DNA of 64,000 nucleotides, from positions 2,604-66,603 of the forward strand of contig CBDBCV010000008.1 of assembly GCA_965203455.1 (NCBI GenBank), read 5' to 3'. The position numbers were made by a program, and so were the translations under genes. The notes beneath the pieces are model-generated. The model saw only the letters and a program-made list of their open reading frames with translations, did no database searches and had not been told where the DNA came from. This DNA is from Alphaproteobacteria bacterium (GTDB lineage Bacteria; Pseudomonadota; Alphaproteobacteria; MPNO01). Below are positions 1 to 64,000 of this stretch, piece by piece; position 1 is the stretch's first letter; each line of letters begins with the position of its first letter.

Positions 1-711
1 GTTTTCGGCGCGATCCCGCTGTTCGCCGGAACCATGCTGATCACCGCGATCGCGATGCTGATCGCGGTTCCGGTGGGGCTTCTGTCCGCGATCTATCTCT
101 CGGACTACGCCGATCTCAGGGTTCGCGCGGCGGCCAAGCCGGTGCTGGAGATTCTGGCCGGCATCCCGACAGTGGTGTACGGCTTTTTTGCCGCGCTGAC
201 GGTCGCCCCGCTGTTCCGCGGGCTGGGCGAGGCGGCCGGTCTCGACGTCGCCTCCGAAAGCGCGCTCGCGGCGGGAACGGTCATGGGGATCATGATCATC
301 CCCTTTATCTCGTCGCTGTCGGACGACGTGATGAACGCCGTCCCCCAGGCGCTGCGCAACGGTTCGCTCGCGATGGGCGCAACCAAGTCGGAGACGATCA
401 AGCGCGTGATCCTGCCGGCGGCGCTGCCCGGCATTTTCGCCGCCTGCCTGCTCGCCGTCAGCCGGGCGATCGGCGAGACGATGATCGTGGTGATGGCCGC
501 CGGTCTCGCCGCCAACCTGACCGCCAACCCGTTCGAGGCGGTAACCACGGTGACGGTGCAGATCGTCACCCTTCTGATCGGCGATCAGGAGTTCGACAGC
601 GCCAAGACCCTGGCCGCGTTCGCGCTCGGGCTGGCCCTGTTCGTCATCACGCTCGCGATGAACGTCGTCGCCCTGCATGTGGTGCGCAAGTACCGGGAAC
701 AATATGACTGA
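1..711 (+). CDS. pstC: Phosphate ABC transporter permease PstC, 5'-partial (continues upstream of window).
   Basis: Open frame from base 1 (…VFGAIPLFAGTMLITAIAML…). Polytopic permease with the EAA-like region 'GATKSETIKRVILPAALPG'. Stop overlaps the pstA start (ATGACTGA). Followed by pstA-pstB-phoU-phoB. Confidence 0.85.
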   Translation, partial: VFGAIPLFAGTMLITAIAMLIAVPVGLLSAIYLSDYADLRVRAAAKPVLEILAGIPTVVYGFFAALTVAPLFRGLGEAAGLDVASESALAAGTVMGIMIIPFISSLSDDVMNAVPQALRNGSLAMGATKSETIKRVILPAALPGIFAACLLAVSRAIGETMIVVMAAGLAANLTANPFEAVTTVTVQIVTLLIGDQEFDSAKTLAAFALGLALFVITLAMNVVALHVVRKYREQYD

Positions 712-2026
712 CGCCGTGGAGACCCTGTCCGGCAGGCACCGGGACCCGGCGCCGGACCGGCCTGCGCTCGACGACCGCCGCCTGCGCCGGCGCTACGCGG
801 CGGAACGGCGGTTCAAGGTCTACGGCGTCGTCGCCATCGGAGTCGCGATGATCGCGCTCGCGTGGCTGCTGTTCAGCATCGTCGCGCAGGGCTACCAGGC
901 CTTCGTCCATACCTACATCAAGCTCGACGTCGCCTTCGAGGCGCGGCATCTCGATCCATCGGGCGAAAACACGCCGGAGGCGCTGGCCCGGGGGAATTAC
1001 GGCGCGCTCTACAAGAACGCGCTGCGCGGGGAGTTCTCCGACGTGAGGAAGCGGCGCGACCGGCGGGCGCTATACGCGCTGTTGAGCCAGGGCGCGGAGG
1101 ACGACCTGCGCGCCATGGTGCTGTCGGACCCCTCCATCGTGGGCTCGCGCAAGGAAGTCTGGCTGACCGCTTCCGACCATGTCGACATGCTGCTCAAGGG
1201 CAAGATCGACCGCGACCGGCCGGAGCGGGAACGCCCGATCAAGGACAGGCAGTTGGCGTGGATCGATACGCTGGCCGCCGACGGCAGGGTGGAGACCCGG
1301 TTCAACACCCGCTTCTTCTCGGCCGGCGCCTCGCGCGAACCGGAGCTCGCCGGCATCTGGGGCGCCATCGTGGGTTCGTTCTTCACCATGATGGTGACTC
1401 TGCTGCTGTCCTTCCCGGTCGGCGTCGGGGCGGCGGTCTATCTGGAGGAATTCGCGCCCAGGAACCGCTTGACGGACCTGATCGAGGTCAACATCAACAA
1501 CCTCGCCGCGGTACCCTCGATCGTGTTCGGCCTGCTGGGGCTCGCCGTGATCCTCAACTTCCTCGAGGTGCCGCGCTCGGCGCCGCTCGCGGGCGGGATG
1601 GTGCTGGCGCTGATGACGCTGCCCACCATCATCATCGCGACCCGGGCGGCGCTGAAGGCGGTGCCGCCGTCGATCCGCGAGGCGGCGCTCGGCATCGGCG
1701 CGTCGAGGCTGCAGGTGATCACCCACCACGTATTGCCGCTGGCGCTGCCCGGCATCCTGACCGGAACCATCATCGGCATGGCCCAGGCGCTGGGCGAGAC
1801 GGCGCCGCTCCTGATGATCGGCATGGTCGCCTTCATCGTCGACATTCCGACCGGTCCGCTGAGCCCGGCCACCGTGCTGCCGGTGCAGATCTATCTCTGG
1901 AGCGACATGCCGGAGAGGAGCTTCGTCGAGAAGACCGGCGCGGCGATCATGGTGCTGCTGGGCTTCCTGGTGGTCATGAACGCGGTCGCGATCTATCTGA
2001 GGCGGAAATTCGAAAGGCGCTGGTAA
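704..2026 (+). CDS. pstA: Phosphate ABC transporter permease PstA
   Basis: 440-aa membrane protein. Long periplasmic loop followed by the permease core (…[16 protein letters not shown]…). Translationally coupled to pstC. ATG at 704 chosen over the ORF-track start at 677. Confidence 0.85.
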
Positions 2027-2048
2027 GCCGACCGGCGGGAGAACGACG

Positions 2049-2888
2049 GTGGACGAAACGACGACGGCAGCGGCGGAGATCGCGGAGTCGGCACCCGACC
2101 GGGACTTCCAGCCGGACCGGAGGAACGCTCCCCCGGCCAAGATCGAAGCGACCGGAGTCGGCGTTTTCTATGGCGACAAGGAAGCGCTCCGAAATGTCGA
2201 CATCGACATTCCGGCCAACCGGGTGACGGCGCTCATCGGCCCGTCCGGCTGCGGCAAGTCGACATTTCTCCGCTGCCTGAACCGCATGAACGACGTCATC
2301 GAGGGATGCCGTGTCGTCGGCAGGATGACTCTCGACGGCGAGGATATCTACGACCCGGCCCTCGATGTCGTGCTGCTGCGCGCGCGCGTCGGCATGGTGT
2401 TCCAGAAGCCCAACCCGTTCCCCAAGTCGATATACGACAATGTCGCCTACGGCCCCCGCATCCACGGCATCGCCGGGACCCGCGCGGAGCTTGACGACAT
2501 CGTGCATTCGAGCCTCGACCGCGCGGGGCTTCTGGAGGAGGTCAAGGACCGCATCGACGAGCCGGGCACCGGCCTGTCCGGCGGCCAGCAGCAGCGGCTC
2601 TGCATTGCCCGGGCGATCGCCATCAGCCCGGAGGTTATCCTGATGGACGAGCCGTGCTCCGCCCTCGATCCCATCGCCACCGCCCGGATCGAGGAGCTGA
2701 TCGACGAGCTGCGGGAGAATTTCACCATCGTCATCGTCACCCACTCGATGCAGCAGGCCGCGCGGGTATCGCAGAAGACCGCGTTCTTCCACCTCGGCAA
2801 CCTGGTGGAAGTCGGCAGCACGGAGCAGATCTTCACCAACCCCGGCGACGAGCGCACGCAGGGCTACATCACCGGCCGCTTCGGCTAG
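2049..2888 (+). CDS. pstB: Phosphate import ATP-binding protein PstB
   Basis: Walker A 'GPSGCGKST', ABC signature 'LSGGQQQRL', Walker B 'ILMDEP'. Characteristic PstB C-terminus 'QGYITGRFG'. Confidence 0.92.
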
Positions 2889-2922
2889 TCGCGCCGGCGG
2901 CCGGACGAACAAGGAGCTCCCC

Positions 2923-3633
2923 ATGGAATCCGAACATATCGTCAGGTCCTACGACGAGGAGCTCCGGGAGCTGAACGACATGATCGCGCGCATGGGCGGG
3001 CTCACCGAGTCGCAGCTCGCGCGCGCCACCGAAGCCCTCGTCAGCCGCAATCCCGATCTCGCCGAGACGGTGGTCGCCGACGACGAGCGGGTGGACGATT
3101 TGAACTACGAGATCGACGAGAAGGCGACGGTGCTGATCGCGCTGCGCCAGCCGATGGCGCTCGATCTCCGGAACGTCATCGCGGCGCTGAAGATCGCCTC
3201 CGACCTCGAGCGCATCGCCGACTACGCGTCCAACATCGCGCGGCGCTCGCTGGCGCTTTCCGAGGTCGCGCCGGTGCGGCCGGTGCACGCCATCCCCCGG
3301 ATGAGCCGTCAGGTCCAGCAGATGATCAAGGAGGTGCTGGATGCCTATGTCGAGCGAAATGTCGACAAGGCGATGGCGGTCTGGGCGTCCGACCGCGAGG
3401 TCGACGACATGTATACGAGCCTGTTCCGCGAGCTTCTGACCTACATGATGGAGGATCCCCGGAGCATCACGCCCTGCACCCACCTGCTGTTCATCGCCAA
3501 GCATATCGAGCGCATCGGCGACCATGTGACCAACATCGCGGAGATCATCTACTACCTCGTCGAGGGCACGCGGATGCGCGGCGAGCGGCCGCGCGGCACG
3601 ACCGCCGATCACGAGGTCGGCGGCACGAATTGA
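2923..3633 (+). CDS. phoU: Phosphate signalling complex protein PhoU
   Basis: 236 aa. Two PhoU repeats ('…DLRNVIAALKIASDLERIADYASNIA…' and '…FIAKHIERIGDHVTNIAE…'). Sits immediately after pstB. Confidence 0.9.
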   Translation: MESEHIVRSYDEELRELNDMIARMGGLTESQLARATEALVSRNPDLAETVVADDERVDDLNYEIDEKATVLIALRQPMALDLRNVIAALKIASDLERIADYASNIARRSLALSEVAPVRPVHAIPRMSRQVQQMIKEVLDAYVERNVDKAMAVWASDREVDDMYTSLFRELLTYMMEDPRSITPCTHLLFIAKHIERIGDHVTNIAEIIYYLVEGTRMRGERPRGTTADHEVGGTN

Positions 3634-3670
3634 GGTACAGCCGAGTCTCCGGACGAGCGAACGGAACGCG

Positions 3671-4363
3671 ATGAAACCGGTCATCCTGCTGGTCGATGAC
3701 GAAAGGGACCTGCTGACGCTGCTGCGCTACAACCTCGAGCGCGCGGGTCTCGAAGTGCTCGCCGCTTCCGATGGCGAAGAGGCGTTGACGATCGTCTCGG
3801 AGCGGCGGGTGGACCTCGTTCTTCTGGACTGGATGATGCCGTATATGAGCGGCATCGAGGTGTGCCGTCAGCTGCGCCGGAAACCGGCCACGCGCAACGT
3901 CCCGATCATCATCCTCACGGCGCGCGGCGAGGAAGCCGACAGGATCCGCGGCCTCGACACGGGCGCCGACGACTATGTCTCGAAGCCGTTCTCCACCGAC
4001 GAGCTCGTCGCGCGCATCCGGGCCGTGCTGCGCCGCGTGCGCCCGGCGCTCGCCGGGGAGCGGCTCGCCTTCGGCGACATCGAGATGGATCTCGCCGCCC
4101 ACCGCGTCACGCGCGGCGGCCGCGGCGTCCGGCTCGGCCCGACCGAATACCGGCTGCTGCGCCATCTCCTGGAGCATCCGGGCCGCGTGTTCTCGCGCGA
4201 CCAGCTGATCGACGCGGTCTGGGGCCACGACATCTATGTCGACACGCGGACGGTCGACGTCCACATCCGCCGGCTCCGCAAGGCGCTCAACGACGGCGGC
4301 CAGGCCGACGTCATCCGCACCGTCCGCTCGGCGGGCTACGGGCTCGAGGTTTCGCCCGACTGA
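3671..4363 (+). CDS. phoB: Phosphate regulon response regulator PhoB (OmpR family)
   Basis: Receiver domain (DDERDLL…D at 'LLDWMMP'). Winged-helix C-terminus ('…TVDVHIRRLRKAL…'). Position after phoU. Confidence 0.9.
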   Translation: MKPVILLVDDERDLLTLLRYNLERAGLEVLAASDGEEALTIVSERRVDLVLLDWMMPYMSGIEVCRQLRRKPATRNVPIIILTARGEEADRIRGLDTGADDYVSKPFSTDELVARIRAVLRRVRPALAGERLAFGDIEMDLAAHRVTRGGRGVRLGPTEYRLLRHLLEHPGRVFSRDQLIDAVWGHDIYVDTRTVDVHIRRLRKALNDGGQADVIRTVRSAGYGLEVSPD

Positions 4364-5664
4364 GCGGGGGGCGGCGGGAGCCGCCGTCTCACCATCAGCA
4401 GCAGGGCCAGGCCGGGCAGCACGGCAACCGTCGTCAGCACGAAGAACGCCGCCCAGTCGCCGTCCATGCGATCGACCGTCCATCCGGAGACGGCGCCGAG
4501 CTGGATGCGCGCGAAGTTGCCGATCGAGGCGAGCAGCGCGTACTGGGTCGCGGTGAACTCCCGGTTGCAGAGGCCGGACAGGAACGCGACGAAGGCGCTG
4601 GTCGCGAGCCCGGCCGTCAGATTGTCGAGGAAGACGGCCACAGCGAGCAGGCCGTAGTCCTTGCCGGTCCAGGCGAGCAGCGCGAACAACAGGTTGGTGG
4701 ACGCCATCGCGATCCCGCCGGCGAACAGCGCGGTGACGATCCGGACACGCGCGCAGAGTATGCCGCCGAGGACGACGCCCAGCAGCGTCGCGGCAAGGCC
4801 GACGGTCTTGGCGTAGTTGGCGATCTCGACCTTGGTGAAGGCGAGGTCGACATAGAAGACGCCGGCCATGCGCCCGAGCATGGCCTCGCCGAATTTGTAG
4901 AAGACGATGAAGCCGATGACGACGACGGCGACGCCGCCGAGGCGTCCCAGAAACTCGGCGAAGGGCGCGACGACCGCGCGGCGCAGCCACTCGCCCGCCC
5001 TCTTCACGCGCGGCGCGACGCCGTCGGATCGCGGCTCCGAAGCCAGCAGCGGAACCGCCATAAGGAGCGCGAGAAGGACGCCGGCCCCCAGATAGGCCGC
5101 CTGCCAGGAGACGGCGTGCGCGACATAGAGCGCGCCGGCCCCGGAAGCGAAGGCGCCGAGATGCCAGCCGAGCACGGCGACCGCCGCGCCCGCGCCATAG
5201 GTTTCGGGTTCGAGGATCTCGACCCTGTAGGCGTCGATCGCGACATCCTGCGTCGCCGACAGCACCGCCACGACGAACGCCGCCAGGGCGAGCATCGCGG
5301 TCTGCGCGGTGGGATCGGCGAGCGCCATCGCGGCGATCGCGAGGCAGAGCAGCGTCTGGACGGCGACGATCCAAGACCGGCGGCGCCCGAGAACGCCGAG
5401 CACGGGAAGCCGCGCGTGATCGAGGATGGGCGCCCAGAGGAAATTGATCGCATAGGGCGTCGCCACGGCGCCGAACAGGCCGATCGCGGTGCGGCTCAGC
5501 CCCTCCTCGCGCAGCCAGATCGACAGGGTGACGAAGACCAGAGACGACGGCAGCCCGCTCGCCACGCCGAGTCCGAAGATCGCCGCGAGGCGCCGGTCGC
5601 GATAGACGGATAGAGCGCTCTTCGCCTGCTCCAGGCCCCGGCGCGGCGCGGACGGTCCGGTCAT
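4336..5664 (-). CDS. AmpG-family muropeptide MFS transporter
   Basis: C-terminal 443 aa of the 852-aa ORF-track entry. '[10 protein letters not shown]…YAINFLWAPILDHARLPVLGVLGRRRSWIV…' matches the AmpG N-terminal signature region. Start ATG at 5664 overlaps the typA stop (ATGA). The upstream part of the listed ORF is antisense read-through of typA. Confidence 0.75.
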   Translation of the reverse strand: MTGPSAPRRGLEQAKSALSVYRDRRLAAIFGLGVASGLPSSLVFVTLSIWLREEGLSRTAIGLFGAVATPYAINFLWAPILDHARLPVLGVLGRRRSWIVAVQTLLCLAIAAMALADPTAQTAMLALAAFVVAVLSATQDVAIDAYRVEILEPETYGAGAAVAVLGWHLGAFASGAGALYVAHAVSWQAAYLGAGVLLALLMAVPLLASEPRSDGVAPRVKRAGEWLRRAVVAPFAEFLGRLGGVAVVVIGFIVFYKFGEAMLGRMAGVFYVDLAFTKVEIANYAKTVGLAATLLGVVLGGILCARVRIVTALFAGGIAMASTNLLFALLAWTGKDYGLLAVAVFLDNLTAGLATSAFVAFLSGLCNREFTATQYALLASIGNFARIQLGAVSGWTVDRMDGDWAAFFVLTTVAVLPGLALLLMVRRRLPPPPAQSGETSSP

Positions 5665-7481
5665 CCGGCCGCCCTGCGCTGCGCCCGCCTGCGCGCGTGC
5701 GGGTCGAGCAGCGCCTTGCGCAGCCGGATGCTGTGCGGCGTCACCTCGACCAACTCGTCGTCGGCGATATAGGAGATGGCCTCTTCCAGCCGCAGCCTGC
5801 GCGCCGGCGTGAGGCGGATCCCCTCGTCCTTTCCCGCCGCGCGGATGTTGGTCAGTTGCTTGGTCTTGAGCGGGTTGACCTCGAGGTCCTGGCCCCGGCT
5901 GTGCTCGCCCACGATCATTCCGCCGTAGACACGCTCGCCCGGCTCGACGAAGAGCACCCCGCGCTCCTCCAGATTGTGGAGCGCGTATTCCACCGCCTCG
6001 CCGTCGCCCGTCGAGATCAGAACGCCGCGGCGCCGGTCCTCCAGCGGCCCCCGATGCGGTCCGTAGCCGTGGAAGATTCGGCTCATCGCCCCGGTGCCGC
6101 GGGTATCGTTCATCAGCACGCCCAGGAAACCGATCAACCCCCGCGACGGGGCGATGAAGGAGATCCGCGTCTTTCCGCCCCCCGAAGGCCGCATGTCGGA
6201 CATCTCGCCGCTCCGGCGTCCGAGCGACTCGACGACGACGCCGACATGGGCGTCGTCGACGTCGACGATCACCTCCTCGAGCGGCTCGAGGCGCGCGCCG
6301 GTCGCGGGGTCGGCGCGGTAGAGAACGCGCGGCCGCGAAACCGAAAGCTCGTAGCCTTCGCGCCGGAGGGTTTCGATCAGCACGCCGAGCTGCAATTCGC
6401 CGCGCCCGCGCACTTCGACGCCGTCCTCGCCGTCGATCGTGCGCAGGTCGATAGCGACGTTGCTCTCGGCCTCGCGGAACAGCCGGTCGCGCAGCATCCG
6501 GGACGTCACCTTGTCGCCTTCGCGTCCGGCGAGCGGCGAGTCGTTGATCGTGAACCGCATCGCGAGCGTAGGCGGATCGACCGGGACGGCGGGGAGCGCT
6601 TCGGGCGCGTCCGCCGCGGCCACGGTGTCGGCGACCGTCGCGTTCTTCAGTCCGGCGATCGCCACGATGTCGCCGGCGGACACCCGCCGGGCGGGTTCGC
6701 GCGCGAGCCCGTTGAAGGTCAGCAGCTTGGTCATCCGCGCATGCTCGACCGCATTGCCGTCCCGGTCGAGCGCCGTCACCGGCATGTTGACCTCGGCCGC
6801 GCCGCGCGCGATCCGGCCCGTCAGGACCCGGCCGAGATGGGCGTCGTATTCGAGGATGCTGGCGAGCATGGCGAACGGTCCGTCGGGATCGCATTCCGGC
6901 GGTTCCACGTTAGCGGCGATCGCGCGGAAGAGCGGCTCCATCCCGACCCTCGGCGCGTCGAGCTCGTCCGCCGCCCAACCTTCCCTGGCGGATACGTAGA
7001 GGGTCGGGAAGTCGAGCTGGTCCTCGTTGGCGCCAAGCGCCGCGAACAGGTCGAACACCGCGTCGACGACCGCGTGCGGCCTGGCGTCGCGGCGGTCCAC
7101 CTTGTTGATCACGACGATCGGGGCGAGGCCGCGCTCGAGAGCCTTGGCGAGCACGAACTTGGTCTGCGGCATCGGGCCCTCGGCGGCGTCGACGAGGAGC
7201 AGGGCGCCGTCCACCATCGAGAGGATGCGCTCGACTTCTCCGCCGAAATCCGCGTGCCCGGGGGTATCGACGATGTTGATCTTGATGTCCCGCCACAGGA
7301 CGGCGGTGCATTTCGCGAGAATGGTGATCCCGCGCTCCCGCTCCTGGTCGTTGGAATCGAGCGCGCGTTCGGCGATGCGCTGGTTGGCGCGCACCGCGCC
7401 GGCGGCGCGGAACATCGAGTCGACGAGCGTCGTCTTGCCGTGATCGACATGCGCGATCAGGGCGATATTGCGGAGTTCCAT
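5661..7481 (-). CDS. typA: Translational GTPase TypA/BipA
   Basis: 606 aa. G1 '[10 protein letters not shown]', G3 'DTPGHADF', 'NKVD'. EF-G-like domain order. Confidence 0.93.
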
Positions 7482-7514
7482 GACGGGCGGGCCCTGCCGG
7501 AAAGCCGCCGCTCT

Positions 7515-8507
7515 TTAGGCGGTCGGAAGCAGGTCCGCAAGCCGCGTTTGCGGCCGCGCCCCGTAATGGCCGACGATTTCGGCGGCCGCGATGGCGCCGA
7601 TCCGCCCGCAGAGGTCCGGCTCGTAGCCGCGCGTAAGTCCGAACAGGACGCCGGCGGCATAGAGATCGCCGGCCCCGGTGGTGTCCACCACCTTCCCGAC
7701 GGGCGCGGCGCCGACCCGGACGAGTTCGCCGCCGGCCGCGATGACCGAGCCGGCGGCGCCCCTGGTCAATGCCGCGAAGGGACAGTCGTCGGCGGCGCGC
7801 CGACACGCCTCGTCGAAATCCCCGGCCTCGTAGAGCCCGGTGATCTCCGCCTCGTTGGCGAACAGGATGTCGACATGACCGTGCACGAGATGGCGGAACG
7901 CGGCGCGGTGCCGCTCGACGCAGAACGGATCGGACAGCGACAGCGCGACCCTTCGGCCCGCCGCATGGGCGAGCTCGGCCGCCCTGACGAACGCCGCCTT
8001 CGCCCGCTCCTCGTCGAACAGATAGCCCTCCAGATAGACGATCGCGGCATTCTCGATCAGCCCGGAATCCACATCGTCGGGCCCGAACGCGGTCGAGACG
8101 CCGAGAAAAGTCAGCATGGTCCGCTCGGCGTCGGGCGTGACCAGAACCAGGCAGCGCGCGGTCTCCGGCCCCTCCGCCGCCGGCGGGGAACGGTACTCGA
8201 CGCCGATTGCCGTGATGGCGTCGCGGAACGTCCTTCCCAATGCGTCGCCGCCGACCCTGCCGAGGAAGGCGCCCCTGCCGCCCAGCGAGGCCAGCCCCGC
8301 GACGGTGTTGGCCGCCGACCCGCCCGACATCTCGATCCCGCCTTCCATGTACGGGCGGATCGCGGCGGCCCGGTCCGCGTCGATCAGCGTCGTCGCGCCC
8401 TTCGTCAGCCCGAGCGCGTCCAGCGTGGAGTCGTCGGTCTGGACCACGACATCGACGATCGCGTTGCCGAGTCCGACCACGTCGAAGGGCGCGGAAGCGT
8501 CGGTCAT
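7515..8507 (-). CDS. PfkB-family carbohydrate/nucleoside kinase (adenosine-kinase-like)
   Basis: Starts at 'MTDASAPFDVVGLGNAIVD'. PfkB signature 'VVDTTGAGDLYAAGVL'. ATG at 8507 preferred over the longer ORF-track start at 8636. Confidence 0.8.
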   Translation of the reverse strand: MTDASAPFDVVGLGNAIVDVVVQTDDSTLDALGLTKGATTLIDADRAAAIRPYMEGGIEMSGGSAANTVAGLASLGGRGAFLGRVGGDALGRTFRDAITAIGVEYRSPPAAEGPETARCLVLVTPDAERTMLTFLGVSTAFGPDDVDSGLIENAAIVYLEGYLFDEERAKAAFVRAAELAHAAGRRVALSLSDPFCVERHRAAFRHLVHGHVDILFANEAEITGLYEAGDFDEACRRAADDCPFAALTRGAAGSVIAAGGELVRVGAAPVGKVVDTTGAGDLYAAGVLFGLTRGYEPDLCGRIGAIAAAEIVGHYGARPQTRLADLLPTA

Positions 8508-8638
8508 GGGACATCTCCGGATGCTGCGGTCGCGGCTCTCGGGCGGCGGAAGTATACTCGGGGCGCCAGGCCGGGCGAGCCCGCGCAGGCCGTGACTATG
8601 GTGAGAAATCCGGGCTAAACGCCGTCCGAGCCGCACCG

Positions 8639-9343
8639 ATGCCCCGCAATCTTCTCCTCGCCGTCCGACAGGCCTTCGATCCGGCCTTCCGCGCGGTCGC
8701 CCTCAAGACCGTTGCGATCTCGGCGGGGCTGTTCGTCCTCCTTATGATCTCGCTCGGCTGGGCGCTCGACGTGCTCACCCTGTTCGGCATCGCGTGGCTC
8801 GACTGGACGATCAGGGCGGTCGCGGGCGCCGGCGCGGTCGTCGTCGGAATCATGGCGTTCCCGCTGGTCGCCACGATCGTGGTCGGCCTTTTTCTGGAGG
8901 AGATCGCCGACGCGGTGGATGCCAGGCACTATCCGGACAAGCCGGCGGCGCCGGGGCAGTCCATCGCCTCCTCCCTCGCCTCCGCCGTCAGGCTCGTCCT
9001 GGTGGCCGCGTTCCTCAACGTTCTGGTCCTGCCGCTCTACCTGGTCCCGGGCCTGAATGTCTTTGTTTTCTACGGGTTGAACGGCTATCTATTGGGGCGG
9101 GAATATTTCGAGCTGGTGGCGCTGCGCCGGATCGAGCCGCGCGCGGCGCGCCTGTTGCGCGGTCGGTCCCGCTGGCGCGTCTTTCTCGGAGGAATCCTGA
9201 TCACGGTCCTGTTCAACATCCCCGTGATCAATTGGTTGATGCCCATAATCGCGACTGCGTTTATGGTGCATGAGTTCGACGCCCTAGAACGGCGCCAAAT
9301 GGAGGTCCGGGATCGCGGTTCGACCGGAAACGGGGGCTGGTGA
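8639..9343 (+). CDS. CysZ/EI24-like inner-membrane protein
   Basis: 234 aa. Four hydrophobic segments. 'MPRNLLLAVRQAFDPAFRAVALKT…' is typical of the EI24/CysZ family. ATG at 8639 is in frame within the longer GC-rich ORF. Confidence 0.6.
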   Translation: MPRNLLLAVRQAFDPAFRAVALKTVAISAGLFVLLMISLGWALDVLTLFGIAWLDWTIRAVAGAGAVVVGIMAFPLVATIVVGLFLEEIADAVDARHYPDKPAAPGQSIASSLASAVRLVLVAAFLNVLVLPLYLVPGLNVFVFYGLNGYLLGREYFELVALRRIEPRAARLLRGRSRWRVFLGGILITVLFNIPVINWLMPIIATAFMVHEFDALERRQMEVRDRGSTGNGGW

Positions 9344-9344
9344 C

Positions 9345-9992
9345 ATGGACACGTCGTCGGACGCGGACCAGGAAATGTTGGATATGTTCGGTCGCAAGAA
9401 GAACGACGCCGAAGAGGCGAAGAACGAGGCGCAGGACGGGACCGGCGAGCCCGGGCAGCCCGAGGGGTCCGACGCGGACATACCGCTCGACGTGCCCGCC
9501 AGAGAGCCCCCGCCCGCCCCGCCGGAGGCGCCCGCCCGTGCGGCGCGGACACGGCCCTCCCGGCGCGTCGCGGCTCCCCAGACGGAGCCCGTTCGCCGCA
9601 TCGCCCCCGGCGCCGACAGCGAGGGCAAGTGCCTGGTGGTGGGGCGCAGCATCGCCCTCAGCGGGCGGATAGAGTCCTGCGAAAAACTCATCGTCGAGGG
9701 TACGGTCGAGACCGAGATGGACGGTTGCCGCGAACTCGAGATCGCAAGGACCGGCGTCTTCAAGGGAAATGCGGAGGTCGAGAACGCCGATATCAGCGGC
9801 ACGGTCGAGGGTGTGCTGACCGCGCAAGGCGTCCTGACGGTGCGGGCCTCCGGACGGGTCCGGGGCAAAATTTCCTACGGCCATCTGGAGATCGAACGCG
9901 GCGGAACGCTCATCGGCGACGTGCAACCCTTGTCGGACGACGATTCGGGCGAGACGGATTCCGAGCTCGCGGCCGAGTCGCCGGCCCGCTAG
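9345..9992 (+). CDS. Bactofilin-family cytoskeletal protein
   Basis: Acidic, Pro-rich N-tail followed by a β-helical bactofilin core ('KCLVVGRSIALSGRIE…GTVEGVLTAQGVLTV…GRVRGKISYGHLEIERGGTLIGDV'). Confidence 0.75.
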   Translation: MDTSSDADQEMLDMFGRKKNDAEEAKNEAQDGTGEPGQPEGSDADIPLDVPAREPPPAPPEAPARAARTRPSRRVAAPQTEPVRRIAPGADSEGKCLVVGRSIALSGRIESCEKLIVEGTVETEMDGCRELEIARTGVFKGNAEVENADISGTVEGVLTAQGVLTVRASGRVRGKISYGHLEIERGGTLIGDVQPLSDDDSGETDSELAAESPAR

Positions 9993-10184
9993 ACCATCCC
10001 CGTTTTCGCTCGAACCGCGGTCGCGGTCGCCCTTGCGGCGGCCCTGGCCGGCTGCCGGATCGACGGCCTGACCGACCCGCAACTCACGAACGCCGCCGCA
10101 GACCGGATACCGCAGGAACAACCGCTGCCCGTCCTTTCGAGTCCGGAAGGCGACAGGGGCACGCCGACAGGGGCCGCGGCCGCT

Positions 10185-10511
10185 GTGCCGGCGCCTCCGC
10201 AAGAGAAACCGGCCGCGAGGGTAGCTTCGCTCGATATCGGTCCGGACCGGGTCCTGGATCTGGACGGGCAGGCGGTCGAAGCCTTGTTGGGCGAGCCCGA
10301 TTTCGTGCGCCGGGAAAATCCCATGGAACTCTGGCGCTATCGCCACGAGAAGTGCGCCGTCGCGCTCTTTCTCTATGCGGAGAAGGGGAACGGGAGCGGG
10401 CCCCTGCGGATACGCCACGTCGAAGCCTGGGCGCCGGGCGACGAACAGACCTCGCCCCGGGCATGCCTGAGCGCGCTCGCCAAACGGGCCGGACGGACCT
10501 CCGACGGCTGA
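10185..10511 (+). CDS. Hypothetical protein, possibly a lipoprotein whose true 5' end lies at about 9993 (no canonical start codon).
   Basis: ORF-track start is GTG at 10185. The in-frame sequence straight after the bactofilin TAG encodes a lipoprotein signal peptide with a lipobox ('TIPVFARTAVAVALAAALAGC'). It has no ATG/GTG/TTG. Confidence 0.4.
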   Translation: MPAPPQEKPAARVASLDIGPDRVLDLDGQAVEALLGEPDFVRRENPMELWRYRHEKCAVALFLYAEKGNGSGPLRIRHVEAWAPGDEQTSPRACLSALAKRAGRTSDG

Positions 10512-10514
10512 GCC

Positions 10515-11159
10515 TCAGACGGTTTTCGCCCGGTAGCGGCAGAGATCGGCGACGACGCAGGCCGGGCAATCGGGCTGACGCGCCTTGCAGGTATAGCGCC
10601 CGTGCAGGATCAGCCAGTGATGCGCGTGCTGCTTCCATCGCTCCGGGGTCCGGCGGACCAGCGCGTCCTCCACGGCGCGGACGGCCTTCCCGGGCGCCAG
10701 CGCAGTCCGGTTGCCGACCCGGAAGACATGGGTGTCGACCGCGATCGTCGGCTTCCCGAAGGCGATGTTGAGAACCACGTTGGCCGTTTTCCGCCCGACC
10801 CCGGGCAGGGTTTCGAGGGCCTCGCGATCCTCGGGAACCCTGCCGCCGAAGTCGGCGACGAGGCGTTCCGACAGCGCGATCACGTTTTTCGCCTTGTTGC
10901 GGTAGAGCCCGATCGTGCGGATGTAGTCGCGGAGCCTCGCCTCGCCGAGTCCGATCATCTTTTCCGGCGTGTCGGCGACGGCAAACAGCGGCCCCGTCGC
11001 CTTGTTCACGCCGACATCGGTCGCCTGCGCGGACAGGACGACGGCGACGAGCAGGGTATAGGTGTTCCGGTATTCGAGCTCGCCCTTCGGCGCCGGCATC
11101 GTTTCGGACAGGCGGCGGTAGAACTCGTCGACATCGGCAAGCGGCATCGGGCGCGGCAT
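10515..11159 (-). CDS. nth: Endonuclease III (DNA glycosylase/AP lyase)
   Basis: HhH-GPD motif 'LPGVGRKTANVVL'. 4Fe-4S cluster Cys ladder 'C…C..C…C' at the C-terminus. Confidence 0.92.
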   Translation of the reverse strand: MPRPMPLADVDEFYRRLSETMPAPKGELEYRNTYTLLVAVVLSAQATDVGVNKATGPLFAVADTPEKMIGLGEARLRDYIRTIGLYRNKAKNVIALSERLVADFGGRVPEDREALETLPGVGRKTANVVLNIAFGKPTIAVDTHVFRVGNRTALAPGKAVRAVEDALVRRTPERWKQHAHHWLILHGRYTCKARQPDCPACVVADLCRYRAKTV

Positions 11160-11250
11160 CGGGCGAGAGTAGCGCCGCCGCCGCTCGGGTCAAACGCATG
11201 GGCGAGGACCGGAGGCCGGCACTTCGGGCGGGCGCAGAGCCCCCACCCGG

Positions 11251-11305
11251 CCTCCCCCGCAAGCGGGGGAGGAGATTTTCTTCCCCCCTCCCGCTTGCGG
11301 GAGGG
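11251..11305. repeat. Pair of REP-like GC-rich palindromes in the nth / DUF2244 divergent intergenic region.
   Basis: 'cctcccccgcaagcgggggagga' at 11251–11273 and 'cccctcccgcttgcgggaggg' at 11285–11305. Each is a perfect hairpin. The loops 'gcaagc' and 'gcttgc' are reverse complements of each other. Confidence 0.5.
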
Positions 11306-11406
11306 CTCGGGGGAGGGCCTTTCGCCGGGGTGACAGCGGGGGGAGCGGCAGGGCGGGGACTCGGAGCCGTCTTGGCCGGCGGCCGGGGGCGGCTTATGGT
11401 TCGCGC

Positions 11407-11925
11407 ATGGAGACCGAGCCCGCCCCCATCTTCGCCGCGACGCTCGAGCCGCACCGCAGCCTGAGCCCGAGGGGCTTCGTCATCCTGATGAGCGCGATCG
11501 TGGCGGTGGCGTTCGGCGCGGGGCTCGCCTTCGCACTGGTGGGCGCGTGGCCGGTTTTCGGCTTTTTCGGGCTCGACGTGCTGCTGATCTACGTGGCGTT
11601 CAAGGCGAGCTATCGCAGCGGGCGCATGCACGAGACCCTGCGGCTGACCGAGAACGCGCTCACCGTCGAGCGCGTGGGGCCGGGCAGGCGTCACCGGTCG
11701 TGGCGCTTCCAGCCCTACTGGCTGCGGGTGGAAATGGACGATCCGCCGGAGCACGAAAGCCAGCTCACGCTCGCGTCGCACGGCCGCCGTCTCGTCGTCG
11801 GCGCGTTCCTCGCCCCGGAGGAAAGGCTGGAGGTCGCGCGCGCGCTGGGCGCGGCGCTGGGACGCCTCAGGCAGCCGCCGACCGGCTCGCTGGCGGCGCA
11901 AGATCCGGGTGGCCCGGCCGACTAG
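11407..11925 (+). CDS. DUF2244-like integral membrane protein
   Basis: 172 aa. Two TM helices near the N-terminus ('FVILMSAIVAVAFGAGLAFALVGAWPVFGFFGLDVLLIYVAF'). Confidence 0.55.
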   Translation: METEPAPIFAATLEPHRSLSPRGFVILMSAIVAVAFGAGLAFALVGAWPVFGFFGLDVLLIYVAFKASYRSGRMHETLRLTENALTVERVGPGRRHRSWRFQPYWLRVEMDDPPEHESQLTLASHGRRLVVGAFLAPEERLEVARALGAALGRLRQPPTGSLAAQDPGGPAD

Positions 11926-11963
11926 GCGCCCTTATCGTCGGCATCACTGCGCCGACGGAAAGG

Positions 11964-12827
11964 ATGCGGCCGATGGACGGTTCTTCGCACTACGACAAGA
12001 TCGAGCGGGCGATCCGCTTCATCGAGGACAACAGGCTCGACCAGCCGGGTCTCGACGAGATCGCGGCCGGCATCGGCATGAGTCCGTTCCATCTGCAGCG
12101 CGTGTTCACCGCGTGGGCGGGGGTGAGCCCGAAACTGTTCCTGCGCTACGTCACCCTGGACCATGCGCGCGAAGCGCTGATGGATGCGAGCCCGGTCCTC
12201 GACGCCGCGCTCGATGTCGGCCTGTCGGGGCCGGGCCGGCTCCACGACCTGTTCGTGACCCTGGAGGCGGCGACGCCAGGAGAGTTCGGCGCAGGAGGGC
12301 GCGGTCTCGATATCCGCTACGGTCTGCATGACGGTCCGTTCGGACGGTTTCTGGTGGCCGCGACCGAACGCGGCGTCTGCCGCATCGCCTTCGAGCAGGA
12401 GGGGGAGGATCAGGTCGAAGCGCTCGCCGACGCCTGGCCCAACGCCCGGCTGGTCGAGGACGAGGCCCGCACATGGCGGATCGCGGGCGAGGGGCTGGCG
12501 CACGGCATGACGGCGGGAGAGTCGCCGATCCGCCTCTGGGCGCGGGGAACCAATTTCCAGATCAAGGTGTGGGAAGCGCTCCTGCGGGTCCCGGCCGGAC
12601 GGCTGGCGAGCTACGGCGACATCGCCCGCGCGGTCGGCAATCCCCGGGCCAGCCGCGCGGTCGGGCAGGCCGTGGGCGCCAATCCCATCGCGGTGCTGAT
12701 CCCGTGCCACCGCGCGATCCGGGCGTCGGGCCGGTTCGAGACGGGCTATCGCTGGGGCAGCGCGCGCAAACGGGCCCTGATCGCCTGGGAGGCCGCCCGG
12801 CGGGAACGCGCGGGCGCGGCGGCCTGA
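11964..12827 (+). CDS. Ada-like bifunctional regulator: AraC-type HTH fused to methylated-DNA–protein-cysteine methyltransferase.
   Basis: AraC HTH 'MSPFHLQRVFTAWAGVSPKLFLRYV'. MGMT active site 'IPCHRAIRASG'. ATG at 11964. The longer listed ORF (11547..) overlaps the DUF2244 gene in another frame. Confidence 0.8.
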   Translation: MRPMDGSSHYDKIERAIRFIEDNRLDQPGLDEIAAGIGMSPFHLQRVFTAWAGVSPKLFLRYVTLDHAREALMDASPVLDAALDVGLSGPGRLHDLFVTLEAATPGEFGAGGRGLDIRYGLHDGPFGRFLVAATERGVCRIAFEQEGEDQVEALADAWPNARLVEDEARTWRIAGEGLAHGMTAGESPIRLWARGTNFQIKVWEALLRVPAGRLASYGDIARAVGNPRASRAVGQAVGANPIAVLIPCHRAIRASGRFETGYRWGSARKRALIAWEAARRERAGAAA

Positions 12828-12831
12828 CGGA

Positions 12832-13638
12832 TCAGAGGCCGAGCACGTCGGCCATGCCGTAGAGGCCGGGCGCCTGGCCGGGCGCCCAGCGCGCCGCGTG
12901 CACGGCGCCGCGCGAGAAGATGCGCCGCGAGGAGGCCTTGTGGGTGAGTTCGAGGCGCTCGCCCTCGACCGCGAACGTCACGGTATGCTCGCCGACCACG
13001 TCGCCCCCCCGCAGCACGGCGAAGCCGATATCGCCCTTCCCGCGCGCGCCGGTCTGGCCCTGGCGCGCCATCTGGGATACCGCCTCGAGCGACACCCCGC
13101 GGCCCTCGGCCGCGGCCCGTCCGAGCCCGAGCGCGGTGCCGGAGGGCGCGTCGACCTTGTGCTTGTGGTGCATCTCGAAGATTTCGATGTCGAAGCGGTC
13201 GTCGAGGATCCCGGCGACCTGCCGGGTGAGCGCGAACAGGATATTGACGGCGAGGCTCATATTGGGCGCGACGACGATGGGCGCGCTCGCGGCGGCGCCC
13301 CTGACCGCCCGTTCCTGGGCGGCATCGAGGCCGGTCGTGCCGATGACGTGAGGCGTCGCCGCCGCCCCGGCCATCGCCGCGTGCCGCGCCGTCGCGTCGG
13401 GCAGCGAGAACTCGATCACGACACCGGAACGCTCGAACACCTGGGCCGGATCGTCGCCGATGGCGATGCCGAGCGCGCCGACGCCCGCCCGCGTGCCGGC
13501 ATCCTCGCCGAGCGCGGGGTGGCCGGCATTGTCCGCCGCCGCGACGAGGACGCACCCCTCGGTCTCGGAAATTTCCTGGACCACCGCCGCCCCCATGCGG
13601 CCGGCCGCCCCAATCACGCCGATCTCCAGATCCGCCAT
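12832..13638 (-). CDS. dapB: 4-hydroxy-tetrahydrodipicolinate reductase
   Basis: N-terminal Rossmann fold 'IGVIGAAGRMG'. 'EMHHKHKVDAPSGTA' catalytic region. Confidence 0.92.
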   Translation of the reverse strand: MADLEIGVIGAAGRMGAAVVQEISETEGCVLVAAADNAGHPALGEDAGTRAGVGALGIAIGDDPAQVFERSGVVIEFSLPDATARHAAMAGAAATPHVIGTTGLDAAQERAVRGAAASAPIVVAPNMSLAVNILFALTRQVAGILDDRFDIEIFEMHHKHKVDAPSGTALGLGRAAAEGRGVSLEAVSQMARQGQTGARGKGDIGFAVLRGGDVVGEHTVTFAVEGERLELTHKASSRRIFSRGAVHAARWAPGQAPGLYGMADVLGL

Positions 13639-13716
13639 CGTTCCACCCGGACGTTTCGTTCAGCCGGGCGGCAGCATATCAGACCCGCCCCGGATCGGGC
13701 GCGAGGCCCGGCCGCG

Positions 13717-14175
13717 TCAGGTCTTGCGGAACCTGTCGAGCGAAACCACGCTGGCGGTGTCGGTTGCCGCGTCCTCGGTGCCGTCCGCCGCGTCGTCCGC
13801 TTCTTCCTCCGGCCCGGGTCCGAACCGGAGCCCGAAATCGACCGCCGGGTCCACGAAAGCGGTCACCGCCTCGAAGGGCACGGTGAGGCGCTCGGACCTG
13901 CCGCCGAAGGAAAGGGTCACGGAGAACCCGTCCTCGCCGGTCTCGAGCCCCCAGAACTGGTGCTGCAGAACGATGGTCATCTCGTCGGGATAGCGCGCCC
14001 GGAGATTGTCCGGGACGGTCACACCGTCGTGCTGCGTAAGGAAAGAGATGTAGTAGTGATGGTTCCCCGGCAGGCCCTGCTCCCCGGCGAGCGCCAGCGC
14101 GTCCCGCATCACGCCGCGCAATGCGCGCTGCATCATCTCCTGGTACGGGACGAGGGACTCGTCGGATTGCGACAT
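13717..14175 (-). CDS. sspB: ClpXP adaptor SspB-like protein
   Basis: 'LVPYQEMMQRALRGVMRDAL…PGNHHYYISFLT…MTIVLQHQFWGL' matches alphaproteobacterial SspB. Acidic C-terminal tail. Confidence 0.6.
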   Translation of the reverse strand: MSQSDESLVPYQEMMQRALRGVMRDALALAGEQGLPGNHHYYISFLTQHDGVTVPDNLRARYPDEMTIVLQHQFWGLETGEDGFSVTLSFGGRSERLTVPFEAVTAFVDPAVDFGLRFGPGPEEEADDAADGTEDAATDTASVVSLDRFRKT

Positions 14176-14549
14176 CGCGTTGACCTGAAAGGGGCGGGAC
14201 GGAAGTGGGGGGCTTCTGTTGCCCGGCGCCCCCCGAACCGCGCTTGCCCAGCAAGGCTAGGCAGCGAGTGCCAAGTCGTTATCGTTGGCAGCTTTGGTGT
14301 CGGCCCGATAACGGCGGTACCATGCCGGGCGAAAAGCAAGTCTTTACACGCGCGTCGATCCTGTTTCGCCCCCATGAAACCCGCGCGGCGGCGCTGGGAA
14401 GATTTGGTGGAGGCGCCGGGTACTGCCCCCGGGTCCGCTTCGCTTATTGCACAAGCCGTTTATCGCCATAGCCGGCTGACCGGCAGTTGCAATATAGTGC
14501 ATTTCACCTCCAATTCAAACTGGACGCGGGTCGGGATACGGGAGGCTGG

Positions 14550-15344
14550 ATGCGGCAATATCTCGACCTGATGCGTCATGTCCGCGACCGGGGCGTCGTG
14601 CGCGGTGACCGCACCGGCACGGGAACGAAGGGCATCTTCGGCTACCAGATGCGCTTCGACCTCGCGGACGGGTTTCCGCTGCTGACCACCAAGCGCCTCC
14701 ATCGCCCCTCGATCGTCCACGAGCTGCTCTGGTTCCTGGCGGGCGACACCAACATCCGCTACCTCAACGAGAACGGGGTGAGGATCTGGGACGAGTGGGC
14801 GGACGATAACGGCGATCTCGGGCCGGTCTACGGACGCCAGTGGCGGTCCTGGCCGCGGCCGGACGGCGCGACGGTCGACCAGCTTGCCGACACGGTCGAG
14901 GAGATCCGCACGAACCCCGACTCCCGGCGCCTGGTGGTAAGCGCATGGAACGTGGGCGAGCTCGATGCGATGGCGCTGCCGCCGTGCCACTGCCTGTTCC
15001 AGTTCCACGTCGCCGAAGGCAGGCTCTCGTGCCAGCTCTACCAGCGCAGCGCCGACATCTTCCTCGGCGTTCCGTTCAACATCGCGAGCTACGCGCTCCT
15101 GACCCATCTCGTCGCCCATGTCTGCGATCTCGAGCCGGGCGCGTTCGTGCACACCTTCGGCGACGCCCATCTCTACCTGAATCACCTCGACCAGGCCGAC
15201 GAGCAGCTCGCGCGTGTCCCCGGAAAGCTGCCGCGGCTCCGGCTCAACCCGGACCGGCGCGACCTCTTCGCCTTCACCGCCGACGACATCGCCATCGAGG
15301 ACTATCATCCGCAGGAGCACATCAGGGCGCCGGTCGCGGTCTAG
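14550..15344 (+). CDS. thyA: Thymidylate synthase
   Basis: '[11 protein letters not shown]…' start. Active-site '[11 protein letters not shown]'. Confidence 0.93.
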
Positions 15345-15391
15345 GCGATAGCCGCGCCGCCCGGGAGGAGCGTTTGCGGTTGTTGAACGGG

Positions 15392-16297
15392 ATGAGCATT
15401 CGGGGAGCCTTCGGCGTCCTCTGGATCGCGGCCGGAACCGCCACGATCCTGGTTCTCGGGCTCGTCGCGCTTGTCTGGCCGGAGGCTCTGGCGGGCGGCG
15501 GGACCGGCGTGCCGACCGCCGTCGTGTGGGCCTCGCTGGCGGTGCTCGCTCTGGTCGTCGCGGTGTGCGGGGCGGTTGCCGACCGGATCCTCCTCGCCCG
15601 GCTGCACGATCGCCGCAGCCTGCCCTCGCGGCCGGAGTTCCGCGACGTGCGCAGCCTGGAGCACCCGGCCCACGCGGACGAGCTGGACGGGCGGACGCTG
15701 GCGGAGCTGCGCTACGTCGTGTTCGATACCGAGACCACGGGCCTCCGGCCGTCGGACGGCGACGAGATCATCTCGATCGCGGCGGTGCGCTGCAGCCGCG
15801 GCGCAGTCGACGAGACGGGCGCGTTCTCCCGGCTGGTGAACCCGGGACGGCCGATCCCGCGCGCCTCGATCCGGTTCCACGGCATCACCGACGAGATGGT
15901 GGCGGGAGAGGCGCCGATCGGCGACGTCCTGCCGGCGTTCCACGCCTATGCGGGCGATGCGGTGCTGGTCGCGCACAACGCCGATTTCGACATGACCTTC
16001 CTTCGCCTGAAGGAGGCGGAGACCGGCGTCGCGTTCGCCAACGTGGTGCTGGATACGCTGCTGCTCTCGGTCTTCGCCGACCCGGTGTCGCAGAACCATT
16101 CCCTCGATGCGATCGCCGAGCGGCTGGGCGTCGAGGTCGAGGGGCGGCACACCGCGCTCGGCGACTCGATCGCGACCGCGCGGGTGTTCTGCAAGCTGCT
16201 GCCGCGGCTCGAGGCGCGCGGCGTCGTCACGCTCGGACAGGTGCTCCACGCTTCGGAGCGGGTCCGGCGCCAGCGGGGGCTCGACCTCGAATACTGA
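15392..16297 (+). CDS. DEDDh 3'-5' exonuclease (DnaQ-like) with an N-terminal two-helix membrane anchor.
   Basis: Exo I 'VVFDTETTGL', Exo II 'HNADFD', Exo III 'HTALGDSIATARVF'. First ~70 aa are two hydrophobic helices. Confidence 0.75.
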   Translation: MSIRGAFGVLWIAAGTATILVLGLVALVWPEALAGGGTGVPTAVVWASLAVLALVVAVCGAVADRILLARLHDRRSLPSRPEFRDVRSLEHPAHADELDGRTLAELRYVVFDTETTGLRPSDGDEIISIAAVRCSRGAVDETGAFSRLVNPGRPIPRASIRFHGITDEMVAGEAPIGDVLPAFHAYAGDAVLVAHNADFDMTFLRLKEAETGVAFANVVLDTLLLSVFADPVSQNHSLDAIAERLGVEVEGRHTALGDSIATARVFCKLLPRLEARGVVTLGQVLHASERVRRQRGLDLEY

Positions 16298-16305
16298 GCG
16301 GCGGA

Positions 16306-17766
16306 TCAGAGCACATCGCCGCCGAACTCGACGCGCATCCGGGCGCGCAGGCGCTCGACGGCGCGCAGCGCCTGGCGGAGGTCGCGTTTCCGCCGCGGCG
16401 TGAGGCCTTTCGGGTCGACGAAACTCGATACCGGCGCGCCCGCCCGGAAATCCGCGAGCTGGCGGCCGAGCAGCAGCCGGCAGATCGTGCGGCGGGCGCT
16501 TTCGAGCTCGTCGTGCTCGTCATCGGCAAGCACCCCGGCGGCGTGCGCGGCGGCGAGGCGGTCCCGGGTGGCCGTCGCCGGCACGCCGTCGCGCAGCGCG
16601 AACAGCCTGGCGGCCTCGACCAGCGGCAGGATGCCGTGCAGCTTCAGGTTCACCTTGCCGCGATGGGCTGGATCGGCGCTCTCGGTGGCGAAGCGTCCGA
16701 ACCATTTGAGCGCGGTCCTGTGGTCCCGGTCCGCGCTGTAGACCTCCCGCAGGAACGTTTCGTTGCCGGCGGTGCGTTCGGTGACGTGCTCCCGCAGCGC
16801 GGCCGCCAGCCCGGACTCGCCCCAGCCGAGGCGGAAGTCGAAAAAGATGTCGAAATCGAGCAGCGGGTCCACCCGCGCCCGGCGGCACCAGGTGTCGACC
16901 TGTTCCCGCCACCCGGCGAGCGTCCGGCGCCATTTGGGATTGGTCGCCATCACGCCGCCCGTGCAATAGGGGATGCCCACAGCGTCGAGGTCGCGCGACA
17001 GGCGCCGGGCGAGGTCCGCGAACCAGCGGTCGGCGTCTTCGTCCAGGGCTTCGGCGCCGCCCTCGACGACGAAGCCGTAATCCTGGTCGGGAACGAGGAA
17101 GTTCTCGTGGCGGCCGCCCGATCCCATGACGATCATCGCGAACGGCGCCGGCGCGGCATCGAGACCCTCGCCTGCCATCGCCGCCAGATTGCGCTCGAGC
17201 AGGCGGGCATAGATGTCGTTGTTGACGTGGCTCAGCGTTGCCTGGATGTCGCCGACGGCAACGTTGGCGTCGAACAGGGTGTCGGCGACCCGGACCTGCG
17301 CGGCCTTGATCTCGCGCAGCCCGTCGTCGCTGTCGTCGCGCGTCAGGTCGTCGATCGCCAGAACCATGTCCTCGGCCGCGCGGGCCATCGCGTCGTGCAG
17401 GTCGAGGATGCCGGCGAGCCGTCCTTCCCCGTCGATCACGGGCATGTGACGGTGGCCGAGCCGCCGCATCCTAGCGATGGCGATGAACAGGTGCTCGTCC
17501 TCGCGGATGCAGCGGACCGGGAATGACATGAGGTCGCCGACCGGCTGTTCGGGCGGCGCGGCGAAGGTCGCGCGGCGGACGATGTCGCGTTCGGTGACGA
17601 TCCCGACCGGCCTGCGCCCGCCGTCGACGACCACCGCGGCGGATGCCTTCTCGGTCGCCATGCGGCCGACGACCTCGCGGAGCGTCGCGTCGGCGGTCAC
17701 CGCGACTGGCGGGCGGCGGGCATGGTCCCGCGCCCGGAGAAAGAAGATCTCGGTTGCCACCGGCAT
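16306..17766 (-). CDS. CBS-pair plus DUF294 nucleotidyltransferase-domain protein
   Basis: Starts at MPVATEIFF (ATG at 17766). Two CBS motifs. 'GSGGRHENFLVPDQDYGFVV' is a nucleotidyltransferase G[SG] motif. The listed 749-aa ORF's N-terminus is GC-rich read-through. Confidence 0.7.
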   Translation of the reverse strand: MPVATEIFFLRARDHARRPPVAVTADATLREVVGRMATEKASAAVVVDGGRRPVGIVTERDIVRRATFAAPPEQPVGDLMSFPVRCIREDEHLFIAIARMRRLGHRHMPVIDGEGRLAGILDLHDAMARAAEDMVLAIDDLTRDDSDDGLREIKAAQVRVADTLFDANVAVGDIQATLSHVNNDIYARLLERNLAAMAGEGLDAAPAPFAMIVMGSGGRHENFLVPDQDYGFVVEGGAEALDEDADRWFADLARRLSRDLDAVGIPYCTGGVMATNPKWRRTLAGWREQVDTWCRRARVDPLLDFDIFFDFRLGWGESGLAAALREHVTERTAGNETFLREVYSADRDHRTALKWFGRFATESADPAHRGKVNLKLHGILPLVEAARLFALRDGVPATATRDRLAAAHAAGVLADDEHDELESARRTICRLLLGRQLADFRAGAPVSSFVDPKGLTPRRKRDLRQALRAVERLRARMRVEFGGDVL

Positions 17767-17895
17767 CGCCGTCCCCGCCCCGCGGCCGCTCCCGGGCGGA
17801 ACACACCATGCCGGCTCGACCCCGGTCAATGTTCTTGCGGAACGTCCCGGCGAGGATTTACCGTTCCTGGGTCGGTTGGGGAGAGGAGGCAGGCG

Positions 17896-18594
17896 ATGCA
17901 GGCGAAGGACATCATGACGACCCGGGTGGTGACGGTGGGCCCGGACGTGTCGGTCACCGAGATCGCGCGGACGCTGACCGATCACCACATCAGCGCGGTT
18001 CCGGTGGTCGAGGAGGACGGCGCGCTGCTCGGCATCGTGAGCGAGGGGGATTTGCTGCGCCGCCCCGAGGTCGGCACCGAGAAGCAGGCCGGCTCGTGGT
18101 GGCTCAATTTGTGGCGCGATCCTTCCGACCTCGCCGACGACTTCACCAAGGCGCACGGCAGGACCGCGCGCGACGTGATGACCGCGCCGGTGATCTCGGT
18201 GGGGCCCGACGCGCCGCTGTCGGAGATCGCCGAGACGCTGGAGCGCAACCACATCAAGCGGGTTCCGATCGTCGACGGCGGCAGGGTGGTGGGGTTGATC
18301 AGCCGGGCCAACATCATCCGCGAGATCGCCTCGGCGGGTTCGGTCTCGATCGCGACGCACGCGGACGACGAGGCGATCCGGAAGGCGGTCGACCGGGCGC
18401 TGTCGGCGCAGCCCTGGGCGAGCTACGGCACCACCAGCGTGACGGTGAAGGAGGGCCGTGTGGAGTTCTGGGGGGTGGTGGGCTCGGAGTCCGAGCGCGC
18501 CGCGACCCGGGTGCTCGCCGCGGAGATCGACGGCGTCAAGGACGTGGCAGACCACAGAGCCCTCAGGTCAAGGGTCAAGACGGTCGTGCCGTAG
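17896..18594 (+). CDS. CBS-pair / BON-domain protein
   Basis: RBS GAGGAGG 8 nt upstream of the ATG at 17896. Two CBS domains. C-terminal BON-like region ('VTVKEGRVEFWGVV…AEIDGVKDV'). Confidence 0.7.
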   Translation: MQAKDIMTTRVVTVGPDVSVTEIARTLTDHHISAVPVVEEDGALLGIVSEGDLLRRPEVGTEKQAGSWWLNLWRDPSDLADDFTKAHGRTARDVMTAPVISVGPDAPLSEIAETLERNHIKRVPIVDGGRVVGLISRANIIREIASAGSVSIATHADDEAIRKAVDRALSAQPWASYGTTSVTVKEGRVEFWGVVGSESERAATRVLAAEIDGVKDVADHRALRSRVKTVVP

Positions 18595-18671
18595 CTCCCG
18601 GCGCCGCGCCGCTTGATCCGCCGGCCCGGAGCGGGCTTGATCGCGCCATCACGTAAAGGAGGCGCGGGCTC

Positions 18672-19082
18672 ATGACGGCCGACATCGACATCTACAACCC
18701 CGACGCGCTCGGCGCGCCGCTGGGTCAGTACACCCATGTGACGCGGGTGAAGGCGTCCGAATTCCTGTTCATCGCGGGCATGCTGTCCGCCGATCCCGAC
18801 GGCAATGTCGTCGGCGAGCGGGATTTCGACGCGCAGTGCACCCAGGTCTTCGCGAACGTGCACGCCGCGCTGGAATCGGCCGGCGCCGGCTGGGACAACG
18901 TGGTCCAGTTCACCACCTATATGGTGCATTCGCAGTCGATCCCGGAGTTCATGAAATTCCGCCTGCGCGAATTCCCCGCGATGTTCCCGGACGGCAAATA
19001 CCCGCCGAACACCCTGCTCCTCGTCGACCGGCTGGTGCAGGAGCCCTTCCTGATCGAGGTGCAAACCGTCGCGGCGGTTTGA
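18672..19082 (+). CDS. ridA: RidA/YjgF-family reactive-intermediate deaminase
   Basis: 136 aa. 'FIAGMLSADPDGNVVG…' and C-terminal 'EPFLIEVQTVAAV' are typical of RidA. Confidence 0.8.
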   Translation: MTADIDIYNPDALGAPLGQYTHVTRVKASEFLFIAGMLSADPDGNVVGERDFDAQCTQVFANVHAALESAGAGWDNVVQFTTYMVHSQSIPEFMKFRLREFPAMFPDGKYPPNTLLLVDRLVQEPFLIEVQTVAAV

Positions 19083-19094
19083 AAACAGCCGAGG

Positions 19095-19205
19095 CGGGCC
19101 CTTCGATACGCCGCTTCGCGGCTACTCAGGGTGAGGATAAGGAGCGCGTTTTCAACCATTTCCCCTTATCCCGAGTAGGCGCGAAGCGCCGTATCGAGGG
19201 ACGCT
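19095..19205. repeat. Imperfect ~40-bp inverted repeat (long hairpin) downstream of ridA.
   Basis: 'cccttcgatacgccgcttcgcggctactcagggtgaggataagg' and 'ccttatcccgagtaggcgcgaagcgccgtatcgaggg' are near reverse complements. Confidence 0.45.
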
Positions 19206-19239
19206 CCGCCGCCATGCCTCCATCCGAAGGGGATGCGCC

Positions 19240-19719
19240 CTAAAGCGGCACCACGAGCAGGGTGTCGACGGTGCGGGAGTCGCACACCACCACGCGCTCG
19301 GCGAATTTGAGGACGCCGTCCGCCTCGACGATCCGGTCGAGATAGCGGCCGCAAGCGAAGACCGACATCGCGCCCGAGTGCATGGTGCGGACGACGACGA
19401 AGTTGGTCCGCGCGGTGTGGACCCCGCCGTCCTTTCCGGCGATCTCGGCGGCGTCGACGGTATGGCAATAGGTATGGGGCTCGAAGATGTTGGCCGTCCG
19501 CATGGCACGTACCCGGTCGCGCATCATCGCCGCCCCGTCGCAGTGGACGATGGCGAGCGGCATTCCGGCCTCGTGGTTCTCCCGCGTGACGATGCGGTAG
19601 AGCCCGTCGTCGGTGAAGAAGCCGGGCCAGTCCTCCAGCCGGTCGTCGTCGATGGCGTGCGCGTAAGCCGTGTTGAGCCGCGCGATGCGCGCCGCCAGCG
19701 CGTCCCCGGCCCCGGTCAC
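19240..19719 (-). CDS. Aromatic-ring-hydroxylating dioxygenase beta subunit
   Basis: ~160 aa, SnoaL-like ('DDRLEDWPGFFTDDGLYRIV…'). GTG start overlaps the alpha-subunit stop (GTGA). Confidence 0.7.
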   Translation of the reverse strand: MTGAGDALAARIARLNTAYAHAIDDDRLEDWPGFFTDDGLYRIVTRENHEAGMPLAIVHCDGAAMMRDRVRAMRTANIFEPHTYCHTVDAAEIAGKDGGVHTARTNFVVVRTMHSGAMSVFACGRYLDRIVEADGVLKFAERVVVCDSRTVDTLLVVPL

Positions 19720-21002
19720 AGCGCCATGCAGTCCCGCCACGCGCGCCAGAAGCCGCGCACCGCGGCCTCGGTGACCCGCGATGCGCCCGCCGGCTCGATC
19801 GCGGTGCCGCCCATCCGCATGAAGCTCCGCCCCTCCGGCGCGCTCCGTGTCGCGGCGTCGATGAAGCCCCCGATGCAGCCGTCCTCCATCGAGACGTAGC
19901 CCGCCGGACCGACCAGGTTGTTGACCTTGAGCCGGAGCGCCTCGAAGTCCTCGTCGTCGTCCTCGAAGCCCAACACGGTCCACTTGAGCTCGCATTCCTC
20001 CGGCCCCCGGGGGACGAGCTGACGGACGGCGAGCGCGTTCAGGATCTGCTGGACGACCAGCGTCGGGAAGATCGTCTGGATCGAGTTGGTGATCCGGTCG
20101 CCGAGCTCGAGCCGGTGCTCCATCAGCGACGGATCCTCAAGCGCATACTGCTCCTTCAGCGACCGCACCGCCTCGGCGCCCTCCCGTTCGCTGCCGTCGG
20201 CCGCGCGTTCGGTGAAGCTCAGATGATGCCAGCCGTTCTCGCTGAGCCGGATGCCGCCGCCCATGGTGAAGCGGACGATCCCGAAGGTGTTGTGGAACAC
20301 GTGGAGCAGCGTCGCGTGATAGCTGTCCTTGGTGTTCTCCGCGTAGAGCTTCCAGTTGTTGGGCAGAAGCTGGCTGTGATAGCCGAGCACCCGGACGGGC
20401 TTCACGAACACCCGGTCCAGCGCCGCCAGCATGGCGGGGCCGATATAGGTTTCGAGATCGGGCGCCGCGTCGGAGAAGGTCGCGAAGACCAGCCCGTTCC
20501 GCGACGCGGTACGGAGCCGCTGGAGCCCGTGCGCGCCGGGCTCGAACCCCGTCTCCATCCCGCCCTCGCCGCGCACGCCGCGCCGGAACGCGACGCCGGT
20601 CAGGCTGCCGTCGAGGTCGTAGGTCCAGTTGTGGTAGACGCAGGTGAACTCGCTCACCGTGCCGCGCGGCTTGTAGCAGACCAGCGCCCCCTTGTGCGCG
20701 CAGCGGTTGACCAGCGCGTTTATCCCGCCGTCCCGGCCGCGAACGACGACGATCGGGGCGTCGCCGATGACGCTCGTCCGGTAGTCGCCCGGGTTCGGGA
20801 TCTCCGCTTCGAGGCAGAGGAAATTCCAGGTCGGACCGCGGAAGATCCGCTCCTGCTCGCGGATATGGATGCCGGGGTCGCTGTAGACCCGGTAGGGCAC
20901 CGCGACACGTCGTCGTCGGGCCAGAGAGGGGCTGTGCTCATCGGTGCCGGTCCCGCGCCGAGGATAGGACATCGCGGCCGGCGTGTCATACTGCGCCGGC
21001 AC
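19716..21002 (-). CDS. Rieske non-heme iron oxygenase alpha subunit
   Basis: Rieske 'CAHKGALVC…CVYHNW'. Mononuclear-iron catalytic domain. Start uncertain (21002 or 20972). Confidence 0.85.
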   Translation of the reverse strand: MPAQYDTPAAMSYPRRGTGTDEHSPSLARRRRVAVPYRVYSDPGIHIREQERIFRGPTWNFLCLEAEIPNPGDYRTSVIGDAPIVVVRGRDGGINALVNRCAHKGALVCYKPRGTVSEFTCVYHNWTYDLDGSLTGVAFRRGVRGEGGMETGFEPGAHGLQRLRTASRNGLVFATFSDAAPDLETYIGPAMLAALDRVFVKPVRVLGYHSQLLPNNWKLYAENTKDSYHATLLHVFHNTFGIVRFTMGGGIRLSENGWHHLSFTERAADGSEREGAEAVRSLKEQYALEDPSLMEHRLELGDRITNSIQTIFPTLVVQQILNALAVRQLVPRGPEECELKWTVLGFEDDDEDFEALRLKVNNLVGPAGYVSMEDGCIGGFIDAATRSAPEGRSFMRMGGTAIEPAGASRVTEAAVRGFWRAWRDCMAL

Positions 21003-21018
21003 GACGGGAGAACGGGAA

Positions 21019-22155
21019 ATGGGCGGGATGCGAAACGTCGCCGTCGCCGGCAGGGCGCTCGACGCCTACGCTGCGGTGCACCGCAGCGGGAGCGGACCCG
21101 GCCTCCTCCTGCTCGCCGACGAGGCGGGGCTGGACGAGGGGATCAGGGCGCGGGCCGACCTGTTCGGCGAGGAGGGGTATACGGTGCTCGCGGTCGCCGG
21201 CCTGTCGGAGCCCGGCGAGGTCCGCGCGGCGGCGGAAACCCTGCGCGCCATGCCGGAACGCTCGGGCGGCATCGCCGTGCTCGGCCACGGTCCGGGCGGG
21301 GACCTCGCCTGCCGGGCGGCGTCCGCCTTCGACGCGGCGGTCGCGTTCGATCCGGTCGGCCTGGAGACCGCGTCGAAAATCGCGAGCGGTTGCCCCGCGC
21401 TGCTCCTGTTCGGAACCCGCGGCAACGGCGAGGCGGAGGACAGGGCAAGACGGATCGAGACCGGCCTCGACCGCGGCAACGGCAGCGGCGTCGCGGTCTA
21501 TCCCGGCGCATCGCCCGGCTTCGCGATCCCACACCGCCCGGCCTTCGACAAACGCACCGACAGCCTCGCGCACAGCCGGGCGCTCGGGCCGCTGCGCCGC
21601 GCGCTGGGCCCGCATTACGACCTCGTCGCGCTGTTCGAGGCGCATGTCCGCCACGAGTTCGAGACCCGCGACGTGGACGCGACCATGGCGACGATGATCG
21701 ACGAGCCTTACGTCAACCACGTCCCGACGCTGGCGGGCGGCGTCGGCCACGACATGCTAAAGCGGTTCTACAAGTACCATTTCGTGCACCAGAACTCGCG
21801 CGAGCGGTCGAGCACGCCGGTCTCGGAGACCATAGGCCCCGACCGCATCGTGCTGGAGACGGTCGTCAGGTTCCGCCACGACCAAGTGCTGGACCGGTAC
21901 TTTCCCGGCATCCCGCCGACCGGGAAAATGGTGGAGATCCCGACGCTGCTGCTGGTGAGGTTCCGCGGCGACCGCGTGTGCCACGAGCATATCTACTGGG
22001 ACCAGGCCTCGGCGCTGAAGCAGATCGGCGCGCTCGACGCGGACGGCCTCCCCGTCGCCGGCGCGGAGGCGGCCGAGAAGGTCCTCGACGAGACCCGCCC
22101 GTCCAACATCTTCATGCGGGACGCCTGGGCGGAAAGCGAGGGCAAGCCGATTTGA
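21019..22155 (+). CDS. Dienelactone-hydrolase-family domain fused to a SnoaL/NTF2-like domain
   Basis: N-terminal α/β-hydrolase DLH region. C-terminal ~150 aa NTF2-like region ('FEAHVRHEFETRDVDATMATMIDEPYVNHVPT…'). Start ambiguous between 20983, 21019 and 21028. Confidence 0.6.
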   Translation: MGGMRNVAVAGRALDAYAAVHRSGSGPGLLLLADEAGLDEGIRARADLFGEEGYTVLAVAGLSEPGEVRAAAETLRAMPERSGGIAVLGHGPGGDLACRAASAFDAAVAFDPVGLETASKIASGCPALLLFGTRGNGEAEDRARRIETGLDRGNGSGVAVYPGASPGFAIPHRPAFDKRTDSLAHSRALGPLRRALGPHYDLVALFEAHVRHEFETRDVDATMATMIDEPYVNHVPTLAGGVGHDMLKRFYKYHFVHQNSRERSSTPVSETIGPDRIVLETVVRFRHDQVLDRYFPGIPPTGKMVEIPTLLLVRFRGDRVCHEHIYWDQASALKQIGALDADGLPVAGAEAAEKVLDETRPSNIFMRDAWAESEGKPI

Positions 22156-22236
22156 GCCCGCGCCCGTCTCTGCTAGGCTTTTGCCGTCGATAAACGAAAA
22201 TCGGCCCGCACCGGGCCGGCAGGAGGGAGAGACAGG

Positions 22237-23253
22237 ATGACAGCACGCAGACTTCTGGCCGCCGTTCTCGCGGCGGGCGTGGTAGGGGGCGCGGCGGCCA
22301 CCGCCGAGGCCCAGCTCAAGCGGATCACGATCGGCAGCAATCCCGCGGGATCGACCTACTTCCTGCTCGCGGGCGGCTTCGCCAAGCACTTCCAGCAAGA
22401 CCTGAAAATCCGCTCGACCGCGCAGCCGCATGCCGGCTCGTCGGTCTACCTGCCGCTGATGAACAAGGGCGAGATCGTGATGGGGCTCAATTCGAGCCTC
22501 GATTCGGGCATGGCGGTCGCCGGCACCGCGCCGTTCAAGGAGAAAATCAAGAGCGTCCGCATGCTGGCGCGGATCTGGATCCTGCCCTACGCCTACATGG
22601 TCAAGGAGAACTCGGGCATCAAGACGATCGACGATCTGCGCGGCAAGAAGGTGATCGTCAAGGTCAAGACCAACGTCTCGCTCGCCCAGGCCAACGCGAC
22701 GCTGCTCTCGACCGCCGGCCTGACCACGAAGGACATGGACCCGGTGGATTCGGGCGGCGTGGTCAACGGTATCAACATGGTCGTCGAGGACCGCGCCGCC
22801 GCGACGACGGTCGCGCTCGCCATGCCGGCGATGCGCAAGACCCATGCGACGGTGCCGGGCGGACTCCGCATCCTGCCCCTGGGCAAGCTGGCGAACAACG
22901 AGATGCTCGCCAAGGGCATGCCCGGGCTCTATACGCTGAAGGTCAAGCCGAGCAAGCGCTTCCCCTTCGTCCGCGATCCGATCACCATCGCCGCGTTCGA
23001 TTCCTATCTCAACGCCTCGGCGGCCAAGGTGAGCGACGAGGACGCGTACAGGCTCGCCAAGTCGCTGCACACCAACTGGAAGAAGCTGCAGAAGGACTAC
23101 GGGCCGCTGCGGGGGACGCCGCAGGACGGGCTCGCCCCTGCCAACACGGCGATGCCCTACCACCCGGGGGCGATCAAGTACTACAAGGAAGCCGGGCTGT
23201 GGACGGCCGAGCACGATGCGGGCCAGGCCAGGGTCCTGAGCAGAGTGCAGTAG
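22237..23253 (+). CDS. TAXI-family TRAP transporter solute-binding protein
   Basis: Signal peptide 'LLAAVLAAGVVGGAAATAEA'. 'KRITIGSNPAGSTYFLLAGGFAKHF' is the TAXI signature. Confidence 0.85.
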   Translation: MTARRLLAAVLAAGVVGGAAATAEAQLKRITIGSNPAGSTYFLLAGGFAKHFQQDLKIRSTAQPHAGSSVYLPLMNKGEIVMGLNSSLDSGMAVAGTAPFKEKIKSVRMLARIWILPYAYMVKENSGIKTIDDLRGKKVIVKVKTNVSLAQANATLLSTAGLTTKDMDPVDSGGVVNGINMVVEDRAAATTVALAMPAMRKTHATVPGGLRILPLGKLANNEMLAKGMPGLYTLKVKPSKRFPFVRDPITIAAFDSYLNASAAKVSDEDAYRLAKSLHTNWKKLQKDYGPLRGTPQDGLAPANTAMPYHPGAIKYYKEAGLWTAEHDAGQARVLSRVQ

Positions 23254-23299
23254 CCGGCATCGCCGGCCCGGCGAGGCGGCGCGCGGCGCCAGCGGTCCG

Positions 23300-25189
23300 A
23301 TGCAGCAGCTGACGTCGCTGCTGCTGCGCGCCTGCCTCGGCGCGGTGCCGATCATCGGGATCCTCTGGATCTTCGCGGTCGCCGACCGGGTCGGCTTTGC
23401 CTTCACCTTCCAGCAGGCGATCGGCGTCGTCCTCGGGCTGTCGATCGCCGCGGCCTATCTCAAATACCCCTACGGCGCCCGCGCCGGGACGCTCGAGATC
23501 GCGCTCGCCGTGGTCTCGTTCGCCGCGTGGTTCTGGATGTCGTGGAACTTCGAGGACTGGATCGTCGGCATGGCGGACCGGACACCGGACAAGTGGGTGC
23601 CGGGCGTGATCGCCGTGCTTGCCATGATGGAGGCGCTCAGGAAGGCCTGCGGCAAGGTGATCACGATCCTGGTCTGGGTGATGATCGTCTACGCCTTCTT
23701 CGGCGACGCGCTGCCCGGCGCGCTGGAAGCGGAGGTCTTCCCGCCGACCAAGACGGTGCTCTACCTCTACGCCGACAATAACGGCATTCCGGGGCTGGTG
23801 CTGCGCGTCGTCACCGAGCTCGTGCTCGCCTTCATCATTTTGGGCAAGCTGCTCGAGGTCTCCGGCGCGACGCGGTTCTTCACCGACCTCGCGATGGGGC
23901 TGATGGGCCACCGCCGGGGCGGCCCGGCCAAGGTCGCCGTCGTCGCTTCCAGCGCGTTCGGCACCATCTCGGGCTCGGCGGTCGGCAACATCATGTCGAC
24001 CGGGATCGTCACCATCCCGATGATGAAGCGCACCGGGTTCGAGCCGCGCTACGCCGCGGGCATCGAGGCGGTGGCCTCCAACGGCGGCCAGATCGCGCCG
24101 CCGGTGATGGGGGCGACCGCCTTCATCATCGCCGAGTTCCTCGAAGTCGCCTATATCGACGTGGTCATCGCGGCGGCGGTCCCGGCGGCGCTCTACTACC
24201 TGGTGCTGTTCCTCCAGGTCGATGCCATCGCCGCGCGTTTCGGCCTGCTCGGCCTGCCGAAATCGGAGTTGCCCCGCGTTTTCAAGGTGCTGCTGTCGGG
24301 CTGGGTGTTCCTGCTGCCGCTCGGCGTGCTGCTCTACTTCCTGTTCGGGCTCGGCTACAACCCCGGCCTGTCGGCGATGTACGCCGCCGCCTCGCTGCTC
24401 CTCCTCTTCATCCTGAAGAGCCGGCGCCTGCCGAGCCGCGCGGAATGGCGCGACTTCATCTTCGGCTCGGGCGAGAACCTGCTGCCGTTGATGCTGATCG
24501 CCGGCGGGGCAGGGGTGGTGATGGGGGTGCTGAATGCCAGCGGTCTCGCCTTCCAGCTCTCGATCATCCTCGCCGAGCTCGGTCAGAGCGCGGGGATTTT
24601 CTGGATGCTGGTGGTGACCGCCCTGGTCTCCATCGTCCTCGGCATGGGGATGCCGACCGCGGCGGTCTACATCATCCTCGCCACGGTGATCGCGCCCGCC
24701 TTGGTGGAGATCGGGCTGAAGCCGATGGCGGCGCATCTGTTCCTGTTCTATTTCGGGCTCCTGAGCATGCTCACCCCGCCGGTCGCGGTGGCCAGCATGG
24801 TGGCGGCGGGGATCGCGGGCTCCGACATGTGGCGGACCGGGCTGGTCGGCATGCAGCTCGCCGCCGCCGCCTATCTGCTGCCCTTCCTCTGGGCGTTCAA
24901 CCCAGCGCTGGTGATGGAGGGGAGCTGGGTGGCGGTGGTCTATGTCAGCCTCACCGCGCTGGTCGCCGGGTTCCTGATCGCCGAGGCGGTGATCACCTGG
25001 GGCGACGGCGGGCTCGCCAGGATGGGGCTCGCCCTCTTCTACTTCGCGGCGGCGATCGCGGTCGGCGGATCGACGATCTGGCTCGGCGCGGAATCGCCGC
25101 TGACGCTGCTGGCCGGCGCGGTCGGCGCAGTCGTGGCGTTCCTCGCGCGGCGCAGCGCGGCCCTGCGGGTCAGGGCGCGCGCGCTTTAG
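23300..25189 (+). CDS. TRAP transporter fused 4TM/12TM permease
   Basis: 629-aa polytopic protein immediately after the TAXI receptor. Confidence 0.85.
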   Translation: MQQLTSLLLRACLGAVPIIGILWIFAVADRVGFAFTFQQAIGVVLGLSIAAAYLKYPYGARAGTLEIALAVVSFAAWFWMSWNFEDWIVGMADRTPDKWVPGVIAVLAMMEALRKACGKVITILVWVMIVYAFFGDALPGALEAEVFPPTKTVLYLYADNNGIPGLVLRVVTELVLAFIILGKLLEVSGATRFFTDLAMGLMGHRRGGPAKVAVVASSAFGTISGSAVGNIMSTGIVTIPMMKRTGFEPRYAAGIEAVASNGGQIAPPVMGATAFIIAEFLEVAYIDVVIAAAVPAALYYLVLFLQVDAIAARFGLLGLPKSELPRVFKVLLSGWVFLLPLGVLLYFLFGLGYNPGLSAMYAAASLLLLFILKSRRLPSRAEWRDFIFGSGENLLPLMLIAGGAGVVMGVLNASGLAFQLSIILAELGQSAGIFWMLVVTALVSIVLGMGMPTAAVYIILATVIAPALVEIGLKPMAAHLFLFYFGLLSMLTPPVAVASMVAAGIAGSDMWRTGLVGMQLAAAAYLLPFLWAFNPALVMEGSWVAVVYVSLTALVAGFLIAEAVITWGDGGLARMGLALFYFAAAIAVGGSTIWLGAESPLTLLAGAVGAVVAFLARRSAALRVRARAL

Positions 25190-25368
25190 CGGCCGTCCCG
25201 AGTTCGCCGGGCGCCCACGGCCAGCCCATCTCCGGCAGCGTCCCGACCACCTCGAAGGGCTGGACGAGACGGAAGGTGCGGCCGTAACGGTCGGTCGTGA
25301 CGACTTCCATCGTGTGGAGACCGACCGGCAGATCCGGCGGCAGGTCGGCGCGCCACAGGTGGTTCGAC
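25172..25368 (-). pseudogene. 3' fragment of an unknown gene, truncated at its 5' side by IS66 copy 1.
   Basis: Minus-strand frame '…LPPDLPVGLHTMEVVTTDRYGRTFRLVQPFEVVGTLPEMGWPWAPGELGTAAKARAP*' runs open straight into the IS66 end. Confidence 0.35.
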
Positions 25369-25400
25369 CGTAAGCGTCCGGCGTGACCGCCCCTGCGTGG

Positions 25401-26402
25401 TCAGTCGGCGGCTTCCCGATCTTCTGCGGGCGCGGTGTTCCACGGCAGCAGATCGTCGATGCGGTTGATCCTGTAGTCGGGGATGCGTTCGAGGACCTGA
25501 GCAAGCCAGGCCTGCGGATCGACATCGTTGAGCCTGGCGGTCTCGATCAGGGTGTAGGCGATGGCGGCGGCCCTGCCGCCGCTGGCCGAGCCCATGAAGA
25601 GATAGTTCTTGCGGCCGAGCGCGATCGGCCTCATTGCGCGTTCGGCGGGGTTGTTGTCGATCTCGAGGAAGCCGTGCTCGAGATAGGGTCGAAGGCGCTT
25701 CATCCGGGTCAGGGCATGACGGATCGCCGCTGCCAGCGGGGTCTTGGCGGAGATTCTGGGCAGCTGCGATTGCAGCCACCGCTCCAGCTCGTCGAGGCAC
25801 GGCGCGGCCTTGGCCTGGCGGATGGCCGCGCGGTTCTCGGGCGGCTGCCCGCGGGCCTCCTTCTCGATAGCGTAGAGGGCGGCGATCCGTTCCAGCGCCT
25901 CGGCGGCGATCGCCGAGCCCTGGGCGGCATGGACGTCGAAGAACTTGCGTCGCACATGCGCCAGACAGGCCACCTCGCGGACCGGCCCGGCGCGCGCCAG
26001 CGCACCGAACCCGGCATAGCCGTCCGAGTGCATCCAGCCGGCGAAGCCTTCAAGATGCGCCTTCGGATGCGCCGCCTTGCGGTCGGCCGAGAAGCGGTAC
26101 CAGGCCGCCGGCGGCGCCTCGCCAGCCCAGGGCCGCTCGTCCCGCACGTAGGTCCAGGCCCGGCCGGTCGCCGTTTTGCCGGTTCCCGGCGCCAGCAGCT
26201 TGACCGGGGTGTCGTCGGCGAACAGGGCTTGTCCTTCCAGCACATGGCGCCCGATCGCATCGGCCAGGGGCTCCAGCAGCGCCGTCGCCTTGCCGACCCA
26301 GCCGGCGAGCGTCGAGCGGTCGAGCTCGACGCCGTCGCGGGCGAAGATGCGGGACTGGCGGTAGAGCGGCAAGCGAGTCGCGCGGGGGAATCTCACCCCC
26401 AC
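25401..26402 (-). CDS. tnpC: IS66 transposase TnpC, exon-2-encoded C-terminal part (starts …LPLYRQ).
   Basis: IS66 TnpC core 'LPLYRQSRIFARDGVELDRSTLA…'. DDE region. Confidence 0.9.
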   Translation of the reverse strand: MGVRFPRATRLPLYRQSRIFARDGVELDRSTLAGWVGKATALLEPLADAIGRHVLEGQALFADDTPVKLLAPGTGKTATGRAWTYVRDERPWAGEAPPAAWYRFSADRKAAHPKAHLEGFAGWMHSDGYAGFGALARAGPVREVACLAHVRRKFFDVHAAQGSAIAAEALERIAALYAIEKEARGQPPENRAAIRQAKAAPCLDELERWLQSQLPRISAKTPLAAAIRHALTRMKRLRPYLEHGFLEIDNNPAERAMRPIALGRKNYLFMGSASGGRAAAIAYTLIETARLNDVDPQAWLAQVLERIPDYRINRIDDLLPWNTAPAEDREAAD

Positions 26403-28222
26403 GCGCTCCCAGAACCGTACGTGAACCTCTCAGCTCATACGGCTCCCAGCGTCCGGCCCTGCCCGTGCACAAGGGTCCAATGGGCGAACCGCCACGGCTC
26501 CGCTTTCGCGATTCTGGCAAGCCAGAGACGAGCCTGACGCGGTCGTTGTCGGAAGCGTTTGAACTTCCGCATTGCCCATCGCTGCAAGTGGGCGTCTATC
26601 AGACGAAGGGTCGGATAGAGCGCCGACTTGTAGAATGCGCCGAAGTAGCCGATCCACCCTGCAATTTCGCGATGAAACATGCGGGCAAGGTCAAGCAGTG
26701 CCTTGTCGCTACGCCGTTGCAAACGCCACTGTCGCACGCGGCGCCGAAACGCCTTGAGCGCAGTCGGGCTGGCAGCCGGAAGGAACGAGACCCCGAACAA
26801 CCCGCCGCGCCACGCCGCGAACCTTGGCTGGAAACGGTAGCCCAGGAAGTCGAACGCGACCGTCGGGTAGTCCGCCTTGCGGTTGGTATCCTTGCAGTAG
26901 ACCACCTTGGTCTTCTGCGGATGGACCTCCAGGCCGCACTCGGCCAATCGGTCCGCAACCCGCCGCCAGAGGGTCTTTGCCGCCTCCTCCGTTCGACAAT
27001 GGCAGATTATATCGTCCGCATACCGTTCGAACGGAACATGCGGCATCGACCTTTTCATCCATTGATCGAACGCATAGTGCAGGAACAGGTTGGACAATAC
27101 TGGCGAAATTACCCCGCCCTGTGGCGTGCCCCTGTCCCGTGCGACAACGGTGCCGTCCTCCTCGATCACGGGAGCCTTCAACCAGCGCTCGACATAGAGC
27201 AGCACCCACCGGCAGTCCGTATGGTGACGAACGGCCTTCAGCAGCAACTCGTGGTCGATGTTGTCGAAGAACCCCTTGATGTCCATGTCCAGCACCCAGT
27301 CGTAGCGCCAGCATCGCCGACGCGCTGTCCGGATGGCGTCAATGGCGGATCGCTTCGGCCGATATCCGTATGAGTCCTCATGGAAAATCGGTTCCAACAA
27401 GGGCTCCAGATGTCGGCGAACAACCTCCTGAGCGATGCGGTCCGTGACCGTCGGTATGCCCAACGGGCGCTTCCCGCCGCCCTCCTTGGGGATGTTCACC
27501 CTGCGAACCGGAGGCGGCATATAGCTGCCTGAGGACATGCGATTCCAGAGCTTGTAGAGTTCCGGACCAAGCCGTTCCTCCAGACTCTCGACCGTCTGCC
27601 CATCTACTCCAGCCGCTCCCCGGTTTGCCTTCACATGCTTGAAGGCTTCCCAGACTTCCCTCTTTGCTATCGGGAACGGCTTTGCCCCTGTCATCCGGCT
27701 CCTCCTGTCACCAGTTGGCCGACGGCAGCGGCTGAACACCACAGCCCCTTCGGTCCAGCGCCATTACAGCGCCTTCATCCCTACTACGGGCTGTTCTGCC
27801 CCTGTGCCCCGCATCGGTACTCTGAGCCTTCCGGGGGCTGCCCGGTTGGCCGTCTCCCTTGGCATCGGGACGACAGGTTCTCCTGTTCCGCAAGAAAGCC
27901 TGTTCCGGGTTCACGCCGCCTTCGAGCCGGATGCCGCGTGGGCCGGACTCCAGGACTCCGCCCATGCTTGTCCCGGAGTGACCACCACCCCCGGTTCTGA
28001 CATCGACCATACGCTTTCGGAAGTTCATCGGCGGTTCGCTTTCGCTCGTCTCCCCGGACCTCACCTGACGAGATCGTCGTCCCGCCGTTTCCACGACGCT
28101 CACCACCATCGCTCTTTACGACAGCAGCTCGTGGTGGTTTGAGACCGACGCCTGATCGTCGACCCCGAGGGGCCTACCCTCATCTCTCTTGCAGTTGCGC
28201 ACCTCCTTTCATGGCGGTGCTT
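26400..28222 (-). mobile_element. Group II intron (bacterial, ORF in domain IV) inserted in IS66 tnpC. Boundaries ±10 bp.
   Basis: Domain V 'GAGCCGTATGAGCTGAGAGGTTCACGTACGGTTCT' (minus strand, 26411–26445). Domain VI hairpin 'gggggtgagattccccc'. 5' end near 'GTGTG' at ~28222. Encodes an RT/maturase. Confidence 0.9.
26435..27742 (-). CDS. Group II intron reverse transcriptase/maturase
   Basis: RT motifs ('RPLGIPTVTDRIAQE', 'FLGYRF', YADD as 'RYADDIICHC'). Maturase X domain. 435 aa. Confidence 0.93.
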   Translation of the reverse strand: MVFSRCRRPTGDRRSRMTGAKPFPIAKREVWEAFKHVKANRGAAGVDGQTVESLEERLGPELYKLWNRMSSGSYMPPPVRRVNIPKEGGGKRPLGIPTVTDRIAQEVVRRHLEPLLEPIFHEDSYGYRPKRSAIDAIRTARRRCWRYDWVLDMDIKGFFDNIDHELLLKAVRHHTDCRWVLLYVERWLKAPVIEEDGTVVARDRGTPQGGVISPVLSNLFLHYAFDQWMKRSMPHVPFERYADDIICHCRTEEAAKTLWRRVADRLAECGLEVHPQKTKVVYCKDTNRKADYPTVAFDFLGYRFQPRFAAWRGGLFGVSFLPAASPTALKAFRRRVRQWRLQRRSDKALLDLARMFHREIAGWIGYFGAFYKSALYPTLRLIDAHLQRWAMRKFKRFRQRPRQARLWLARIAKAEPWRFAHWTLVHGQGRTLGAV

Positions 28223-28797
28223 CAGGACACACGGTGATCGCAATACTTCGAGACCAGCACATGCGCCAGAAGGCCGGGGCCCGGTCGGCCGCGCTCGATC
28301 GGTCGCGGCGGCAGCGGCGCCTGGTGGAACTTCTCGCAGCCGCCGCAGGCCAGGCGCGGACGGACGATGCGCTTCACCACGAAGCGGCCGGGGATGTACT
28401 CCAGCTCCTCCGTCACATCCTCGCCGAGCCGCTTGAGACGGCCGCCGCAGTCCGCGCAGCGCTCGCCCGGCGCGAGAACCGTCTCCTCGCGCGGCAGGTG
28501 GTCCGGCAGGGGACGGCGCTTCGGCTGCTTCTTCGTGGCGGGCGTCGGCTCGGTCGGCGCCTCGGCCGCCCGCGCGATCTCCTCGTCCTCCAGCCCGAGA
28601 TCAAGCTGGTCGAGGGCCTCCGAGGTGACGCCGAAGCGCTGCCGCCGCAGACCCGCAAGCTGGTGCCTGAGCTTCTCGATCAACAGATCGCGGTTGCGCA
28701 GCTCGGCGTCCCGTGCCGCCAGTTCGGCCCGCGAGGCCAGCACCATCGCCTTCAACGCGGCGATGTCGTCGGGCAGGGAATGGGCCGCTTCGAGCAT
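28222..28797 (-). CDS. tnpC: IS66 transposase TnpC, exon-1-encoded N-terminal part.
   Basis: Leucine-zipper-like N-terminus. Zn-finger 'CADCGG…CGGC'. Ends '…LVSKYCDH', exactly where the C-part resumes 'LPLYRQ'. Confidence 0.9.
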   Translation of the reverse strand: MLEAAHSLPDDIAALKAMVLASRAELAARDAELRNRDLLIEKLRHQLAGLRRQRFGVTSEALDQLDLGLEDEEIARAAEAPTEPTPATKKQPKRRPLPDHLPREETVLAPGERCADCGGRLKRLGEDVTEELEYIPGRFVVKRIVRPRLACGGCEKFHQAPLPPRPIERGRPGPGLLAHVLVSKYCDHRVS

Positions 28798-28871
28798 GGC
28801 CGCATCCTACCCGAAGGGGCCGACAAAGGGAAGCCCGAATGACAGTCAACCCATTGTTTATAAACGGTGAA

Positions 28872-29246
28872 TCAGCCCGCGGCCAGCGGTCTCCAGGTGC
28901 GAACCGGCGCCCGCCAGTCGATCCCCTCAAGCAGCATCGACAGCTGCGCCGGCGTCACCGACACCTTCCCTTCCGATGCCGACGGCCACACGAAGCGGCC
29001 GCGCTCCAGACGCTTCGAGAACAGGCACGCACCCTGGCCGTCCCACCAGATCATCTTGATCAGGTCGCCCCGGCGGCCGCGGTAGATGAAGAGATGGCCG
29101 CAATGCGGATCCGCCTTCAATACCCGCTCCGCCTGCGCCGCGAGACCGGGGAACCCCTTGCGCATGTCGGTCACGCCGCAGGCCAGCCATACCCGGGTCG
29201 AGGAGGGAACCGGGATCATCCGCCAAGCGCCCGCACCACCCGGCAC
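28872..29246 (-). CDS. tnpB: IS66 accessory protein TnpB
   Basis: 124 aa. '…[37 protein letters not shown]…' is the IS66 Orf2 family. Confidence 0.9.
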
Positions 29247-29563
29247 AGCGCGTCCGCGTCGAACGACCCGAACGCGCTCACCCGGTGGCCGTTCGACAAC
29301 GCGATCTCGATCCGACCGTCCGATGCCGCGGCCGGCTCCAACGGCAGCGCATCGGGCACCACCTCCACCGGCAGGAAGGACGGCGCCTCCCCGGCATCGG
29401 CCGCCGGCCTGTAACGGGGATCGCGCCGCCAGGTGAAGATCAGGTTGGCGTTGACGTCATAGCGGCGCGCCACAACCGACACCGAGACACCGGGAGCGTA
29501 GCTCTGCGCCACGATCCGGCGCTTCTCGTCGTCCGACCAGAACCGGCGTACCCGACGTGGCAC
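29216..29563 (-). CDS. tnpA: IS66 accessory protein TnpA
   Basis: 115 aa. '[42 protein letters not shown]' is the IS66 Orf1 HTH. Confidence 0.9.
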
Positions 29564-29576
29564 CGCAGCCCCCTAA

Positions 29577-29609
29577 GATAGTGTCCATTAGCCGATAATG
29601 GACACTATC
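29577..29609. promoter_or_regulatory. Perfect 14-bp inverted repeat with 5-bp spacer upstream of IS66 tnpA (putative operator/promoter element).
   Basis: 'gatagtgtccatta gccga taatggacactatc'. Recurs at 30057–30089 and 61309–61341 in the other copies. Confidence 0.5.
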
Positions 29610-29682
29610 GACCTCTGGAACCTCACCACAGACTGCGGCTCCAAGCCGTCTCGCCACAAGGGCGGTCACGCCAGACGCTTAC

Positions 29683-30159
29683 GACGCTTACGGATCATCC
29701 GCCCAGCACCCGCACCACCCGGCACAGCGCGTCCGCGTCGAACGACCCGAACGCGCTCACCCGGTGGCCGTTCGACAACGCGACCTCAATGCGACCGTCC
29801 AATGCCGCGGGCAGCTCCGGCGGCGGGTCGGGCACCACCTCCACCGGCAGGAAGGACGGCGCCTCCCCGGCATCGGCCGCCGGCTGATAACGGGGATCGT
29901 GGCGCCAGGTGAAGATCAGGTTGGCGTTCACGTCATAGCGGCGTGCAACCACCGACACCGAGACACCAGGAGCGTAGCTCTGCGCCACGATCCGGCGCTT
30001 CTCGTCGTCCGACCAGAACCGGCGTACCCGACGCCTCATCGCAGCCCCCAAACGATAGTGTCCATTAGCCGATAATGGACACTATCGACCTCAGGAACCT
30101 CGCCACAGACTGCGGCGCCAAACCGACCCGCCACAAGGCCGGTCACGCCAAACGCTTAC
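29683..30159 (-). mobile_element. Partial second IS66-like copy (left end and tnpA' only, ~90% identical to copy 1), abutting copy 1.
   Basis: Sequence homologous to 29212–29682 of copy 1, with SNPs. Contains the tnpA paralogue at 29695..30051 and the IR '…ggtcacgccaaacgcttac'. Confidence 0.8.
29695..30051 (-). CDS. tnpA: IS66 TnpA paralogue (from the partial copy)
   Basis: 118 aa, ~90% identical to the TnpA at 29216..29563. Confidence 0.85.
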   Translation of the reverse strand: MGAAMRRRVRRFWSDDEKRRIVAQSYAPGVSVSVVARRYDVNANLIFTWRHDPRYQPAADAGEAPSFLPVEVVPDPPPELPAALDGRIEVALSNGHRVSAFGSFDADALCRVVRVLGG

Positions 30160-30753
30160 GATCAAGCCGGCAGCGACAACGGAGCGCGCCACGGCCGCCC
30201 GAACGACGGCGTAGCCGTAGTTGAGCAGCGCATTCACGCCTTCGGCCTGTCGGTCGCGTCGGAACGATCTGCCGAAAAGACGCGGCCAGTAGCGCTGAGC
30301 GGCCTGGGCTTCAAGGTTCTCTGGATCTCCCGAGCGCACCCGGCGCGCCATCGGAGCGAGGCCGCCGTGACTTCCGGTGAAATGGGAAAGCACGGTGGCC
30401 TGCTGAACGATCTTGGCCCGCACGATCGCCTGCCACGCCCGTTTTCGAACCGGCGCGCTGATCTCGACTTGCGCCCGGTGACGTTCGGTCTGGACGTGAT
30501 GCGCGTCGAGCGGAAGCATCATTCCGGCGGGTAGATGATCGCGGCCGGTGACCAGCACGGTGGCGCCTGCCTCCAGAAGAGAGAGAAAGACGGACTGCGT
30601 GTAGGTCGCACGGATGTCATCGACGATGACGACGCCGAGATCCTCAATGGGGAGCGTCGCTTTCGGCAGGTCTGGCCGTTCGACCACGAGCTGGCTATTG
30701 GCGACCGAGAGGCGGGTGCCGGGAGTCGAGAACTCGATGGTCTTGCGGATCAT
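30160..30753 (-). pseudogene. cas1: CRISPR-associated Cas1, 3'-truncated by the IS66 insertion (N-terminal ~197 aa retained).
   Basis: 'MIRKTIEFSTPGTRLSVANSQLVV…RRVRSGDPENLEAQAAQRYWPRLFG…NALLNYGYAVVRAAVARSVVAAGL' matches type II Cas1. After 'AAGL' the frame runs into the IS66 IR. Start overlaps the cas9 3' end by 14 bp. Confidence 0.85.
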
Positions 30754-30765
30754 CGCCGGGCACGC

Positions 30766-31296
30766 TCAGTCGTTGGCGGGACGGATGCGACCGATCGGAT
30801 CGACGGAGACCTTCCTGCCGCCGCTTGAGATGATCGTCTTCGCGCCCGGGCGAAACACCGTCACGCCTTCGGCATCGTCATGGTCGACCATGACGACCTG
30901 GCCGGCCGACCATACGCTCTCGACAATCTTAAGCCTGGTTTCTCCGTTTCTGGTGAACTGCAACGAGTCGCCGGGAGCCAGCGACATCACGAACTGCGCG
31001 CCGTCGCCACAATCCCGCCGGACGACGGGTTCGTGCCGCGCCTTGCGACGCGATGCCTCCAGCAGGCTGACTACCTCGTAATCGACGGTTCCGTCGCACA
31101 GCCGGTAGATCGCGATGTGATGATTGTTGCCCAGGTCGGCATAGCCCGTTGATGCTTTCGTCATCAGCTCGATCTGCCGCTTCACGCGCAGGCGGACCTT
31201 GCGGATTTCGGGGCCTTTCCTGCCCCGTTTGGGATAGCCATCCACGAACGCCGCGCCGGGATCGCCACCGTGCTTGTCGACCCATCCTTGGACGAT
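30766..31296 (-). pseudogene. cas9: cas9 C-terminal (PAM-interacting) fragment.
   Basis: '…IVQGWVDKHGGDPGAAFVDGYPKRGRK…NHHIAIYRL…RLKIVESVWS…GRKVSVDPIGRIRPAND*'. Joins in frame to the upstream cas9 segment when the IS3 copy plus one 3-bp duplication are removed. Confidence 0.85.
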
Positions 31297-31356
31297 TGAG
31301 GTGGCGTCGCAAAATCGGACAGGTCGTCAAGGTGTATTCCGCCGTGTGACGGAGGA

Positions 31357-31644
31357 ATGCGGATGAGCAAGCGACGCAGGTTTTCGGGGGAGCTGAAGGC
31401 GAAGATAGCCTTGGAGGCGCTACGGGGTGATCGGACGCTTCAGGAGATTGCCTCGAAGCACCAGGTGCATCCGAACCAGGTGGGTGTGTGGAAGCGCCAG
31501 GCGATGGAGGGTCTGGGGGAGGTCTTTTCCGGTGGAGGTGAGCGCCGGGCGCGGGATCACGAGAGCGAGGTCCGGGCTCTTCACGCCAAGATCGGGGAGT
31601 TGATCGTAGAGCGTGATTTTTTGTCACGCGGGTCCGGTCGCTGA
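31357..31644 (+). CDS. IS3-family transposase OrfA (HTH)
   Basis: 'MRMSKRRRFSGELKAKIALEALRGDRTLQEIASKHQVHPNQVGVWKRQ'. Confidence 0.9.
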   Translation: MRMSKRRRFSGELKAKIALEALRGDRTLQEIASKHQVHPNQVGVWKRQAMEGLGEVFSGGGERRARDHESEVRALHAKIGELIVERDFLSRGSGR

Positions 31645-31664
31645 GCCGGTCCGGGAGACGGGCG

Positions 31665-32630
31665 ATGGTTGTGCGGGGCCACCCGTCGTTGAGCCTGACC
31701 CGGCAATGCCGTCTGCTGTCGATCGGGCGCTCGTCGCTCTATGACCGGCCGAAGGGGGAGAGCGCGGAGACGCTGGCTCTGATGCGCCGGATCGACGCGC
31801 TGTTCCTCAAGTATCCGTTCTACGGCGCCCGCCAGATGGTTCGGCATCTGCGCCGCGAGGGGGTGCGGATCGGGCGGCGGCGGGCCGCTCGCCTGATGCG
31901 CCTGCTTGGTCTTCAGGCGGTCTATCGGGCGCCGCGGACCAGTGCGCCGCACCTCGGGCACCGGGTTTATCCATATCTGCTGCGGGGTCTGGCGATCGAG
32001 CGGCCGAACCATGTGTGGTGCGCCGACATCACCTACATCCCGGTGCGGCGCGGCTTCCTCTACCTGGTGGCGATCATGGACTGGGCGAGCCGCTGCGTCC
32101 TGGCCTGGCGGCTGTCGAACACGCTGGACGCGGGGTTCTGTGTCGAGGCTCTCGACGAAGCCCTGGCGCGCCATGGCACCCCGCAGATCTTCAACACCGA
32201 CCAGGGCAGCCAGTTCACCGGCTTCGCCTTCACCGCGCGCCTGCGGGAGGCCGGTATCCGCATCTCGATGGACGGCCGCGGCCGGTGCATGGACAACATC
32301 TTCATCGAGCGGCTGTGGCGCTCGCTCAAATACGAGGCGGTCTACCTGCACGAGATCGCCGACGGCTTCGCAGCCCGGCGCGTCATCGGCCAGTGGATCG
32401 GCTTCTACAACACCGAGAGACCGCACTCGGCACTCGGCGGGCGGACGCCGGCCGAGGCCTACCGGGGCGACACGCCTGTGGATATGATGGACAAGCCGCT
32501 TCGCGCCTTGACCACATACCCACAGGCGCAACAGCAGCAGCAGAAAGATCGATCCAAGAGGATTCTGGCGGCACAAACTTCAACCGGAATACACCTTGAA
32601 AACGCCGTCAGCCTGTCCGACAAACCGACG
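31665..32630 (+). CDS. IS3-family transposase OrfB (DDE integrase core), expressed by frameshift from orfA. 3' end approximate.
   Basis: '…HVWCADITYIP…LVAIMDWASRCVLAW…FNTDQGSQFT…ERLWRSLKYE…'. The listed ORF extends to 32819 only because the IS end lacks a stop in this frame. Confidence 0.85.
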
Positions 32631-32638
32631 CCACCTCA

Positions 32639-32700
32639 GATGTCGCGCACGCCGTCATCGACGATGTCGACAATCTTAAGGATTGCGTTGGCTCGGCAGA
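32639..32700 (-). pseudogene. cas9: Short internal cas9 segment between the IS3 and IS91-family insertions (upper boundary uncertain).
   Basis: Frame '…KIVDIVDDGVRDI' is continuous with the C-terminal fragment across the IS3 copy. Confidence 0.45.
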
Positions 32701-32975
32701 GCCTACTCAATCCGATTGAGCGAAGGCGCGGTCGTCCGGCGCTGGCGTTGGCTATGTGGGAAGTATGTGGAGACAGCCGTCGGGCCGGACTGGCGGTGTG
32801 CCTGTTGTTGTCCGGTTGAGGCAGCTGATTACGACGGCTGCCGGTTTTTGGCGTCGGGCAGGCGAAGATCGAAGGGGCATCCGGGCCCTGCCTGGCATGC
32901 GGTCGTGCTCGCGGCCGCGCCGGTTGGTTGGCGGACAAGATGTCTGCGCTGTCGGGATCGAGGCAGGAAGCCGGT

Positions 32976-34199
32976 TCACGGCGGCGCATCCGGCGGTCCG
33001 CGGGGCGGATGTTGGCGGCGCCCGGAAGGGATGGGGCAGAGATGCCGCAACGCTCCGCCGCATTGGGGGCAGGCGACCGGCGCGGTCGCGCCGCTGCCGG
33101 GCTCCTCCCGGTCATCGCGGGCTTCGCCCCTGTCCTCATCGGCGCCGGCAGAACCGATGGCGCCGAGAGCTTCTCGCGCTCTTTGGACGGTGCTGGCGCA
33201 GCAGGAGTTGGCGAGGATGCCGAAGTGTCGGATGCGGTGCATGCCGTCGGGCAGCACATGGAGCAGGAAGCGGCGCATGAACTCGTCGACGGCAAGGGTG
33301 GCGGTGCTGTAGCGCGGCTTCTTCTGCCCCGGCTCCTTCGGCTTTCTGTGCCGGAAGGAGACGGTCTGGCCGTCGAAGGCGGTGATGCGGCTGTCGGAGA
33401 TGGCGATCCTGTGTGTATATCGGGACAGGTATCGGAACACTTGCTCCGGCCCCCGGAAGGGCTTCTTGGCATAGACCACCCAGTCCCTGCTGCGGGCGGC
33501 GGCGAGGGTGGCGCGGAACCTGTCGGGGTCGGCGAGGTGGGCGATGTCGCCGTGGAAGACGATCCCGCCCTTGCCCTGCGCCCGGGCGAGTTCTTCGAGG
33601 AAGCGACGTCGGAACAGGCTGGCGAGGACCCTGACGGGAGCCAGGAAGGCGCCGTTCCCGGACTTCCACGCGCCGCTGCCGACCTCGAAGCCGGCGTGAG
33701 GCACGACGACATGCAGATGGGGATGGAAGAGCAGCTTCTGGTCCCAGGTGTGCAGGACGGCGGTGCCGCCGATGCGCATGCCGCCGTGTCGGGGATCGGC
33801 CGCGATGGTGCGCAGCGTCTCGGCCACCGTTCGGAACAGGATGTCGAAGACGGCCCTTCGGTTGCAGAAGGCGATGGCGGCGATCGCTCTGGGCAGGGTG
33901 AAGACGACATGGAAGTAGGGCGCCGGCAGGATGTCGGCGGCGCGCGCCTCGCTCCAGCGATTGGCAGCGAGGCCCTGGCATGTGGGGCAGTGGCGGTTGC
34001 GGCAGGAGTTGTAGAGCGGATGCTCGCGCCCGCAGCCCTCGCAGCGGTACATGTGCCCGCCGAGCGCGGCGGTGCGGCATGCCTCGATCGCGCCCATGAC
34101 CCTGAGCCGCCCGGCGTCGAGCCGGCCGGCCATGCTCTCGCGGTAAGCGGGACCGGCGCGGCGGAAGATCTCCGCCACGCTGGCGCGCTCGCGCGCCAC
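32976..34199 (-). CDS. IS91-family transposase (HUH endonuclease, Y2)
   Basis: N-terminal Zn-finger 'CEGCGREHPLYNSCRNRHCPTC'. HUH 'HPHLHVVVP'. Twin tyrosines '…FRYLSRYTHRIAISDSRI'. Confidence 0.85.
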   Translation of the reverse strand: MARERASVAEIFRRAGPAYRESMAGRLDAGRLRVMGAIEACRTAALGGHMYRCEGCGREHPLYNSCRNRHCPTCQGLAANRWSEARAADILPAPYFHVVFTLPRAIAAIAFCNRRAVFDILFRTVAETLRTIAADPRHGGMRIGGTAVLHTWDQKLLFHPHLHVVVPHAGFEVGSGAWKSGNGAFLAPVRVLASLFRRRFLEELARAQGKGGIVFHGDIAHLADPDRFRATLAAARSRDWVVYAKKPFRGPEQVFRYLSRYTHRIAISDSRITAFDGQTVSFRHRKPKEPGQKKPRYSTATLAVDEFMRRFLLHVLPDGMHRIRHFGILANSCCASTVQRAREALGAIGSAGADEDRGEARDDREEPGSGATAPVACPQCGGALRHLCPIPSGRRQHPPRGPPDAPP

Positions 34200-34205
34200 G
34201 GCAGT

Positions 34206-35090
34206 TCAGCTGCGCAGGACCGGGAAGCCCGAGAGCGGGTGGTCGAGAGCCTCGAACATCCTGCCGGTGGCGCGGGCGTAGCCGCGGGTGGTGTCGGCGC
34301 TTCGATGGCCGAGCGCGTCGCGGATCACCTCCATATCCGCGCCCCGCTCGAGAAGATGCGTCGCCGCCGAGTGACGGAAGCTGTGGAAGCTGTGGCGGGG
34401 ATCGATGCCGACCTTGTCGCGCGCCGCCCTGAAGGCGCGGTGCAGGGCCGCCACCGACAGGGGCTTGTCTGGCGAGACGCCGTAGAACAGCCAGCTCGCC
34501 GGCTGCGGCCAGATGTTCTTCCAGTAACCGCGCAGGTAATCGATGACGCCGTCCGGCAACGGCGCCATCCTCTCGGCGCCGCCCTTGCCGGACGGGATGT
34601 GCAGGCACTTCCTGTCCGACTTGATGTCGCCGACCTTGACGGTCACGGTCTCGGAGACGCGGAGCCCGGCCGCGTAGGCGGTGACGAAGGCGGCGCGATG
34701 GCGGAGGTCGGGCGTGGCGAGAATCAGGCGCTCGACCTCCTGCTCCGTCATGTGGCGCGGCAGCATGTGGGGCTTCTTGCGATTGCGCAGCCCGGCCACG
34801 CGGTCGGGGCAGCCCAGCGTCTCGACATACAGGAACCTGAGGGCCGACAGCGTGGCATTGGTTGTCGCCGCACTGAGGCCCCGGTCGATCAGCCTCAGCA
34901 CCCAGGCGCGCAGCTGGTCGGCATCGAGATCGGCCGGCGAGGCCTTGTAGTGCTGAGCCAGCCGCCTGATCTCGAAGAGGTAGGAGTACTGCGTGCTCTC
35001 CGCCAGGTTGGCGATACGCATCTGCTCGATCATGCGTTGGCGGAGCGGGCTGCCCTGCGCCCGGTCGTGCGCTCTTGCAGTCATCATCGA
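34206..35090 (-). CDS. Tyrosine-type site-specific recombinase/integrase (associated with the IS91-family element).
   Basis: C-terminal catalytic 'HSFRHSAATHLLERGADMEVIRDALGHRSADTTRGY'. Start probably at 'MMTARAHD' (~35090); the listed ORF extends to 35141. Confidence 0.8.
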   Translation of the reverse strand, partial: SMMTARAHDRAQGSPLRQRMIEQMRIANLAESTQYSYLFEIRRLAQHYKASPADLDADQLRAWVLRLIDRGLSAATTNATLSALRFLYVETLGCPDRVAGLRNRKKPHMLPRHMTEQEVERLILATPDLRHRAAFVTAYAAGLRVSETVTVKVGDIKSDRKCLHIPSGKGGAERMAPLPDGVIDYLRGYWKNIWPQPASWLFYGVSPDKPLSVAALHRAFRAARDKVGIDPRHSFHSFRHSAATHLLERGADMEVIRDALGHRSADTTRGYARATGRMFEALDHPLSGFPVLRS

Positions 35091-35280
35091 TCTCCCGGGA
35101 TGACGACAGCGCGCCGCCGGTCCGTTCCGGCGACGGACCATCGAAGAGATCGATGCTAAACCGAGGACAGCCGCCGGACGCAGAAACCGGCACCAAACCC
35201 CACCATCACATCAAATTGTCAGAAAAGACCGAGACCGCGAAAGCGACAACTGCGCGAAGCGCCTTCGTTCAATCCTGGTT

Positions 35281-37841
35281 CCGTTGAAACGCTCGGATTC
35301 GGAGTTCTTCAGTTCCTCGACGGGCTTCCGGCGGACGAAATAGCGGTAGTTCGTCCCGCGCCCACCGGCGATTTCCTTGCCGGTATCGCCGTAGATTGTC
35401 TCCTTGTGGATCTGTCCGGAGACCTTCCTGCGGACCCGATGGGACACCACGATGGCCGCGGCCGCCCGATCGGCGTCGCTTCGAATCGTTCCCCAGGGCG
35501 GGGGAAGGTGCGGCTGGGGCGCGCGCGGATCGTCTTCTTCCTGCCAGTATCGCGCGAGCTGTTGCGTCATCCCGGGGTGGCAGCACGCGACCGCCAGCGC
35601 ATCGACCGCGTGATGGCGGTGATCGGCGCGGGTCTTCTCACCGTCGTCGGCCAAAATATTGTTCAGCCCCCAGAGGCGACGCAGATGCGCGGTGACGCGA
35701 CCGGACACAGCCTGGACGGTGACTGGTGCCTCCGGCCCGAGGTCCGGCCACAGCTTCTTGAGGTAGGCGGCGGCCTCGCGGGCGGCGTACCCGGTGTCGT
35801 TCAACTGCCGGGTGGCGAAATCCTCCGGGATGGAAGGCGCCAGGAATCGCCTGATCTTGCCGGAAGACATGCCCGTCCTGCCCTTGGCGGCCTTCATGCC
35901 GGCCAGTCGGTTCGCAAGGGCATCCCATTCTTCCTCGTTGCTTCGGAAGAACTCCTTCGGGGTCAGGTTACCCTTTTTGAGGTTCACGTCCTTGCGGCAG
36001 AGAGTCTTGTTCCTGAAGCCGTTGTCGAGCGAGCGGGATCTCGGCCAGATGTGCTCCACCTCAAACTCTCCGGTGCGGAACAGGGCGTCGAAGCAAATCG
36101 TGTCCCCGGTGTACGGACAGCGGTGGCCGCACTCCTCCCAGAGCATCCATTTCTCGACATCCGTGCGGGACGGTTCGGCGAACCCGTTCTCCTGGAGCGC
36201 CTCGCGGGCCGCCTTCCGGCGCCGTTCCTGGCGGCGGATGCCCGACGCCTTTTCCTCGCGCTGGCGCTTTGAGTTGCCGACATCGCGCGCGACTTCGACG
36301 CGAATCAGGTCCGGCTTGCCGTACAGGTCGATCAGATTGTTGACCACCTTGCGCAGCTCATTGCGCGTGCGGGCGACCGTCGGGTTGCGCAGGCTGGCGA
36401 GGCGTTCCCTTTCTTCGCGGTCAGTCGGGCTCGGAAGGCGATCGAACACCTCGCCTGTCGGCTGTTCCCGATCGGGAAACGTCTCCGCTCGCCACGCCTC
36501 CCAATCGGGACTCATGACCAGTTCGCCGAACCTGACCCCGGCTTCGAGATGCGGCAGCATCGCCTGCAGCGCCTCGACGGAATAGGGCTCCCAGCCGGAC
36601 GGCAGTTTCAACGTCTCGATCTTGGTCGCCTGATCGTTCGACAGGCCGAACTCCCCGACGAAATTCCGCACGACTTCCGCCCTGCGCTTCGTTCGCTCGG
36701 CCCTGGGAAGAATGACCACGCGCTGAGCGCCCACCTGTTCGTATTCGGCCTGCCAAGTCCGGTGGGGAAGGGTATCCCGGAGTTCCTGCTTGCGCGGATG
36801 CTCCTGCCAATCGCTGCCGAAAATATCCGAGAGCTTCGCCTCCACCGGATTGCCGAGCAGTTTCTTCTCTCCGCTTTCCTCCAGGTTGAACTTGAGCGCC
36901 CTCTCCTCGCCGGGTTCGCCGCGGGCCCGGTAGAGCGGTGCGAGCGCCTGCCGAACGCCGGGCCAGGTCATCGAGGCCTGCGTTTGCAATTTGGAGAGAA
37001 TGGCCGAGCGTTCTTTGAGGTCGAGAGGACGCTGATTGCCGCCGGCAAGCGCGAGGTTGTTCAACTTCTCGAGCATGCGCCGCTGCTGCGAGAGCCAGGA
37101 CCCCTTGGGACAGAGGCGCGCGCCGGGGACGAACCGGCATTTGCCGAGCGTGTTCAGTCGCCAGAAGACGGGCCGCTGGACGAAGATTGCGTCCCGAACG
37201 GAAGAGCGGGATGACCCCGGAACGAGCGGCTTCCACACCCTCTCGAACTCATCCTCGACGATATCCCGCGTGGCATGCTCACCCCGCTTGCGCTCATGCG
37301 GTCCCCGTGCGGCGAGCCAGGCGCCGAGCGTCTTGCGCTCGCGCTTCAATGCCTGAACGGTTTGATCCCGCGCGGACGTCGCTTTCTTGTCGTCTGCATC
37401 ATCGGGCGCGTCATCGGCAGTGTCGGAAACCTCGTCGATATCGCGGCCCCTGAAGTGGCGGCGCTGCGCAAGGTGATAGATGGCGCGGCCGATTTCATGG
37501 GTAGACAGCGTCTCGTCCTCAAACGCGCGCCGCCGGAGATCGTAGGGATCGCGCTTCATGACCCGATCCCAGTCGGACGAATTGCGCGATGGCAGCAATC
37601 CGGCGGCATGCAATAGATCGCCGAGCAGGCGCCGGCGCTCTCGCCGACGGCGCAGTTGACGGCGGCGAAGACGGGCCCGCCGCCGCTCCTGGTTCAACGG
37701 CACGCCCTTCGGATCGCGGGCTTCCGGGAAGATTCGCACGCCGAGACGGTGGATTTTTCCCGTGGCGAGCTCGGGATCGTGGTCGATCACGGCGAACCCG
37801 ACCGAGGTTGTACCGATGTCGAGGCCGAATACGAGCGGCAT
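35281..37841 (-). pseudogene. cas9: cas9 N-terminal ~855 aa (RuvC-I, bridge helix, REC, HNH, RuvC-II/III), disrupted downstream by the IS91-family element. Start codon lies within the IS256 target duplication.
   Basis: RuvC-I 'GLDIGTTSVGFAV'. Arg-rich bridge helix. HNH 'EVEHIWPRSRSLDNGFRNKTLCRKDVNLKKGN'. RuvC-III 'HHAVDALAV'. Native sequence ends near '…RKPVEELKNSE'. Confidence 0.9.
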
Positions 37842-37847
37842 GCGAGG

Positions 37848-39126
37848 GTGACGTAAGAATTTATGTGTCAGGCGGGAAGGGGGTACTCCCTGTGGTGATG
37901 ACAACCACAAGCAGGAGCACCCCGCATGTCCCAGCAAGCTGCGACGATCATGAGCCTACCGCAGGCGTTTGAGGTGGTGAAGGAGATGCAGGCAGGCGGA
38001 CTGGACTGGGGCGAGGGTTATCGCCCGCTCGGCCGCCAGGCGCTGGCCGAGATCATTGAGGGCCGGATGGCCGAGGCGGTGGACCGCTGGCTCGACAACC
38101 TGGACGCCGGCGCGATGCGCGACCGGCGCAACGGCACCTACCGGCGCTGCCTGCTGAGCGAGCTCGGCGACATCGAGTTCAACGTGCCGCGCACCCGGCA
38201 CTTCTGCCCGACCGGTGTTCTGAAGAGCTATGCAAGGCGCGCGCCGGAGATCGACCGCGCCATCCTGGCCGGCTTCGTGCTGGGGCTCTCGACGCGCAAG
38301 GTCGGCGAGGTCTTGCTGGCTCTGCTCGGATGTCCGGTCTCGGCCGCGACGGTCAGCCGGGTCGCCAGGACGCTCGACATGGCGGTCGCGGCCTTCCACC
38401 GCAGGCCGCTGAAGAACGCCTACAAGGCGCTGATGCTCGACGGCGTGGTGCTGGCCCGCAAGACCGGCGCCGGCGCGCTCAGGAGGCCGGTCCTGGTGGC
38501 GCTGGGCATCCGCCCCGACGGCAAGAAGGAGATCATCGACTTCCAGCTGGCCGGCAGCGAGAGCGCCGCGGAGTGGGAAGCGTTCCTCAACCGGCTCTAC
38601 CACCGCGGGCTCACCGGAGAGGGCCTGGAGATGATCTGCGTCGATGGCGGCAAGGGCCTGCTGGCCGCCTTGCCCTTCGTCTATCCCGGCATCCCGGTTC
38701 AGAGGTGCTGGGCGCACAAGATGCGCAACATCCTCAACAGGGTCCGCGAGGCCGACCAGGAGGCCGTCAAGGCCGACGTCCACGCCGTCATGAATGCCCC
38801 CAACCGCCGCAAGGCCCAGAGCGCCGCGCGGCGCTTCGCCGACCGTTGGCAGAGCGCTTACCCCAAGGCGGTCGACTGCCTGCGCAACGATCTCGACGAT
38901 CTGCTCACCTGCTACCGCTACAGGACCCTTGCCGAGCGAAAGCGGGTCAGGACCACAAACGCCATCGAACGAAGGTTCCGGGAGGTCCGCAGACGAACAC
39001 GGCCCATGGGAACCTTCCAGGACCCAACCTCAATGGACCGCGTCCTCTACGCGGTCTTCATCCACGAAAACAAGTCTCAGGGAATCAGCACCCCCGTCTC
39101 CCTGACACATAACTCTTGACGTTACC
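37848..39126 (+). mobile_element. IS256-family IS (~1279 bp) inserted exactly at the cas9 start codon.
   Basis: Imperfect IRs 'gtgacgtaagaatttatgtgtcagg' and 'ggtaacgtcaagagttatgtgtcagg' (reverse complement). 8–9-bp duplication '(c)atgcgagg' at 37839–37847 and 39127–39135 contains the cas9 ATG. Confidence 0.85.
37926..39119 (+). CDS. IS256-family (mutator-type) transposase
   Basis: 397 aa. 'RCWAHKMRNI' and DDE motifs are typical of IS256 Tnp. Confidence 0.9.
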   Translation: MSQQAATIMSLPQAFEVVKEMQAGGLDWGEGYRPLGRQALAEIIEGRMAEAVDRWLDNLDAGAMRDRRNGTYRRCLLSELGDIEFNVPRTRHFCPTGVLKSYARRAPEIDRAILAGFVLGLSTRKVGEVLLALLGCPVSAATVSRVARTLDMAVAAFHRRPLKNAYKALMLDGVVLARKTGAGALRRPVLVALGIRPDGKKEIIDFQLAGSESAAEWEAFLNRLYHRGLTGEGLEMICVDGGKGLLAALPFVYPGIPVQRCWAHKMRNILNRVREADQEAVKADVHAVMNAPNRRKAQSAARRFADRWQSAYPKAVDCLRNDLDDLLTCYRYRTLAERKRVRTTNAIERRFREVRRRTRPMGTFQDPTSMDRVLYAVFIHENKSQGISTPVSLTHNS

Positions 39127-39135
39127 CATGCGAGG

Positions 39136-39300
39136 CGACCCTGTTGCTTTTCCGGTTCAGAATGTTAGCCTTGCGTTTGTAGCAAATCGAGAAGCGGTCG
39201 GTTTCCTTTTCGCAGCAAATCGATCCTTCGTGCGGGCTCGGTGTCCCAGGATCGTCCACCGGCATCAAAAAGCCTCCGTCCTCTGACGGGGGCTTTTCGC
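39136..39300. ncRNA. Candidate tracrRNA / anti-repeat remnant immediately upstream of the cas9 start (strand unresolved).
   Basis: Contains 'gtttgtagcaaatcgagaagcggtcggtttccttttcgcagcaaat', which resembles type II-C repeat/anti-repeat ends (GTTGTAGC…TTTCGCAG…GCTACAA). Nexus-like 'AAGGC' on the cas9 strand. Nested hairpins. Bidirectional intrinsic terminator at 39272–39297. Confidence 0.35.
39272..39297. terminator. Bidirectional rho-independent terminator
   Basis: 'gcctccgtcctctgacgggggc' hairpin flanked by A5 upstream and T4 downstream. Confidence 0.6.
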
Positions 39301-39431
39301 TTCTCAAGGACATCGCGATGAGGCCACAGTCTTGCCGGAACACTGGTATGTTCTTCGATGATTGGCTTGGGGCTTGCAGCGAAATCGGCTTGCAACAATG
39401 GGCGGTGCGCACGTTCCACAGCGGGAACTCC

Positions 39432-39692
39432 TCACTCAGTATCTCCGTTCATCGTCTCCTTCATCGTCCTGCGGGCCGCGTCGACGAGGTCATCGAGTTC
39501 CTTCTCCCGCCGGGTGTCGAGCAATTCGTCCCAGTCGAGGGTCGCCATCATGTATACTATGCGGTAGATCGCCTCGATGAGCGCGAGGTGCCCGGGCGTC
39601 GCCGCGGGCGGGGGCGTTTCGCCCAAGTGGTCCTCGGCCAGCGCGATCGCTCCCGTGCGGACGAGTTCGCCGGCAGGGGTTCCGTGCCGCAT
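39432..39692 (-). CDS. Small hypothetical protein (86 aa)
   Basis: '…MMATLDWDELLDTRREKELDDLVDAARRTMKETMNGDTE'. Terminated by the 39272–39297 hairpin. No recognisable family. Confidence 0.35.
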   Translation of the reverse strand: MRHGTPAGELVRTGAIALAEDHLGETPPPAATPGHLALIEAIYRIVYMMATLDWDELLDTRREKELDDLVDAARRTMKETMNGDTE

Positions 39693-40815
39693 GGCGGCCT
39701 GCTCGATCAGACTCCATTCGGATTCGGAGAAGCGGATCGAGCGCGGTCGCCGCGCATTGCTCCGGTTCTACGCAAGTTCCTTCCGGTTTCCGGGATCGTT
39801 TCGGTCATCTCTCGTGATGCTTCCCGCCTTCCCCGGGTCGGTCCGATGGCCGGTTTCGTCCGTCCGCGCGCCCCGAACCGAAGCATCGGTGCCCCGCTTC
39901 CCGGCGAAACCGACCGTGCGACGAAGGCGTTGCCGTGCGCCCCTCGATGCGACAGCCCCGGCCCGGCAGCGGGTCCGGCCGTGCCGTCATCGAGAGCCGT
40001 CAACAGTGGGCGCAGCCGGGCGCGCAGTCAGACTGACTGCTCGACAGGCGATTTTGCGGACCGGCGCGCATTCTCCCGTAACACACCGTCACACGCCCTG
40101 CCACCGATCGCAACCGCTCCGGCTGCTTCCGGCGACAGGCGCGCGCTGGACCGCGCCCCGGTACGGCGATCCGGCGAACACAAATCGGTGGCGCTCGATC
40201 CGCGTTGCGCCGGCAGGATTCTGGCAGCGCCTGTCCACTCCTGGCGGCGCCAGGCAGCGCCAGGCAGCGCCTGTCATCTTATGCCGCAGTCCTGCATCGG
40301 GATGCGTTCCGGTGTGAGAACCACGCGCCGAAGGGCGTCCCGGTCCCGCTTCCTGGCCGCTCCATCCGCCGGGCGTTGAAAGCCGTTGTGCGACAAGCAT
40401 CCAGCCCGAGCGGCGCTTGAGCGGCAGCGCCCGCCGCGCACCTGCGGAGACAGTCCCCGGACCGCCGCGCGGCTTCCGGGCGGCAGTGTAGGAAGCACAT
40501 GGCGGCATGGCAATTGCGAAACGGTCCGCGCACCGGGGGGATCACCGGTGCGGCCCGCGCTGTCGGCGTCGGCAAGCGTGACGTTCGGCGCGATGTCGTA
40601 CGGGCTGCGGCATCCGGCTGCCGGTTCCTTCCGCATGGGGCAGCGGTCCGCGCGCGGCTATCGGTACGGTCATGCGACCGTCGTCGTCATCGACAACGGG
40701 AAACGGTCGTCCGCGTCCAGGCCCTCGCAGCCGAGCCTCGACCATGCCCCACATTGAAGATGGAGGCTCGGCCTCGGCAGCGCTTGCGGATCCTAAGCGT
40801 TGGTGAGAAGCGGCT

Positions 40816-40838
40816 GAGGCGTTGCCTCTTTTTTTTAT
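40816..40838 (+). terminator. Rho-independent terminator ending a ~1.5-kb stretch with no credible ORF.
   Basis: 'gaggcgttgcctc' hairpin followed by T8. Confidence 0.55.
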
Positions 40839-40902
40839 CACTCTAAACTTCTCGGCCCCGGAACGGAATCTACGCAATGTATCCAGCCAAGGAGCACAGG
40901 CG

Positions 40903-42150
40903 ATGAGACTCCGAATCCACCGGGGTGCGAAGGAGATCGGCGGCACCTGCGTCGAGGTCGAGGCGGACGGCAAGCGACTCGCGCTCGATGTCGGCCTGCC
41001 GCTTAATGCGCCGGACGAGGCGCAGGAGGGGCTGCTCCCGGACCTTCCGGGCTTCCGGGAGCCGGACCCGAACCTGCTGGGCGTCGTGATCTCGCACGGC
41101 CATATGGACCATTGCGGCCTTGCCGCGCATATCCGGCCGGACATTCCCGTCTGGATCGGCGAGGCCGCGCACAACATCCTGAAGTCCGCCCGCCCCTGGG
41201 TCCCGAACGGCCACGCCTTCGCCGACCCGCATTTCCTCGCCGACCGGAAGCCGTTCGGGATCGGGCCGTTCCGCGTCACGCCCTATCTGGTCGATCACAG
41301 CGCCTTCGACGCCTATGCGCTCATGGTCGAAGCCGATGGCAAACGGGTCTTCTACTCGGGCGACTTCCGCGCCCACGGCCGCAAGGCGGCGCTGTTCGAG
41401 CGGCTGGTCCGCAGCCCGCCCGCCGATATCGACGCGCTGCTGATGGAAGGCACGACGCTCGGACGGGCGGGGACGCAGGAAGGGTTCGAGACCGAGGATG
41501 ACCTCGAAGCGCGCTTCGCCGAGGCGTTCCGGCAGACGGCGGGCCTGCACCTCGTCTGGACCTCATCGCAGAACATCGACCGGGTCGTCACAGTCTTCCG
41601 CGCCGCGAAAAGGACGGGCCGCCTGCTGCTGATCGACCTCTACACGGCGGTGGTGCTGGAAGCGACTGGGCGGGACACCATCCCGCAATCGCATTGGGAA
41701 GAAGTGAAAGTCTATATCCCGCAAAGCCAGCGTGTGTTCATCAAGGAGAAGGGCCTGTTCGCGGACCGCGACCGGCATCACAGGTTCCGCGTCTATCCGG
41801 AAGACCTGCCGGGCCTTGCCGAACGTGCGGTCATGCTGTTCCGCCCGCTGGCGATGCGCGACCGGGGCGTGGCCTCGGTGCTGGACGGCGCCGGCTTCAC
41901 CTACTCGATGTGGGACGGCTACCTGAAGGATGCCTCCTCCCGCCGCGTTCTGGACTGGCTCGATCGCCATGGCATCCCCTGGCAGCCCATCCACACCTCC
42001 GGCCACGCCGCCGCCGCCGCCCTGCAACGCTTCGCCGCCGCCCTTGCCCCCCGCGCCCTCGTGCCCATACATTCCTTCGAACCCGGGCGCTTCCCGGAAC
42101 TCTTCGACAATGTCGTCTCGAGGGCGGACGGCGAGTGGTGGGAAGTTTGA
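40903..42150 (+). CDS. MBL-fold metallo-hydrolase (β-lactamase-superfamily nuclease/hydrolase-like)
   Basis: RBS AAGGAG. 'VISHGHMDHCG' metal-binding motif. ~415 aa. Confidence 0.8.
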   Translation: MRLRIHRGAKEIGGTCVEVEADGKRLALDVGLPLNAPDEAQEGLLPDLPGFREPDPNLLGVVISHGHMDHCGLAAHIRPDIPVWIGEAAHNILKSARPWVPNGHAFADPHFLADRKPFGIGPFRVTPYLVDHSAFDAYALMVEADGKRVFYSGDFRAHGRKAALFERLVRSPPADIDALLMEGTTLGRAGTQEGFETEDDLEARFAEAFRQTAGLHLVWTSSQNIDRVVTVFRAAKRTGRLLLIDLYTAVVLEATGRDTIPQSHWEEVKVYIPQSQRVFIKEKGLFADRDRHHRFRVYPEDLPGLAERAVMLFRPLAMRDRGVASVLDGAGFTYSMWDGYLKDASSRRVLDWLDRHGIPWQPIHTSGHAAAAALQRFAAALAPRALVPIHSFEPGRFPELFDNVVSRADGEWWEV

Positions 42151-42156
42151 ACCCGC

Positions 42157-42429
42157 AATGACCGCCTCCCTGCGCCAGAACCCGGACTTGCTTGACCGCC
42201 TGGGCGACGGTGGGCCTGTTCGCGGCGAAGCTGCTGGTAGGCGCGCGACCTGCTTCCTGATCTGGACAGGCATCCGGGAGATGCGCCGCCAGACGGATCG
42301 AGAGGCACGCCAGAACCGGGAAGCTCACGAGACGGAATTCTGCCGCCACAAGCATGAGGAAGCCATGGCGGCGCTCAAGGCGCTCATCGAACGGACCGCA
42401 ACGCCCGCCGTAAAGGGAACGTCGTGATG
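42157..42429 (+). CDS. Small hypothetical protein (90 aa)
   Basis: Starts 7 bp after the MBL stop. No family recognised. Confidence 0.4.
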
Positions 42430-42591
42430 CACCACAAACGAGGCAGGCCGCGCAACCGCCGCGCCGGGTGCAAGATGTGCAAGCCGTGGAAGGTGAATGG
42501 AGTCAGGACCGAAAGTGCAGAGGGCGAGCGCCGCTCGGACCATGTCCGGCGGCAGGCGGCGGATGAGCAAGTCAGGAAGACGTTGAGGTAA
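42427..42591 (+). CDS. Small basic Zn-ribbon-like protein (54 aa), not in the ORF track.
   Basis: 'MHHKRGRPRNRRAGCKMCKPWKVNG…'. Start overlaps the preceding stop (GTGATG). Confidence 0.4.
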   Translation: MHHKRGRPRNRRAGCKMCKPWKVNGVRTESAEGERRSDHVRRQAADEQVRKTLR

Positions 42592-42645
42592 CCGGCGACA
42601 ATGTCGTTCCGAGGTGAGGACGGCGAGTACCAGGAGATTTAGCGA

Positions 42646-43116
42646 ATGAAGACCGTAAACATTTTCCGTGTGATTAGGAACACCACACGCCGAATCGAGC
42701 CCTTCCATTCCGAATTCCTAGCAGAGGCTTTGCGCATCAGCGCGGAAGGAAACCGCTCGTTGTTCGATGCAGTGTGGAGGCTGGCTGCGCCGGAAGGCTG
42801 GGACATTCCCGTGGAACCCAAGATCGAATCCGAGGATATGATGGAAGACGGGAAGCGGATTGACATCTGTATCTTCGACAAACCCCGTGGCCGGCTTCTG
42901 GGAATCGAGGTCAAGACAACCAAGGCTTCAGCGAAGGAAAGACAACTCGAAGACTATCTCGAAGGACTTTGCAAGAAGTATGGATATGACAGCAACGACC
43001 AGGATGGCATAGCCATCGGCTATCTCACGCCGTTCAACCGTGATCGTGCGGGTGATGCTGCCGATTTTCTTCCGACCGTTGGAATATTTGAGAAATTCCG
43101 ACAGAACCATGAAAAT
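42646..43116 (+). pseudogene. Low-GC PD-(D/E)xK nuclease-like gene, 5' part (interrupted by IS3 copy 2).
   Basis: '…GKRIDICIFDKPRGRLLGIEVKTTK…' is a D…(D/E)xK motif. GC by eye ~50–52%, well below the GC-rich flanking genes. Confidence 0.6.
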
Positions 43117-43176
43117 TGAGGTGGCGTCGCAAAATCGGACAGGTCGTCAAGGTGTATTCCGCCGTGTGACGGAGGA

Positions 43177-43464
43177 ATGCGGATGAGCAAGCGACGCAGG
43201 TTTTCGGGGGAGCTGAAGGCGAAGATAGCCTTGGAGGCGCTACGGGGTGATCGGACGCTTCAGGAGATTGCCTCGAAGCACCAGGTGCATCCGAACCAGG
43301 TGGGTGTGTGGAAGCGCCAGGCGATGGAGGGTCTGGGGGAGGTCTTTTCCGGTGGAGGTGAGCGCCGGGCGCGGGATCACGAGAGCGAGGTCCGGGCTCT
43401 TCACGCCAAGATCGGGGAGTTGATCGTAGAGCGTGATTTTTTGTCACGCGGGTCCGGTCGCTGA
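43177..43464 (+). CDS. IS3-family OrfA (copy 2)
   Basis: Identical to 31357..31644. Confidence 0.9.
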   Translation: MRMSKRRRFSGELKAKIALEALRGDRTLQEIASKHQVHPNQVGVWKRQAMEGLGEVFSGGGERRARDHESEVRALHAKIGELIVERDFLSRGSGR

Positions 43465-43484
43465 GCCGGTCCGGGAGACGGGCG

Positions 43485-44450
43485 ATGGTTGTGCGGGGCC
43501 ACCCGTCGTTGAGCCTGACCCGGCAATGCCGTCTGCTGTCGATCGGGCGCTCGTCGCTCTATGACCGGCCGAAGGGGGAGAGCGCGGAGACGCTGGCTCT
43601 GATGCGCCGGATCGACGCGCTGTTCCTCAAGTATCCGTTCTACGGCGCCCGCCAGATGGTTCGGCATCTGCGCCGCGAGGGGGTGCGGATCGGGCGGCGG
43701 CGGGCCGCTCGCCTGATGCGCCTGCTTGGTCTTCAGGCGGTCTATCGGGCGCCGCGGACCAGTGCGCCGCACCTCGGGCACCGGGTTTATCCATATCTGC
43801 TGCGGGGTCTGGCGATCGAGCGGCCGAACCATGTGTGGTGCGCCGACATCACCTACATCCCGGTGCGGCGCGGCTTCCTCTACCTGGTGGCGATCATGGA
43901 CTGGGCGAGCCGCTGCGTCCTGGCCTGGCGGCTGTCGAACACGCTGGACGCGGGGTTCTGTGTCGAGGCTCTCGACGAAGCCCTGGCGCGCCATGGCACC
44001 CCGCAGATCTTCAACACCGACCAGGGCAGCCAGTTCACCGGCTTCGCCTTCACCGCGCGCCTGCGGGAGGCCGGTATCCGCATCTCGATGGACGGCCGCG
44101 GCCGGTGCATGGACAACATCTTCATCGAGCGGCTGTGGCGCTCGCTCAAATACGAGGCGGTCTACCTGCACGAGATCGCCGACGGCTTCGCAGCCCGGCG
44201 CGTCATCGGCCAGTGGATCGGCTTCTACAACACCGAGAGACCGCACTCGGCACTCGGCGGGCGGACGCCGGCCGAGGCCTACCGGGGCGACACGCCTGTG
44301 GATATGATGGACAAGCCGCTTCGCGCCTTGACCACATACCCACAGGCGCAACAGCAGCAGCAGAAAGATCGATCCAAGAGGATTCTGGCGGCACAAACTT
44401 CAACCGGAATACACCTTGAAAACGCCGTCAGCCTGTCCGACAAACCGACG
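43485..44450 (+). CDS. IS3-family OrfB (copy 2), 3' end approximate.
   Basis: Identical to the copy 1 orfB. Confidence 0.85.
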
Positions 44451-44458
44451 CCACCTCA

Positions 44459-44908
44459 AATGCCCGCCATATGAGCTGGCTAGATATTGCCGACATCCCA
44501 TGGGACGGCAATGAATTGTGGAGGCAACAACAAGCGTATGTTCACCAGGAAATCGCAAGCTACAAGAAACTCCGATCCTTTATATCTCGCAATCGGGCGT
44601 TCGACGAATTTTTCTCGCCAGAGAAAGTTGAGAGATTCTGGGACGCTCTCCCGTTCGACGGCGACAAGGCTGCCGATGCTGGCGCAACCATAGACCTTGC
44701 AACGCTCGGAAATGACCCGACACCGCTTGTCAGGGCGTTTGAAATTCTCATTGAGGACGAAGAAAACGTGTCGGGTAGGGTCAACAAGCAGGACGACTTT
44801 CCAGACGAGTTGCGTCAACCCTTCAAGGATTCGCCATTCAGGGATATTCACGAAGCACTCTTCGCCCTCTCGGATCGACAACATGTCTGGCTGGCCGGAA
44901 AGAAGGAG
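44459..44908 (+). pseudogene. PD-(D/E)xK nuclease-like gene, 3' continuation (in frame with 42646..43116 once the IS3 copy and one AAT are removed). Cut again by IS3 copy 3.
   Basis: Frame arithmetic: 1345 bp removed ≡ 1 mod 3. '…HENARHMSWLDIADIPWDGNELW…'. Reconstructed product is at least 304 aa. Confidence 0.55.
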
Positions 44909-44968
44909 TGAGGTGGCGTCGCAAAATCGGACAGGTCGTCAAGGTGTATTCCGCCGTGTGACGGAGGA

Positions 44969-45256
44969 ATGCGGATGAGCAAGCGACGCAGGTTTTCGGG
45001 GGAGCTGAAGGCGAAGATAGCCTTGGAGGCGCTACGGGGTGATCGGACGCTTCAGGAGATTGCCTCGAAGCACCAGGTGCATCCGAACCAGGTGGGTGTG
45101 TGGAAGCGCCAGGCGATGGAGGGTCTGGGGGAGGTCTTTTCCGGTGGAGGTGAGCGCCGGGCGCGGGATCACGAGAGCGAGGTCCGGGCTCTTCACGCCA
45201 AGATCGGGGAGTTGATCGTAGAGCGTGATTTTTTGTCACGCGGGTCCGGTCGCTGA
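44969..45256 (+). CDS. IS3-family OrfA (copy 3)
   Basis: Identical to the other copies. Confidence 0.9.
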   Translation: MRMSKRRRFSGELKAKIALEALRGDRTLQEIASKHQVHPNQVGVWKRQAMEGLGEVFSGGGERRARDHESEVRALHAKIGELIVERDFLSRGSGR

Positions 45257-45276
45257 GCCGGTCCGGGAGACGGGCG

Positions 45277-46242
45277 ATGGTTGTGCGGGGCCACCCGTCG
45301 TTGAGCCTGACCCGGCAATGCCGTCTGCTGTCGATCGGGCGCTCGTCGCTCTATGACCGGCCGAAGGGGGAGAGCGCGGAGACGCTGGCTCTGATGCGCC
45401 GGATCGACGCGCTGTTCCTCAAGTATCCGTTCTACGGCGCCCGCCAGATGGTTCGGCATCTGCGCCGCGAGGGGGTGCGGATCGGGCGGCGGCGGGCCGC
45501 TCGCCTGATGCGCCTGCTTGGTCTTCAGGCGGTCTATCGGGCGCCGCGGACCAGTGCGCCGCACCTCGGGCACCGGGTTTATCCATATCTGCTGCGGGGT
45601 CTGGCGATCGAGCGGCCGAACCATGTGTGGTGCGCCGACATCACCTACATCCCGGTGCGGCGCGGCTTCCTCTACCTGGTGGCGATCATGGACTGGGCGA
45701 GCCGCTGCGTCCTGGCCTGGCGGCTGTCGAACACGCTGGACGCGGGGTTCTGTGTCGAGGCTCTCGACGAAGCCCTGGCGCGCCATGGCACCCCGCAGAT
45801 CTTCAACACCGACCAGGGCAGCCAGTTCACCGGCTTCGCCTTCACCGCGCGCCTGCGGGAGGCCGGTATCCGCATCTCGATGGACGGCCGCGGCCGGTGC
45901 ATGGACAACATCTTCATCGAGCGGCTGTGGCGCTCGCTCAAATACGAGGCGGTCTACCTGCACGAGATCGCCGACGGCTTCGCAGCCCGGCGCGTCATCG
46001 GCCAGTGGATCGGCTTCTACAACACCGAGAGACCGCACTCGGCACTCGGCGGGCGGACGCCGGCCGAGGCCTACCGGGGCGACACGCCTGTGGATATGAT
46101 GGACAAGCCGCTTCGCGCCTTGACCACATACCCACAGGCGCAACAGCAGCAGCAGAAAGATCGATCCAAGAGGATTCTGGCGGCACAAACTTCAACCGGA
46201 ATACACCTTGAAAACGCCGTCAGCCTGTCCGACAAACCGACG
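45277..46242 (+). CDS. IS3-family OrfB (copy 3), 3' end approximate.
   Basis: Identical to the other copies. Confidence 0.85.
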
Positions 46243-46439
46243 CCACCTCAGATTACGGCCTCAGGGTTACGCACAAACGCCATAGCAGTGGCGTGAGCCT
46301 TGCGAGAAGCGAAGGCGTAGGGTGCCTCGTAGTCGGACAGCCTCGTTAGCCCGGGAGTTGGTCGGCCGGAGTTGGGCACTGGCAAAGCCTGCATCCGGCG
46401 ACAGGTCCGGGACTGGTCAAGCCAGCACCAACGTATTGA

Positions 46440-46760
46440 CGACCCGTCACAAGCATCCTCGACCACTCGGCATAACCGTTCCTACTCCAGCATCGTCGCC
46501 CTGAGCCGCTCCCCCGCGCCGAAGCCGACGGCGCTGTCCAGCCCGCCATGCTCCCTGTCCAGCGTCGCCCATGACGCAGCCAGATATTCCTCCCGCGCCG
46601 AGAACACCGGCTCGTAGATTCGCGGGGCAGGCCTTCGGGTTCGCGGCCGCCGCGGTCCCAGTGGCGGTTGATGAGCAGGTAGTCCTCCATGATCGTGGTG
46701 CGCGGGACGCCCAGCACCCCCAGCACCACGGCGGCACTCTTCCGTCGTCCCGGACGGCGC
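46440..46760 (-). pseudogene. Possible tyrosine-phosphatase-family (Y_phosphatase3-like) gene remnant.
   Basis: Minus-strand frame '…AAVVLGVLGVPRTTIMEDYLLINRHWD…' resembles the C-terminal motif of that family. No intact ORF. Confidence 0.25.
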
Positions 46761-47022
46761 GTCAGCATCGACCTGGGACCTCCAAGCAGTTCTGCTCCTG
46801 TTACGCGAGGCCCCGGCACTCGGGGGCCGGAGCGACGATGGGGGAGGCCATCATCGGTTCCGATCAATGACCGCTGGTATCAGTCAACACTTAGCCCGAC
46901 AACGGCGCATGTCTGGAATCAACGTAAGCGGTTAAAGCACGGCGTTCGGCATTTGTGTTGATCCGGCCGACCCTCGCGCGGGAGGGTTTTTCCGATCGAT
47001 TTCACGATGATGGGAGGATTTT

Positions 47023-47340
47023 TTGATGTCGGACGATGTGTCGACGGTGACGGTTGACGGCGCCGGCCGGGAGTTTCGCGGCGAGGCCGAGTGGCGGGCG
47101 CTGATGGCGGATTTCGAGCGCTGGGACGGCTCTCAGACCAGCTTCTGCAAGGCCCGGGGGGTGTCGCGGAAGACGTTCCAGGGCTGGCGCCGCCGGTTCG
47201 GTCTGACCGCCGGCAAGCCGCGCGGCAAGCGCCGTGCCAAGCCCGGCGGCTTTGTCGAGATCGCGGCGGGATCGGGGCCGGGCTGGGATGTCGAGCTGTC
47301 GCTCGGCGACGGGGTGGTGCTGCGTCTGCGGCGGTCCTGA
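47023..47340 (+). CDS. tnpA: IS66 TnpA (third element)
   Basis: 105 aa. '…WRALMADFERWDGSQTSFCKARGVSRKTFQGWRRR'. Confidence 0.85.
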   Translation: MMSDDVSTVTVDGAGREFRGEAEWRALMADFERWDGSQTSFCKARGVSRKTFQGWRRRFGLTAGKPRGKRRAKPGGFVEIAAGSGPGWDVELSLGDGVVLRLRRS

Positions 47341-47699
47341 TGCTCGGCGGCTGGCCGGCGGGCGGCATCTGGCTGTCGACGGAACCGGCGGACCTGCGGC
47401 GCAGCTTCGACGGGCTGTGCGCGCTGGTCGCGACCCATCTCGGGGAGAACCCGGCGAGCGGGCGCTGGTATGTGTTCGTCAACCGCCGCCGGACGATGGT
47501 GAAGGTTCTCGGCTTCGAGCATGGCGGGTTCTTCATCTGGGCCAAGCGGCTGGAGCAGGGGCTGTTCGCCTCGCCCCGGTCGGCGGGGCGGAAGTCTCTG
47601 GCGCTGTCGCGGACCGAGCTTTCGGCGCTTCTGGAGGGGATCGACATCACCGTGCGGCGCCACCGCAAGCGCTATGCCGTCCCGCTGGAGGCGGCGTGA
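47340..47699 (+). CDS. tnpB: IS66 TnpB (third element). C-terminus replaced after '…LEGID' by read-through of inverted DNA.
   Basis: 'MLGGWPAGGIWLSTEPADLRRSFDGLCALV…WYVFVNRRRTMVKVLGFEHGGFFIWAKRLEQG'. ATGA overlap with tnpA. Confidence 0.8.
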   Translation: MLGGWPAGGIWLSTEPADLRRSFDGLCALVATHLGENPASGRWYVFVNRRRTMVKVLGFEHGGFFIWAKRLEQGLFASPRSAGRKSLALSRTELSALLEGIDITVRRHRKRYAVPLEAA

Positions 47700-49360
47700 A
47701 GCCGCCCCGCCGTGGCGGCCGCGACATCGGAGGTCAACGGATCGTCGGCGAACAGCGTCTTCCACCGCCTCGGCCTCAGCTCGTCGACCCGGGAGGCCGG
47801 GTGGGTGTCGATGCGCAGCAGGACGTCGATCAGCCAGACGCGAGGGTCGACGTCTTGCATCCGGCAGGTGGCGAGCAGGCCGTTGACGATCCCGATGTTC
47901 TCGGCGCCGAGCTCGGTCCAGGCGAACAGCCAGTTGCGCTGGCCGAGCTTGGCGGGCCGTATCTTGTTCTCGATCCGGTTGGTATCCGGCGGCACGTCCG
48001 GGTCGGCGAGGAACACCTCCAGCGTGGCCCTTCGCTCGACGGCGTAGCCGATCGCCTTGCGGATCGGGTGCATGGGCGTCAGCGCCGCCGCCTCCAGCGT
48101 GCGGTCGCACCACTCCCAGAACGCCTCGACCGCCGCGCGCGACCGGGTCCGCCGCGCGATCGCCCGCTCGGCCGTCGGCCGGCCGTCGATCTCCTCCTCG
48201 ATCCTGTAGATCGCGCCGATCAGCGCCAGCGCGTCGGCGGCCATCGCCGGGTGGTTGTCCTTCTGCTCCCAGAAGTTACGGCGGGTGTGGATCCAGCAGC
48301 CCTGATGCCGGACCGCCCCTTCGCGCGCCGCGACATAGGCCTCGTAGGCGCCGTAGCCGTCGCTCACCAGGGTTCCGGCATAATCGCCGAGGAACTCGGC
48401 CGCGTGCCGGTGCGCCCGGGAGCCGGCGAAGGGGAACACCACCTCGCCCTCCTCGCCGAGCACCGGCCAGAAGTAGCCCTTCTTCATGCTGCCGGACTTG
48501 CCCGGGTGCCGCCCGGCCCGGATCGGCGTCTCGTCCATCTGGATCACGGCGCTCCGCAGCACCGAACCCCACTGCGCGTCGTGGATCGGCTTCAGCAGCG
48601 CGATCGCCCGGTTGGCCCACAGGCTCAGCGAGCCCCGGTTCACGGTGATGCCGGCGGCCTCCAGCATCCGGTGCTGGCGGTAGAGCGGCAGGTGCCAGAG
48701 GAACTTGTCGATCAGCAGGGCGGCGACGAAGGAGACGTCGGCGCAGCTGTTCTTGAACAGGCTTTCGCGGGCCGGCGCGGCGACCAGGGCGCCGGTCTCG
48801 CGGAGCTTCACCTTGAGGTGGCGGTAGCGGATGACCACGTGCCGGCATTCGAGCGCGGCGAGCCGGCAGTGGACGCGCTCGGAGACCACCTCGTAATCGT
48901 CCTCCGACAGCCCCTCGATCTCGGGCGGCGTCACGGCGATGTCGATCACCGGGGCCTGGCCGTTGAAGCGCAGCCCGGTGTCGTTGAGGGCATCGCCGCG
49001 TGCCTTTGTGCGACCGGGCTTGCCACCGCGGCGGCGGTCCTTGCCGTCGGCCGCCTGATTGTCGTCGGAACCGTCCCCGCCCTCCCTGCGCCGTTCCGAG
49101 CGCGAGCCGTACAGGTCGCGCTGCAGCTGGACGATCTGGGCGGTGAGCGCGGCGACCTCTGCCGCGAGCTCGGCGATCCGCCCTTCCTGGGCGGCGATCG
49201 TGGCCGCCATATCGGCCTTGTCCGACGCCAGTTGCCCGGACAGCGCGATCAGCGACCGGAGCGCCTCCTCGGCCTCCGGCGGCAGGGCGCCGTCGCCGAG
49301 CAGGCGGGCGAGCTCCCGGCCGAGCTCCTCGACCTGGCCGGCCTCGGACGGCGCGCTCAT
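47672..49360 (-). CDS. tnpC: IS66-family transposase TnpC (third element, opposite strand to its tnpA/tnpB).
   Basis: Starts 'MSAPSEAGQVEEL…'. Contains 'HLPLYRQHRMLEAAG' and the DDE core. ATG overlaps the upstream methyltransferase stop (ATGA). Confidence 0.85.
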   Translation of the reverse strand: MSAPSEAGQVEELGRELARLLGDGALPPEAEEALRSLIALSGQLASDKADMAATIAAQEGRIAELAAEVAALTAQIVQLQRDLYGSRSERRREGGDGSDDNQAADGKDRRRGGKPGRTKARGDALNDTGLRFNGQAPVIDIAVTPPEIEGLSEDDYEVVSERVHCRLAALECRHVVIRYRHLKVKLRETGALVAAPARESLFKNSCADVSFVAALLIDKFLWHLPLYRQHRMLEAAGITVNRGSLSLWANRAIALLKPIHDAQWGSVLRSAVIQMDETPIRAGRHPGKSGSMKKGYFWPVLGEEGEVVFPFAGSRAHRHAAEFLGDYAGTLVSDGYGAYEAYVAAREGAVRHQGCWIHTRRNFWEQKDNHPAMAADALALIGAIYRIEEEIDGRPTAERAIARRTRSRAAVEAFWEWCDRTLEAAALTPMHPIRKAIGYAVERRATLEVFLADPDVPPDTNRIENKIRPAKLGQRNWLFAWTELGAENIGIVNGLLATCRMQDVDPRVWLIDVLLRIDTHPASRVDELRPRRWKTLFADDPLTSDVAAATAGRLHAASSGTA

Positions 49361-50022
49361 TCCTCGGCCTCGACGGCCATCAACGCCGCCAGCACCGCCA
49401 GCCGCTCGGCCCGCGGCATCGCCTCGTACCGGCGGCCCCAGCTCGCCGCCTTCCGCTTGACGATCTGGCGGTGGGTGAAGTCCCGCCCCGCGAACGACGC
49501 CCAGTGCACCCGGTCGGGCTCGAAGTTGAACCACAGCTTCTCGGTGACCACGCAGGACTGGTTGTTGACCTGGACCTCGAGCGAGCGCCAGCCGGCCAGA
49601 TGTTCGTCATAGAGCCGGGACGGATAGCCGGACACCATCACCCGGCAGGGCAGCGACTTCAGGATGCCGAGAAGCGCGACATGGTCGGCGTCGGTGTAGT
49701 CGAAGCGGTAGCGCCGCCCCGACCGGCGCGCCGACTGCACGTAGGGCGGGTCGCTGTAGACCAGCTCGCGGCCGGCGAACGCGAACCCGGACAGGAAGCG
49801 GTGGGCGCAGCCGTGGTGAAGCTCGACCGGGTAGTCGCAGCGGAACCCGTCGAGCGCCCGGCGGTTGAGATCGATGCCGATGTTGCGAAGCGCCGGAGGC
49901 TTGCGCTTCATGATCGCGCCGCCCCCCAGATGGGTCTCCACAAAAACGTCGTGCGGCGGCATCAGGCTCACGATCGCCTGGCAAAGCCCCGTCGTCGCCT
50001 TCGATCCGTACCATGCCGCCAT
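49357..50022 (-). CDS. D12-class N6-adenine DNA methyltransferase (Dam-like, orphan).
   Basis: 'WYGSK' motif. Catalytic 'SDPPY'. 221 aa. Confidence 0.75.
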   Translation of the reverse strand: MAAWYGSKATTGLCQAIVSLMPPHDVFVETHLGGGAIMKRKPPALRNIGIDLNRRALDGFRCDYPVELHHGCAHRFLSGFAFAGRELVYSDPPYVQSARRSGRRYRFDYTDADHVALLGILKSLPCRVMVSGYPSRLYDEHLAGWRSLEVQVNNQSCVVTEKLWFNFEPDRVHWASFAGRDFTHRQIVKRKAASWGRRYEAMPRAERLAVLAALMAVEAEE

Positions 50023-50123
50023 CGCCGCCCCCGACGCGCTTCGCCCGGACGGCCGGTCTATAGGGCGGACGGCCTATGGTGTCAAACGAAAATCCGTCCC
50101 AAATCCAAAATCGACGCCGTGGT

Positions 50124-50408
50124 TTAACCGCTTACTCTCTCGGCATACAGCCTGCGGTCGCGCTCGCGTCCCCGGCGCCGTGCCCGTTCGGGGTCGCGCC
50201 GGGGCTTCTTGCCGGCCCGCAGGCGGGCGTCCCGCGCCCGGCTCGCGCGGTTCCGTTTCTCGTTGCAGGGCGCGCACAGGCGGCGCTCCGGCACAGACCC
50301 GGTCCGGCCGCATCCCGGGCACAGGCCGGCTTCGAGGCGCGCGGCGGTGCGTCTGGCGATGCGCGCGCGGTCGCGTGCACGGCGGATCTCCGGATCGCCA
50401 CAGGCCAT
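50124..50408 (-). CDS. Small basic Zn-finger protein (94 aa)
   Basis: 'CPGCGR…CAPC' Cys4. Arg/Lys-rich tail. Confidence 0.4.
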   Translation of the reverse strand: MACGDPEIRRARDRARIARRTAARLEAGLCPGCGRTGSVPERRLCAPCNEKRNRASRARDARLRAGKKPRRDPERARRRGRERDRRLYAERVSG

Positions 50409-50516
50409 GCCGTCCTCCTCGGTTCGTGGGACAAGGGGAAAGGCGGACGCCCCGCCGGCGGCCCCGGCCCCCGAGTCGGGGGCGGCGGGCCGGCCGGACG
50501 TCCAGGAACGAGGCCG

Positions 50517-50840
50517 TCAACCCTTCTGGCGGCGGTCGATACCGAGCCCCATCGCGTAGACGCCCCAGTACTGGACCCCGCCCCGGCTGCCGAGGCCGGT
50601 GCAGACGATGATCTCGTTGCGCTCGGGCCGCATCTCCCTGACCGCCTTCAGGGTCGCGGTGGCATGGCCCGCCTTGCGCCGGCCCTTGCCGGGCACCGGT
50701 TCCAGGCAGCGGCGAATGTCGCCGTCGATCATCGCCCGGAAACGCTCCACGGCATAGCGGTCGTCGGAAAGCCCGCTGCCGAAGAAATGGGTCAGGAAGG
50801 TGTTCGCCGTGTTGCGGGGGAATGCCATGGCTGCCGTCAT
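50517..50840 (-). CDS. Hypothetical protein (~107 aa)
   Basis: 'MTAAMAFPRNTANTFLTHFFGSGLSDDRYAVERF…IIVCTGLGSRGGVQYWGVYAMGL'. No family assigned. Confidence 0.4.
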   Translation of the reverse strand: MTAAMAFPRNTANTFLTHFFGSGLSDDRYAVERFRAMIDGDIRRCLEPVPGKGRRKAGHATATLKAVREMRPERNEIIVCTGLGSRGGVQYWGVYAMGLGIDRRQKG

Positions 50841-51258
50841 GGTGCCGTCTCCTTCGTGCCGGTGAAGAAAATCGGCGGCCGGACGCCCGACCGCCGCCCC
50901 GCTCACGGCCAGGCCTCTCCTCCTGCCGGCGAGGAGCGTGCGGGAGGGGAGACCGGAAGGAGGACGGCGGGCCGGCAACACGCGTCGGACGGAGCGCGGA
51001 CGCCGAGCACTGTTTCCCTTCGGGGCGCAACGGCTTTCCCCGCGCCGCCGAAATGCGTATCCATGGCGCCGTGGGCGGACGGTCCCGGCGTCAGCGAAGA
51101 CCGTGGCGGGACCGGCCTATGTTTGGAACTGAATTTCCGCGTCGTAGGGACCGGCCTCTTCGATTTCGACCAGATCCGACAGCGGACTGCGCTTGAGGTT
51201 GAACATCATCGTACGCGCTGGGCGATGCAATGGAATCCAGCCGCCCTGACGGGCATGA

Positions 51259-51307
51259 TTGACAACAAACTTGTTGCCAACTATGTTGATGCCAACAAGA
51301 TAGTTGG
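51259..51307 (+). promoter_or_regulatory. Predicted sigma70 promoter (−35 TTGACA at 51259–51264, 17-nt spacer, −10 TATGTT at 51282–51287) with an overlapping 8-bp inverted repeat (putative operator).
   Basis: 'ccaactat' at 51277–51284 and 'atagttgg' at 51300–51307. Locally lower GC. 10 nt upstream of the ATPase ATG. Confidence 0.5.
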
Positions 51308-51316
51308 AAGATAGCC

Positions 51317-52564
51317 ATGATGCGAAAGGGCGGCAGCAACTGGGTCGACGGAGAGAACTTCCTCGACCGCGAGACGGAGCTGGAAGCGCTGGAAGAGCGG
51401 GTCCGGGAGGGAACCCACACCCTGCTGACCGCGCAGCGGCGGATGGGCAAGACCAGCCTCGTCCGGGAGTTGCAGCGCCGGCTGGCCGAAACGGGAGACT
51501 TCGAGGTCGTCTTCGTCGATCTGGAGGCGGCCACCGATCCGGCCGATGCGATCGCCGAAATCGGGGTTCAGGTGAAGTCCGTGCGCCCGGCGTGGGATCG
51601 GGTCATGACCGGCTTCGCCAACCTGGTGAGACGCGCCGGCGACCGGATCGAGGAACTGTCGGTTGCGGATCTGAAGGTGAAGTTGCGCGCCGGGATCGAT
51701 GCGGGCAATTGGCCGCAAAGAGGGGACGCGATCCTTGCAGCCCTGGCGGAGAGCGGCCGGCCGGTCGTGCTCGCGATCGACGAGTTGCCGATACTCGTAA
51801 ACCGGCTGCTGAAGGACGGAACAGGCCGCATGACGCCGGAGGGGAAACGGGACGCGGACTCGTTCCTGAGTTGGCTGCGCAAGGTGGGGCAATCCCATCG
51901 GAACCGGCTCACGCTGATCCTGTCGGGCAGCGTGAGCCTCGAGCCGCTGCTCGAGGAGGCCGGGCTCAGCGCCCAGGCCAACATCTTCTCTCCCCATGAC
52001 CTGAAACCGTGGAGCGAGGAAACGGCTATATCCTGCCTGGAGGCGCTTGCAGAGACCTATGAGGTCGGTCTTCCGCCGGAGGCCAGCCGGGACATGTGCC
52101 GCAGGCTGCGCTGCTGCATCCCGCACCATGTCCAGATGTTCTTCGACAGGATGCACGGTCATCTGCGGCGCGCCGGGCGGAAGGACGCCTCGCTGGACGA
52201 TGTCGAACAGGTCTATGAGCAGGAGATGCTGGGGGTCCGGGGACAGGTGGACCTCCAGCATTACGAGGGCCGGCTGGAGATGGTGCTCGGAAGAGCGGGT
52301 TACATCGCCGCGCTGGAAATCCTGACGGCAACGGCAGTCGACGGCGTCATTGGCGCTGAAACGGTCGACCGATACCGCAACCATTTGGACGCGCAGGACG
52401 GAGATGGCGCTCCCTCGGTCGACCATGTTCTGCATGTGCTGCAGCACGACGGCTACCTCGAACCCGGGGACAGCGGATACCGGTTCGTTTCCGGACTCCT
52501 GGAAGACTGGTGGCGCGGGCGCTACGGGCATGGGTTCGTGCCCGTGTTCGACCGGCAGCGGTGA
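51317..52564 (+). CDS. P-loop ATPase (AAA+/STAND-like, Arch_ATPase-type), 415 aa.
   Basis: Walker A 'RRMGKTSLV', Walker B 'VVLAIDEL'. Sensor and winged-helix-like C-terminal half. Confidence 0.75.
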   Translation: MMRKGGSNWVDGENFLDRETELEALEERVREGTHTLLTAQRRMGKTSLVRELQRRLAETGDFEVVFVDLEAATDPADAIAEIGVQVKSVRPAWDRVMTGFANLVRRAGDRIEELSVADLKVKLRAGIDAGNWPQRGDAILAALAESGRPVVLAIDELPILVNRLLKDGTGRMTPEGKRDADSFLSWLRKVGQSHRNRLTLILSGSVSLEPLLEEAGLSAQANIFSPHDLKPWSEETAISCLEALAETYEVGLPPEASRDMCRRLRCCIPHHVQMFFDRMHGHLRRAGRKDASLDDVEQVYEQEMLGVRGQVDLQHYEGRLEMVLGRAGYIAALEILTATAVDGVIGAETVDRYRNHLDAQDGDGAPSVDHVLHVLQHDGYLEPGDSGYRFVSGLLEDWWRGRYGHGFVPVFDRQR

Positions 52565-52587
52565 GAACTGGAGCCGGGGCGATTGGT

Positions 52588-55500
52588 GTGACCGCCAGAA
52601 AATACAATCCGGGCTTTCTCTCCGACGACGAACTGGTCGCGACCTTCTGCGTCCGGACGGCCGAATACGACTCCCTGGTCGAGGCGTTGCGCGAATGTTC
52701 GGGCCGCGCGAACACCCATCAGATCGTGATCGGGCCGCGCGGCAGCGGAAAGACGAGCCTGCTGCTGCGGGTCGCTGCTGAGGTGCGGCGCGATGCCGAT
52801 CTCTCGGCGCGCTTTTTCCCGATCGTGTTCGCGGAGGAAAGCTATGAGGTCTCGACCGCCGGCGAGTTCTGGCTCGAATGCCTCTCCCGGCTGGCCGGGC
52901 AGGCGCCGCGCCGGGATGGCGATGTCGACCTGCACCGCACCTTCGAGGATCTACGCACCATCCATGACGACCGGACCCTGGAGGACCGGTGCCTCGGCGC
53001 GTTGCAGGACTTTGCCGACCGGGAAGCGAAGCGTCTCGTTCTGGTCGTCGAGAACCTCAACATGATGTTCAGGGACATCGGCGACGAAGACGCGGGCTGG
53101 CGGCTGCGGAAGACGCTGCAGACCGAGCCGCGGATCGTTCTGCTTGCGAGCGCGACCAGCCGGTTCGACCAGATGGACGATCCGAAGGAAGCGCTCTACG
53201 AGTTGTTCCGGGTGATCCGGTTGGACCCTCTCGGCACGGAAGACTGCGCGACCTTGTGGCAGACCGTGTCGGGGCAAGCGCGGGCGCCGCGGACGATCCG
53301 GGCGCTGCGGATTCTCACGGGCGGAAGTCCGAGACTGCTGACCATCGTGGCCCGGTTCGGCGCGAACCTGTCGTTCCGCGAGCTGATGGCCGAACTCCTC
53401 GACCTGGTCGACGATCATACCGAGTATTTCAAGAGCCATCTCGATGCGCTCCCTGCGCAAGAGCGCAAGGTGTATCTCGCCCTTGCCGATCTCTGGAAAC
53501 CGGCGAACGCGCGCGAGGTCGCGGACCGGACCAGACTCGGGACCAGCCAGTGCAGCGCCCAGCTTGCCCGGCTGGTCGACAAGGGCGCGGTCGAGGTGAG
53601 CGGCGGCAGCGCGCGGCGCAAGCTCTATTACCTGACCGAGCGGCTCTACAACATCTACTATCTGATGCGTCGGGCGCGCGGATCGACGCCGCTGGTCGAT
53701 GCGCTGATCCGCTTCATGGAGGCCTTCTACTCCACCGACAAACTGACAGAAATCGTCGCCCGCATGGCGCGGAAAGCGTCGAGGTTCGACGGCGGCGCGT
53801 TGGAGCTCCATCGGATGGCATTCGAGCGTCTCGTCGAACTGCCGTCCCTCAAGCCGCATCGCGAGGAGTTGCGGGCGCTTGCGCCGCCCGCCTTTGCCTA
53901 TGCGCCGCGTGAGTTTTCTGCGGTATTTGCGGTGCGAACCGGCACGCCGCGCCCGACCACCGATCCGGAAATCGTGCCGGGCGTCGATTTGGCCGCAACA
54001 GGCCGCATGGGCGCGCCGCGCATCCGCCCCACCCTCGCCGTTGACACGGTAGATCCGTCGGTCGCGGAGGGTCTGCTGGGGAAGGCGCTGGCTCTGGCGG
54101 AAAGCGGTCGGTTGGAAGACGCCGTGGCGATCTGGGATGAGGTTGTCCGGATGTTCGGGGAGAGCGACAAGCCGGCGGACCTCGAACAGGTTTCGATGGC
54201 GCTCGTCAACAAGGGTCAGGCGCTGGGCCGGCTGGGAAGAGCGGAAGAAGCGCTGGCCGTGCTGGACGATGTGGTGCAGCGTTTCAGGATGAACGACGGG
54301 GAAAGCTACCCTCTGGCGGTGGCGACAGCACTCGCCAGCAAGGGTGAAATGCTGAGCGCTCTCGACCGACACATGGAGGCACTGGCGGCATGGGACGAGG
54401 TCGCACGACGCTTCGGCGAAAGCCGGATGCCAGCGCTTGAGGCGCCGGTGGCTCATGCGATGGTCGGGACGGCAGCAGTCGCGCTGAATGAATTGGACCG
54501 GCCCCAGCAAGCCTTGGATTCCTGCGATGAAATGCTGGAACGTTTCGGCAAGAGCGCTTCGCCGGCGCTGCACCGTGAAGTGGCGGCGGCCATGGTCGGA
54601 CGGGGTCACGCGCTCATCGCGCTGAAGCGCGTCGACGAGGCGATAAGCGCCTGGGGCGCCGCGGTGGAGCGTTTCGGGAGGAGCGACTCTCCCAAAATCC
54701 TCGAACAGGTGGCCCCGGCGCTTGCGAACGTGGGCGTGGCGCTCTTCCGGTCCGGCCGGGTGGAGGAGGCGCTGACAGCGTTCGATGGGGTCGTGCAAAG
54801 CTACGGGGCAAGCGATTCGCCGATCCTGCGGGAGGTGGTCGCGCGCTGTTTCGTCGACAGGGGCAATGTGCTGGCCGCGTTGAACCGGAAAACCGAAGCG
54901 CTCTCGTCGTGGGAAGAGGCGATCATGGCCTTCGGGACGGGATGCTCGCCGGGGACGGCAAAACCGCATTGCAACGCGCTGATGAACAAGGCTGCGGCGC
55001 TGCGCGACGCGGGAAGGCATGAGGAAGCGCTGGAGTTGTGGGGCGACGTGGTGGAACGCTTCGGGGCCGACGATCGGCCCGGAATTCTCACCATGGTCGC
55101 GAGTGCGCAGACCTTCAGATGCGCATTGCTGGAACAGTCGGGCCGATACGAAGAGGCGCTTGTTGTATGGCGGCAGGTCGAAGACCGGTTCGGGAACAGC
55201 GACGCGCCGGAGTGGATGGAGCTTATCGCCAGCTCGTACATGCAGAGATCCGCCAACCTGTTCAGGCTGAACCGGCTGGAAGAGGCGCTTGCTGTCTGCG
55301 ACCGGGCGGTGAATCGCTTCGAGGGGAGTGACCTGCCAGCGGTTATCGATGCCGTTGCCGGGATTCTCGTAAACAAGGGAATTCTGCTCGCAAAGTCCGG
55401 CAGACACGAAGAGGCTCTGGCGGTCTGGGACGACATCAAACGCCGTTTCGGAAACAGCGACGAGCCGGAACTTCTGAAGCAGGTTGCCTCGGCCCTGGTC

Positions 55501-56337
55501 AACAAAGGCGCGACGCTGGTTCATATGAGCCGGCCGGAGGATGCGGTTGGGCTATGGAACGACGTCGTGTGCCGGTTCGGGGAAGGCGATGCATCCCCGT
55601 ATCACGAGGATATTGCGACGGCTGTCCTCAACAGGGTGCAGGTTCTGGGCTTGTTGAAACGGCTGGACGAGGCGCTTGAAGCCTGTGACGAGGCGCTCCG
55701 GCGGTTTGGGAGCAGCGAAGAGCCCTACGGTGTCGAGGCCGTCGCGCAAGCCCTCGCCAGCAAGGGCTCGTTCCTTGTCGACCTGGACCGGACCGAGGAG
55801 GGGTTCGCGGCGTGGGACGAGGTAGTTCGGCGCTTCGAGGCGAGCGATGCACCGGCGCTTCGAGACGCAGCGGAATTGGCGTTGTGCAGGCGGGCACAGC
55901 ACGAATTGGCCGAAGGCCGGGCGAGGACTGCCCTGGGATTCCTCGATCGTGCGCTTCTGCAGACGCGGGCGGGTATGCCAGTCACCAGATTGCACGGCTA
56001 TTTGGTCCGGGCCTGGGCGAATCTGGCGGAAGGCAACGGCGAAGCATGCGCCGACGATGTCGAGAAGGCGTTGTCGATCCTTCCCGAAGTGGACATGTTG
56101 CCGAGGCGCGCGCTGGTTGTCCTGGCCGACCTCTCGGCGGGCGTTGGGCCGGAAAGGATGTGCGATCTGATCAAGTCATCGCCCGCTGGCGACCTCCTGC
56201 TTCCGCTGAGGACGGCGCTGGAACGGGAGCTCGGGTTGGAGCTGAGGGTAGCCAGGGAAGTCGAAGAGATTGCCGAAGATATACGCCGGGAATTGCTGGT
56301 CGGGCGCGAGAGCGAAAAGCATCGGCGGGTGACTTGA
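52588..56337 (+). CDS. Large STAND-like NTPase (paralogous P-loop ATPase + winged helix + ~13 tandem TPR-like units). GTG start.
   Basis: Walker A 'GPRGSGKTSLL', Walker B 'LVLVVENL'. wHTH '…SARRKLYYLTE'. From ~aa 520, a ~35-aa unit '…EEAL.xWDEVV.RFG.SD.P.L..VA.AL.NKG…' repeats. Confidence 0.75.
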   Translation: MTARKYNPGFLSDDELVATFCVRTAEYDSLVEALRECSGRANTHQIVIGPRGSGKTSLLLRVAAEVRRDADLSARFFPIVFAEESYEVSTAGEFWLECLSRLAGQAPRRDGDVDLHRTFEDLRTIHDDRTLEDRCLGALQDFADREAKRLVLVVENLNMMFRDIGDEDAGWRLRKTLQTEPRIVLLASATSRFDQMDDPKEALYELFRVIRLDPLGTEDCATLWQTVSGQARAPRTIRALRILTGGSPRLLTIVARFGANLSFRELMAELLDLVDDHTEYFKSHLDALPAQERKVYLALADLWKPANAREVADRTRLGTSQCSAQLARLVDKGAVEVSGGSARRKLYYLTERLYNIYYLMRRARGSTPLVDALIRFMEAFYSTDKLTEIVARMARKASRFDGGALELHRMAFERLVELPSLKPHREELRALAPPAFAYAPREFSAVFAVRTGTPRPTTDPEIVPGVDLAATGRMGAPRIRPTLAVDTVDPSVAEGLLGKALALAESGRLEDAVAIWDEVVRMFGESDKPADLEQVSMALVNKGQALGRLGRAEEALAVLDDVVQRFRMNDGESYPLAVATALASKGEMLSALDRHMEALAAWDEVARRFGESRMPALEAPVAHAMVGTAAVALNELDRPQQALDSCDEMLERFGKSASPALHREVAAAMVGRGHALIALKRVDEAISAWGAAVERFGRSDSPKILEQVAPALANVGVALFRSGRVEEALTAFDGVVQSYGASDSPILREVVARCFVDRGNVLAALNRKTEALSSWEEAIMAFGTGCSPGTAKPHCNALMNKAAALRDAGRHEEALELWGDVVERFGADDRPGILTMVASAQTFRCALLEQSGRYEEALVVWRQVEDRFGNSDAPEWMELIASSYMQRSANLFRLNRLEEALAVCDRAVNRFEGSDLPAVIDAVAGILVNKGILLAKSGRHEEALAVWDDIKRRFGNSDEPELLKQVASALVNKGATLVHMSRPEDAVGLWNDVVCRFGEGDASPYHEDIATAVLNRVQVLGLLKRLDEALEACDEALRRFGSSEEPYGVEAVAQALASKGSFLVDLDRTEEGFAAWDEVVRRFEASDAPALRDAAELALCRRAQHELAEGRARTALGFLDRALLQTRAGMPVTRLHGYLVRAWANLAEGNGEACADDVEKALSILPEVDMLPRRALVVLADLSAGVGPERMCDLIKSSPAGDLLLPLRTALERELGLELRVAREVEEIAEDIRRELLVGRESEKHRRVT

Positions 56338-56651
56338 CCGTTTTCGGAAGTGGCGTCGGCTTGCTGTCGCACCAGTCAGGCCCGCGCAATGGATGTGACG
56401 GCGGCCATACCAGACGCCGCTCCCGCGGAAGGGATTGCCGACACATTCTGAACCGCTGGAATCCGCCTGCGCGGTCGATCGCGCACGGCTTCGGCTTCCC
56501 GGAATGCTTGCCGCGCGGCCCCGGACGCCGTGTTGCAATTGTGTTGATTCGGTCCTGGAGCGATCCAGCGGCATTTCAGGACCATTCATAATGCATTGTT
56601 ATTACAGGATATTTTTACGGTCATCCTGTAGGATTTCTACCATATAGCCGC

Positions 56652-57014
56652 GTGGCCAACCTCAGCATCGCCACCGATGAGTCCTACATGGATCGCCAGA
56701 CCGGCGAGCGGGTCGACCGCACCGAGTGGCACCGGGTCGTGACCTTCCAGAACGGCCTCATCGACATGCTGGAGCGGCATGCCAGGAAGGGCCGGCTGGT
56801 CCACGCCGAGGGCAAGCTCCAGACCCGGCGCTGGAAGAAGGAGGGCGAGGACTCCGACCGCTTCTCGACCGAGATCCTTCTGGTCCCGGGCGGGCGCGTC
56901 CAGTTCCTCGACAAGGCCAACGGCGCCCGGCCGCAGCCCGACCCGGACATGGCGAGCGACGCCGCTCCGGTTGCGGCGCCCGCCGACATGGACGGCGACC
57001 GGATTCCGTTCTGA
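56652..57014 (+). pseudogene. ssb: Single-stranded DNA-binding protein, 5'-truncated (lacks ~35 N-terminal residues of the OB fold).
   Basis: 'ANLSIATDESYMDRQTGERVDRTEWHRVVTF…' and C-terminal acidic tail '…DMDGDRIPF'. Upstream is an AT-rich hairpin 'tacaggatatttttacggtcatcctgta' rather than the ssb 5' end. Confidence 0.75.
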
Positions 57015-57032
57015 TCGGCGTCACGCTTCCTC

Positions 57033-57060
57033 CCCGACCTGGCCGGCGCTTCGGCGCCGG
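57033..57060 (+). terminator. Rho-independent terminator after ssb
   Basis: 'gccggcgcttcggcgccggtc' followed by T7. Confidence 0.7.
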
Positions 57061-57132
57061 TCTTTTTTTGCTGCCGGTCCGGAGGCGTCCCCGGTTCCAT
57101 GGTAAGCGTCCGGCGTGACCGCCCCTGCGTGG

Positions 57133-58134
57133 TCAGTCGGCGGCTTCCCGATCTTCTGCGGGCGCGGTGTTCCACGGCAGCAGATCGTCGATGCGGTTGA
57201 TCCTGTAGTCGGGGATGCGTTCGAGGACCTGAGCAAGCCAGGCCTGCGGATCGACATCGTTGAGCCTGGCGGTCTCGATCAGGGTGTAGGCGATGGCGGC
57301 GGCCCTGCCGCCGCTGGCCGAGCCCATGAAGAGATAGTTCTTGCGGCCGAGCGCGATCGGCCTCATTGCGCGTTCGGCGGGGTTGTTGTCGATCTCGAGG
57401 AAGCCGTGCTCGAGATAGGGTCGAAGGCGCTTCATCCGGGTCAGGGCATGACGGATCGCCGCTGCCAGCGGGGTCTTGGCGGAGATTCTGGGCAGCTGCG
57501 ATTGCAGCCACCGCTCCAGCTCGTCGAGGCACGGCGCGGCCTTGGCCTGGCGGATGGCCGCGCGGTTCTCGGGCGGCTGCCCGCGGGCCTCCTTCTCGAT
57601 AGCGTAGAGGGCGGCGATCCGTTCCAGCGCCTCGGCGGCGATCGCCGAGCCCTGGGCGGCATGGACGTCGAAGAACTTGCGTCGCACATGCGCCAGACAG
57701 GCCACCTCGCGGACCGGCCCGGCGCGCGCCAGCGCACCGAACCCGGCATAGCCGTCCGAGTGCATCCAGCCGGCGAAGCCTTCAAGATGCGCCTTCGGAT
57801 GCGCCGCCTTGCGGTCGGCCGAGAAGCGGTACCAGGCCGCCGGCGGCGCCTCGCCAGCCCAGGGCCGCTCGTCCCGCACGTAGGTCCAGGCCCGGCCGGT
57901 CGCCGTTTTGCCGGTTCCCGGCGCCAGCAGCTTGACCGGGGTGTCGTCGGCGAACAGGGCTTGTCCTTCCAGCACATGGCGCCCGATCGCATCGGCCAGG
58001 GGCTCCAGCAGCGCCGTCGCCTTGCCGACCCAGCCGGCGAGCGTCGAGCGGTCGAGCTCGACGCCGTCGCGGGCGAAGATGCGGGACTGGCGGTAGAGCG
58101 GCAAGCGAGTCGCGCGGGGGAATCTCACCCCCAC
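57133..58134 (-). CDS. tnpC: IS66 TnpC C-terminal part (copy 2)
   Basis: Identical to 25401..26402. Confidence 0.9.
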   Translation of the reverse strand: MGVRFPRATRLPLYRQSRIFARDGVELDRSTLAGWVGKATALLEPLADAIGRHVLEGQALFADDTPVKLLAPGTGKTATGRAWTYVRDERPWAGEAPPAAWYRFSADRKAAHPKAHLEGFAGWMHSDGYAGFGALARAGPVREVACLAHVRRKFFDVHAAQGSAIAAEALERIAALYAIEKEARGQPPENRAAIRQAKAAPCLDELERWLQSQLPRISAKTPLAAAIRHALTRMKRLRPYLEHGFLEIDNNPAERAMRPIALGRKNYLFMGSASGGRAAAIAYTLIETARLNDVDPQAWLAQVLERIPDYRINRIDDLLPWNTAPAEDREAAD

Positions 58135-59954
58135 GCGCTCCCAGAACCGTACGTGAACCTCTCAGCTCATACGGCTCCCAGCGTCCGGCCCTGCCCGTGC
58201 ACAAGGGTCCAATGGGCGAACCGCCACGGCTCCGCTTTCGCGATTCTGGCAAGCCAGAGACGAGCCTGACGCGGTCGTTGTCGGAAGCGTTTGAACTTCC
58301 GCATTGCCCATCGCTGCAAGTGGGCGTCTATCAGACGAAGGGTCGGATAGAGCGCCGACTTGTAGAATGCGCCGAAGTAGCCGATCCACCCTGCAATTTC
58401 GCGATGAAACATGCGGGCAAGGTCAAGCAGTGCCTTGTCGCTACGCCGTTGCAAACGCCACTGTCGCACGCGGCGCCGAAACGCCTTGAGCGCAGTCGGG
58501 CTGGCAGCCGGAAGGAACGAGACCCCGAACAACCCGCCGCGCCACGCCGCGAACCTTGGCTGGAAACGGTAGCCCAGGAAGTCGAACGCGACCGTCGGGT
58601 AGTCCGCCTTGCGGTTGGTATCCTTGCAGTAGACCACCTTGGTCTTCTGCGGATGGACCTCCAGGCCGCACTCGGCCAATCGGTCCGCAACCCGCCGCCA
58701 GAGGGTCTTTGCCGCCTCCTCCGTTCGACAATGGCAGATTATATCGTCCGCATACCGTTCGAACGGAACATGCGGCATCGACCTTTTCATCCATTGATCG
58801 AACGCATAGTGCAGGAACAGGTTGGACAATACTGGCGAAATTACCCCGCCCTGTGGCGTGCCCCTGTCCCGTGCGACAACGGTGCCGTCCTCCTCGATCA
58901 CGGGAGCCTTCAACCAGCGCTCGACATAGAGCAGCACCCACCGGCAGTCCGTATGGTGACGAACGGCCTTCAGCAGCAACTCGTGGTCGATGTTGTCGAA
59001 GAACCCCTTGATGTCCATGTCCAGCACCCAGTCGTAGCGCCAGCATCGCCGACGCGCTGTCCGGATGGCGTCAATGGCGGATCGCTTCGGCCGATATCCG
59101 TATGAGTCCTCATGGAAAATCGGTTCCAACAAGGGCTCCAGATGTCGGCGAACAACCTCCTGAGCGATGCGGTCCGTGACCGTCGGTATGCCCAACGGGC
59201 GCTTCCCGCCGCCCTCCTTGGGGATGTTCACCCTGCGAACCGGAGGCGGCATATAGCTGCCTGAGGACATGCGATTCCAGAGCTTGTAGAGTTCCGGACC
59301 AAGCCGTTCCTCCAGACTCTCGACCGTCTGCCCATCTACTCCAGCCGCTCCCCGGTTTGCCTTCACATGCTTGAAGGCTTCCCAGACTTCCCTCTTTGCT
59401 ATCGGGAACGGCTTTGCCCCTGTCATCCGGCTCCTCCTGTCACCAGTTGGCCGACGGCAGCGGCTGAACACCACAGCCCCTTCGGTCCAGCGCCATTACA
59501 GCGCCTTCATCCCTACTACGGGCTGTTCTGCCCCTGTGCCCCGCATCGGTACTCTGAGCCTTCCGGGGGCTGCCCGGTTGGCCGTCTCCCTTGGCATCGG
59601 GACGACAGGTTCTCCTGTTCCGCAAGAAAGCCTGTTCCGGGTTCACGCCGCCTTCGAGCCGGATGCCGCGTGGGCCGGACTCCAGGACTCCGCCCATGCT
59701 TGTCCCGGAGTGACCACCACCCCCGGTTCTGACATCGACCATACGCTTTCGGCAGTTCATCGGCGGTTCGCTTTCGCTCGTCTCCCCGGACCTCACCTGA
59801 CGAGATCGTCGTCCCGCCGTTTCCACGACGCTCACCACCATCGCTCTTTACGACAGCAGCTCGTGGTGGTTTGAGACCGACGCCTGATCGTCGACCCCGA
59901 GGGGCCTACCCTCATCTCTCTTGCAGTTGCGCACCTCCTTTCATGGCGGTGCTT
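58132..59954 (-). mobile_element. Group II intron (copy 2). Boundaries ±10 bp.
   Basis: Identical to the 26400..28222 copy. Confidence 0.9.
58167..59474 (-). CDS. Group II intron RT/maturase (copy 2)
   Basis: Identical to 26435..27742. Confidence 0.93.
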   Translation of the reverse strand: MVFSRCRRPTGDRRSRMTGAKPFPIAKREVWEAFKHVKANRGAAGVDGQTVESLEERLGPELYKLWNRMSSGSYMPPPVRRVNIPKEGGGKRPLGIPTVTDRIAQEVVRRHLEPLLEPIFHEDSYGYRPKRSAIDAIRTARRRCWRYDWVLDMDIKGFFDNIDHELLLKAVRHHTDCRWVLLYVERWLKAPVIEEDGTVVARDRGTPQGGVISPVLSNLFLHYAFDQWMKRSMPHVPFERYADDIICHCRTEEAAKTLWRRVADRLAECGLEVHPQKTKVVYCKDTNRKADYPTVAFDFLGYRFQPRFAAWRGGLFGVSFLPAASPTALKAFRRRVRQWRLQRRSDKALLDLARMFHREIAGWIGYFGAFYKSALYPTLRLIDAHLQRWAMRKFKRFRQRPRQARLWLARIAKAEPWRFAHWTLVHGQGRTLGAV

Positions 59955-60529
59955 CAGGACACACGGTGATCGCAATACTTCGAGACCAGCACATGCGCCA
60001 GAAGGCCGGGGCCCGGTCGGCCGCGCTCGATCGGTCGCGGCGGCAGCGGCGCCTGGTGGAACTTCTCGCAGCCGCCGCAGGCCAGGCGCGGACGGACGAT
60101 GCGCTTCACCACGAAGCGGCCGGGGATGTACTCCAGCTCCTCCGTCACATCCTCGCCGAGCCGCTTGAGACGGCCGCCGCAGTCCGCGCAGCGCTCGCCC
60201 GGCGCGAGAACCGTCTCCTCGCGCGGCAGGTGGTCCGGCAGGGGACGGCGCTTCGGCTGCTTCTTCGTGGCGGGCGTCGGCTCGGTCGGCGCCTCGGCCG
60301 CCCGCGCGATCTCCTCGTCCTCCAGCCCGAGATCAAGCTGGTCGAGGGCCTCCGAGGTGACGCCGAAGCGCTGCCGCCGCAGACCCGCAAGCTGGTGCCT
60401 GAGCTTCTCGATCAACAGATCGCGGTTGCGCAGCTCGGCGTCCCGTGCCGCCAGTTCGGCCCGCGAGGCCAGCACCATCGCCTTCAACGCGGCGATGTCG
60501 TCGGGCAGGGAATGGGCCGCTTCGAGCAT
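59954..60529 (-). CDS. tnpC: IS66 TnpC N-terminal part (copy 2)
   Basis: Identical to 28222..28797. Confidence 0.9.
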   Translation of the reverse strand: MLEAAHSLPDDIAALKAMVLASRAELAARDAELRNRDLLIEKLRHQLAGLRRQRFGVTSEALDQLDLGLEDEEIARAAEAPTEPTPATKKQPKRRPLPDHLPREETVLAPGERCADCGGRLKRLGEDVTEELEYIPGRFVVKRIVRPRLACGGCEKFHQAPLPPRPIERGRPGPGLLAHVLVSKYCDHRVS

Positions 60530-60603
60530 GGCCGCATCCTACCCGAAGGGGCCGACAAAGGGAAGCCCGAATGACAGTCAACCCATTGTTTATAAACGGT
60601 GAA

Positions 60604-60978
60604 TCAGCCCGCGGCCAGCGGTCTCCAGGTGCGAACCGGCGCCCGCCAGTCGATCCCCTCAAGCAGCATCGACAGCTGCGCCGGCGTCACCGACACCTTC
60701 CCTTCCGATGCCGACGGCCACACGAAGCGGCCGCGCTCCAGACGCTTCGAGAACAGGCACGCACCCTGGCCGTCCCACCAGATCATCTTGATCAGGTCGC
60801 CCCGGCGGCCGCGGTAGATGAAGAGATGGCCGCAATGCGGATCCGCCTTCAATACCCGCTCCGCCTGCGCCGCGAGACCGGGGAACCCCTTGCGCATGTC
60901 GGTCACGCCGCAGGCCAGCCATACCCGGGTCGAGGAGGGAACCGGGATCATCCGCCAAGCGCCCGCACCACCCGGCAC
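60604..60978 (-). CDS. tnpB: IS66 TnpB (copy 2)
   Basis: Identical to 28872..29246. Confidence 0.9.
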
Positions 60979-61295
60979 AGCGCGTCCGCGTCGAACGACC
61001 CGAACGCGCTCACCCGGTGGCCGTTCGACAACGCGATCTCGATCCGACCGTCCGATGCCGCGGCCGGCTCCAACGGCAGCGCATCGGGCACCACCTCCAC
61101 CGGCAGGAAGGACGGCGCCTCCCCGGCATCGGCCGCCGGCCTGTAACGGGGATCGCGCCGCCAGGTGAAGATCAGGTTGGCGTTGACGTCATAGCGGCGC
61201 GCCACAACCGACACCGAGACACCGGGAGCGTAGCTCTGCGCCACGATCCGGCGCTTCTCGTCGTCCGACCAGAACCGGCGTACCCGACGTGGCAC
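60948..61295 (-). CDS. tnpA: IS66 TnpA (copy 2)
   Basis: Identical to 29216..29563. Confidence 0.9.
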
Positions 61296-61414
61296 CGCAG
61301 CCCCCTAAGATAGTGTCCATTAGCCGATAATGGACACTATCGACCTCTGGAACCTCACCACAGACTGCGGCTCCAAGCCGTCTCGCCACAAGGGCGGTCA
61401 CGCCAGACGCTTAC

Positions 61415-61531
61415 GCTGAGCGAGGCGATCGACGCGGTGGAGCGCGGCGAGGATCCGCCGGGCACATTGCGGGACCCGGCCGACGGGATCGTCGTGGTGC
61501 CGTCGGGCAACGAGGTCATCGCCCCCGGATA
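61415..61531 (+). pseudogene. 3'-terminal fragment of an unknown gene, truncated by IS66 copy 2.
   Basis: Open frame from the IS end: '…LSEAIDAVERGEDPPGTLRDPADGIVVVPSGNEVIAPG*'. Confidence 0.35.
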
Positions 61532-61537
61532 GGCGAT

Positions 61538-62764
61538 CTATTCCTTCGGAATCAGGTTGCCGGGCACGTTGATTCCGCTCGCGCCCCATCTGTCCGGGTG
61601 GCCGCGCTCGTATTGGCGCGGATAGGCCATCGGCTCTCCCAGCTCCCGCGCCGCATGCCAGACCCATCGCGGGTTGAACAGCATCGGCCGCGCCATGGCG
61701 ATCATGTCGGCCTGTCCGCGCACCAGGATGTCTTCGGCCTGACGAGGCTCGCCGATCTGGCCGACCGCGATGACCGGCATGTCGACCGCGGCCTTCACGG
61801 CCTCGGCGAACCCGGTCTGGTATCCCGGCCCCACGGCGATTTGCTGCTCCGGGCTCAACCCCCCGCTCGAAACGTGGATGTAATCGCACCCGCGCGCATC
61901 CAGCGCCCGGGCGAGTTTGACGGTCTCTTCGACGGACCAGCCGCCGGTCATCCAATCGGTCGCGGACACCCGCATGCCGACCGGGAGGTCGGCCGGCCAA
62001 ACCGCCCGGACGGCGTCGAAAACGTCGAGCGCGAATCGCATCCGGTTGGCCAGACTTCCCCCATACTCGTCGTTGCGCCGGTTGGTCAGCGGCGACAGAA
62101 ACTGGTGGATCAGATAGCCGTGCGCGCCGTGGAGTTCGATGACCTTTACGCCGGCGCGTTTCGCACGTTCGGCAGCGTCGACGAAACATTGGATCACATC
62201 GGAAACGGCATCGGCCGACAGCGGGCTCGGCGACGGCCATTTGTCCGAGAGCGGCACCGCCGAGGGAGCGACCGCTTCATAACCCCCTTCATCGACCGGT
62301 AGGGGTCCCCCGCCCTTCCAGGGTTCCCGCGCCGACGCCTTGCGACCGGCATGGCAAAGCTGAACCCCGAAATGCCCGTCGCTATGCGCTTCGAAGAACC
62401 GCGCGATGCGCGCAACCGCGATTTCCTGCGCGTCGGAGTAGAGGGAGAGGCAGCTCGGCGCATTGCGCGCGCGCGCCGCGACATAGGTGGACGCGGTCAG
62501 CACCAGCGCGGCGCCCGACACCGCATACTGGCCGAGATGCATCAGGTGCCAGTCGCCCGCCACGCCGTCATCGGCGGAAAACTGCGTCATCGGCGCGACG
62601 ACGATGCGGTTGGGAAGCCTCAGACCGCGCAACTCTATCGATTCGAACAGTTTCGACGCGATCGTGTCCCGAGCCGTGGTGTAAGAGCCTGGCGGCCGTC
62701 GCGGTATCCGGCGGGTAGGGCCGGTAGGCTCAGGCTGCCACGGCGGGCAGCTTGACGGTTGCAT
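61538..62764 (-). CDS. Old-Yellow-Enzyme-family NADH:flavin oxidoreductase. Native start unresolved (5' end abuts or overlaps the IS256 end).
   Basis: '[12 protein letters not shown]…DWHLMHLG' N-terminal signature. '[14 protein letters not shown]'. TIM-barrel length. The first ~30 listed residues look IS-derived. Confidence 0.75.
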
Positions 62765-64000
62765 TGTCGCTCACGGGAGCGATTGATTCCAGCGTCATGT
62801 ATCTGGCCCTCTGGACGGCCCATTCGTCGTTCTGCTCGAGCAGGATGGCGCCGATCAGCCGTGTTATGGCGTCCTCGTTGGGGAAGATGCCGACGGTGTT
62901 GGTACGCCGCTTGATCTCGCCATGGAGTCGTTCGAGCGGGTTTGTCGAGTGCAGCTTGGGGCGATGCGCGGCCGGGAAGGTCATGTAGGCGAGAACGTCG
63001 TGCTCGGCCTCGTCCATGAGAGCGGCGAGCTTCGGCGCCTTGGCCCTGAGCTGGTCGGCGACCTGGCGCCACTGGGCGGAGGCGCTGTCTGCATCCTCCT
63101 GGGCGAAGGCGGTGGTGACGAAGGCGGACACGACGCGCCGGCCCTGCTTGCCGGCATGGGCGAGCAGGGTGCGCATGAAGTGGACGCGGCAGCGCTGCCA
63201 TGTGGCGCCGAGGACGCGCGTTGCAGCCGCCTTCAGGCCCTTGTGGTCATCGGAGACGACCAGCTTGACGCCGCGCAGGCCGCGGCGGGCCAGGGAGCGC
63301 AGGAAGGAGGTCCAGAAGGTCTCGGCCTCGGACGCGCCGATCGCCATGCCGAGCACCTCGCGGCGGCCCTGGTCGTTGACCGCCACCGCGATCGTGACCG
63401 CGACCGAGACGACGCGCCCGGCCTCGCGCATCTTCACATAGGTCGCGTCCAGCCACAGATACGGCCAGTCGCCCTCCAGCGGGCGGTCGAGGAAGTCGCG
63501 GATCTTGCCGTCGATCTCACCGCACAGCCGCGACACCTGGCTCTTCGAGATGCCCGACATGCCCATGGCCTGCACCAGGTCGTCCACCGAGCGGGTCGAC
63601 ACGCCCTTGATGTAGGCCTCCTGGATCACCGCCGTCAGCGCCTTCTCCGCCATGCGACGCGGCTCCAGGAAGCCCGGGAAGTAGCTCCCCTTGCGCAGCT
63701 TCGGGATCTTCAGCTCCACCGTGCCCGCGCGCGTCTCCCAGACCCGGTCCCGGTAGCCGTTGCGATGGGTGAGCCGGTCCGGCGAACGCTCGCCGTGTGC
63801 GGCTCCCGCAAGGCCCTCCACCTCAAGCGCCATCAAACGCTCGGCCGTGAACCCGATCATCTCGCGAAGCAGATCGGCGTCCGAACTCTTCTCCAAAAGC
63901 GCCTGCAGGGTCATCATGTCCTTGGTGGTCATCGTGGTACTCCTCCGGTCGGATGGACTGTAGAAGCCCAACCCTAACCGGCACCGCGATGGCCATCCGC
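62690..64000 (-). mobile_element. Second IS256-family IS, running off the window end (left IR truncated by the window).
   Basis: Related IR-like sequences at 62691–62721 and 63972–64000. Mutator-type transposase inside. Confidence 0.7.
62730..63932 (-). CDS. IS256-family transposase (second, distinct sequence)
   Basis: '…[12 protein letters not shown]…' DDE core. '[10 protein letters not shown]'. Start probably at 'MTTKDMM'. Confidence 0.85.

Follow-up and report, generated by a model that had tools for sequence, protein, structure and literature searches.

Do two copies of one insertion sequence (IS), standing in direct orientation around 36 kb of DNA in an alphaproteobacterial genome, bound a unit that moved as a block, or are they what remains of other rearrangements? 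We examined this in a window of 64,000 nucleotides, the whole stretch of DNA analysed here. An initial annotation had placed the two copies at 25370–29682 and 57102–61414, in the same orientation, and we recovered exactly these limits: both elements lie on the minus strand, measure 4,313 bp each and are 31.7 kb apart. They had been described as identical; in fact, they match at 4,312 of 4,313 positions, and their sole difference (A at 28021 in copy 1, C at 59753 in copy 2) is located inside an intron. The repeat coincides precisely with the IS, from one 23-nt terminal inverted repeat to the other, and beyond these termini homology extends for 0 nt leftward and 1 nt rightward, the latter by chance. 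Such exact limits, together with a single difference in 4,313 bp, point to copies derived from transposition and not to a segmental duplication. As a whole, the observation is thus partly confirmed and essentially right, its interpretation being another matter.

Judging from their coding content, both copies are IS66-family elements with the gene order tnpA-tnpB-tnpC. In copy 1, the terminal inverted repeats (25370–25392 and 29660–29682, GTAAGCGTCYGGCGTGACCGCCC) match at 22 of 23 positions, with the consensus GTAAGCGTC[C/T]GGCGTGACCGCCC beginning with GTAAGCG. All genes are on the minus strand: tnpA (29216–29563) encodes an HTH_Tnp_1 domain (PF01527), tnpB (28872–29219) a TnpB_IS66 domain (PF05717, match at 28872–29246), and tnpC is split into exon 1 (28233–28797) and exon 2 (25401–26371). 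The two exon-encoded parts of TnpC carry LZ_Tnp_IS66 and zf-IS66, and DDE_Tnp_IS66 and IS66_C, respectively (PF13007, PF13005, PF03050 and PF13817). When joined, the exons form an intact open reading frame of 511 amino acids, such that splicing would restore a complete TnpC; without the intron, the element is 2,452 bp long.

The intervening sequence is a group II intron of 1,861 bp, inserted in tnpC at 26372–28232 in copy 1 and 58104–59964 in copy 2, both on the minus strand. The proposal of an IS66 element with a nested group II intron is borne out by Pfam and Rfam domains, the latter being RF01999 (112.9 bits) and RF00029 (56.8 bits), which cover D1–D4 and D5/D6 and exceed the gathering score in both copies. 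We set the exact intron boundaries from an intron-less copy of the IS in a related locus (L012), 99.6% identical, which joins the exons precisely at 26371|28233 and reads ...GAGCGGCA|GGTGATCGC... across the junction. The intron starts with GUGUG and ends with CGCU, not with the usual AY, and interrupts tnpC at codons ...YCDH|LPLYRQ. It codes for a protein of 419 amino acids (26435–27694) with reverse transcriptase and maturase domains (RVT_1, PF00078, and GIIM, PF08388, detected in the open reading frame at 26435–27742); no endonuclease domain was detected in this protein. The intron lies in sense orientation within tnpC and so could be spliced from the transposase mRNA. Plasmid 1 of Paracoccus denitrificans PD1222 carries an IS66 element with an intron at the same site, 78% identical. 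Bacterial group II introns resident in ISs are well known, as in the case of RmInt1 in ISRm2011-2 of Sinorhizobium meliloti, and bacterial group II introns are said to have been surveyed by Dai and Zimmerly in 2002. Our intron resembles the IS-resident ones in its reverse transcriptase/maturase gene, its insertion into a transposase gene in the sense direction and its coexistence with intron-less IS copies, and differs in having an IS66 tnpC as its host.

Elements of the IS66, IS679 and ISRm14 type have three genes, tnpA, tnpB and tnpC, inverted repeats starting with GTAAGCG, and 8-bp target duplications (ISfinder), the family description reportedly going back to the work of Han and colleagues on IS679 in 2001. 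The element studied here conforms to this type in its three open reading frames with their characteristic domains, including the leucine-zipper, zinc-finger, DDE and C-terminal domains of TnpC, and in its inverted repeats, but departs from it in that tnpC is split by the intron and neither copy in the window has a duplication. The same IS, at 99.3–100% identity and both with and without the intron, occurs on a related contig of 820 kb that belongs to a different assembly (ENA ERZ25068685:ctg6850_8x_l), where intact insertions do show perfect 8-bp duplications (GAAGTCGG, GGCGCCGG and CTTCATCC) at three of the five informative copies. The remaining two lack a duplication, and one of them has a right flank in common with another copy. 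This IS thus normally makes 8-bp target duplications, which would have been lost at the two copies here; their absence in the window probably reflects later rearrangement.

As the initial annotation had noted, neither copy has a target-site duplication. When all four flanks are compared with one another, on both strands, no two of them share 8 bp: the outer ones (GTTCGACC, left of copy 1, and GCTGAGCG, right of copy 2) differ from each other, as do the inner ones (GACGCTTA, right of copy 1, and GTTCCATG, left of copy 2), such that the four junctions have four different sequences. The left flank of copy 2 had been given as tccatggg, a misreading of GTTCCATG that leaves the conclusion unaffected. 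The genes cut at the two outer junctions had been described as mutually unrelated, and they are, one encoding a metallophosphatase and the other a LigXa-like Rieske oxygenase. To the left of copy 1, the IS cleanly cuts the 3′ end of the calcineurin-like metallophosphatase gene (25190–25369, minus strand), of which the last ~57–60 codons remain. This fragment has a weak PF16370 (MetallophosC) match that reaches the end of the profile, its homologues (65–79% amino acid identity) correspond to the C-terminal ends of metallophosphatase genes, and its similarity to a related locus (L010; 83.5% nucleotide identity) continues right up to the IS junction.

The right side of copy 1 differs from the left one, as had been noted, but does not consist of ordinary DNA. 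Immediately after the IS there is a 9-bp direct repeat of its terminus (GACGCTTAC, 29683–29691), read directly from the sequence and absent beside copy 2. It is followed by an IS66 remnant of 468 bp (29692–30159, minus strand), composed of a tnpA with an HTH_Tnp_1 domain and the adjoining terminal inverted repeat, 92% identical to the matching part of copy 1 (self-BLAST and alignment). This remnant is cut off at the tnpA/tnpB boundary, has its terminus at 30159 and sits in a type II cas1 gene (30162–30753, minus strand), which it truncates at the 3′ end. The cas1 portion covers positions 5–212 of the 283 of the Cas_Cas1 Pfam profile and is recognized by PADLOC as Cas1_II (E = 1e-66); neither cas2 nor, in an array search, a CRISPR array follows it.

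Copy 2 is preceded by an ssb gene with its terminator and a spacer (56652–57101, plus strand). The gene is truncated at the N-terminus (SSB profile positions 26–98) and retains its native C-terminal tail, ...DRIPF; a terminator-like, GC-rich hairpin followed by a run of T, seen by eye at ~57046–57072, and a 30-bp spacer separate it from the IS. On its other side, copy 2 cleanly cuts the Rieske oxygenase gene, leaving the last 38 codons (61415–61531, plus strand). These are 92% (nucleotides) and 89% (amino acids) identical to the 3′ end of the Rieske gene beside an OYE-family (Old Yellow Enzyme) gene in a relative (L007), with homology reaching the junction. The window does not contain the missing half of either the metallophosphatase or the Rieske gene. 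Next comes a gene for an OYE-family flavin oxidoreductase (61538–62659, minus strand; Oxidored_FMN), with orthologues 85–91% identical in relatives; according to the alignment with L007 and the IS256 ends, the end of an IS256-family element now stands in place of its ATG start codon. This element, with a Mutator-type transposase (Transposase_mut), occupies 62660–64000 on the minus strand and continues beyond the end of the window; copies nested in the intron-bearing IS66 on a related contig are 100% identical to it (BLAST; L021, L022 and L024). The OYE gene and the Rieske fragment together make up a 1.2-kb remnant of core DNA with an IS on either side. The claim that the two IS66 copies bracket all of the IS-rich DNA does not hold, the IS256-family element being located outside copy 2.

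Gene order in relatives does not support an island delimited by the two copies either. Synteny stops at 25183–25195, the conserved block ending with the stop codon (25189) of a fused TRAP permease gene with a DctM domain; hence, DNA is non-syntenic already from 25190, 180 bp to the left of copy 1 and not at the IS end. To the right of copy 2, there are only 1.2 kb of core DNA before the IS256 element, and in relatives this DNA is part of a neighbourhood that does not adjoin that of the TRAP genes. The initial annotation had proposed to look for an empty site in which the TRAP neighbourhood is joined to the OYE gene. We made this comparison and found the adjacency in no relative examined: the TRAP permease gene is followed in three relatives by a vanA-like gene, a Mo-hydroxylase and the his operon, and in two others by a toxin-antitoxin pair and an ABC transporter, and none of these five has the OYE gene downstream. 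In two relatives, one of them from the same sample as L001 and on a different contig, the OYE gene occurs in neighbourhoods unlike that of the TRAP genes. The metallophosphatase and Rieske genes also have unrelated neighbourhoods in relatives.

The region holds three IS3 elements, two IS256, an IS91 with a tyrosine recombinase and at least four IS66-type elements, as well as a shredded type II CRISPR-Cas locus, a pattern typical of IS expansion accompanied by gene loss. Simple insertions keep their footprints in the window (GAT/GAT and AAT/AAT for IS3, ATGCGA for an IS256-like element), and at the three IS3 copies, which are identical and directly oriented, most duplications persist. Comparable IS expansions are those of IS481 in Bordetella pertussis, IS1 in Shigella, IS100 in Yersinia pestis and IS407A in Burkholderia mallei; in such genomes, an IS that lacks a matching duplication is the trace of a deletion or an inversion. 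The present genome shares with them the many identical ISs, nested insertions, pseudogenes and chimeric copies with flanks from different loci, the difference being that the organism is an uncultured, environmental Rhodospirillales-like alphaproteobacterium.

We consider it somewhat better than an even bet that the pair represents scars of recombination or deletion among members of a multi-copy IS family, and not a mobile 36-kb unit. Copy 1, with the metallophosphatase gene on its left and the IS66 remnant in cas1 on its right, and copy 2, with the spacer after the ssb terminator on its left and the Rieske gene on its right, are both chimeras, each with flanks from two ancestral insertion sites. 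Most likely, they arose by RecA-type homologous recombination between members of the IS family repeated in the same direction. At least two events would be required, most simply two deletions, each fusing two IS copies into one and removing the DNA between them. What was lost in this way would include the 5′ portions of the two interrupted genes and the remainder of the truncated IS66, as well as cas2, the CRISPR array and the 3′ end of cas1. The anatomy, the chimeric flanks, the lack of an empty site in the relatives examined and the 8-bp duplications usual for this IS are observations, from which we infer homologous recombination or deletion as the cause, along with the number of events and their order. 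The two copies without duplications on the related contig, in an IS that normally makes them, support IS-mediated deletion or recombination. Two observations fit less well: the kept IS3 duplications indicate that recombination has not homogenised everything, which counts against this explanation, and simple homologous recombination would not be expected to leave the 9-bp terminus repeat beside copy 1. Moreover, the his operon, found downstream of the TRAP genes in relatives, must persist elsewhere in this genome, such that part of the history may have been translocation or inversion instead of deletion. On the recombination reading, the intron-bearing IS66 is a recently active insertion sequence, and the pair would have arisen as a side effect of IS expansion eroding the genome.

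Transposase-mediated adjacent deletion would produce a very similar picture, and the data do not distinguish it from homologous recombination. Here, each copy, independently, would have kept its position while attacking a target close by on its own DNA molecule, and this intramolecular transposition would have removed the DNA on one side together with one copy of the duplication. Like recombination, this predicts that each copy keeps one original flank and gains a new one, that the duplication is absent, that the junctions are clean and that neighbouring DNA is missing. The clustering and nesting of IS66-type ends in the window and in relatives suggests frequent targeting of nearby or IS66-like DNA, and the 9-bp repeat hints at an aberrant transposase event at copy 1. 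Nevertheless, we regard it as unlikely: two independent rare events are required, the chimera on the related contig that shares a flank with another copy is more simply explained by recombination, and the IS66 family is not known to bring about deletions by replicative or intramolecular transposition. The initial annotation had listed IS-mediated adjacent deletion or recombination as an alternative, and this part of its interpretation fits all the data, including the chimeric copies on the related contig; block movement and cointegration, its other readings, do not.

We find it quite improbable that a single replacement took place, in which an incoming IS–[27.4 kb]–IS segment was exchanged, by a double crossover, for the resident DNA between ISs in the metallophosphatase and Rieske genes. 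One event would then account for the four different flanks and the direct orientation, in a segment of lower G+C (0.58–0.70, against ~0.68–0.72 in the core to the left) with gene content that looks accessory (cas genes, an ATPase/TPR NTPase pair, a methyltransferase fragment and ssb). However, the metallophosphatase and Rieske genes occur in different contexts and contigs in relatives, with no sign of a shared stretch, the inner segment has neither plasmid or conjugative-element genes nor a match in a plasmid collection, and it was not seen between IS copies in any of ten related loci examined. An assembly artefact, by which flanks of different IS copies were joined across the 4.3-kb repeat and the chimeras are not real, seems very doubtful. 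The many near-identical copies in this lineage do create a situation prone to mis-joins, but the one-base difference implies that the two copies were resolved separately, short-read contigs would normally break at such repeats instead of spanning two, and a second, independent assembly likewise contains chimeras of this IS.

Insertion of the 36 kb as a composite transposon, or fusion of a donor replicon through replicative transposition, is extremely improbable despite the two complete, near-identical, direct copies with intact inverted repeats around accessory DNA (as in Tn10, Tn5 and Tn9, where two copies of one IS also surround other genes), because both readings predict a split 8-bp duplication, shared by the outer flanks or, for a reverse cointegrate, by the inner ones, and a contiguous empty site; neither pair of flanks matches, and no relative examined joins the TRAP genes to OYE. 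Moreover, each outer flank is the 3′ end of a different gene, the two genes lie on opposite strands and have unrelated neighbourhoods in relatives, and they cannot be halves of one target; synteny also breaks 180 bp outside copy 1. The finding is an ordinary one, and nothing in the data points to movement of the block. It is nonetheless reasonable to expect that the 4.3-kb direct repeats could recombine in turn, deleting or amplifying the 31.7-kb interval.

The two IS66 copies on the minus strand at 25370-29682 (copy 1) and 57102-61414 (copy 2), each carrying a group II intron, are best read as scars of rearrangement in a genome, or lineage, in which ISs are expanding and genes decaying. They do not delimit a 36-kb island, and the interval between them does not warrant annotation as a composite transposon or discrete mobile island; beyond annotation, this matters little. 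Direct comparison reveals repeats of 4,313 bp in direct orientation that differ at a single base (28021 A versus 59753 C). The observation made in the initial annotation is real, with four corrections; orientation and coordinates stand, strict identity does not. Identity between the copies stops exactly at the element ends, extending 0 nt beyond on the left and 1 nt, by chance, on the right, so that what is repeated is the mobile element, and no segmental duplication is involved. Its terminal inverted repeats of 23 nt (GTAAGCGTC[C/T]GGCGTGACCGCCC) match at 22 of 23 positions. The 8-bp flanks are GTTCGACC (left) and GACGCTTA (right) for copy 1, and GTTCCATG (left, previously misquoted) and GCTGAGCG (right) for copy 2. 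No pairing of these four flanks yields a match on either strand, which upholds the earlier statement that neither copy has a target-site duplication.

On the evidence of its sequence, the element belongs to the IS66 family and its insert to the group II introns; both are known kinds and there is nothing unusual about the phenomenon, a group II intron within a transposase gene being a familiar arrangement. In copy 1, all on the minus strand, tnpA (29216-29563, HTH_Tnp_1) and tnpB (28872-29219, TnpB_IS66) are followed by tnpC exon 1 (28233-28797, LZ and zinc-finger domains), the intron (26372-28232, 1,861 bp) and tnpC exon 2 (25401-26371, DDE_Tnp_IS66 and IS66_C). The intron matches Rfam models RF01999 and RF00029 above their gathering thresholds in both copies, begins with GUGUG and carries a reverse transcriptase and maturase ORF. 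Its bounds follow from a copy of this IS that lacks the intron (99.6% identity) in a 5.46-Mb MAG contig (L012/L020), where the exons are joined exactly between GAGCGGCA and GGTGATCGC; joining the exons in silico gives an intact 511-aa TnpC and an IS of 2,452 bp. Paracoccus denitrificans PD1222 plasmid 1 (NC_008688.1, 16387-24358) also has an IS66 tnpC interrupted by a group II intron (ltrA), which aligns without a break over both exon-intron junctions at 78.5% identity. The association of IS66 and intron at the codons for YCDH and LPLYRQ, between which the intron lies, is thus either ancient or has arisen anew more than once. A check for duplications at the Paracoccus locus showed no terminal inverted repeats there, and the plasmid collection contained only distant relatives of the IS, at most 78.5% identical. 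The occurrence of this IS with and without its intron at >99% identity may offer a small natural system for the effect of the intron on transposition; a literature search returned nothing useful on IS66 duplication behaviour or on IS66 with group II introns.

Members of the IS66 family generate 8-bp target duplications. An exact-sequence look-up placed the TnpB of this IS in 76 blocks of the collection. Among these is the ENA contig ERZ25068685:ctg6850_8x_l (L021-L028; 820,788 bp), which bears eight or more copies of this IS66 (99.3-100% identity), some containing the intron and others not, together with the IS3 and IS256 elements of the window at 100% identity; its mobilome is that of the window or a very close relative of it. 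Perfect 8-bp duplications (GAAGTCGG, GGCGCCGG and CTTCATCC) surround three of its five informative copies; the other two have none, and one of them shares its right flank with another copy. Chimeric copies are common in this lineage. Since the IS behaves on the related contig as a normal IS66, the missing duplications in the window point to rearrangement after insertion. An intron-less relative (L015) also lacks a duplication, but it lies inside another IS66-type element and was set aside as uninformative. The related contig is extremely IS-dense, several IS66 copies being mutually nested or interrupted by IS3 and IS256, and it also contains, in tandem copies, an IS whose transposase is of the DUF772 type. 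Other elements in the window retain their footprints: 3-bp duplications surround the IS3 copies at 31297-32638 (GAT) and 43117-44458 (AAT), the third (44909-46250) is flanked by GAG versus GAT, and an IS256-like element (37846-39127) is bounded by the duplication ATGCGA; the three IS3 copies are one mismatch short of identical and in direct orientation, the last two lying 450 bp apart.

Each junction of the two copies touches different DNA. To the left of copy 1 lies the 3' end of a metallophosphatase gene (25190-25369, minus strand, weak MetallophosC match), whose homologues are C-termini of metallophosphatase genes and which matches a relative (L010) at 83.5% nucleotide identity up to the IS junction. 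That the fragment is part of the vanA-like gene of relatives was rejected, as the two show no similarity, and so was the idea that metallophosphatase and Rieske genes are neighbours in L010, the Rieske gene there being only 33% identical over the Rieske domain and not the orthologue. The right flank of copy 1, one of the four points corrected, consists of a 9-bp repeat of the IS terminus followed by a 468-bp remnant of a related IS66 (IS66', 29692-30159, 92% identity), broken at its tnpA/tnpB boundary and with its own terminus abutting a 3'-truncated type II cas1. To the left of copy 2 are an N-terminally truncated ssb, a terminator-like hairpin with a T run, read by eye, and a 30-bp spacer. 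This ssb lacks about 25 N-terminal codons (56580-56660) and is preceded by an AT-rich stretch (…TTATTACAGGATATTTTTACGG…), a breakpoint without recognisable IS end. On the right, copy 2 adjoins the 3'-terminal 38 codons of a gene for a LigXa-like Rieske oxygenase, which converges on the Old Yellow Enzyme family (OYE) gene (61538-62659) as in relative L007; the fragment shows nucleotide identities of 92% and 89%, and homology reaches the IS junction. The remainder of the metallophosphatase gene and that of the Rieske gene do not occur anywhere in the window. Beyond copy 2 there are just 1,245 bp of core-type DNA before an IS256-family element that runs off the window; it ends at OYE codon 1/2 (62657-62662), replacing the ATG, and the remaining OYE ORF reads through into it. 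The two copies thus do not flank all of the IS-rich DNA, as had been claimed.

The left 25 kb of the window are core chromosome (pst-phoU-phoB, typA, dapB, sspB, alpha-type tmRNA, thyA and TRAP genes), collinear with six contigs from other assemblies at 81-92% nucleotide identity. Collinearity stops at the stop codon of the gene for the fused TRAP permease, which has a DctM domain (25183-25195), 180 bp before copy 1. Downstream, three relatives have a vanA-like gene, a Mo-hydroxylase and the his operon and two have other DNA, which in L002 is a toxin-antitoxin pair and an ABC transporter; the short contig L005 begins with the same sequence as L002. The metallophosphatase fragment of the window is the third variant of a three-way polymorphic site (L001, L002, L003, L005, L006 and the window), the point of divergence lying no more than a few bases from the stop codon in all three. 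The empty site proposed earlier, with TRAP joined to OYE, was found in no relative examined: none has OYE near its TRAP genes, OYE orthologues (85-91% amino acid identity) occupy other neighbourhoods, and the relative from the L001 sample has OYE on a different contig. As for near-identical strains, neither the TAXI solute receptor nor the intron-encoded protein had an exact protein match, the exon-intron junction 26-mer is absent from the genome_contigs and metagenome_contigs collections, and the DctM/metallophosphatase junction 25-mer is absent from metagenome_contigs. The plasmid collection gave two short matches to the left core, both within thyA, and none to the inner segment 46300-57101. 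The core also includes a two-piece (permuted) alpha-proteobacterial tmRNA gene between sspB and thyA (14204-14523), in a region collinear with relatives and with no attached integrase or island.

Four different flanks in direct orientation imply a minimum of four ancestral insertion sites and two rearrangements, or else one double crossover replacing the segment. In genomes where ISs have expanded, copies that lack a matching duplication are the classic scar of recombination mediated by the IS, and IS-mediated deletion or recombination, which the initial annotation had offered as an alternative, is the reading supported here. RecA-type recombination between directly repeated IS copies is the most likely cause and, in our judgement, a somewhat probable one; in its simplest form it would have involved two deletions. 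It is favoured because the lineage has many identical and frequently chimeric copies, and because the DNA expected beside each junction is missing, namely the 5' parts of two genes, the rest of IS66', the cas1 3' end, cas2 and the array. Adjacent deletion mediated by the transposase is possible but rather unlikely. Acquisition of the segment by double crossover would account for the four flanks in one event; we hold it to be improbable. An assembly mis-join is quite improbable. Strains could plausibly differ in structure at the two copies, which are direct repeats of 4.3 kb, a point for assembly and comparative work. Movement of a composite unit as a block, as initially proposed, is very improbable, and the labels of compound transposon and cointegrate fail on their defining features, since both processes require a shared 8-bp duplication at the outer or inner flanks and a contiguous target, and neither was found.

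The 9-bp repeat directly after copy 1 (29683-29691), a tandem repetition of the last 9 bp of the IS (GACGCTTAC) that is absent at copy 2, is explained neither by simple insertion nor by homologous recombination. Conjecturally, an earlier copy might have inserted in IS66' at GGATCATC, a second one might then have inserted into its last 8-9 bp, and the tandem pair would have collapsed. Although speculative, and in our opinion a long shot, the IS66 of this lineage may prefer to insert in, or next to, the ends of elements of its own family. Consistent with this are the nested self-insertions on the related contig, IS66-type ends separated by only tens of bp in L012 and L015, the IS66' remnant abutting copy 1 and the 9-bp repeat itself. 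Such self-targeting would lead to tandem or nested copies collapsing by recombination, a systematic source of duplication-less copies and large deletions that could possibly fuse distant chromosomal regions or replicons, the TRAP/OYE junction being one potential case.

Gene decay has inactivated the type II CRISPR-Cas locus (30162-39127, minus strand). The N-terminal part of cas9 (37841 to 35211) keeps an intact RuvC-I motif and has the IS256-like element directly upstream; an IS91-type Y2 transposase accompanied by a tyrosine recombinase (32976-35141) and an IS3 copy then interrupt the gene. Its likely C-terminal part (31296 to 30766) was read by eye from the sequence and has no Pfam match. 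The locus has a truncated cas1 and no cas2, and no CRISPR array was found in the inner segment. At 51317-56337, an AAA ATPase (415 aa, weak PADLOC mad8 match) adjoins a 1,275-aa NTPase with AAA_16, weak STAND-type NTPase matches and TPR repeats; the latter matched no defence model, and the two could be a defence or signalling pair. Another IS66-type element (46924-50135), with 22-nt inverted repeats (GTAAGCGGTTAAAGCACGGCGT, 95% complementary) and no 8-bp duplication, carries tnpA and tnpB on the plus strand and a 620-aa tnpC (47672-49534) on the minus strand. On the 3'-exon side, this tnpC retains the homing site of the intron (48647-48725), with 17 identical nt (TGCCGCTCTACCGCCAG); the 5'-exon side differs and the intron is absent. 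The element also contains a type II methyltransferase fragment (49357-50022), and it is internally rearranged or chimeric.

What the first reader, a model, noticed from the sequence alone, without database searches (positions are those of the whole stretch)
30160..39300. Degraded type II (probably II-C) CRISPR-Cas locus: cas9 hit by three different IS families, cas1 truncated by IS66, cas2 and the array missing.
The cas9 fragments are colinear once the inserts are removed. (i) An IS256 inserted exactly at the ATG, so the ATG lies in the 8–9-bp duplication '(c)atgcgagg'; cas9 is uncoupled from its upstream region. (ii) An IS91-family element sits after residue ~855. (iii) An IS3 copy sits in the PAM-interacting domain. 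The frame is restored across the IS3 with its GAT duplication (1345 ≡ 1 mod 3). Cas1 stops after '…VARSVVAAGL' at the inverted repeat of a partial IS66. Nothing downstream resembles cas2 or repeats, which implies an IS66-associated deletion. Three independent IS hits plus a deletion suggest the locus was inactivated first and then tolerated. It could also have been selected against, for example by self-targeting or to allow plasmid uptake.
Basis: partly seen in the sequence, partly recalled or inferred. Interest (0 to 1): 0.65.

Follow-up and report, generated by a model that had tools for sequence, protein, structure and literature searches.

The report
Transposon-wrecked type II-C CRISPR-Cas remnant
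This is a dead bacterial CRISPR-Cas9 immune locus, with cas9 cut into three pieces by three different jumping genes, cas1 cut short by a fourth and cas2 plus the spacer array gone; it is a clear but ordinary example of a known way that bacteria lose CRISPR immunity.

Summary

**cas9.** It lies on the minus strand in three collinear pieces:
- 37841→35271
- 32671→32639
- 31296→30766

**The three inserts:**
- An IS256-family element at 37847-39126. Its 8-bp duplication CATGCGAG contains the start codon.
- A 2.6-kb IS91-family element at 32672-35270, inserted after codon 857.
- An IS3 element at 31297-32638, with a GAT duplication, inserted after codon 868.

**Reconstituted gene.** Removing the inserts gives one open 1043-codon gene. 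Its protein is 88-91% identical over its full length to intact 1043-aa Cas9 proteins in metagenome-assembled genomes. Those genomes carry tracrRNA, cas9, cas1, cas2 and a 36-nt-repeat array, which is the II-C layout.

**Rest of the locus.**
- cas1 keeps 198 of 311 codons and stops at the GTAAGCG end of a partial IS66.
- No cas1 3' part, cas2 or repeat occurs anywhere in the 64 kb.
- An intact tracrRNA gene survives at 39178-39297(+), beyond the IS256.

**Age and order of events.**
- A second public contig has the same IS256 and IS91 junctions but an empty IS3 site, so the IS3 hit came last.
- dN/dS and the intact reading frame indicate recent inactivation.

**Not resolved.** Deletion rather than relocation of the array, and selection rather than neutral decay, remain open.

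IS insertion into cas genes is already documented (PMC10359306), so interest is low.

The parts
39178..39297 (+). Intact, now orphan tracrRNA gene, divergent from cas9. The anti-repeat starts at 39179. A predicted promoter has -35 TTGCTT at 39144-39149 and -10 TAGCCT at 39166-39171. A terminator hairpin at 39271-39293 is followed by TTTT.
   Evidence: It is the only match in the window to the relatives' repeat half. In relatives the same motif lies about 50 nt upstream of cas9 on the opposite strand, and again in their arrays. The region is 84-92% identical to relatives. The -35 TG and the -10 TAnnnT are invariant in 20 loci. The terminator stem shows compensatory changes. The duplex with the relatives' repeat has -56.7 kcal/mol, against -18 +/- 3.5 for shuffled sequences. 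A terminator-like site was found by the scan.
39127..39134 (.). Copy of the 8-bp IS256 target duplication CATGCGAG. It is still joined to the native cas9 upstream region and contains a copy of the ATG.
   Evidence: Flank comparison.
37847..39126 (+). IS256-family insertion sequence (1280 bp). The transposase gene is at 37926-39119(+).
   Evidence: Inverted repeats (I4). NF033543 transpos_IS256, E=1.2e-88. 8-bp direct duplication.
35271..37841 (-). cas9 fragment A: codons 1-857, covering RuvC-I through RuvC-III. The ATG at 37841-37839 lies in the second copy of the IS256 duplication (37839-37846).
   Evidence: Translation. Alignment to intact Cas9 proteins. blastn to L002-L010 positions 10001-12570 at 86-91% identity.
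32672..35270 (-). IS91-family element (2599 bp, ends ambiguous by up to 4 nt). It encodes a tyrosine recombinase (34206-35141, or 34206-35087 from a later start) and a Y2/HUH transposase (32976-34199).
   Evidence: NF033538 transpos_IS91, E=3e-114. Recombinase hits to XerA/XerC/integron-integrase models. Boundaries come from collinearity with intact cas9. The same element at the same site occurs in independent contig L026.
32639..32671 (-). cas9 fragment B: codons 858-868 (VDIVDDGVRDI). The last codon, ATC, is one copy of the IS3 duplication.
31297..32638 (+). IS3-family element (1342 bp). orfA is at 31357-31644 and orfB runs from 31665. It has a 3-bp GAT duplication. It is one of three copies in the window that are 99.9-100% identical.
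   Evidence: Inverted repeats (I2). NF033516 transpos_IS3, E=1e-80. Self-blast. The site is empty in L026.
30766..31296 (-). cas9 fragment C: the second copy of the ATC duplication, then codons 869-1043 and the TGA stop (C-terminal lobe).
30160..30753 (-). Truncated cas1: 198 of 311 codons. It starts 12 nt after the cas9 stop. It lacks the C-terminal part, which in relatives holds the HHRH...DD motif.
   Evidence: TIGR03639 cas1_NMENI, E=3e-53, covering profile positions 2-197 of 278. 94% identity to residues 1-201 of the Cas1 of L004, and nothing for residues 198-311. DNA homology ends at 30161.
29692..30159 (-). Partial IS66-family element ('IS66b'): the left terminus GTAAGCG... plus tnpA only. 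It is 92% identical to the neighbouring IS66.
   Evidence: (IS66 TnpA).
25371..29682 (-). Complete IS66-family element ('IS66a': tnpA, tnpB, tnpC), with a group II intron (26372-28181) inside tnpC. It has no target duplication. A 9-nt repeat of its own tip (GTAAGCGTC, 29683-29691) separates it from IS66b. A 99.9%-identical twin lies at 57103-61414.
   Evidence: (intron). The left outside flank is a TRAP DctM gene.

Best explanation
The region is the non-functional remnant of a type II-C CRISPR-Cas locus. The ancestral layout was a divergent tracrRNA, then cas9-cas1-cas2, then a 36-nt-repeat array.

**Shown**
- Four transposition events hit the cas genes:
  - An IS256-family element landed on the cas9 start codon. 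It separates the coding body from its own 5' region.
  - An IS91-family element landed after codon 857.
  - An IS3 element landed after codon 868. This was the latest event, because a sister contig still has that site empty.
  - An IS66-family end replaces everything after cas1 codon 198.
- The longest product cas9 can now give is 857 Cas9 residues plus a 19-residue tail read from the IS91. It lacks the C-terminal 186 residues.
- Cas1 lacks its C-terminal third.
- cas2 and the array are absent from the 64 kb.
- The tracrRNA gene is intact but has no partner.

**Inferred**
- The missing cas1 3' end, cas2, array and the conjugative-element genes that follow them in relatives were removed by an IS66-associated deletion. 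That deletion joined the locus to chromosomal DNA.
- All events are recent. The three cas9 pieces still form a perfect ORF with normal dN/dS.
- The events accumulated in a dispensable, IS-saturated island, so no selection for each hit needs to be invoked.
For: **Anatomy and duplications**
-.

**Family assignments**
- Cas9 TIGR01865 1e-168; cas1_NMENI 3e-53; IS256, IS91, IS3 and IS66 TnpA models.

**Collinearity**
- The reconstituted Cas9 has 1043 codons and no internal stop.
- It is 88-91% identical over 100% of its length to intact 1043-aa proteins.
- blastn homology to more than 10 loci stops exactly at each IS junction.

**Ancestral layout**
- Intact relatives show cas9, cas1 (311 aa), cas2 (101 aa) and arrays of 2 to 131 repeats starting about 50 nt after cas2. 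A tracrRNA anti-repeat lies about 50 nt upstream of cas9 on the other strand.

**Loss of cas2 and the array**
-.

**tracrRNA intact**
-.

**Independent confirmation and order of events**
- L026 is 99.9% identical through the IS256 and IS91 junctions, with a clean empty IS3 site.

**Recency**
- Pairwise dN/dS of the window's cas9 is 0.12-0.22. Intact relatives give about 0.11-0.21, with higher values only for the closely related L007/L008 pair and for pairs involving the frameshifted L017.
- The IS3 copies are 99.9-100% identical, and the two IS66::intron copies are 99.9% identical.

**Deletion inference**
- IS66a and its twin lack 8-bp duplications.
- The DNA beyond IS66a is a TRAP transporter gene. 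It is not the TrwC relaxase found after the array in relatives.

**Precedent**
- 163 natural IS insertions into cas genes have been reported, from 20 IS families (PMC10359306).
Against: - Only 64 kb of the genome is available, so an array or a second cas locus elsewhere cannot be excluded.
- The deletion mechanism is inferred from missing duplications, not observed. The odd 9-nt repeat at the IS66b/IS66a joint is unexplained.
- The order of the IS256, IS91 and IS66 events is unknown.
- L026 is a short metagenomic contig. Its empty IS3 site could in principle reflect a rare precise excision rather than the ancestral state.
- The IS91 ends are defined only by comparison with intact cas9. GATT occurs on both sides, and no second copy of the element was available.
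- The assignment of codons 857-868 to the PAM-interacting domain was not tested.
Confidence: 0.9

Rival explanations
1. The cas1 3' end, cas2 and the array were not lost. Recombination or inversion between IS66 copies moved them to another place in the genome, where the array could serve another Cas9 together with the surviving tracrRNA.
For: IS66a and its twin both lack target duplications, which is the signature of inter-IS exchange as much as of deletion. At least three IS66-type elements lie in the window. The tracrRNA gene is fully intact, promoter and terminator included.
Against: No repeat, cas2 or cas1 C-terminus occurs within 64 kb. The two identical IS66 copies are in direct orientation, which favours deletion over inversion. 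No second cas9 is seen in the window.
Confidence: 0.15
2. Inactivation was selected rather than neutral. Loss of interference was favoured because the array targeted the chromosome or a useful mobile element, and the first IS hit was the escape mutation.
For: IS insertion into cas genes as an escape route from CRISPR-imposed costs has been shown experimentally and surveyed in genomes (PMC10359306). Both the interference part (cas9) and the adaptation part (cas1, cas2) and the array are all gone. Related loci sit in conjugative-element contexts with SSB and a TrwC relaxase, where conflicts between elements are expected.
Against: No spacers survive to test targeting. None of 591 unique spacers from related arrays matches the window. 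The whole 25-64 kb stretch is saturated with IS elements. I counted about ten elements and about 18 kb of non-IS target, of which cas9 makes up about 18%. Three hits in cas9 are therefore not more than chance (my estimate). A neighbouring nuclease gene is also hit twice.
Confidence: 0.2
3. The insertions are assembly artefacts: repeats were placed wrongly in a metagenome assembly, and the real gene is intact.
For: The related sequences come from metagenome-assembled genomes. Several relatives show frameshifts that could be sequencing errors.
Against: The IS256 and IS3 insertions have exact target duplications of the length typical for their families. The IS256 and IS91 junctions recur at 99.9% identity in an independently assembled contig from another sample. 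The truncated 876-aa product is recorded on four contigs.
Confidence: 0.03
4. The remnant still works in a reduced way. For example, the 876-residue Cas9 fragment could act with the tracrRNA as a regulator.
For: The tracrRNA gene is intact. The RuvC and HNH motifs in fragment A are unchanged relative to intact relatives.
Against: The coding body is cut off from its own 5' region by the IS256. The C-terminal 186 residues are missing from any single product. No crRNA source is present. dN/dS gives no sign of a new selective regime.
Confidence: 0.03

Closest known systems
Type II-C CRISPR-Cas loci of Proteobacteria (Neisseria meningitidis type, 'Nmeni' subtype; from my memory also Parvibaculum lavamentivorans Cas9)
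   Same: - cas9-cas1-cas2 operon only (definition in PMC3737331).
- Cas9 of about 1040-1080 aa. The best solved-structure matches are 1082-1095-aa Cas9 chains such as 6jdq and 6kc8, which I recall as N. meningitidis Cas9.
- Cas1 fits the cas1_NMENI model.
- 36-nt repeats with a 66-nt period in relatives.
- The anti-repeat lies upstream of cas9, as is usual for II-C.
   Different: - Here the locus is dead. cas9 is in three pieces, cas1 is truncated, and cas2 and the array are absent.
- Sequence identity to solved Cas9 proteins is low; matches are confined mainly to the HNH/RuvC core.
- The resemblance of the tracrRNA to the P. lavamentivorans guide scaffold is from memory and was not tested.
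Natural IS insertions that inactivate cas genes (Sheng et al. 2023, Nat Commun, PMC10359306)
   Same: Insertion sequences with target duplications sit inside cas genes and abolish CRISPR function. That survey found 163 events from 20 IS families in 57 genera.
   Different: - This case combines three different IS families in one cas9 gene with a fourth at cas1 and loss of the array.
- It occurs in an uncultured alphaproteobacterium, not a complete reference genome.
IS91-family elements that carry a tyrosine recombinase gene upstream of the HUH/Y2 transposase
   Same: A recombinase of the integron-integrase-like subgroup sits next to an IS91 transposase, as reported for IS91 elements (bioRxiv 10.1101/542381; model hits).
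   Different: The flanks here are AATC/GATT, not the GAAC/CAAG tetranucleotide that I recall for IS91 itself. The ends could not be checked against a second copy.

Membership tests
Type II CRISPR-Cas | Cas9 signature protein with RuvC-like and HNH nuclease domains | tested here: met
   The reconstituted 1043-aa protein matches TIGR01865 at E=1.3e-168. Relatives at 88-91% identity carry PF13395 HNH_4, PF18541 RuvC_III and PF18470. The gene itself is interrupted, so the feature is met only after the inserts are removed in silico.
Type II CRISPR-Cas | tracrRNA with an anti-repeat complementary to the CRISPR repeat | tested here: met
   The anti-repeat lies at 39179-39197. The duplex with the relatives' repeat has -56.7 kcal/mol, against -18 for shuffled sequences. 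The promoter and terminator are conserved. No Rfam family covers it.
Type II CRISPR-Cas | CRISPR repeat-spacer array | tested here: not met
   There is no array in the 64 kb. Relatives have arrays of 2 to 131 repeats. The window holds a remnant, not a complete system.
Subtype II-C | Adaptation genes cas1 and cas2 only, with no csn2 (II-A) and no cas4 (II-B) | tested here: inconclusive
   In the window, cas1 is truncated and the DNA where cas2, csn2 or cas4 would lie is gone. In the two relatives with gene lists (L001, L002), cas9-cas1-cas2 is followed directly by the array, with no csn2 or cas4 call. In further relatives the repeats start at the same offset. Cas1 fits cas1_NMENI.
IS256 family | Mutator-type DDE transposase, terminal inverted repeats of about 26 bp, 8-9-bp target duplication | tested here: met
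   NF033543, E=1e-88. Inverted repeats of 26-27 nt. Duplication CATGCGAG(G).
IS3 family | orfA and orfB transposase genes, TG...CA inverted repeats, 3-4-bp target duplication | tested here: met
   NF033516 hits on both ORFs. 27-nt inverted repeats TGAGGTGG...CCACCTCA. GAT duplication. The programmed frameshift was not examined.
IS91 family | HUH/Y2 rolling-circle transposase; no terminal inverted repeats; no target duplication; insertion next to a GAAC or CAAG tetranucleotide | tested here: inconclusive
   The transposase feature is met (NF033538, E=3e-114; Pfam Y2_Tnp in L026). No inverted repeats were reported for its ends. The flanks show GATT on both sides, which could be a 4-bp repeat or a coincidence. 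A GAAC lies just inside one end. The tetranucleotide rule is from my memory.
IS66 family | tnpA-tnpB-tnpC genes, inverted repeats starting GTAAGCG, 8-bp target duplication | tested here: inconclusive
   The genes and the GTAAGCG termini are present. No 8-bp duplication flanks IS66a or its twin, and IS66b is only a left end. This fits secondary deletion or recombination.

The most novel reading that the evidence does not exclude
This II-C module may be cargo of a conjugative or mobilizable element that circulates among distantly related bacteria. Relatives at 61-91% identity sit in genomes labelled Alphaproteobacteria, Gammaproteobacteria (including a sponge-associated family) and Synechococcus. 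In the two relatives examined (L001, L002) the module lies between SSB and TrwC relaxase genes. Its stepwise destruction in this host, together with double IS hits in a neighbouring nuclease gene, would then reflect selection by the host or by resident elements against an incoming element-borne immune system, not neutral decay.
Probability: 0.12. Interest if true: 0.4.

Novelty: new member of a known kind. Interest (0 to 1): 0.2.

Why it matters
- The locus is a clean, fully resolved natural example of how insertion sequences dismantle a CRISPR-Cas9 system. Four IS families are involved, the junctions are base-exact, and a sister contig fixes part of the order of events.
- It adds an uncultured alphaproteobacterial case to a phenomenon so far surveyed mostly in complete reference genomes.
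- For annotation, the scattered 'Cas9' and 'Cas1' fragments here should be called pseudogenes. This genome should not be scored as CRISPR-competent on the strength of a cas9 hit.
- The reconstituted 1043-aa Cas9, its tracrRNA and the relatives' 36-nt repeat define a usable II-C ortholog family. That family is already represented by intact copies elsewhere.

Tried and rejected
- **My first guess at the IS91 junction was wrong.** I joined '...VEELKN' to 'AILKIVD...' and got 1037 aa. Alignment to intact proteins showed that cas9 continues through 'NSESERFNGTRI' and resumes at 'VDIVDD', giving 1043 aa.
- **Source genome and uninterrupted allele not recovered.**
  - An exact-pattern scan of JGI metagenomes for the end of this cas1 allele found nothing.
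  - Exact look-ups found nothing on record for four window products: the Cas1 fusion ORF, an MBL-fold protein, the IS91 transposase and the IS256 transposase.
  - The exact reconstituted Cas9, and the product expected from an allele with only the IS3 insertion, are not in the 15-billion-protein collection.
- **No sign of relaxed selection.** Pairwise dN/dS of the window's cas9 lies in the range of intact relatives, so it gives no evidence for long-standing pseudogene status.
- **No sign of targeting.** None of 591 unique spacers from related arrays matches the window.
- **No Rfam family for the tracrRNA.** This held at the gathering threshold and at E up to 10.
- **RNAalifold misfolds the anti-repeat.** It folds the anti-repeat back on the tracrRNA body because the crRNA partner is absent. 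Only the terminator hairpin, with its compensatory changes, is informative.
- **IS91 ends not defined by plasmid search.** A blastn search of plasmids matched only the transposase core at 67-69% identity.
- **tmRNA gene not the island's attachment site.** The tmRNA gene lies at 14204-14523. The 14.5-25.3 kb stretch next to it looks chromosomal: an exonuclease, a DUF294 protein, a Rieske oxygenase and a TRAP transporter.


Full report
**What is in the sequence**

On the minus strand between 30160 and 39300 lie, in order:
- a divergent small-RNA gene
- a cas9 gene in three pieces
- a truncated cas1
- IS66 elements

The ORF list and direct reading of the sequence show a Cas9 N-terminus, MPLVFGLDIGTTSVGF..., starting at 37841. 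NCBIfam models identify all the parts:

| Part | Model | E-value |
|---|---|---|
| Reconstituted Cas9 | TIGR01865 | 1.3e-168 |
| 220-aa ORF at 30091-30753 | type II Cas1 (cas1_NMENI) | 2.9e-53, profile positions 2-197 of 278 only |
| ORF at 37926-39119 | IS256 transposase | 1.2e-88 |
| ORF at 32976-34199 | IS91 transposase | 3.4e-114 |
| ORF at 34206-35141 | Xer/integron-integrase-like tyrosine recombinase | 5.1e-43 (best model, XerA) |
| ORFs at 31357-31644 and from 31665 | IS3 orfA and orfB | 4.6e-10 and 1.2e-80 |
| ORF at 29695-30051 | IS66 TnpA | 5.4e-32 |

**Exact junctions**

*IS256-family element, 37847-39126.*
- It has 26-nt inverted repeats.
- CATGCGAG flanks it on both sides, at 37839-37846 and at 39127-39134. 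One further shared G makes the duplication 8 or 9 bp long.
- The cas9 ATG is the reverse complement of the CAT in that duplication.
- One ATG therefore stays with the coding body, and the other stays with the native upstream DNA.

*IS3 element, 31297-32638.*
- It is 1342 bp long, with TGAGGTGG...CCACCTCA inverted repeats.
- It is flanked by GAT on both sides.

*IS91-family element, 32672-35270.*
- It has no inverted repeats, so its limits were set by comparison with intact genes.
- My first guess at the junction gave 1037 aa and was wrong.
- This places the element after codon 857. The uncertainty is 4 nt, because GATT (minus strand) occurs at both junctions.
- The cas9 piece between the IS91 and the IS3 is only 33 nt long.

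*Reconstituted gene.*
- Splicing 37841-35271, 32671-32642 and 31296-30766 gives 3132 nt. That is 1043 codons and one terminal stop.

**Comparison with intact loci**

- The reconstituted protein is 88-91% identical over its whole length to many 1043-aa proteins.
- Twenty-five related loci were fetched.
- At the DNA level, homology to more than ten of them runs as follows:

| Window | Relatives' locus coordinates | Content |
|---|---|---|
| 37841→35272 | 10001→12570 | cas9 fragment A |
| 31296→30161 | 12602→13737 | cas9 fragment C and the retained part of cas1 |
| 33-nt fragment B | the intervening 31 nt | cas9 fragment B |

- The breaks coincide with the IS ends to the base.
- The intact loci have these parts:
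  - cas9
  - cas1 (311 aa), starting 12 nt after cas9
  - cas2 (101 aa)
  - an array starting about 50 nt after cas2
- The array has a 36-nt repeat, ACTGTAGCAAATCGAGAAGCGGCCGCAATCCGCAGC on the cas strand. It has a 66-nt period and 2 to 131 repeats.
- No csn2 or cas4 is called in the two loci with gene lists (L001, L002).
- This matches the II-C definition of a cas9-cas1-cas2 operon (PMC3737331).
- The best solved-structure matches are 1082-1095-aa Cas9 chains. From memory I take these to be Neisseria meningitidis Cas9.

**What is missing**

- cas1 in the window ends at 30160/30161. It keeps 198 of 311 codons and is 94% identical to the Cas1 of L004.
- It runs into the GTAAGCG terminus of an IS66 element.
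- The lost part includes the segment that reads [23 protein letters not shown] in relatives. From general knowledge of Cas1 I take this to hold the catalytic His and Asp residues.
- Three searches for the missing parts were negative:
  - tblastn with the Cas1 C-terminus and with Cas2 finds nothing better than E=0.1 in 64 kb.
  - TRF finds no array.
  - The two repeat halves, searched with up to 3 mismatches, give one hit only.

**The surviving tracrRNA**

- That single hit, at 39179-39197 on the plus strand, is the anti-repeat of a tracrRNA gene.
- In every relative examined the same motif lies about 50 nt upstream of cas9 on the opposite strand.
- The 125-nt stretch 39179-39304 is 84-92% identical to relatives.
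- Across 20 loci, a -35 TTGC and a -10 TAnnnT are conserved just upstream of the anti-repeat.
- A terminator hairpin with compensatory changes follows.
- The window's anti-repeat pairs with the relatives' repeat at -56.7 kcal/mol. Shuffled sequences give -18 +/- 3.5 kcal/mol.
- This meets the four-step criterion of Chylinski et al.:
  - an anti-repeat
  - an intergenic position
  - base pairing with the repeat
  - a promoter and a terminator
- The IS256 sits about 10 nt from the predicted -35 and leaves the gene intact.

**The IS66 side**

- The IS66 fragment that abuts cas1 (29692-30159, 'IS66b') has only a left end and tnpA.
- Nine nucleotides follow it (GTAAGCGTC on the minus strand). They repeat the tip of the next element.
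- Then comes a complete IS66 (25371-29682, 'IS66a'), whose tnpC carries a group II intron.
- A 99.9%-identical twin lies at 57103-61414 in the same orientation.
- Neither twin has the 8-bp duplication expected of the family.
- Beyond IS66a lies a TRAP-transporter DctM gene and other chromosomal-looking genes. The TrwC relaxase that follows the array in the two relatives with gene lists is not there.
- The simplest reading is an IS66-associated deletion that removed the cas1 3' end, cas2, the array and the downstream element genes.
- This is inference. Relocation elsewhere in the genome is not excluded.

**Order and age of events**

- The truncated 876-aa product (857 Cas9 residues plus 19 read from the IS91) is recorded on four contigs.
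- One of them, L026 (6.4 kb, sample ERZ26693745), is 99.9% identical to the window from inside the IS256 through the IS91.
- It then continues straight into cas9 fragment C, with a single ATC. That is a clean empty IS3 site.
- The IS3 therefore inserted into a gene that was already broken twice.
- Several results point to recent events rather than long decay:
  - The IS3 copies are 99.9-100% identical to each other, and the IS66 twins are 99.9% identical.
  - The three cas9 pieces have no frameshift or stop.
  - Pairwise dN/dS of the window's cas9 is 0.12-0.22. Intact relatives give about 0.11-0.21, with higher values only for the closely related L007/L008 pair and for pairs involving the frameshifted L017.

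**Is three hits in one gene remarkable?**

- Not within its neighbourhood.
- From 25.4 to 64 kb I count about ten IS elements and only about 18 kb of non-IS DNA.
- cas9 makes up about 18% of that target, so about two of ten hits are expected there.
- The adjacent PD-(D/E)XK gene is itself split into three collinear pieces by the other two IS3 copies.
- Related loci also show damage:
  - cas1 interrupted by an IS21-like element (L024)
  - an IS66 in the array and a 5'-truncated cas9 (L016)
  - a frameshifted cas9 (L017)
- The pattern fits IS accumulation in dispensable, horizontally acquired DNA.
- Selection for loss of immunity, as shown experimentally and surveyed by Sheng et al. (PMC10359306), remains possible but cannot be tested without spacers.
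- None of 591 unique spacers from relatives matches the window.

**Verdict**

- The thing is a new instance of a known kind of event, not a new kind of system.
- The host is an alphaproteobacterium, judged by its permuted alpha-type tmRNA.
- The nearest cas9 relatives are in metagenome-assembled genomes labelled Thalassobaculaceae, Paracoccaceae and other Proteobacteria.

Noticed in passing
window 42646-46350 (+): A PD-(D/E)XK nuclease gene (PF14281, with a weak hit to PADLOC candidate PDC-S26) is split into three collinear pieces by the two other IS3 copies. These lie at 43117-44458 (AAT duplication) and at 44909-46250 (flanks GAG and GAT). Removing both gives one 337-aa ORF. All three IS3 copies in the window therefore sit in cas9 or in this neighbouring gene.
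   Followed up: partly
window 25371-29682 and 57103-61414: Two 99.9%-identical IS66 elements each carry the same group II intron inside tnpC (Rfam domains at 26372-28181 and 58104-59913, with a reverse-transcriptase ORF). The IS therefore seems to have moved with the intron in place. The twins are direct repeats that bracket the whole CRISPR remnant. Neither has an 8-bp target duplication.
   Followed up: partly
window 29683-29691: A 9-nt copy of the IS66a terminus (GTAAGCGTC on the minus strand) sits between the truncated IS66b and the complete IS66a. It is not IS66b internal sequence. No mechanism is proposed.
   Followed up: partly
L026 (ena:ERZ26693745:contig_111), whole contig: An independent 6.4-kb contig has the same cas9::IS256 and cas9::IS91 junctions but an empty IS3 site. 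It shows a pre-IS3 allele in the population.
   Followed up: yes
L024 13696-17070; L016 10001 and 14240-16750; L017 about 12015-12070; L012 8561-13280: Related loci are also damaged or rearranged. In L024, cas1 is interrupted near residues 185-194 by a 3.4-kb IS21-like element. In L016, an IS66 element sits in the array and cas9 lacks its first 148 codons. In L017, cas9 is frameshifted; this is a second copy in the same genome as L006. In L012, cas1 and cas2 lie upstream of cas9, and the array follows cas9 directly. Some frameshifts may be long-read errors.
   Followed up: partly
L001 and L002, 4000-19000: In L001 and L002 the intact II-C module lies between SSB and YAcAr genes on one side and a TrwC-type relaxase on the other, so it looks like cargo of a conjugative or mobilizable element. 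Cas9 relatives at 61-74% identity occur in genomes labelled Gammaproteobacteria (including Candidatus Poriferihabitaceae) and Synechococcus, which suggests wide horizontal spread. In the window only the SSB gene (56647-57011) and a small upstream gene (39432-39692) remain of this context.
   Followed up: partly
window 14204-14523 (-): A permuted alphaproteobacterial tmRNA gene (Rfam RF01849, 258 bits). The DNA between it and the IS-rich region looks chromosomal, so it is probably not the attachment site of the island.
   Followed up: partly
window 52510-56337 (+), 47000-50100, 62730-63971 (-): Three further features of the IS-rich stretch: a 1275-aa STAND-type NTPase with many TPR repeats (no PADLOC hit), a third and different IS66-family element, and a second Mutator/IS256-type transposase gene.
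   Followed up: no

Follow-up and report, generated by a model that had tools for sequence, protein, structure and literature searches.

The two adjacent ATPase genes at positions 51259-56337 of the window (the whole 64,000-nt stretch of DNA analyzed) belong to a 5.1-kb cassette with three components and nothing further, all on the forward strand: a promoter/operator region (51259-51306), delimited by promoter scan, motif scan and cross-locus conservation; gene A (51317-52564; 415 aa), encoding a sensor-less NOD-type ATPase; and gene B (52588-56337; 1249 aa by translation and comparison with homologues), encoding an NTPase followed by a winged helix (wHTH), a TPR array and a helical tail. The best description of this cassette, proposed tentatively, is an autorepressed, effector-less, paired-NOD surveillance module, acting in conflict or defense and spreading by horizontal transfer. 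Since no domain for killing or for enzymatic action can be recognized in it, and since no named system corresponds to it, it is a credible candidate for a new kind of bacterial surveillance or defense module.

The limits of the unit are sharp. In most of about 85 related loci the conserved DNA block runs from 51259 to about 56300-56347, its left edge falling exactly at the -35 box and its right edge at the B stop codon; a self-mobile element with terminal repeats or a recombinase was rejected on the strength of these limits. The initial annotation took A and B for a two-gene cassette of P-loop ATPases and suggested looking for their co-occurrence in homologues: the linkage proved to be strict, the genes being adjacent in 83 of 83 related loci, with an intergenic gap of roughly 10-40 bp. 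Clustering of 1417 neighboring ORFs (obtained with a crude ORF caller, antisense ORFs inside A being disregarded) yielded no third conserved gene or linked effector.

A promoter scan of 5.9 kb found a single sigma-70-like match, TTGACA-17-TATGTT at 51259-51287 on the forward strand (-35 at 51259-51264, -10 at 51282-51287). The near-consensus promoter overlapped by a palindrome that had been described here is therefore real, with three palindromes of 14 bp, O1 (51263-51276), O2 (51278-51291) and O3 (51293-51306), arranged in tandem with a 15-bp period across the -35, the -10 and the start region. O1 and O3 have the form CAAC-N6-GTTG; O2 has GATG in this copy. The motif has five overlapping matches at the promoter and none elsewhere in the 64 kb, where 0.06 would be expected, and the GC content of the operator stretch is low (40%, vs. 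67% for the window). The operators accompany the cassette across phyla: 80 of 81 related loci have the triple operator at the same place, and these hold 299 of the 312 matches in 1.5 Mb. Distant A-like/B-like pairs on plasmids of Moraxella, Clostridium and Segatella have different repeated palindromes, again in the same position. The placement over -35, -10 and +1 is repressor-like; the operators in 80 of 81 loci, together with the separate palindromes of the distant plasmid relatives, argue for autorepression by a cassette-encoded wHTH, and the conservation of the triple operator makes a sequence-specific DNA-binding activity of the cassette plausible.

Gene A is coding-like (GC3 0.82), and its product has P-loop matches in Pfam (AAA_22, ATPase_2, and AAA_16), that to ATPase_2 (PF01637) being borderline at 32.4 bits, just under the cut-off of 33.2. 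The Walker A motif (AQRRMGKTS, aa ~39-47) and a canonical Walker B of the DE type (VLAIDE, aa ~151-156) are invariant across homologues, as is a CCIPHHVQMFF motif at aa 266-276; a winged helix occupies the C-terminus (aa ~344-404). Top Foldseek matches are the PF01637 “archaeal ATPases” PAB2304 (PDB 2qen) and SSO1545 (PDB 2fna) and archaeal Orc1/Cdc6, with MalT also among the structural neighbors. The closest alignments of the model are to CED-4, plant NB-ARC NLRs, TnsC and Orc1/Cdc6, those to CED-4 and the plant NLRs extending over 260-295 residues, and the fold of A has the AAA+ core, lid and C-terminal winged helix of the ORC/Cdc6 and PF01637 type. Built of a P-loop, a helical domain and a winged helix, with no repeat sensor, A is by its predicted structure a bare NOD module with a winged helix, sensor-less and effector-less; the suggestion that it might be the effector finds no backing in its domains.

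Gene B may begin at GTG 52588 (1249 aa) or at GTG 52561 (1258 aa; the start given in public gene call P0001), ending at 56337 in both cases; the N-termini of homologues align to 52582, where their ATG start corresponds to an ATT. The 1258-aa P0001 protein is 100% identical to B and has more than 2800 homologues. The NTPase core (52645-53076, forward strand; Pfam AAA_16, E 4e-10) has a Walker A GPRGSGKTS and a Walker B LVLVVEN (hhhVEN), the columns of both invariant across homologues, and is followed by a GxP-type motif, GGSPRLL, at aa ~245-251 (nt ~53320-53340). Further Pfam matches are weak: ORC-CDC6-like is borderline (26.2 bits, cut-off 27), and no curated STAND model scores above its cut-off (nSTAND1, 21.6 bits against 27.1; nSTAND5, 21.5 against 34). 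A Pfam search of the cassette proteins gave no match to NB-ARC or NACHT; a distant Moraxella partner protein does match NACHT. The N-terminal model of B is of low confidence (pLDDT 59); Foldseek returned generic AAA+ matches for it, with the best TM-scores to archaeal Orc1/Cdc6.

The B wHTH, TrmB/MarR-like, lies at aa ~291-348 (53458-53631, forward strand; Pfam TrmB, E 4.9e-6, 26.8 bits against a cut-off of 25.6; MarR_2 and DUF7342 weak), in a region where AlphaFold confidence is low; the winged helices of A and B are both conserved down to 45% overall identity. The sensor-like array at aa ~494-1098 (54067-55881, forward strand), recognized by TPR matches (TPR_12, 6e-28; TPR-S, 1e-10; and other TPR families) and by its periodicity, consists of tandem TPR-like units with an exact 43-aa spacing of a W-D-x-V-x-x-R-F-G anchor. 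The tandem array seen by the initial annotation is thus present, with 14 units by this period rather than about 13. It is more variable than the N-terminal module and differs in length among relatives; at about 80% conservation among close relatives it is not hypervariable. The remaining helical region (aa ~1099-1249; 55882-56337, forward strand) is conserved among homologues and has no family match in Pfam, PADLOC or NCBIfam. B is, then, also an NTPase of the NOD type, bearing a winged helix and an array of 14 TPR units, and its proposed STAND order of NTPase, wHTH and repeats stands up on the AAA_16, TrmB-type and TPR matches. So does the reported lack of a fused effector, no effector domain being found in B with Pfam, PADLOC or NCBIfam, nor any in A or in about 150 representative relatives; because of this the output of the cassette is guesswork.

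A and B had been called paralogous, which is overstated, sequence similarity being confined to the P-loop region: the BLASTP alignment spans 102 aa at 25% identity (E 0.004), and that of hhalign no more than 36 columns about the P-loop, with a probability of 51%. They are not close paralogues, and a recent A/B duplication was rejected on the same comparisons. Walker A motifs are intact in both.

By the STAND definition of Leipe et al. (2004), both proteins have a P-loop with Walker A and B motifs; B has the helical domain with a GxP motif and then a winged helix, and the C-terminal repeat sensor (14 × 43 aa) is present in B and absent from A. The cassette proteins gave only sub-threshold, P-loop- or TPR-level matches in PADLOC v2 and NCBIfam 2026. 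Membership in any system of either collection was rejected, the matches to mad8 (2.7e-6), PDC-S01 (3e-3) and DS41_1 being weak or sub-threshold, as was FxSxx_TPR (82 bits against a cut-off of 300). The layout had been judged unlike Avs, bNACHT, Lamassu, Septu or Gabija, and no PADLOC or NCBIfam model contradicts this. No named system with the A + B layout was found in the literature, and the A/B family could not be placed in the STAND survey of Lee et al. (2026; PMC13581612) from its main text; sequence searches gave no useful solved relatives.

The Avs and other bacterial NLR-like antiviral STAND NTPases (Gao et al. 2022; Lee et al. 2026) share with the cassette a central P-loop NOD and a winged helix; Avs proteins have a large C-terminal TPR-like helical-repeat sensor, as B does, and are likewise accessory and horizontally transferred, with some defense genes nearby. 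Unlike them, the cassette has no effector domain, N-terminal or other (the NTPase lies at the extreme N-terminus of the B relatives seen), and it has an obligatory upstream gene for a sensor-less NOD, A, and a triple operator of its own; none of the Avs models in PADLOC matches it, the weak P-loop-level matches being to mad8 and PDC-S01. PF01637 proteins and archaeal Orc1/Cdc6 have the same build as A (P-loop, lid, C-terminal winged helix), and the repeated DNA sites adjoining A recall the ORB elements of Orc1/Cdc6; however, A differs from those proteins in having CCIPHH at the place of their GxP motif and in its constant coupling to B, and the cassette lacks a replication context, with no linked replication genes. 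Plant paired sensor/helper NLRs, as a functional analogy only, also combine two linked NOD ATPases, one with a repeat sensor, but the cassette is bacterial and co-transcribed, with no CC/TIR-type executioner domain on either partner.

Close copies (65-91% identity) occur in chromosomes of Alpha- and Gammaproteobacteria, Bryobacterales and Binatia, mostly in MAGs from sponge metagenomes; more distant members come from groundwater and sediment lineages and from the Moraxella, Clostridium and Segatella plasmids. Four genomes have two divergent cassette copies with different array lengths, and some copies are disrupted, by an insertion in B (locus L020) or with broken A matches (L051, L071-L073, and L075). 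The B-type NTPase family comprises about 4300 clusters at 50% identity, and in nearly all of 150 representatives the NTPase begins at residues 1-10; public annotations are “hypothetical protein,” “AAA family ATPase” or “tetratricopeptide repeat protein.” The family was not found in phage and viral collections, and phage or viral carriage was rejected on that basis. The distribution is of an accessory, horizontally transferred type, the cassette behaving like a mobile accessory unit.

Defense genes are moderately over-represented among the immediate neighbors of the cassette: 139 such neighbors matched 83 PADLOC families, while 106 distal genes matched 10, more weakly, these being counts of HMM families, not complete systems, with the distal control proteins shorter. 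Matches among the immediate neighbors include Dsr2 (2e-156), AbiEi (7e-90), DpdE, ZorD, NsnB and AriA/Old/GajA, and single loci have DruA, QatD, DUF262/WYL or toxin-antitoxin genes close by. Many loci, however, are flanked by housekeeping genes and have no more than a transposase or small ORFs close by, so that a setting typical of anti-phage systems, and the defense-island neighborhood proposed as a check, are seen in part only. In the window itself, the island was correctly described as IS-bounded: a 4323-bp direct repeat (25361-29683 and 57093-61415), an IS66 element split by a group II intron, lies on both sides. Of the supposed CRISPR-Cas remnants, a fragment of Cas1 and an ORF for Cas9 are present 13-21 kb upstream of the cassette, but no CRISPR array was detected in the window. 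A purported orphan Dam-like methylase, a 221-aa ORF, gave only a sub-threshold partial match (19.6 bits against a cut-off of 22), and searches lent no support to a PD-(D/E)xK nuclease-like gene.

In the surveillance reading, the wHTH of A or B, probably within an A-B complex, would bind the three operators and repress the operon. The ligand bound by the TPR array of B would be a protein, most probably one brought in by a phage or an invading mobile element; together with ATP it would then switch B and prompt its co-assembly with A, in a manner resembling sensor/helper NLR pairs. The switch would also alter DNA binding, thereby derepressing the operon, and the assembled ATPases would act directly, possibly by sequestering the ligand, loading onto DNA or recruiting a host factor. 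A more specific proposal, rather unlikely as it stands, is a paired NLR without an enzymatic effector: the sensor B and the bare helper A would repress their own promoter through the three operators until an invader protein titrated or switched B, whereupon the operon would be derepressed and the ATPase assembly would itself immunize, either by sequestering the ligand or by loading on DNA in an ORC/TnsC-like manner, in a family spreading across phyla, notably in sponge microbiomes.

The main rival of the defense/conflict reading is a signal-responsive regulator pair similar to MalT, in which B would sense a small or protein ligand through its TPR array and, with A, bind CAAC-N6-GTTG through a winged helix, controlling its own promoter and possibly unlinked targets in a physiological or symbiosis-related, not immune, role. 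MalT and other LAL/AAA_16 regulators join an AAA_16 NTPase to TPR/SUPR-like repeats, as in B, and binding of the cassette proteins to repeated DNA boxes is plausible. The conserved, sequence-specific triple operator keeps this explanation alive, and the many housekeeping settings and the fairly conserved TPR array are in its favor, as is the interspersion of non-defense STAND clades, including transcription regulators, with defense clades (PMC13581612). One argument against it is the lack of a LuxR/GerE-type or other dedicated output HTH, the only HTH matched in the cassette with Pfam being the internal TrmB/MarR-like winged helix; another is the operator, placed as for a repressor, not an activator, its motif being confined to the promoter of the cassette in the 64-kb window, and nearly so in the related loci. 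The layout, unlike that of MalT, is one of two genes, there is no linked regulon and there are no conserved neighboring target genes, and the patchy and mobile cross-phylum inheritance, divergent duplicates and pseudogenized copies suit an accessory module better. A MalT-like role is accordingly doubtful, if still the most serious competitor.

Two further explanations carry much less weight. It is very unlikely that the cassette is a selfish maintenance or replication-control module, derived from or serving an integrated mobile element (in origin licensing, partition, target selection or addiction), with A an ORC/Cdc6- or TnsC-like initiator on iteron-like repeats and B its regulator. The fold of A does resemble Orc1/Cdc6 and TnsC, three tandem repeats beside a gene resembling that of an initiator bring ORB elements or iterons to mind, the operator stretch is rich in AT, and distant relatives are on plasmids; but the conserved block holds only a promoter and two genes, genes for a recombinase, transposase, replicase or partition are not linked to it, close relatives are chromosomal and absent from the viral and phage collections, and the repeats coincide precisely with -35, -10 and +1, as for an operator. 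Least probable of all, and barely credible, is that B is a “eukaryote-like” TPR protein by which sponge symbionts interact with their host, with A as a chaperone or ATPase dedicated to it. Sponge symbionts are known to be enriched in TPR proteins, and sponge-metagenome MAGs supply most close relatives, a bias that may itself reflect which metagenomes were deeply sequenced. B, however, has an N-terminal NTPase and a wHTH, with no secretion signal or linked secretion system, and the groundwater, sediment and plasmid members fit poorly with such a role.

As a 5.1-kb unit complete with promoter and defined operator, the cassette should be easy to test. If it is a defense/conflict system, it would represent an uncommon design for bacterial NLR-like immunity, with two cooperating NOD ATPases and no fused effector, in which the built-in autorepression circuit could double as sensing logic, and it would give the sensor/helper NLR pairs a parallel among bacteria. 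If it is instead a regulator, the conserved pairing of operator and protein would offer a clean model system for the reading of DNA by STAND/ORC-like ATPases.

The two genes form a discrete unit. The DNA block that the window has in common with the majority of ~85 related loci runs from 51259 to ~56300-56347; it begins exactly with the -35 hexamer and finishes at the stop codon of gene B, so the limits proposed in the initial annotation (51259-56337) delimit the true unit. Two ORFs on the same strand fill 51317-56337, both with coding-like codon-position GC (window GC is ~67%): gene A (51317-52564, + strand), of 415 aa, and gene B (+ strand), which ends at 56337. A genome scan with A as query returned 80 loci, and adjacency was counted over 83. 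Co-occurrence of the two genes, suggested earlier as a check, was seen throughout: the N-terminal module of B directly follows A (83/83 loci), some 10-40 bp downstream, including at loci where identity in A drops to 45%. Clustering of 1417 neighbour ORFs gave no third conserved gene.

In Pfam, the P-loop region of A matches AAA_22 (3e-8), ATPase_2/PF01637 (1e-7, with a score slightly below the family cut-off), and AAA_16. Its AlphaFold monomer model (pLDDT 76) combines a P-loop core with a helical insertion, a lid, and a winged helix at the C-terminus, and Foldseek ranks PAB2304 and SSO1545 (both PF01637) and archaeal Orc1/Cdc6 at the top; by this modelled fold and ranking, A is a bare nucleotide-binding oligomerisation (NOD) module, with neither sensor nor effector. 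Conserved in A are GKTS, hhhhDE, and an unusual motif, CCIPHHVQMFF (residues 266-276; 52112-52144, + strand), which is invariant down to 45% identity and occupies the position of the GxP motif of PF01637/STAND proteins; a metal site might be formed by its Cys and His pairs. There are ~1950 homologues of A, usually 418 aa long and 70-88% identical.

Gene B encodes an N-terminal NTPase (AAA_16, 4e-10), a TrmB/MarR-type winged helix (5e-6), a long TPR region (TPR_12, 6e-28; TPR-S, 1e-10), and a C-terminal helical stretch without a family match in Pfam. The ATG at which its homologues start aligns with ATT at 52582 in the window copy, which would probably place the start at GTG 52588 (1249 aa) or at GTG 52561 (1258 aa), the latter being the call for P0001, a public protein 100% identical to B; GTG 52561 overlaps the stop codon of A. 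The tandem array of TPR-like units first described is real, but its count is 14 rather than about 13, by an anchor motif at exact 43-residue spacing (residues ~494-1098). The linker between the NTPase/winged-helix module and the array contains a ~40-aa P/T/R-rich insertion (residues ~451-490; window ~53938-54060), also present in the closest relative (locus L001) and missing from most homologues (1210 aa). Invariant across the family are a Walker A motif (GPRGSGKTS), a non-canonical Walker B (hhhVEN), and a GxP-type GGSPRLL. Confidence is low in the monomer model of residues 1-520 (pLDDT 59), which gives generic AAA+ Foldseek matches, the best TM-scores being to archaeal Orc1/Cdc6. The N-terminal module is more conserved than the array, which is still ~80% conserved among close relatives and varies widely in length across the wider family. 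More than 2800 homologues of ~1210 aa all have the same layout; the B-type NTPase family (E <= 1e-3), clustered at 50% identity, comprises 4337 clusters, and among the best 150 almost all have the NTPase at the extreme N-terminus.

No effector domain (nuclease, TIR, SIR2, protease, or other) was found in A or B in Pfam, PADLOC, or NCBIfam, in agreement with the earlier description of B as lacking a fused one, or in the long and short members of the wider B-type family that were checked. A and B had also been called paralogous. They do belong to a common fold class, but recent paralogy is ruled out, since sequence similarity is limited to the P-loop region (25% identity over 102 aa, E 0.004, in pairwise alignment; 36 aligned columns, probability 51%, with hhalign).

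The promoter region of A reads, at nearly all loci, TTGA-CAAC-N6-GTTG-C-CAAC-(N)ATATT-GTTG-C-CAAC-N6-GTTGG: three 14-bp palindromes with a 15-bp period, overlapping the -35 (TTGACA), the -10, and the start region. The -10 box is TATGTT in the window and mostly GATATT or AATATT elsewhere. The sigma-70 promoter overlapped by a palindrome that was proposed initially is confirmed, as the sole such match within the 5.9 kb scanned, with three palindromes rather than one. Within the 64-kb window the operator motif occurs only at 51258-51306 (expected matches 0.06); a scan of 1.5 Mb of related loci gave 312 matches, of which 299 are at the A promoter, spread over 80 of the 81 loci. Plasmids also encode full-length A-like proteins with 21-24% identity; these precede a 943-aa TPR protein in Clostridium estertheticum, a 699-aa NACHT-like/wHTH protein in Moraxella osloensis, and a 298-aa AAA + MarR-wHTH protein in Segatella copri. 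All three pairs have repeated palindromes of their own in the equivalent position, so that operator and proteins co-vary at long range; such co-variation is characteristic of a DNA-binding component encoded by the cassette, predicted to autoregulate the operon. The operators are placed as for a repressor.

Close relatives (65-91% identity; loci L004-L083) sit in complete or near-complete chromosomes of groups that include Alphaproteobacteria, Gammaproteobacteria (87%), Bryobacterales (78%), and Binatia (71%). Most are from sponge-metagenome MAGs of several phyla; some are assigned from short binned contigs only, but several are complete chromosomes. A 45%-identity group includes Desulfuromonadales, Nitrospirales, and Sedimentisphaerales. 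Such identities across phyla require horizontal transfer, and the distribution suggests recent exchange of the cassette within sponge microbiomes. Four genomes have two divergent copies (L007/L044, L038/L057, L032/L052, and L016/L043), with A 64-74% and B 61-72% identical and differing B lengths (~1209 vs. 728, 918 vs. 1200, and 1206 vs. 914 aa in the complete pairs; the L032 B gene runs off its contig). Both copies have the same CAAC/GTTG half-sites, making regulatory cross-talk possible. Several related loci have disrupted copies. Searches of phage and viral collections gave no member of the family.

The window copy of the cassette is located in a 27-kb IS-rich stretch between two 4.3-kb IS66-family copies (direct repeats at 25361-29683 and 57093-61415; 4323 bp, 99.9% identical), the IS-bounded island reported before; together these could be a composite-transposon-like structure. 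The repeats contain HTH_Tnp_1, TnpB_IS66, zf-IS66/LZ, and DDE_Tnp_IS66 pieces, and an ORF for a group II intron reverse transcriptase/maturase splits each element; a partial tandem copy of the IS66 end (92%) is at 29692-30161. Three copies (99.9-100%) of a 1.35-kb IS3-type element with an rve integrase core are at 31295-32642, 43115-44462, and 44906-46253, two of them almost in tandem. The CRISPR-Cas remnants noted in the same stretch are a Cas1 fragment (30091-30753, - strand; 220 aa) and a Cas9 ORF (35211-37937, - strand; 908 aa, with RuvC_III, HNH, and alpha-helical lobe), whose 5′ end is abutted by a Mutator-family transposase gene (37926-39119, + strand); a search of the window gave no CRISPR array, and the locus therefore appears to be a decayed type II one. 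An SSB-like ORF (56652-57014, + strand; 120 aa), matching profile positions 26-98 only, lies in the interval from B to the IS66 insertion. The flank 3′ of B is shared with L001 up to 57075, so the IS entered a neighbourhood like that of L001, where the equivalent flank runs on into a DruA-containing gene group.

The defence-island context proposed initially holds in part. PADLOC (E <= 1e-8) matched 83 families among 139 immediate neighbours, including Dsr2 (2e-156), AbiEi, DpdE, ZorD, NsnB, and AriA/Old/GajA, against 10, with weaker scores, among 106 control genes >=5 kb away. Neighbourhoods vary in content: many consist of housekeeping genes, with transposases, integrases, toxin-antitoxin, and defence genes interspersed. 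The moderate excess is suggestive, not conclusive, because families are redundant per protein and were counted singly rather than as complete systems, and the control proteins are shorter.

The best-supported interpretation is an autorepressed, effector-less NOD ATPase pair, in which B would be the TPR sensor, A its sensor-less partner, and one winged helix of A or B the operator reader. A link to conflict or defence, drawn from a distribution of the accessory, HGT type, from copies that are duplicated or decayed, and from the neighbouring defence excess, is put forward tentatively. Output might be by ligand sequestration with feedback derepression, ATP-driven loading of a NOD assembly onto DNA, or host factor recruitment, all consistent with the cassette anatomy.

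The chief alternative, a pair of MalT-like regulators, is favoured by the AAA_16 + TPR layout and sequence-specific operator; we consider it unlikely, since neither protein has an output HTH, the operator has repressor-type geometry, and neither further operator sites nor a linked regulon was seen in the sequences scanned. A replication or maintenance role seems improbable, and a function as a symbiosis factor slightly more so.

An autorepressed NOD pair would work much as STAND/NLR-type sensors do, yet it falls outside the named groups: it differs from Avs in having no effector and no Avs model match, and from MalT/LAL regulators in lacking a LuxR-type domain, and it scores slightly below the PF01637 and ORC-CDC6-like cut-offs. 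The layout is, as first thought, unlike named defence systems: neither A nor B is covered by a PADLOC (2023) or NCBIfam (2026) family, no named system with it was found in the literature, and public records call such proteins hypothetical, AAA, or TPR proteins. The unit formed by A, B, and the triple operator, and its predicted regulation, are newly described here. It is a large, conserved family that lacks annotation; it is compact and open to direct testing, for which the triple operator offers a concrete handle.
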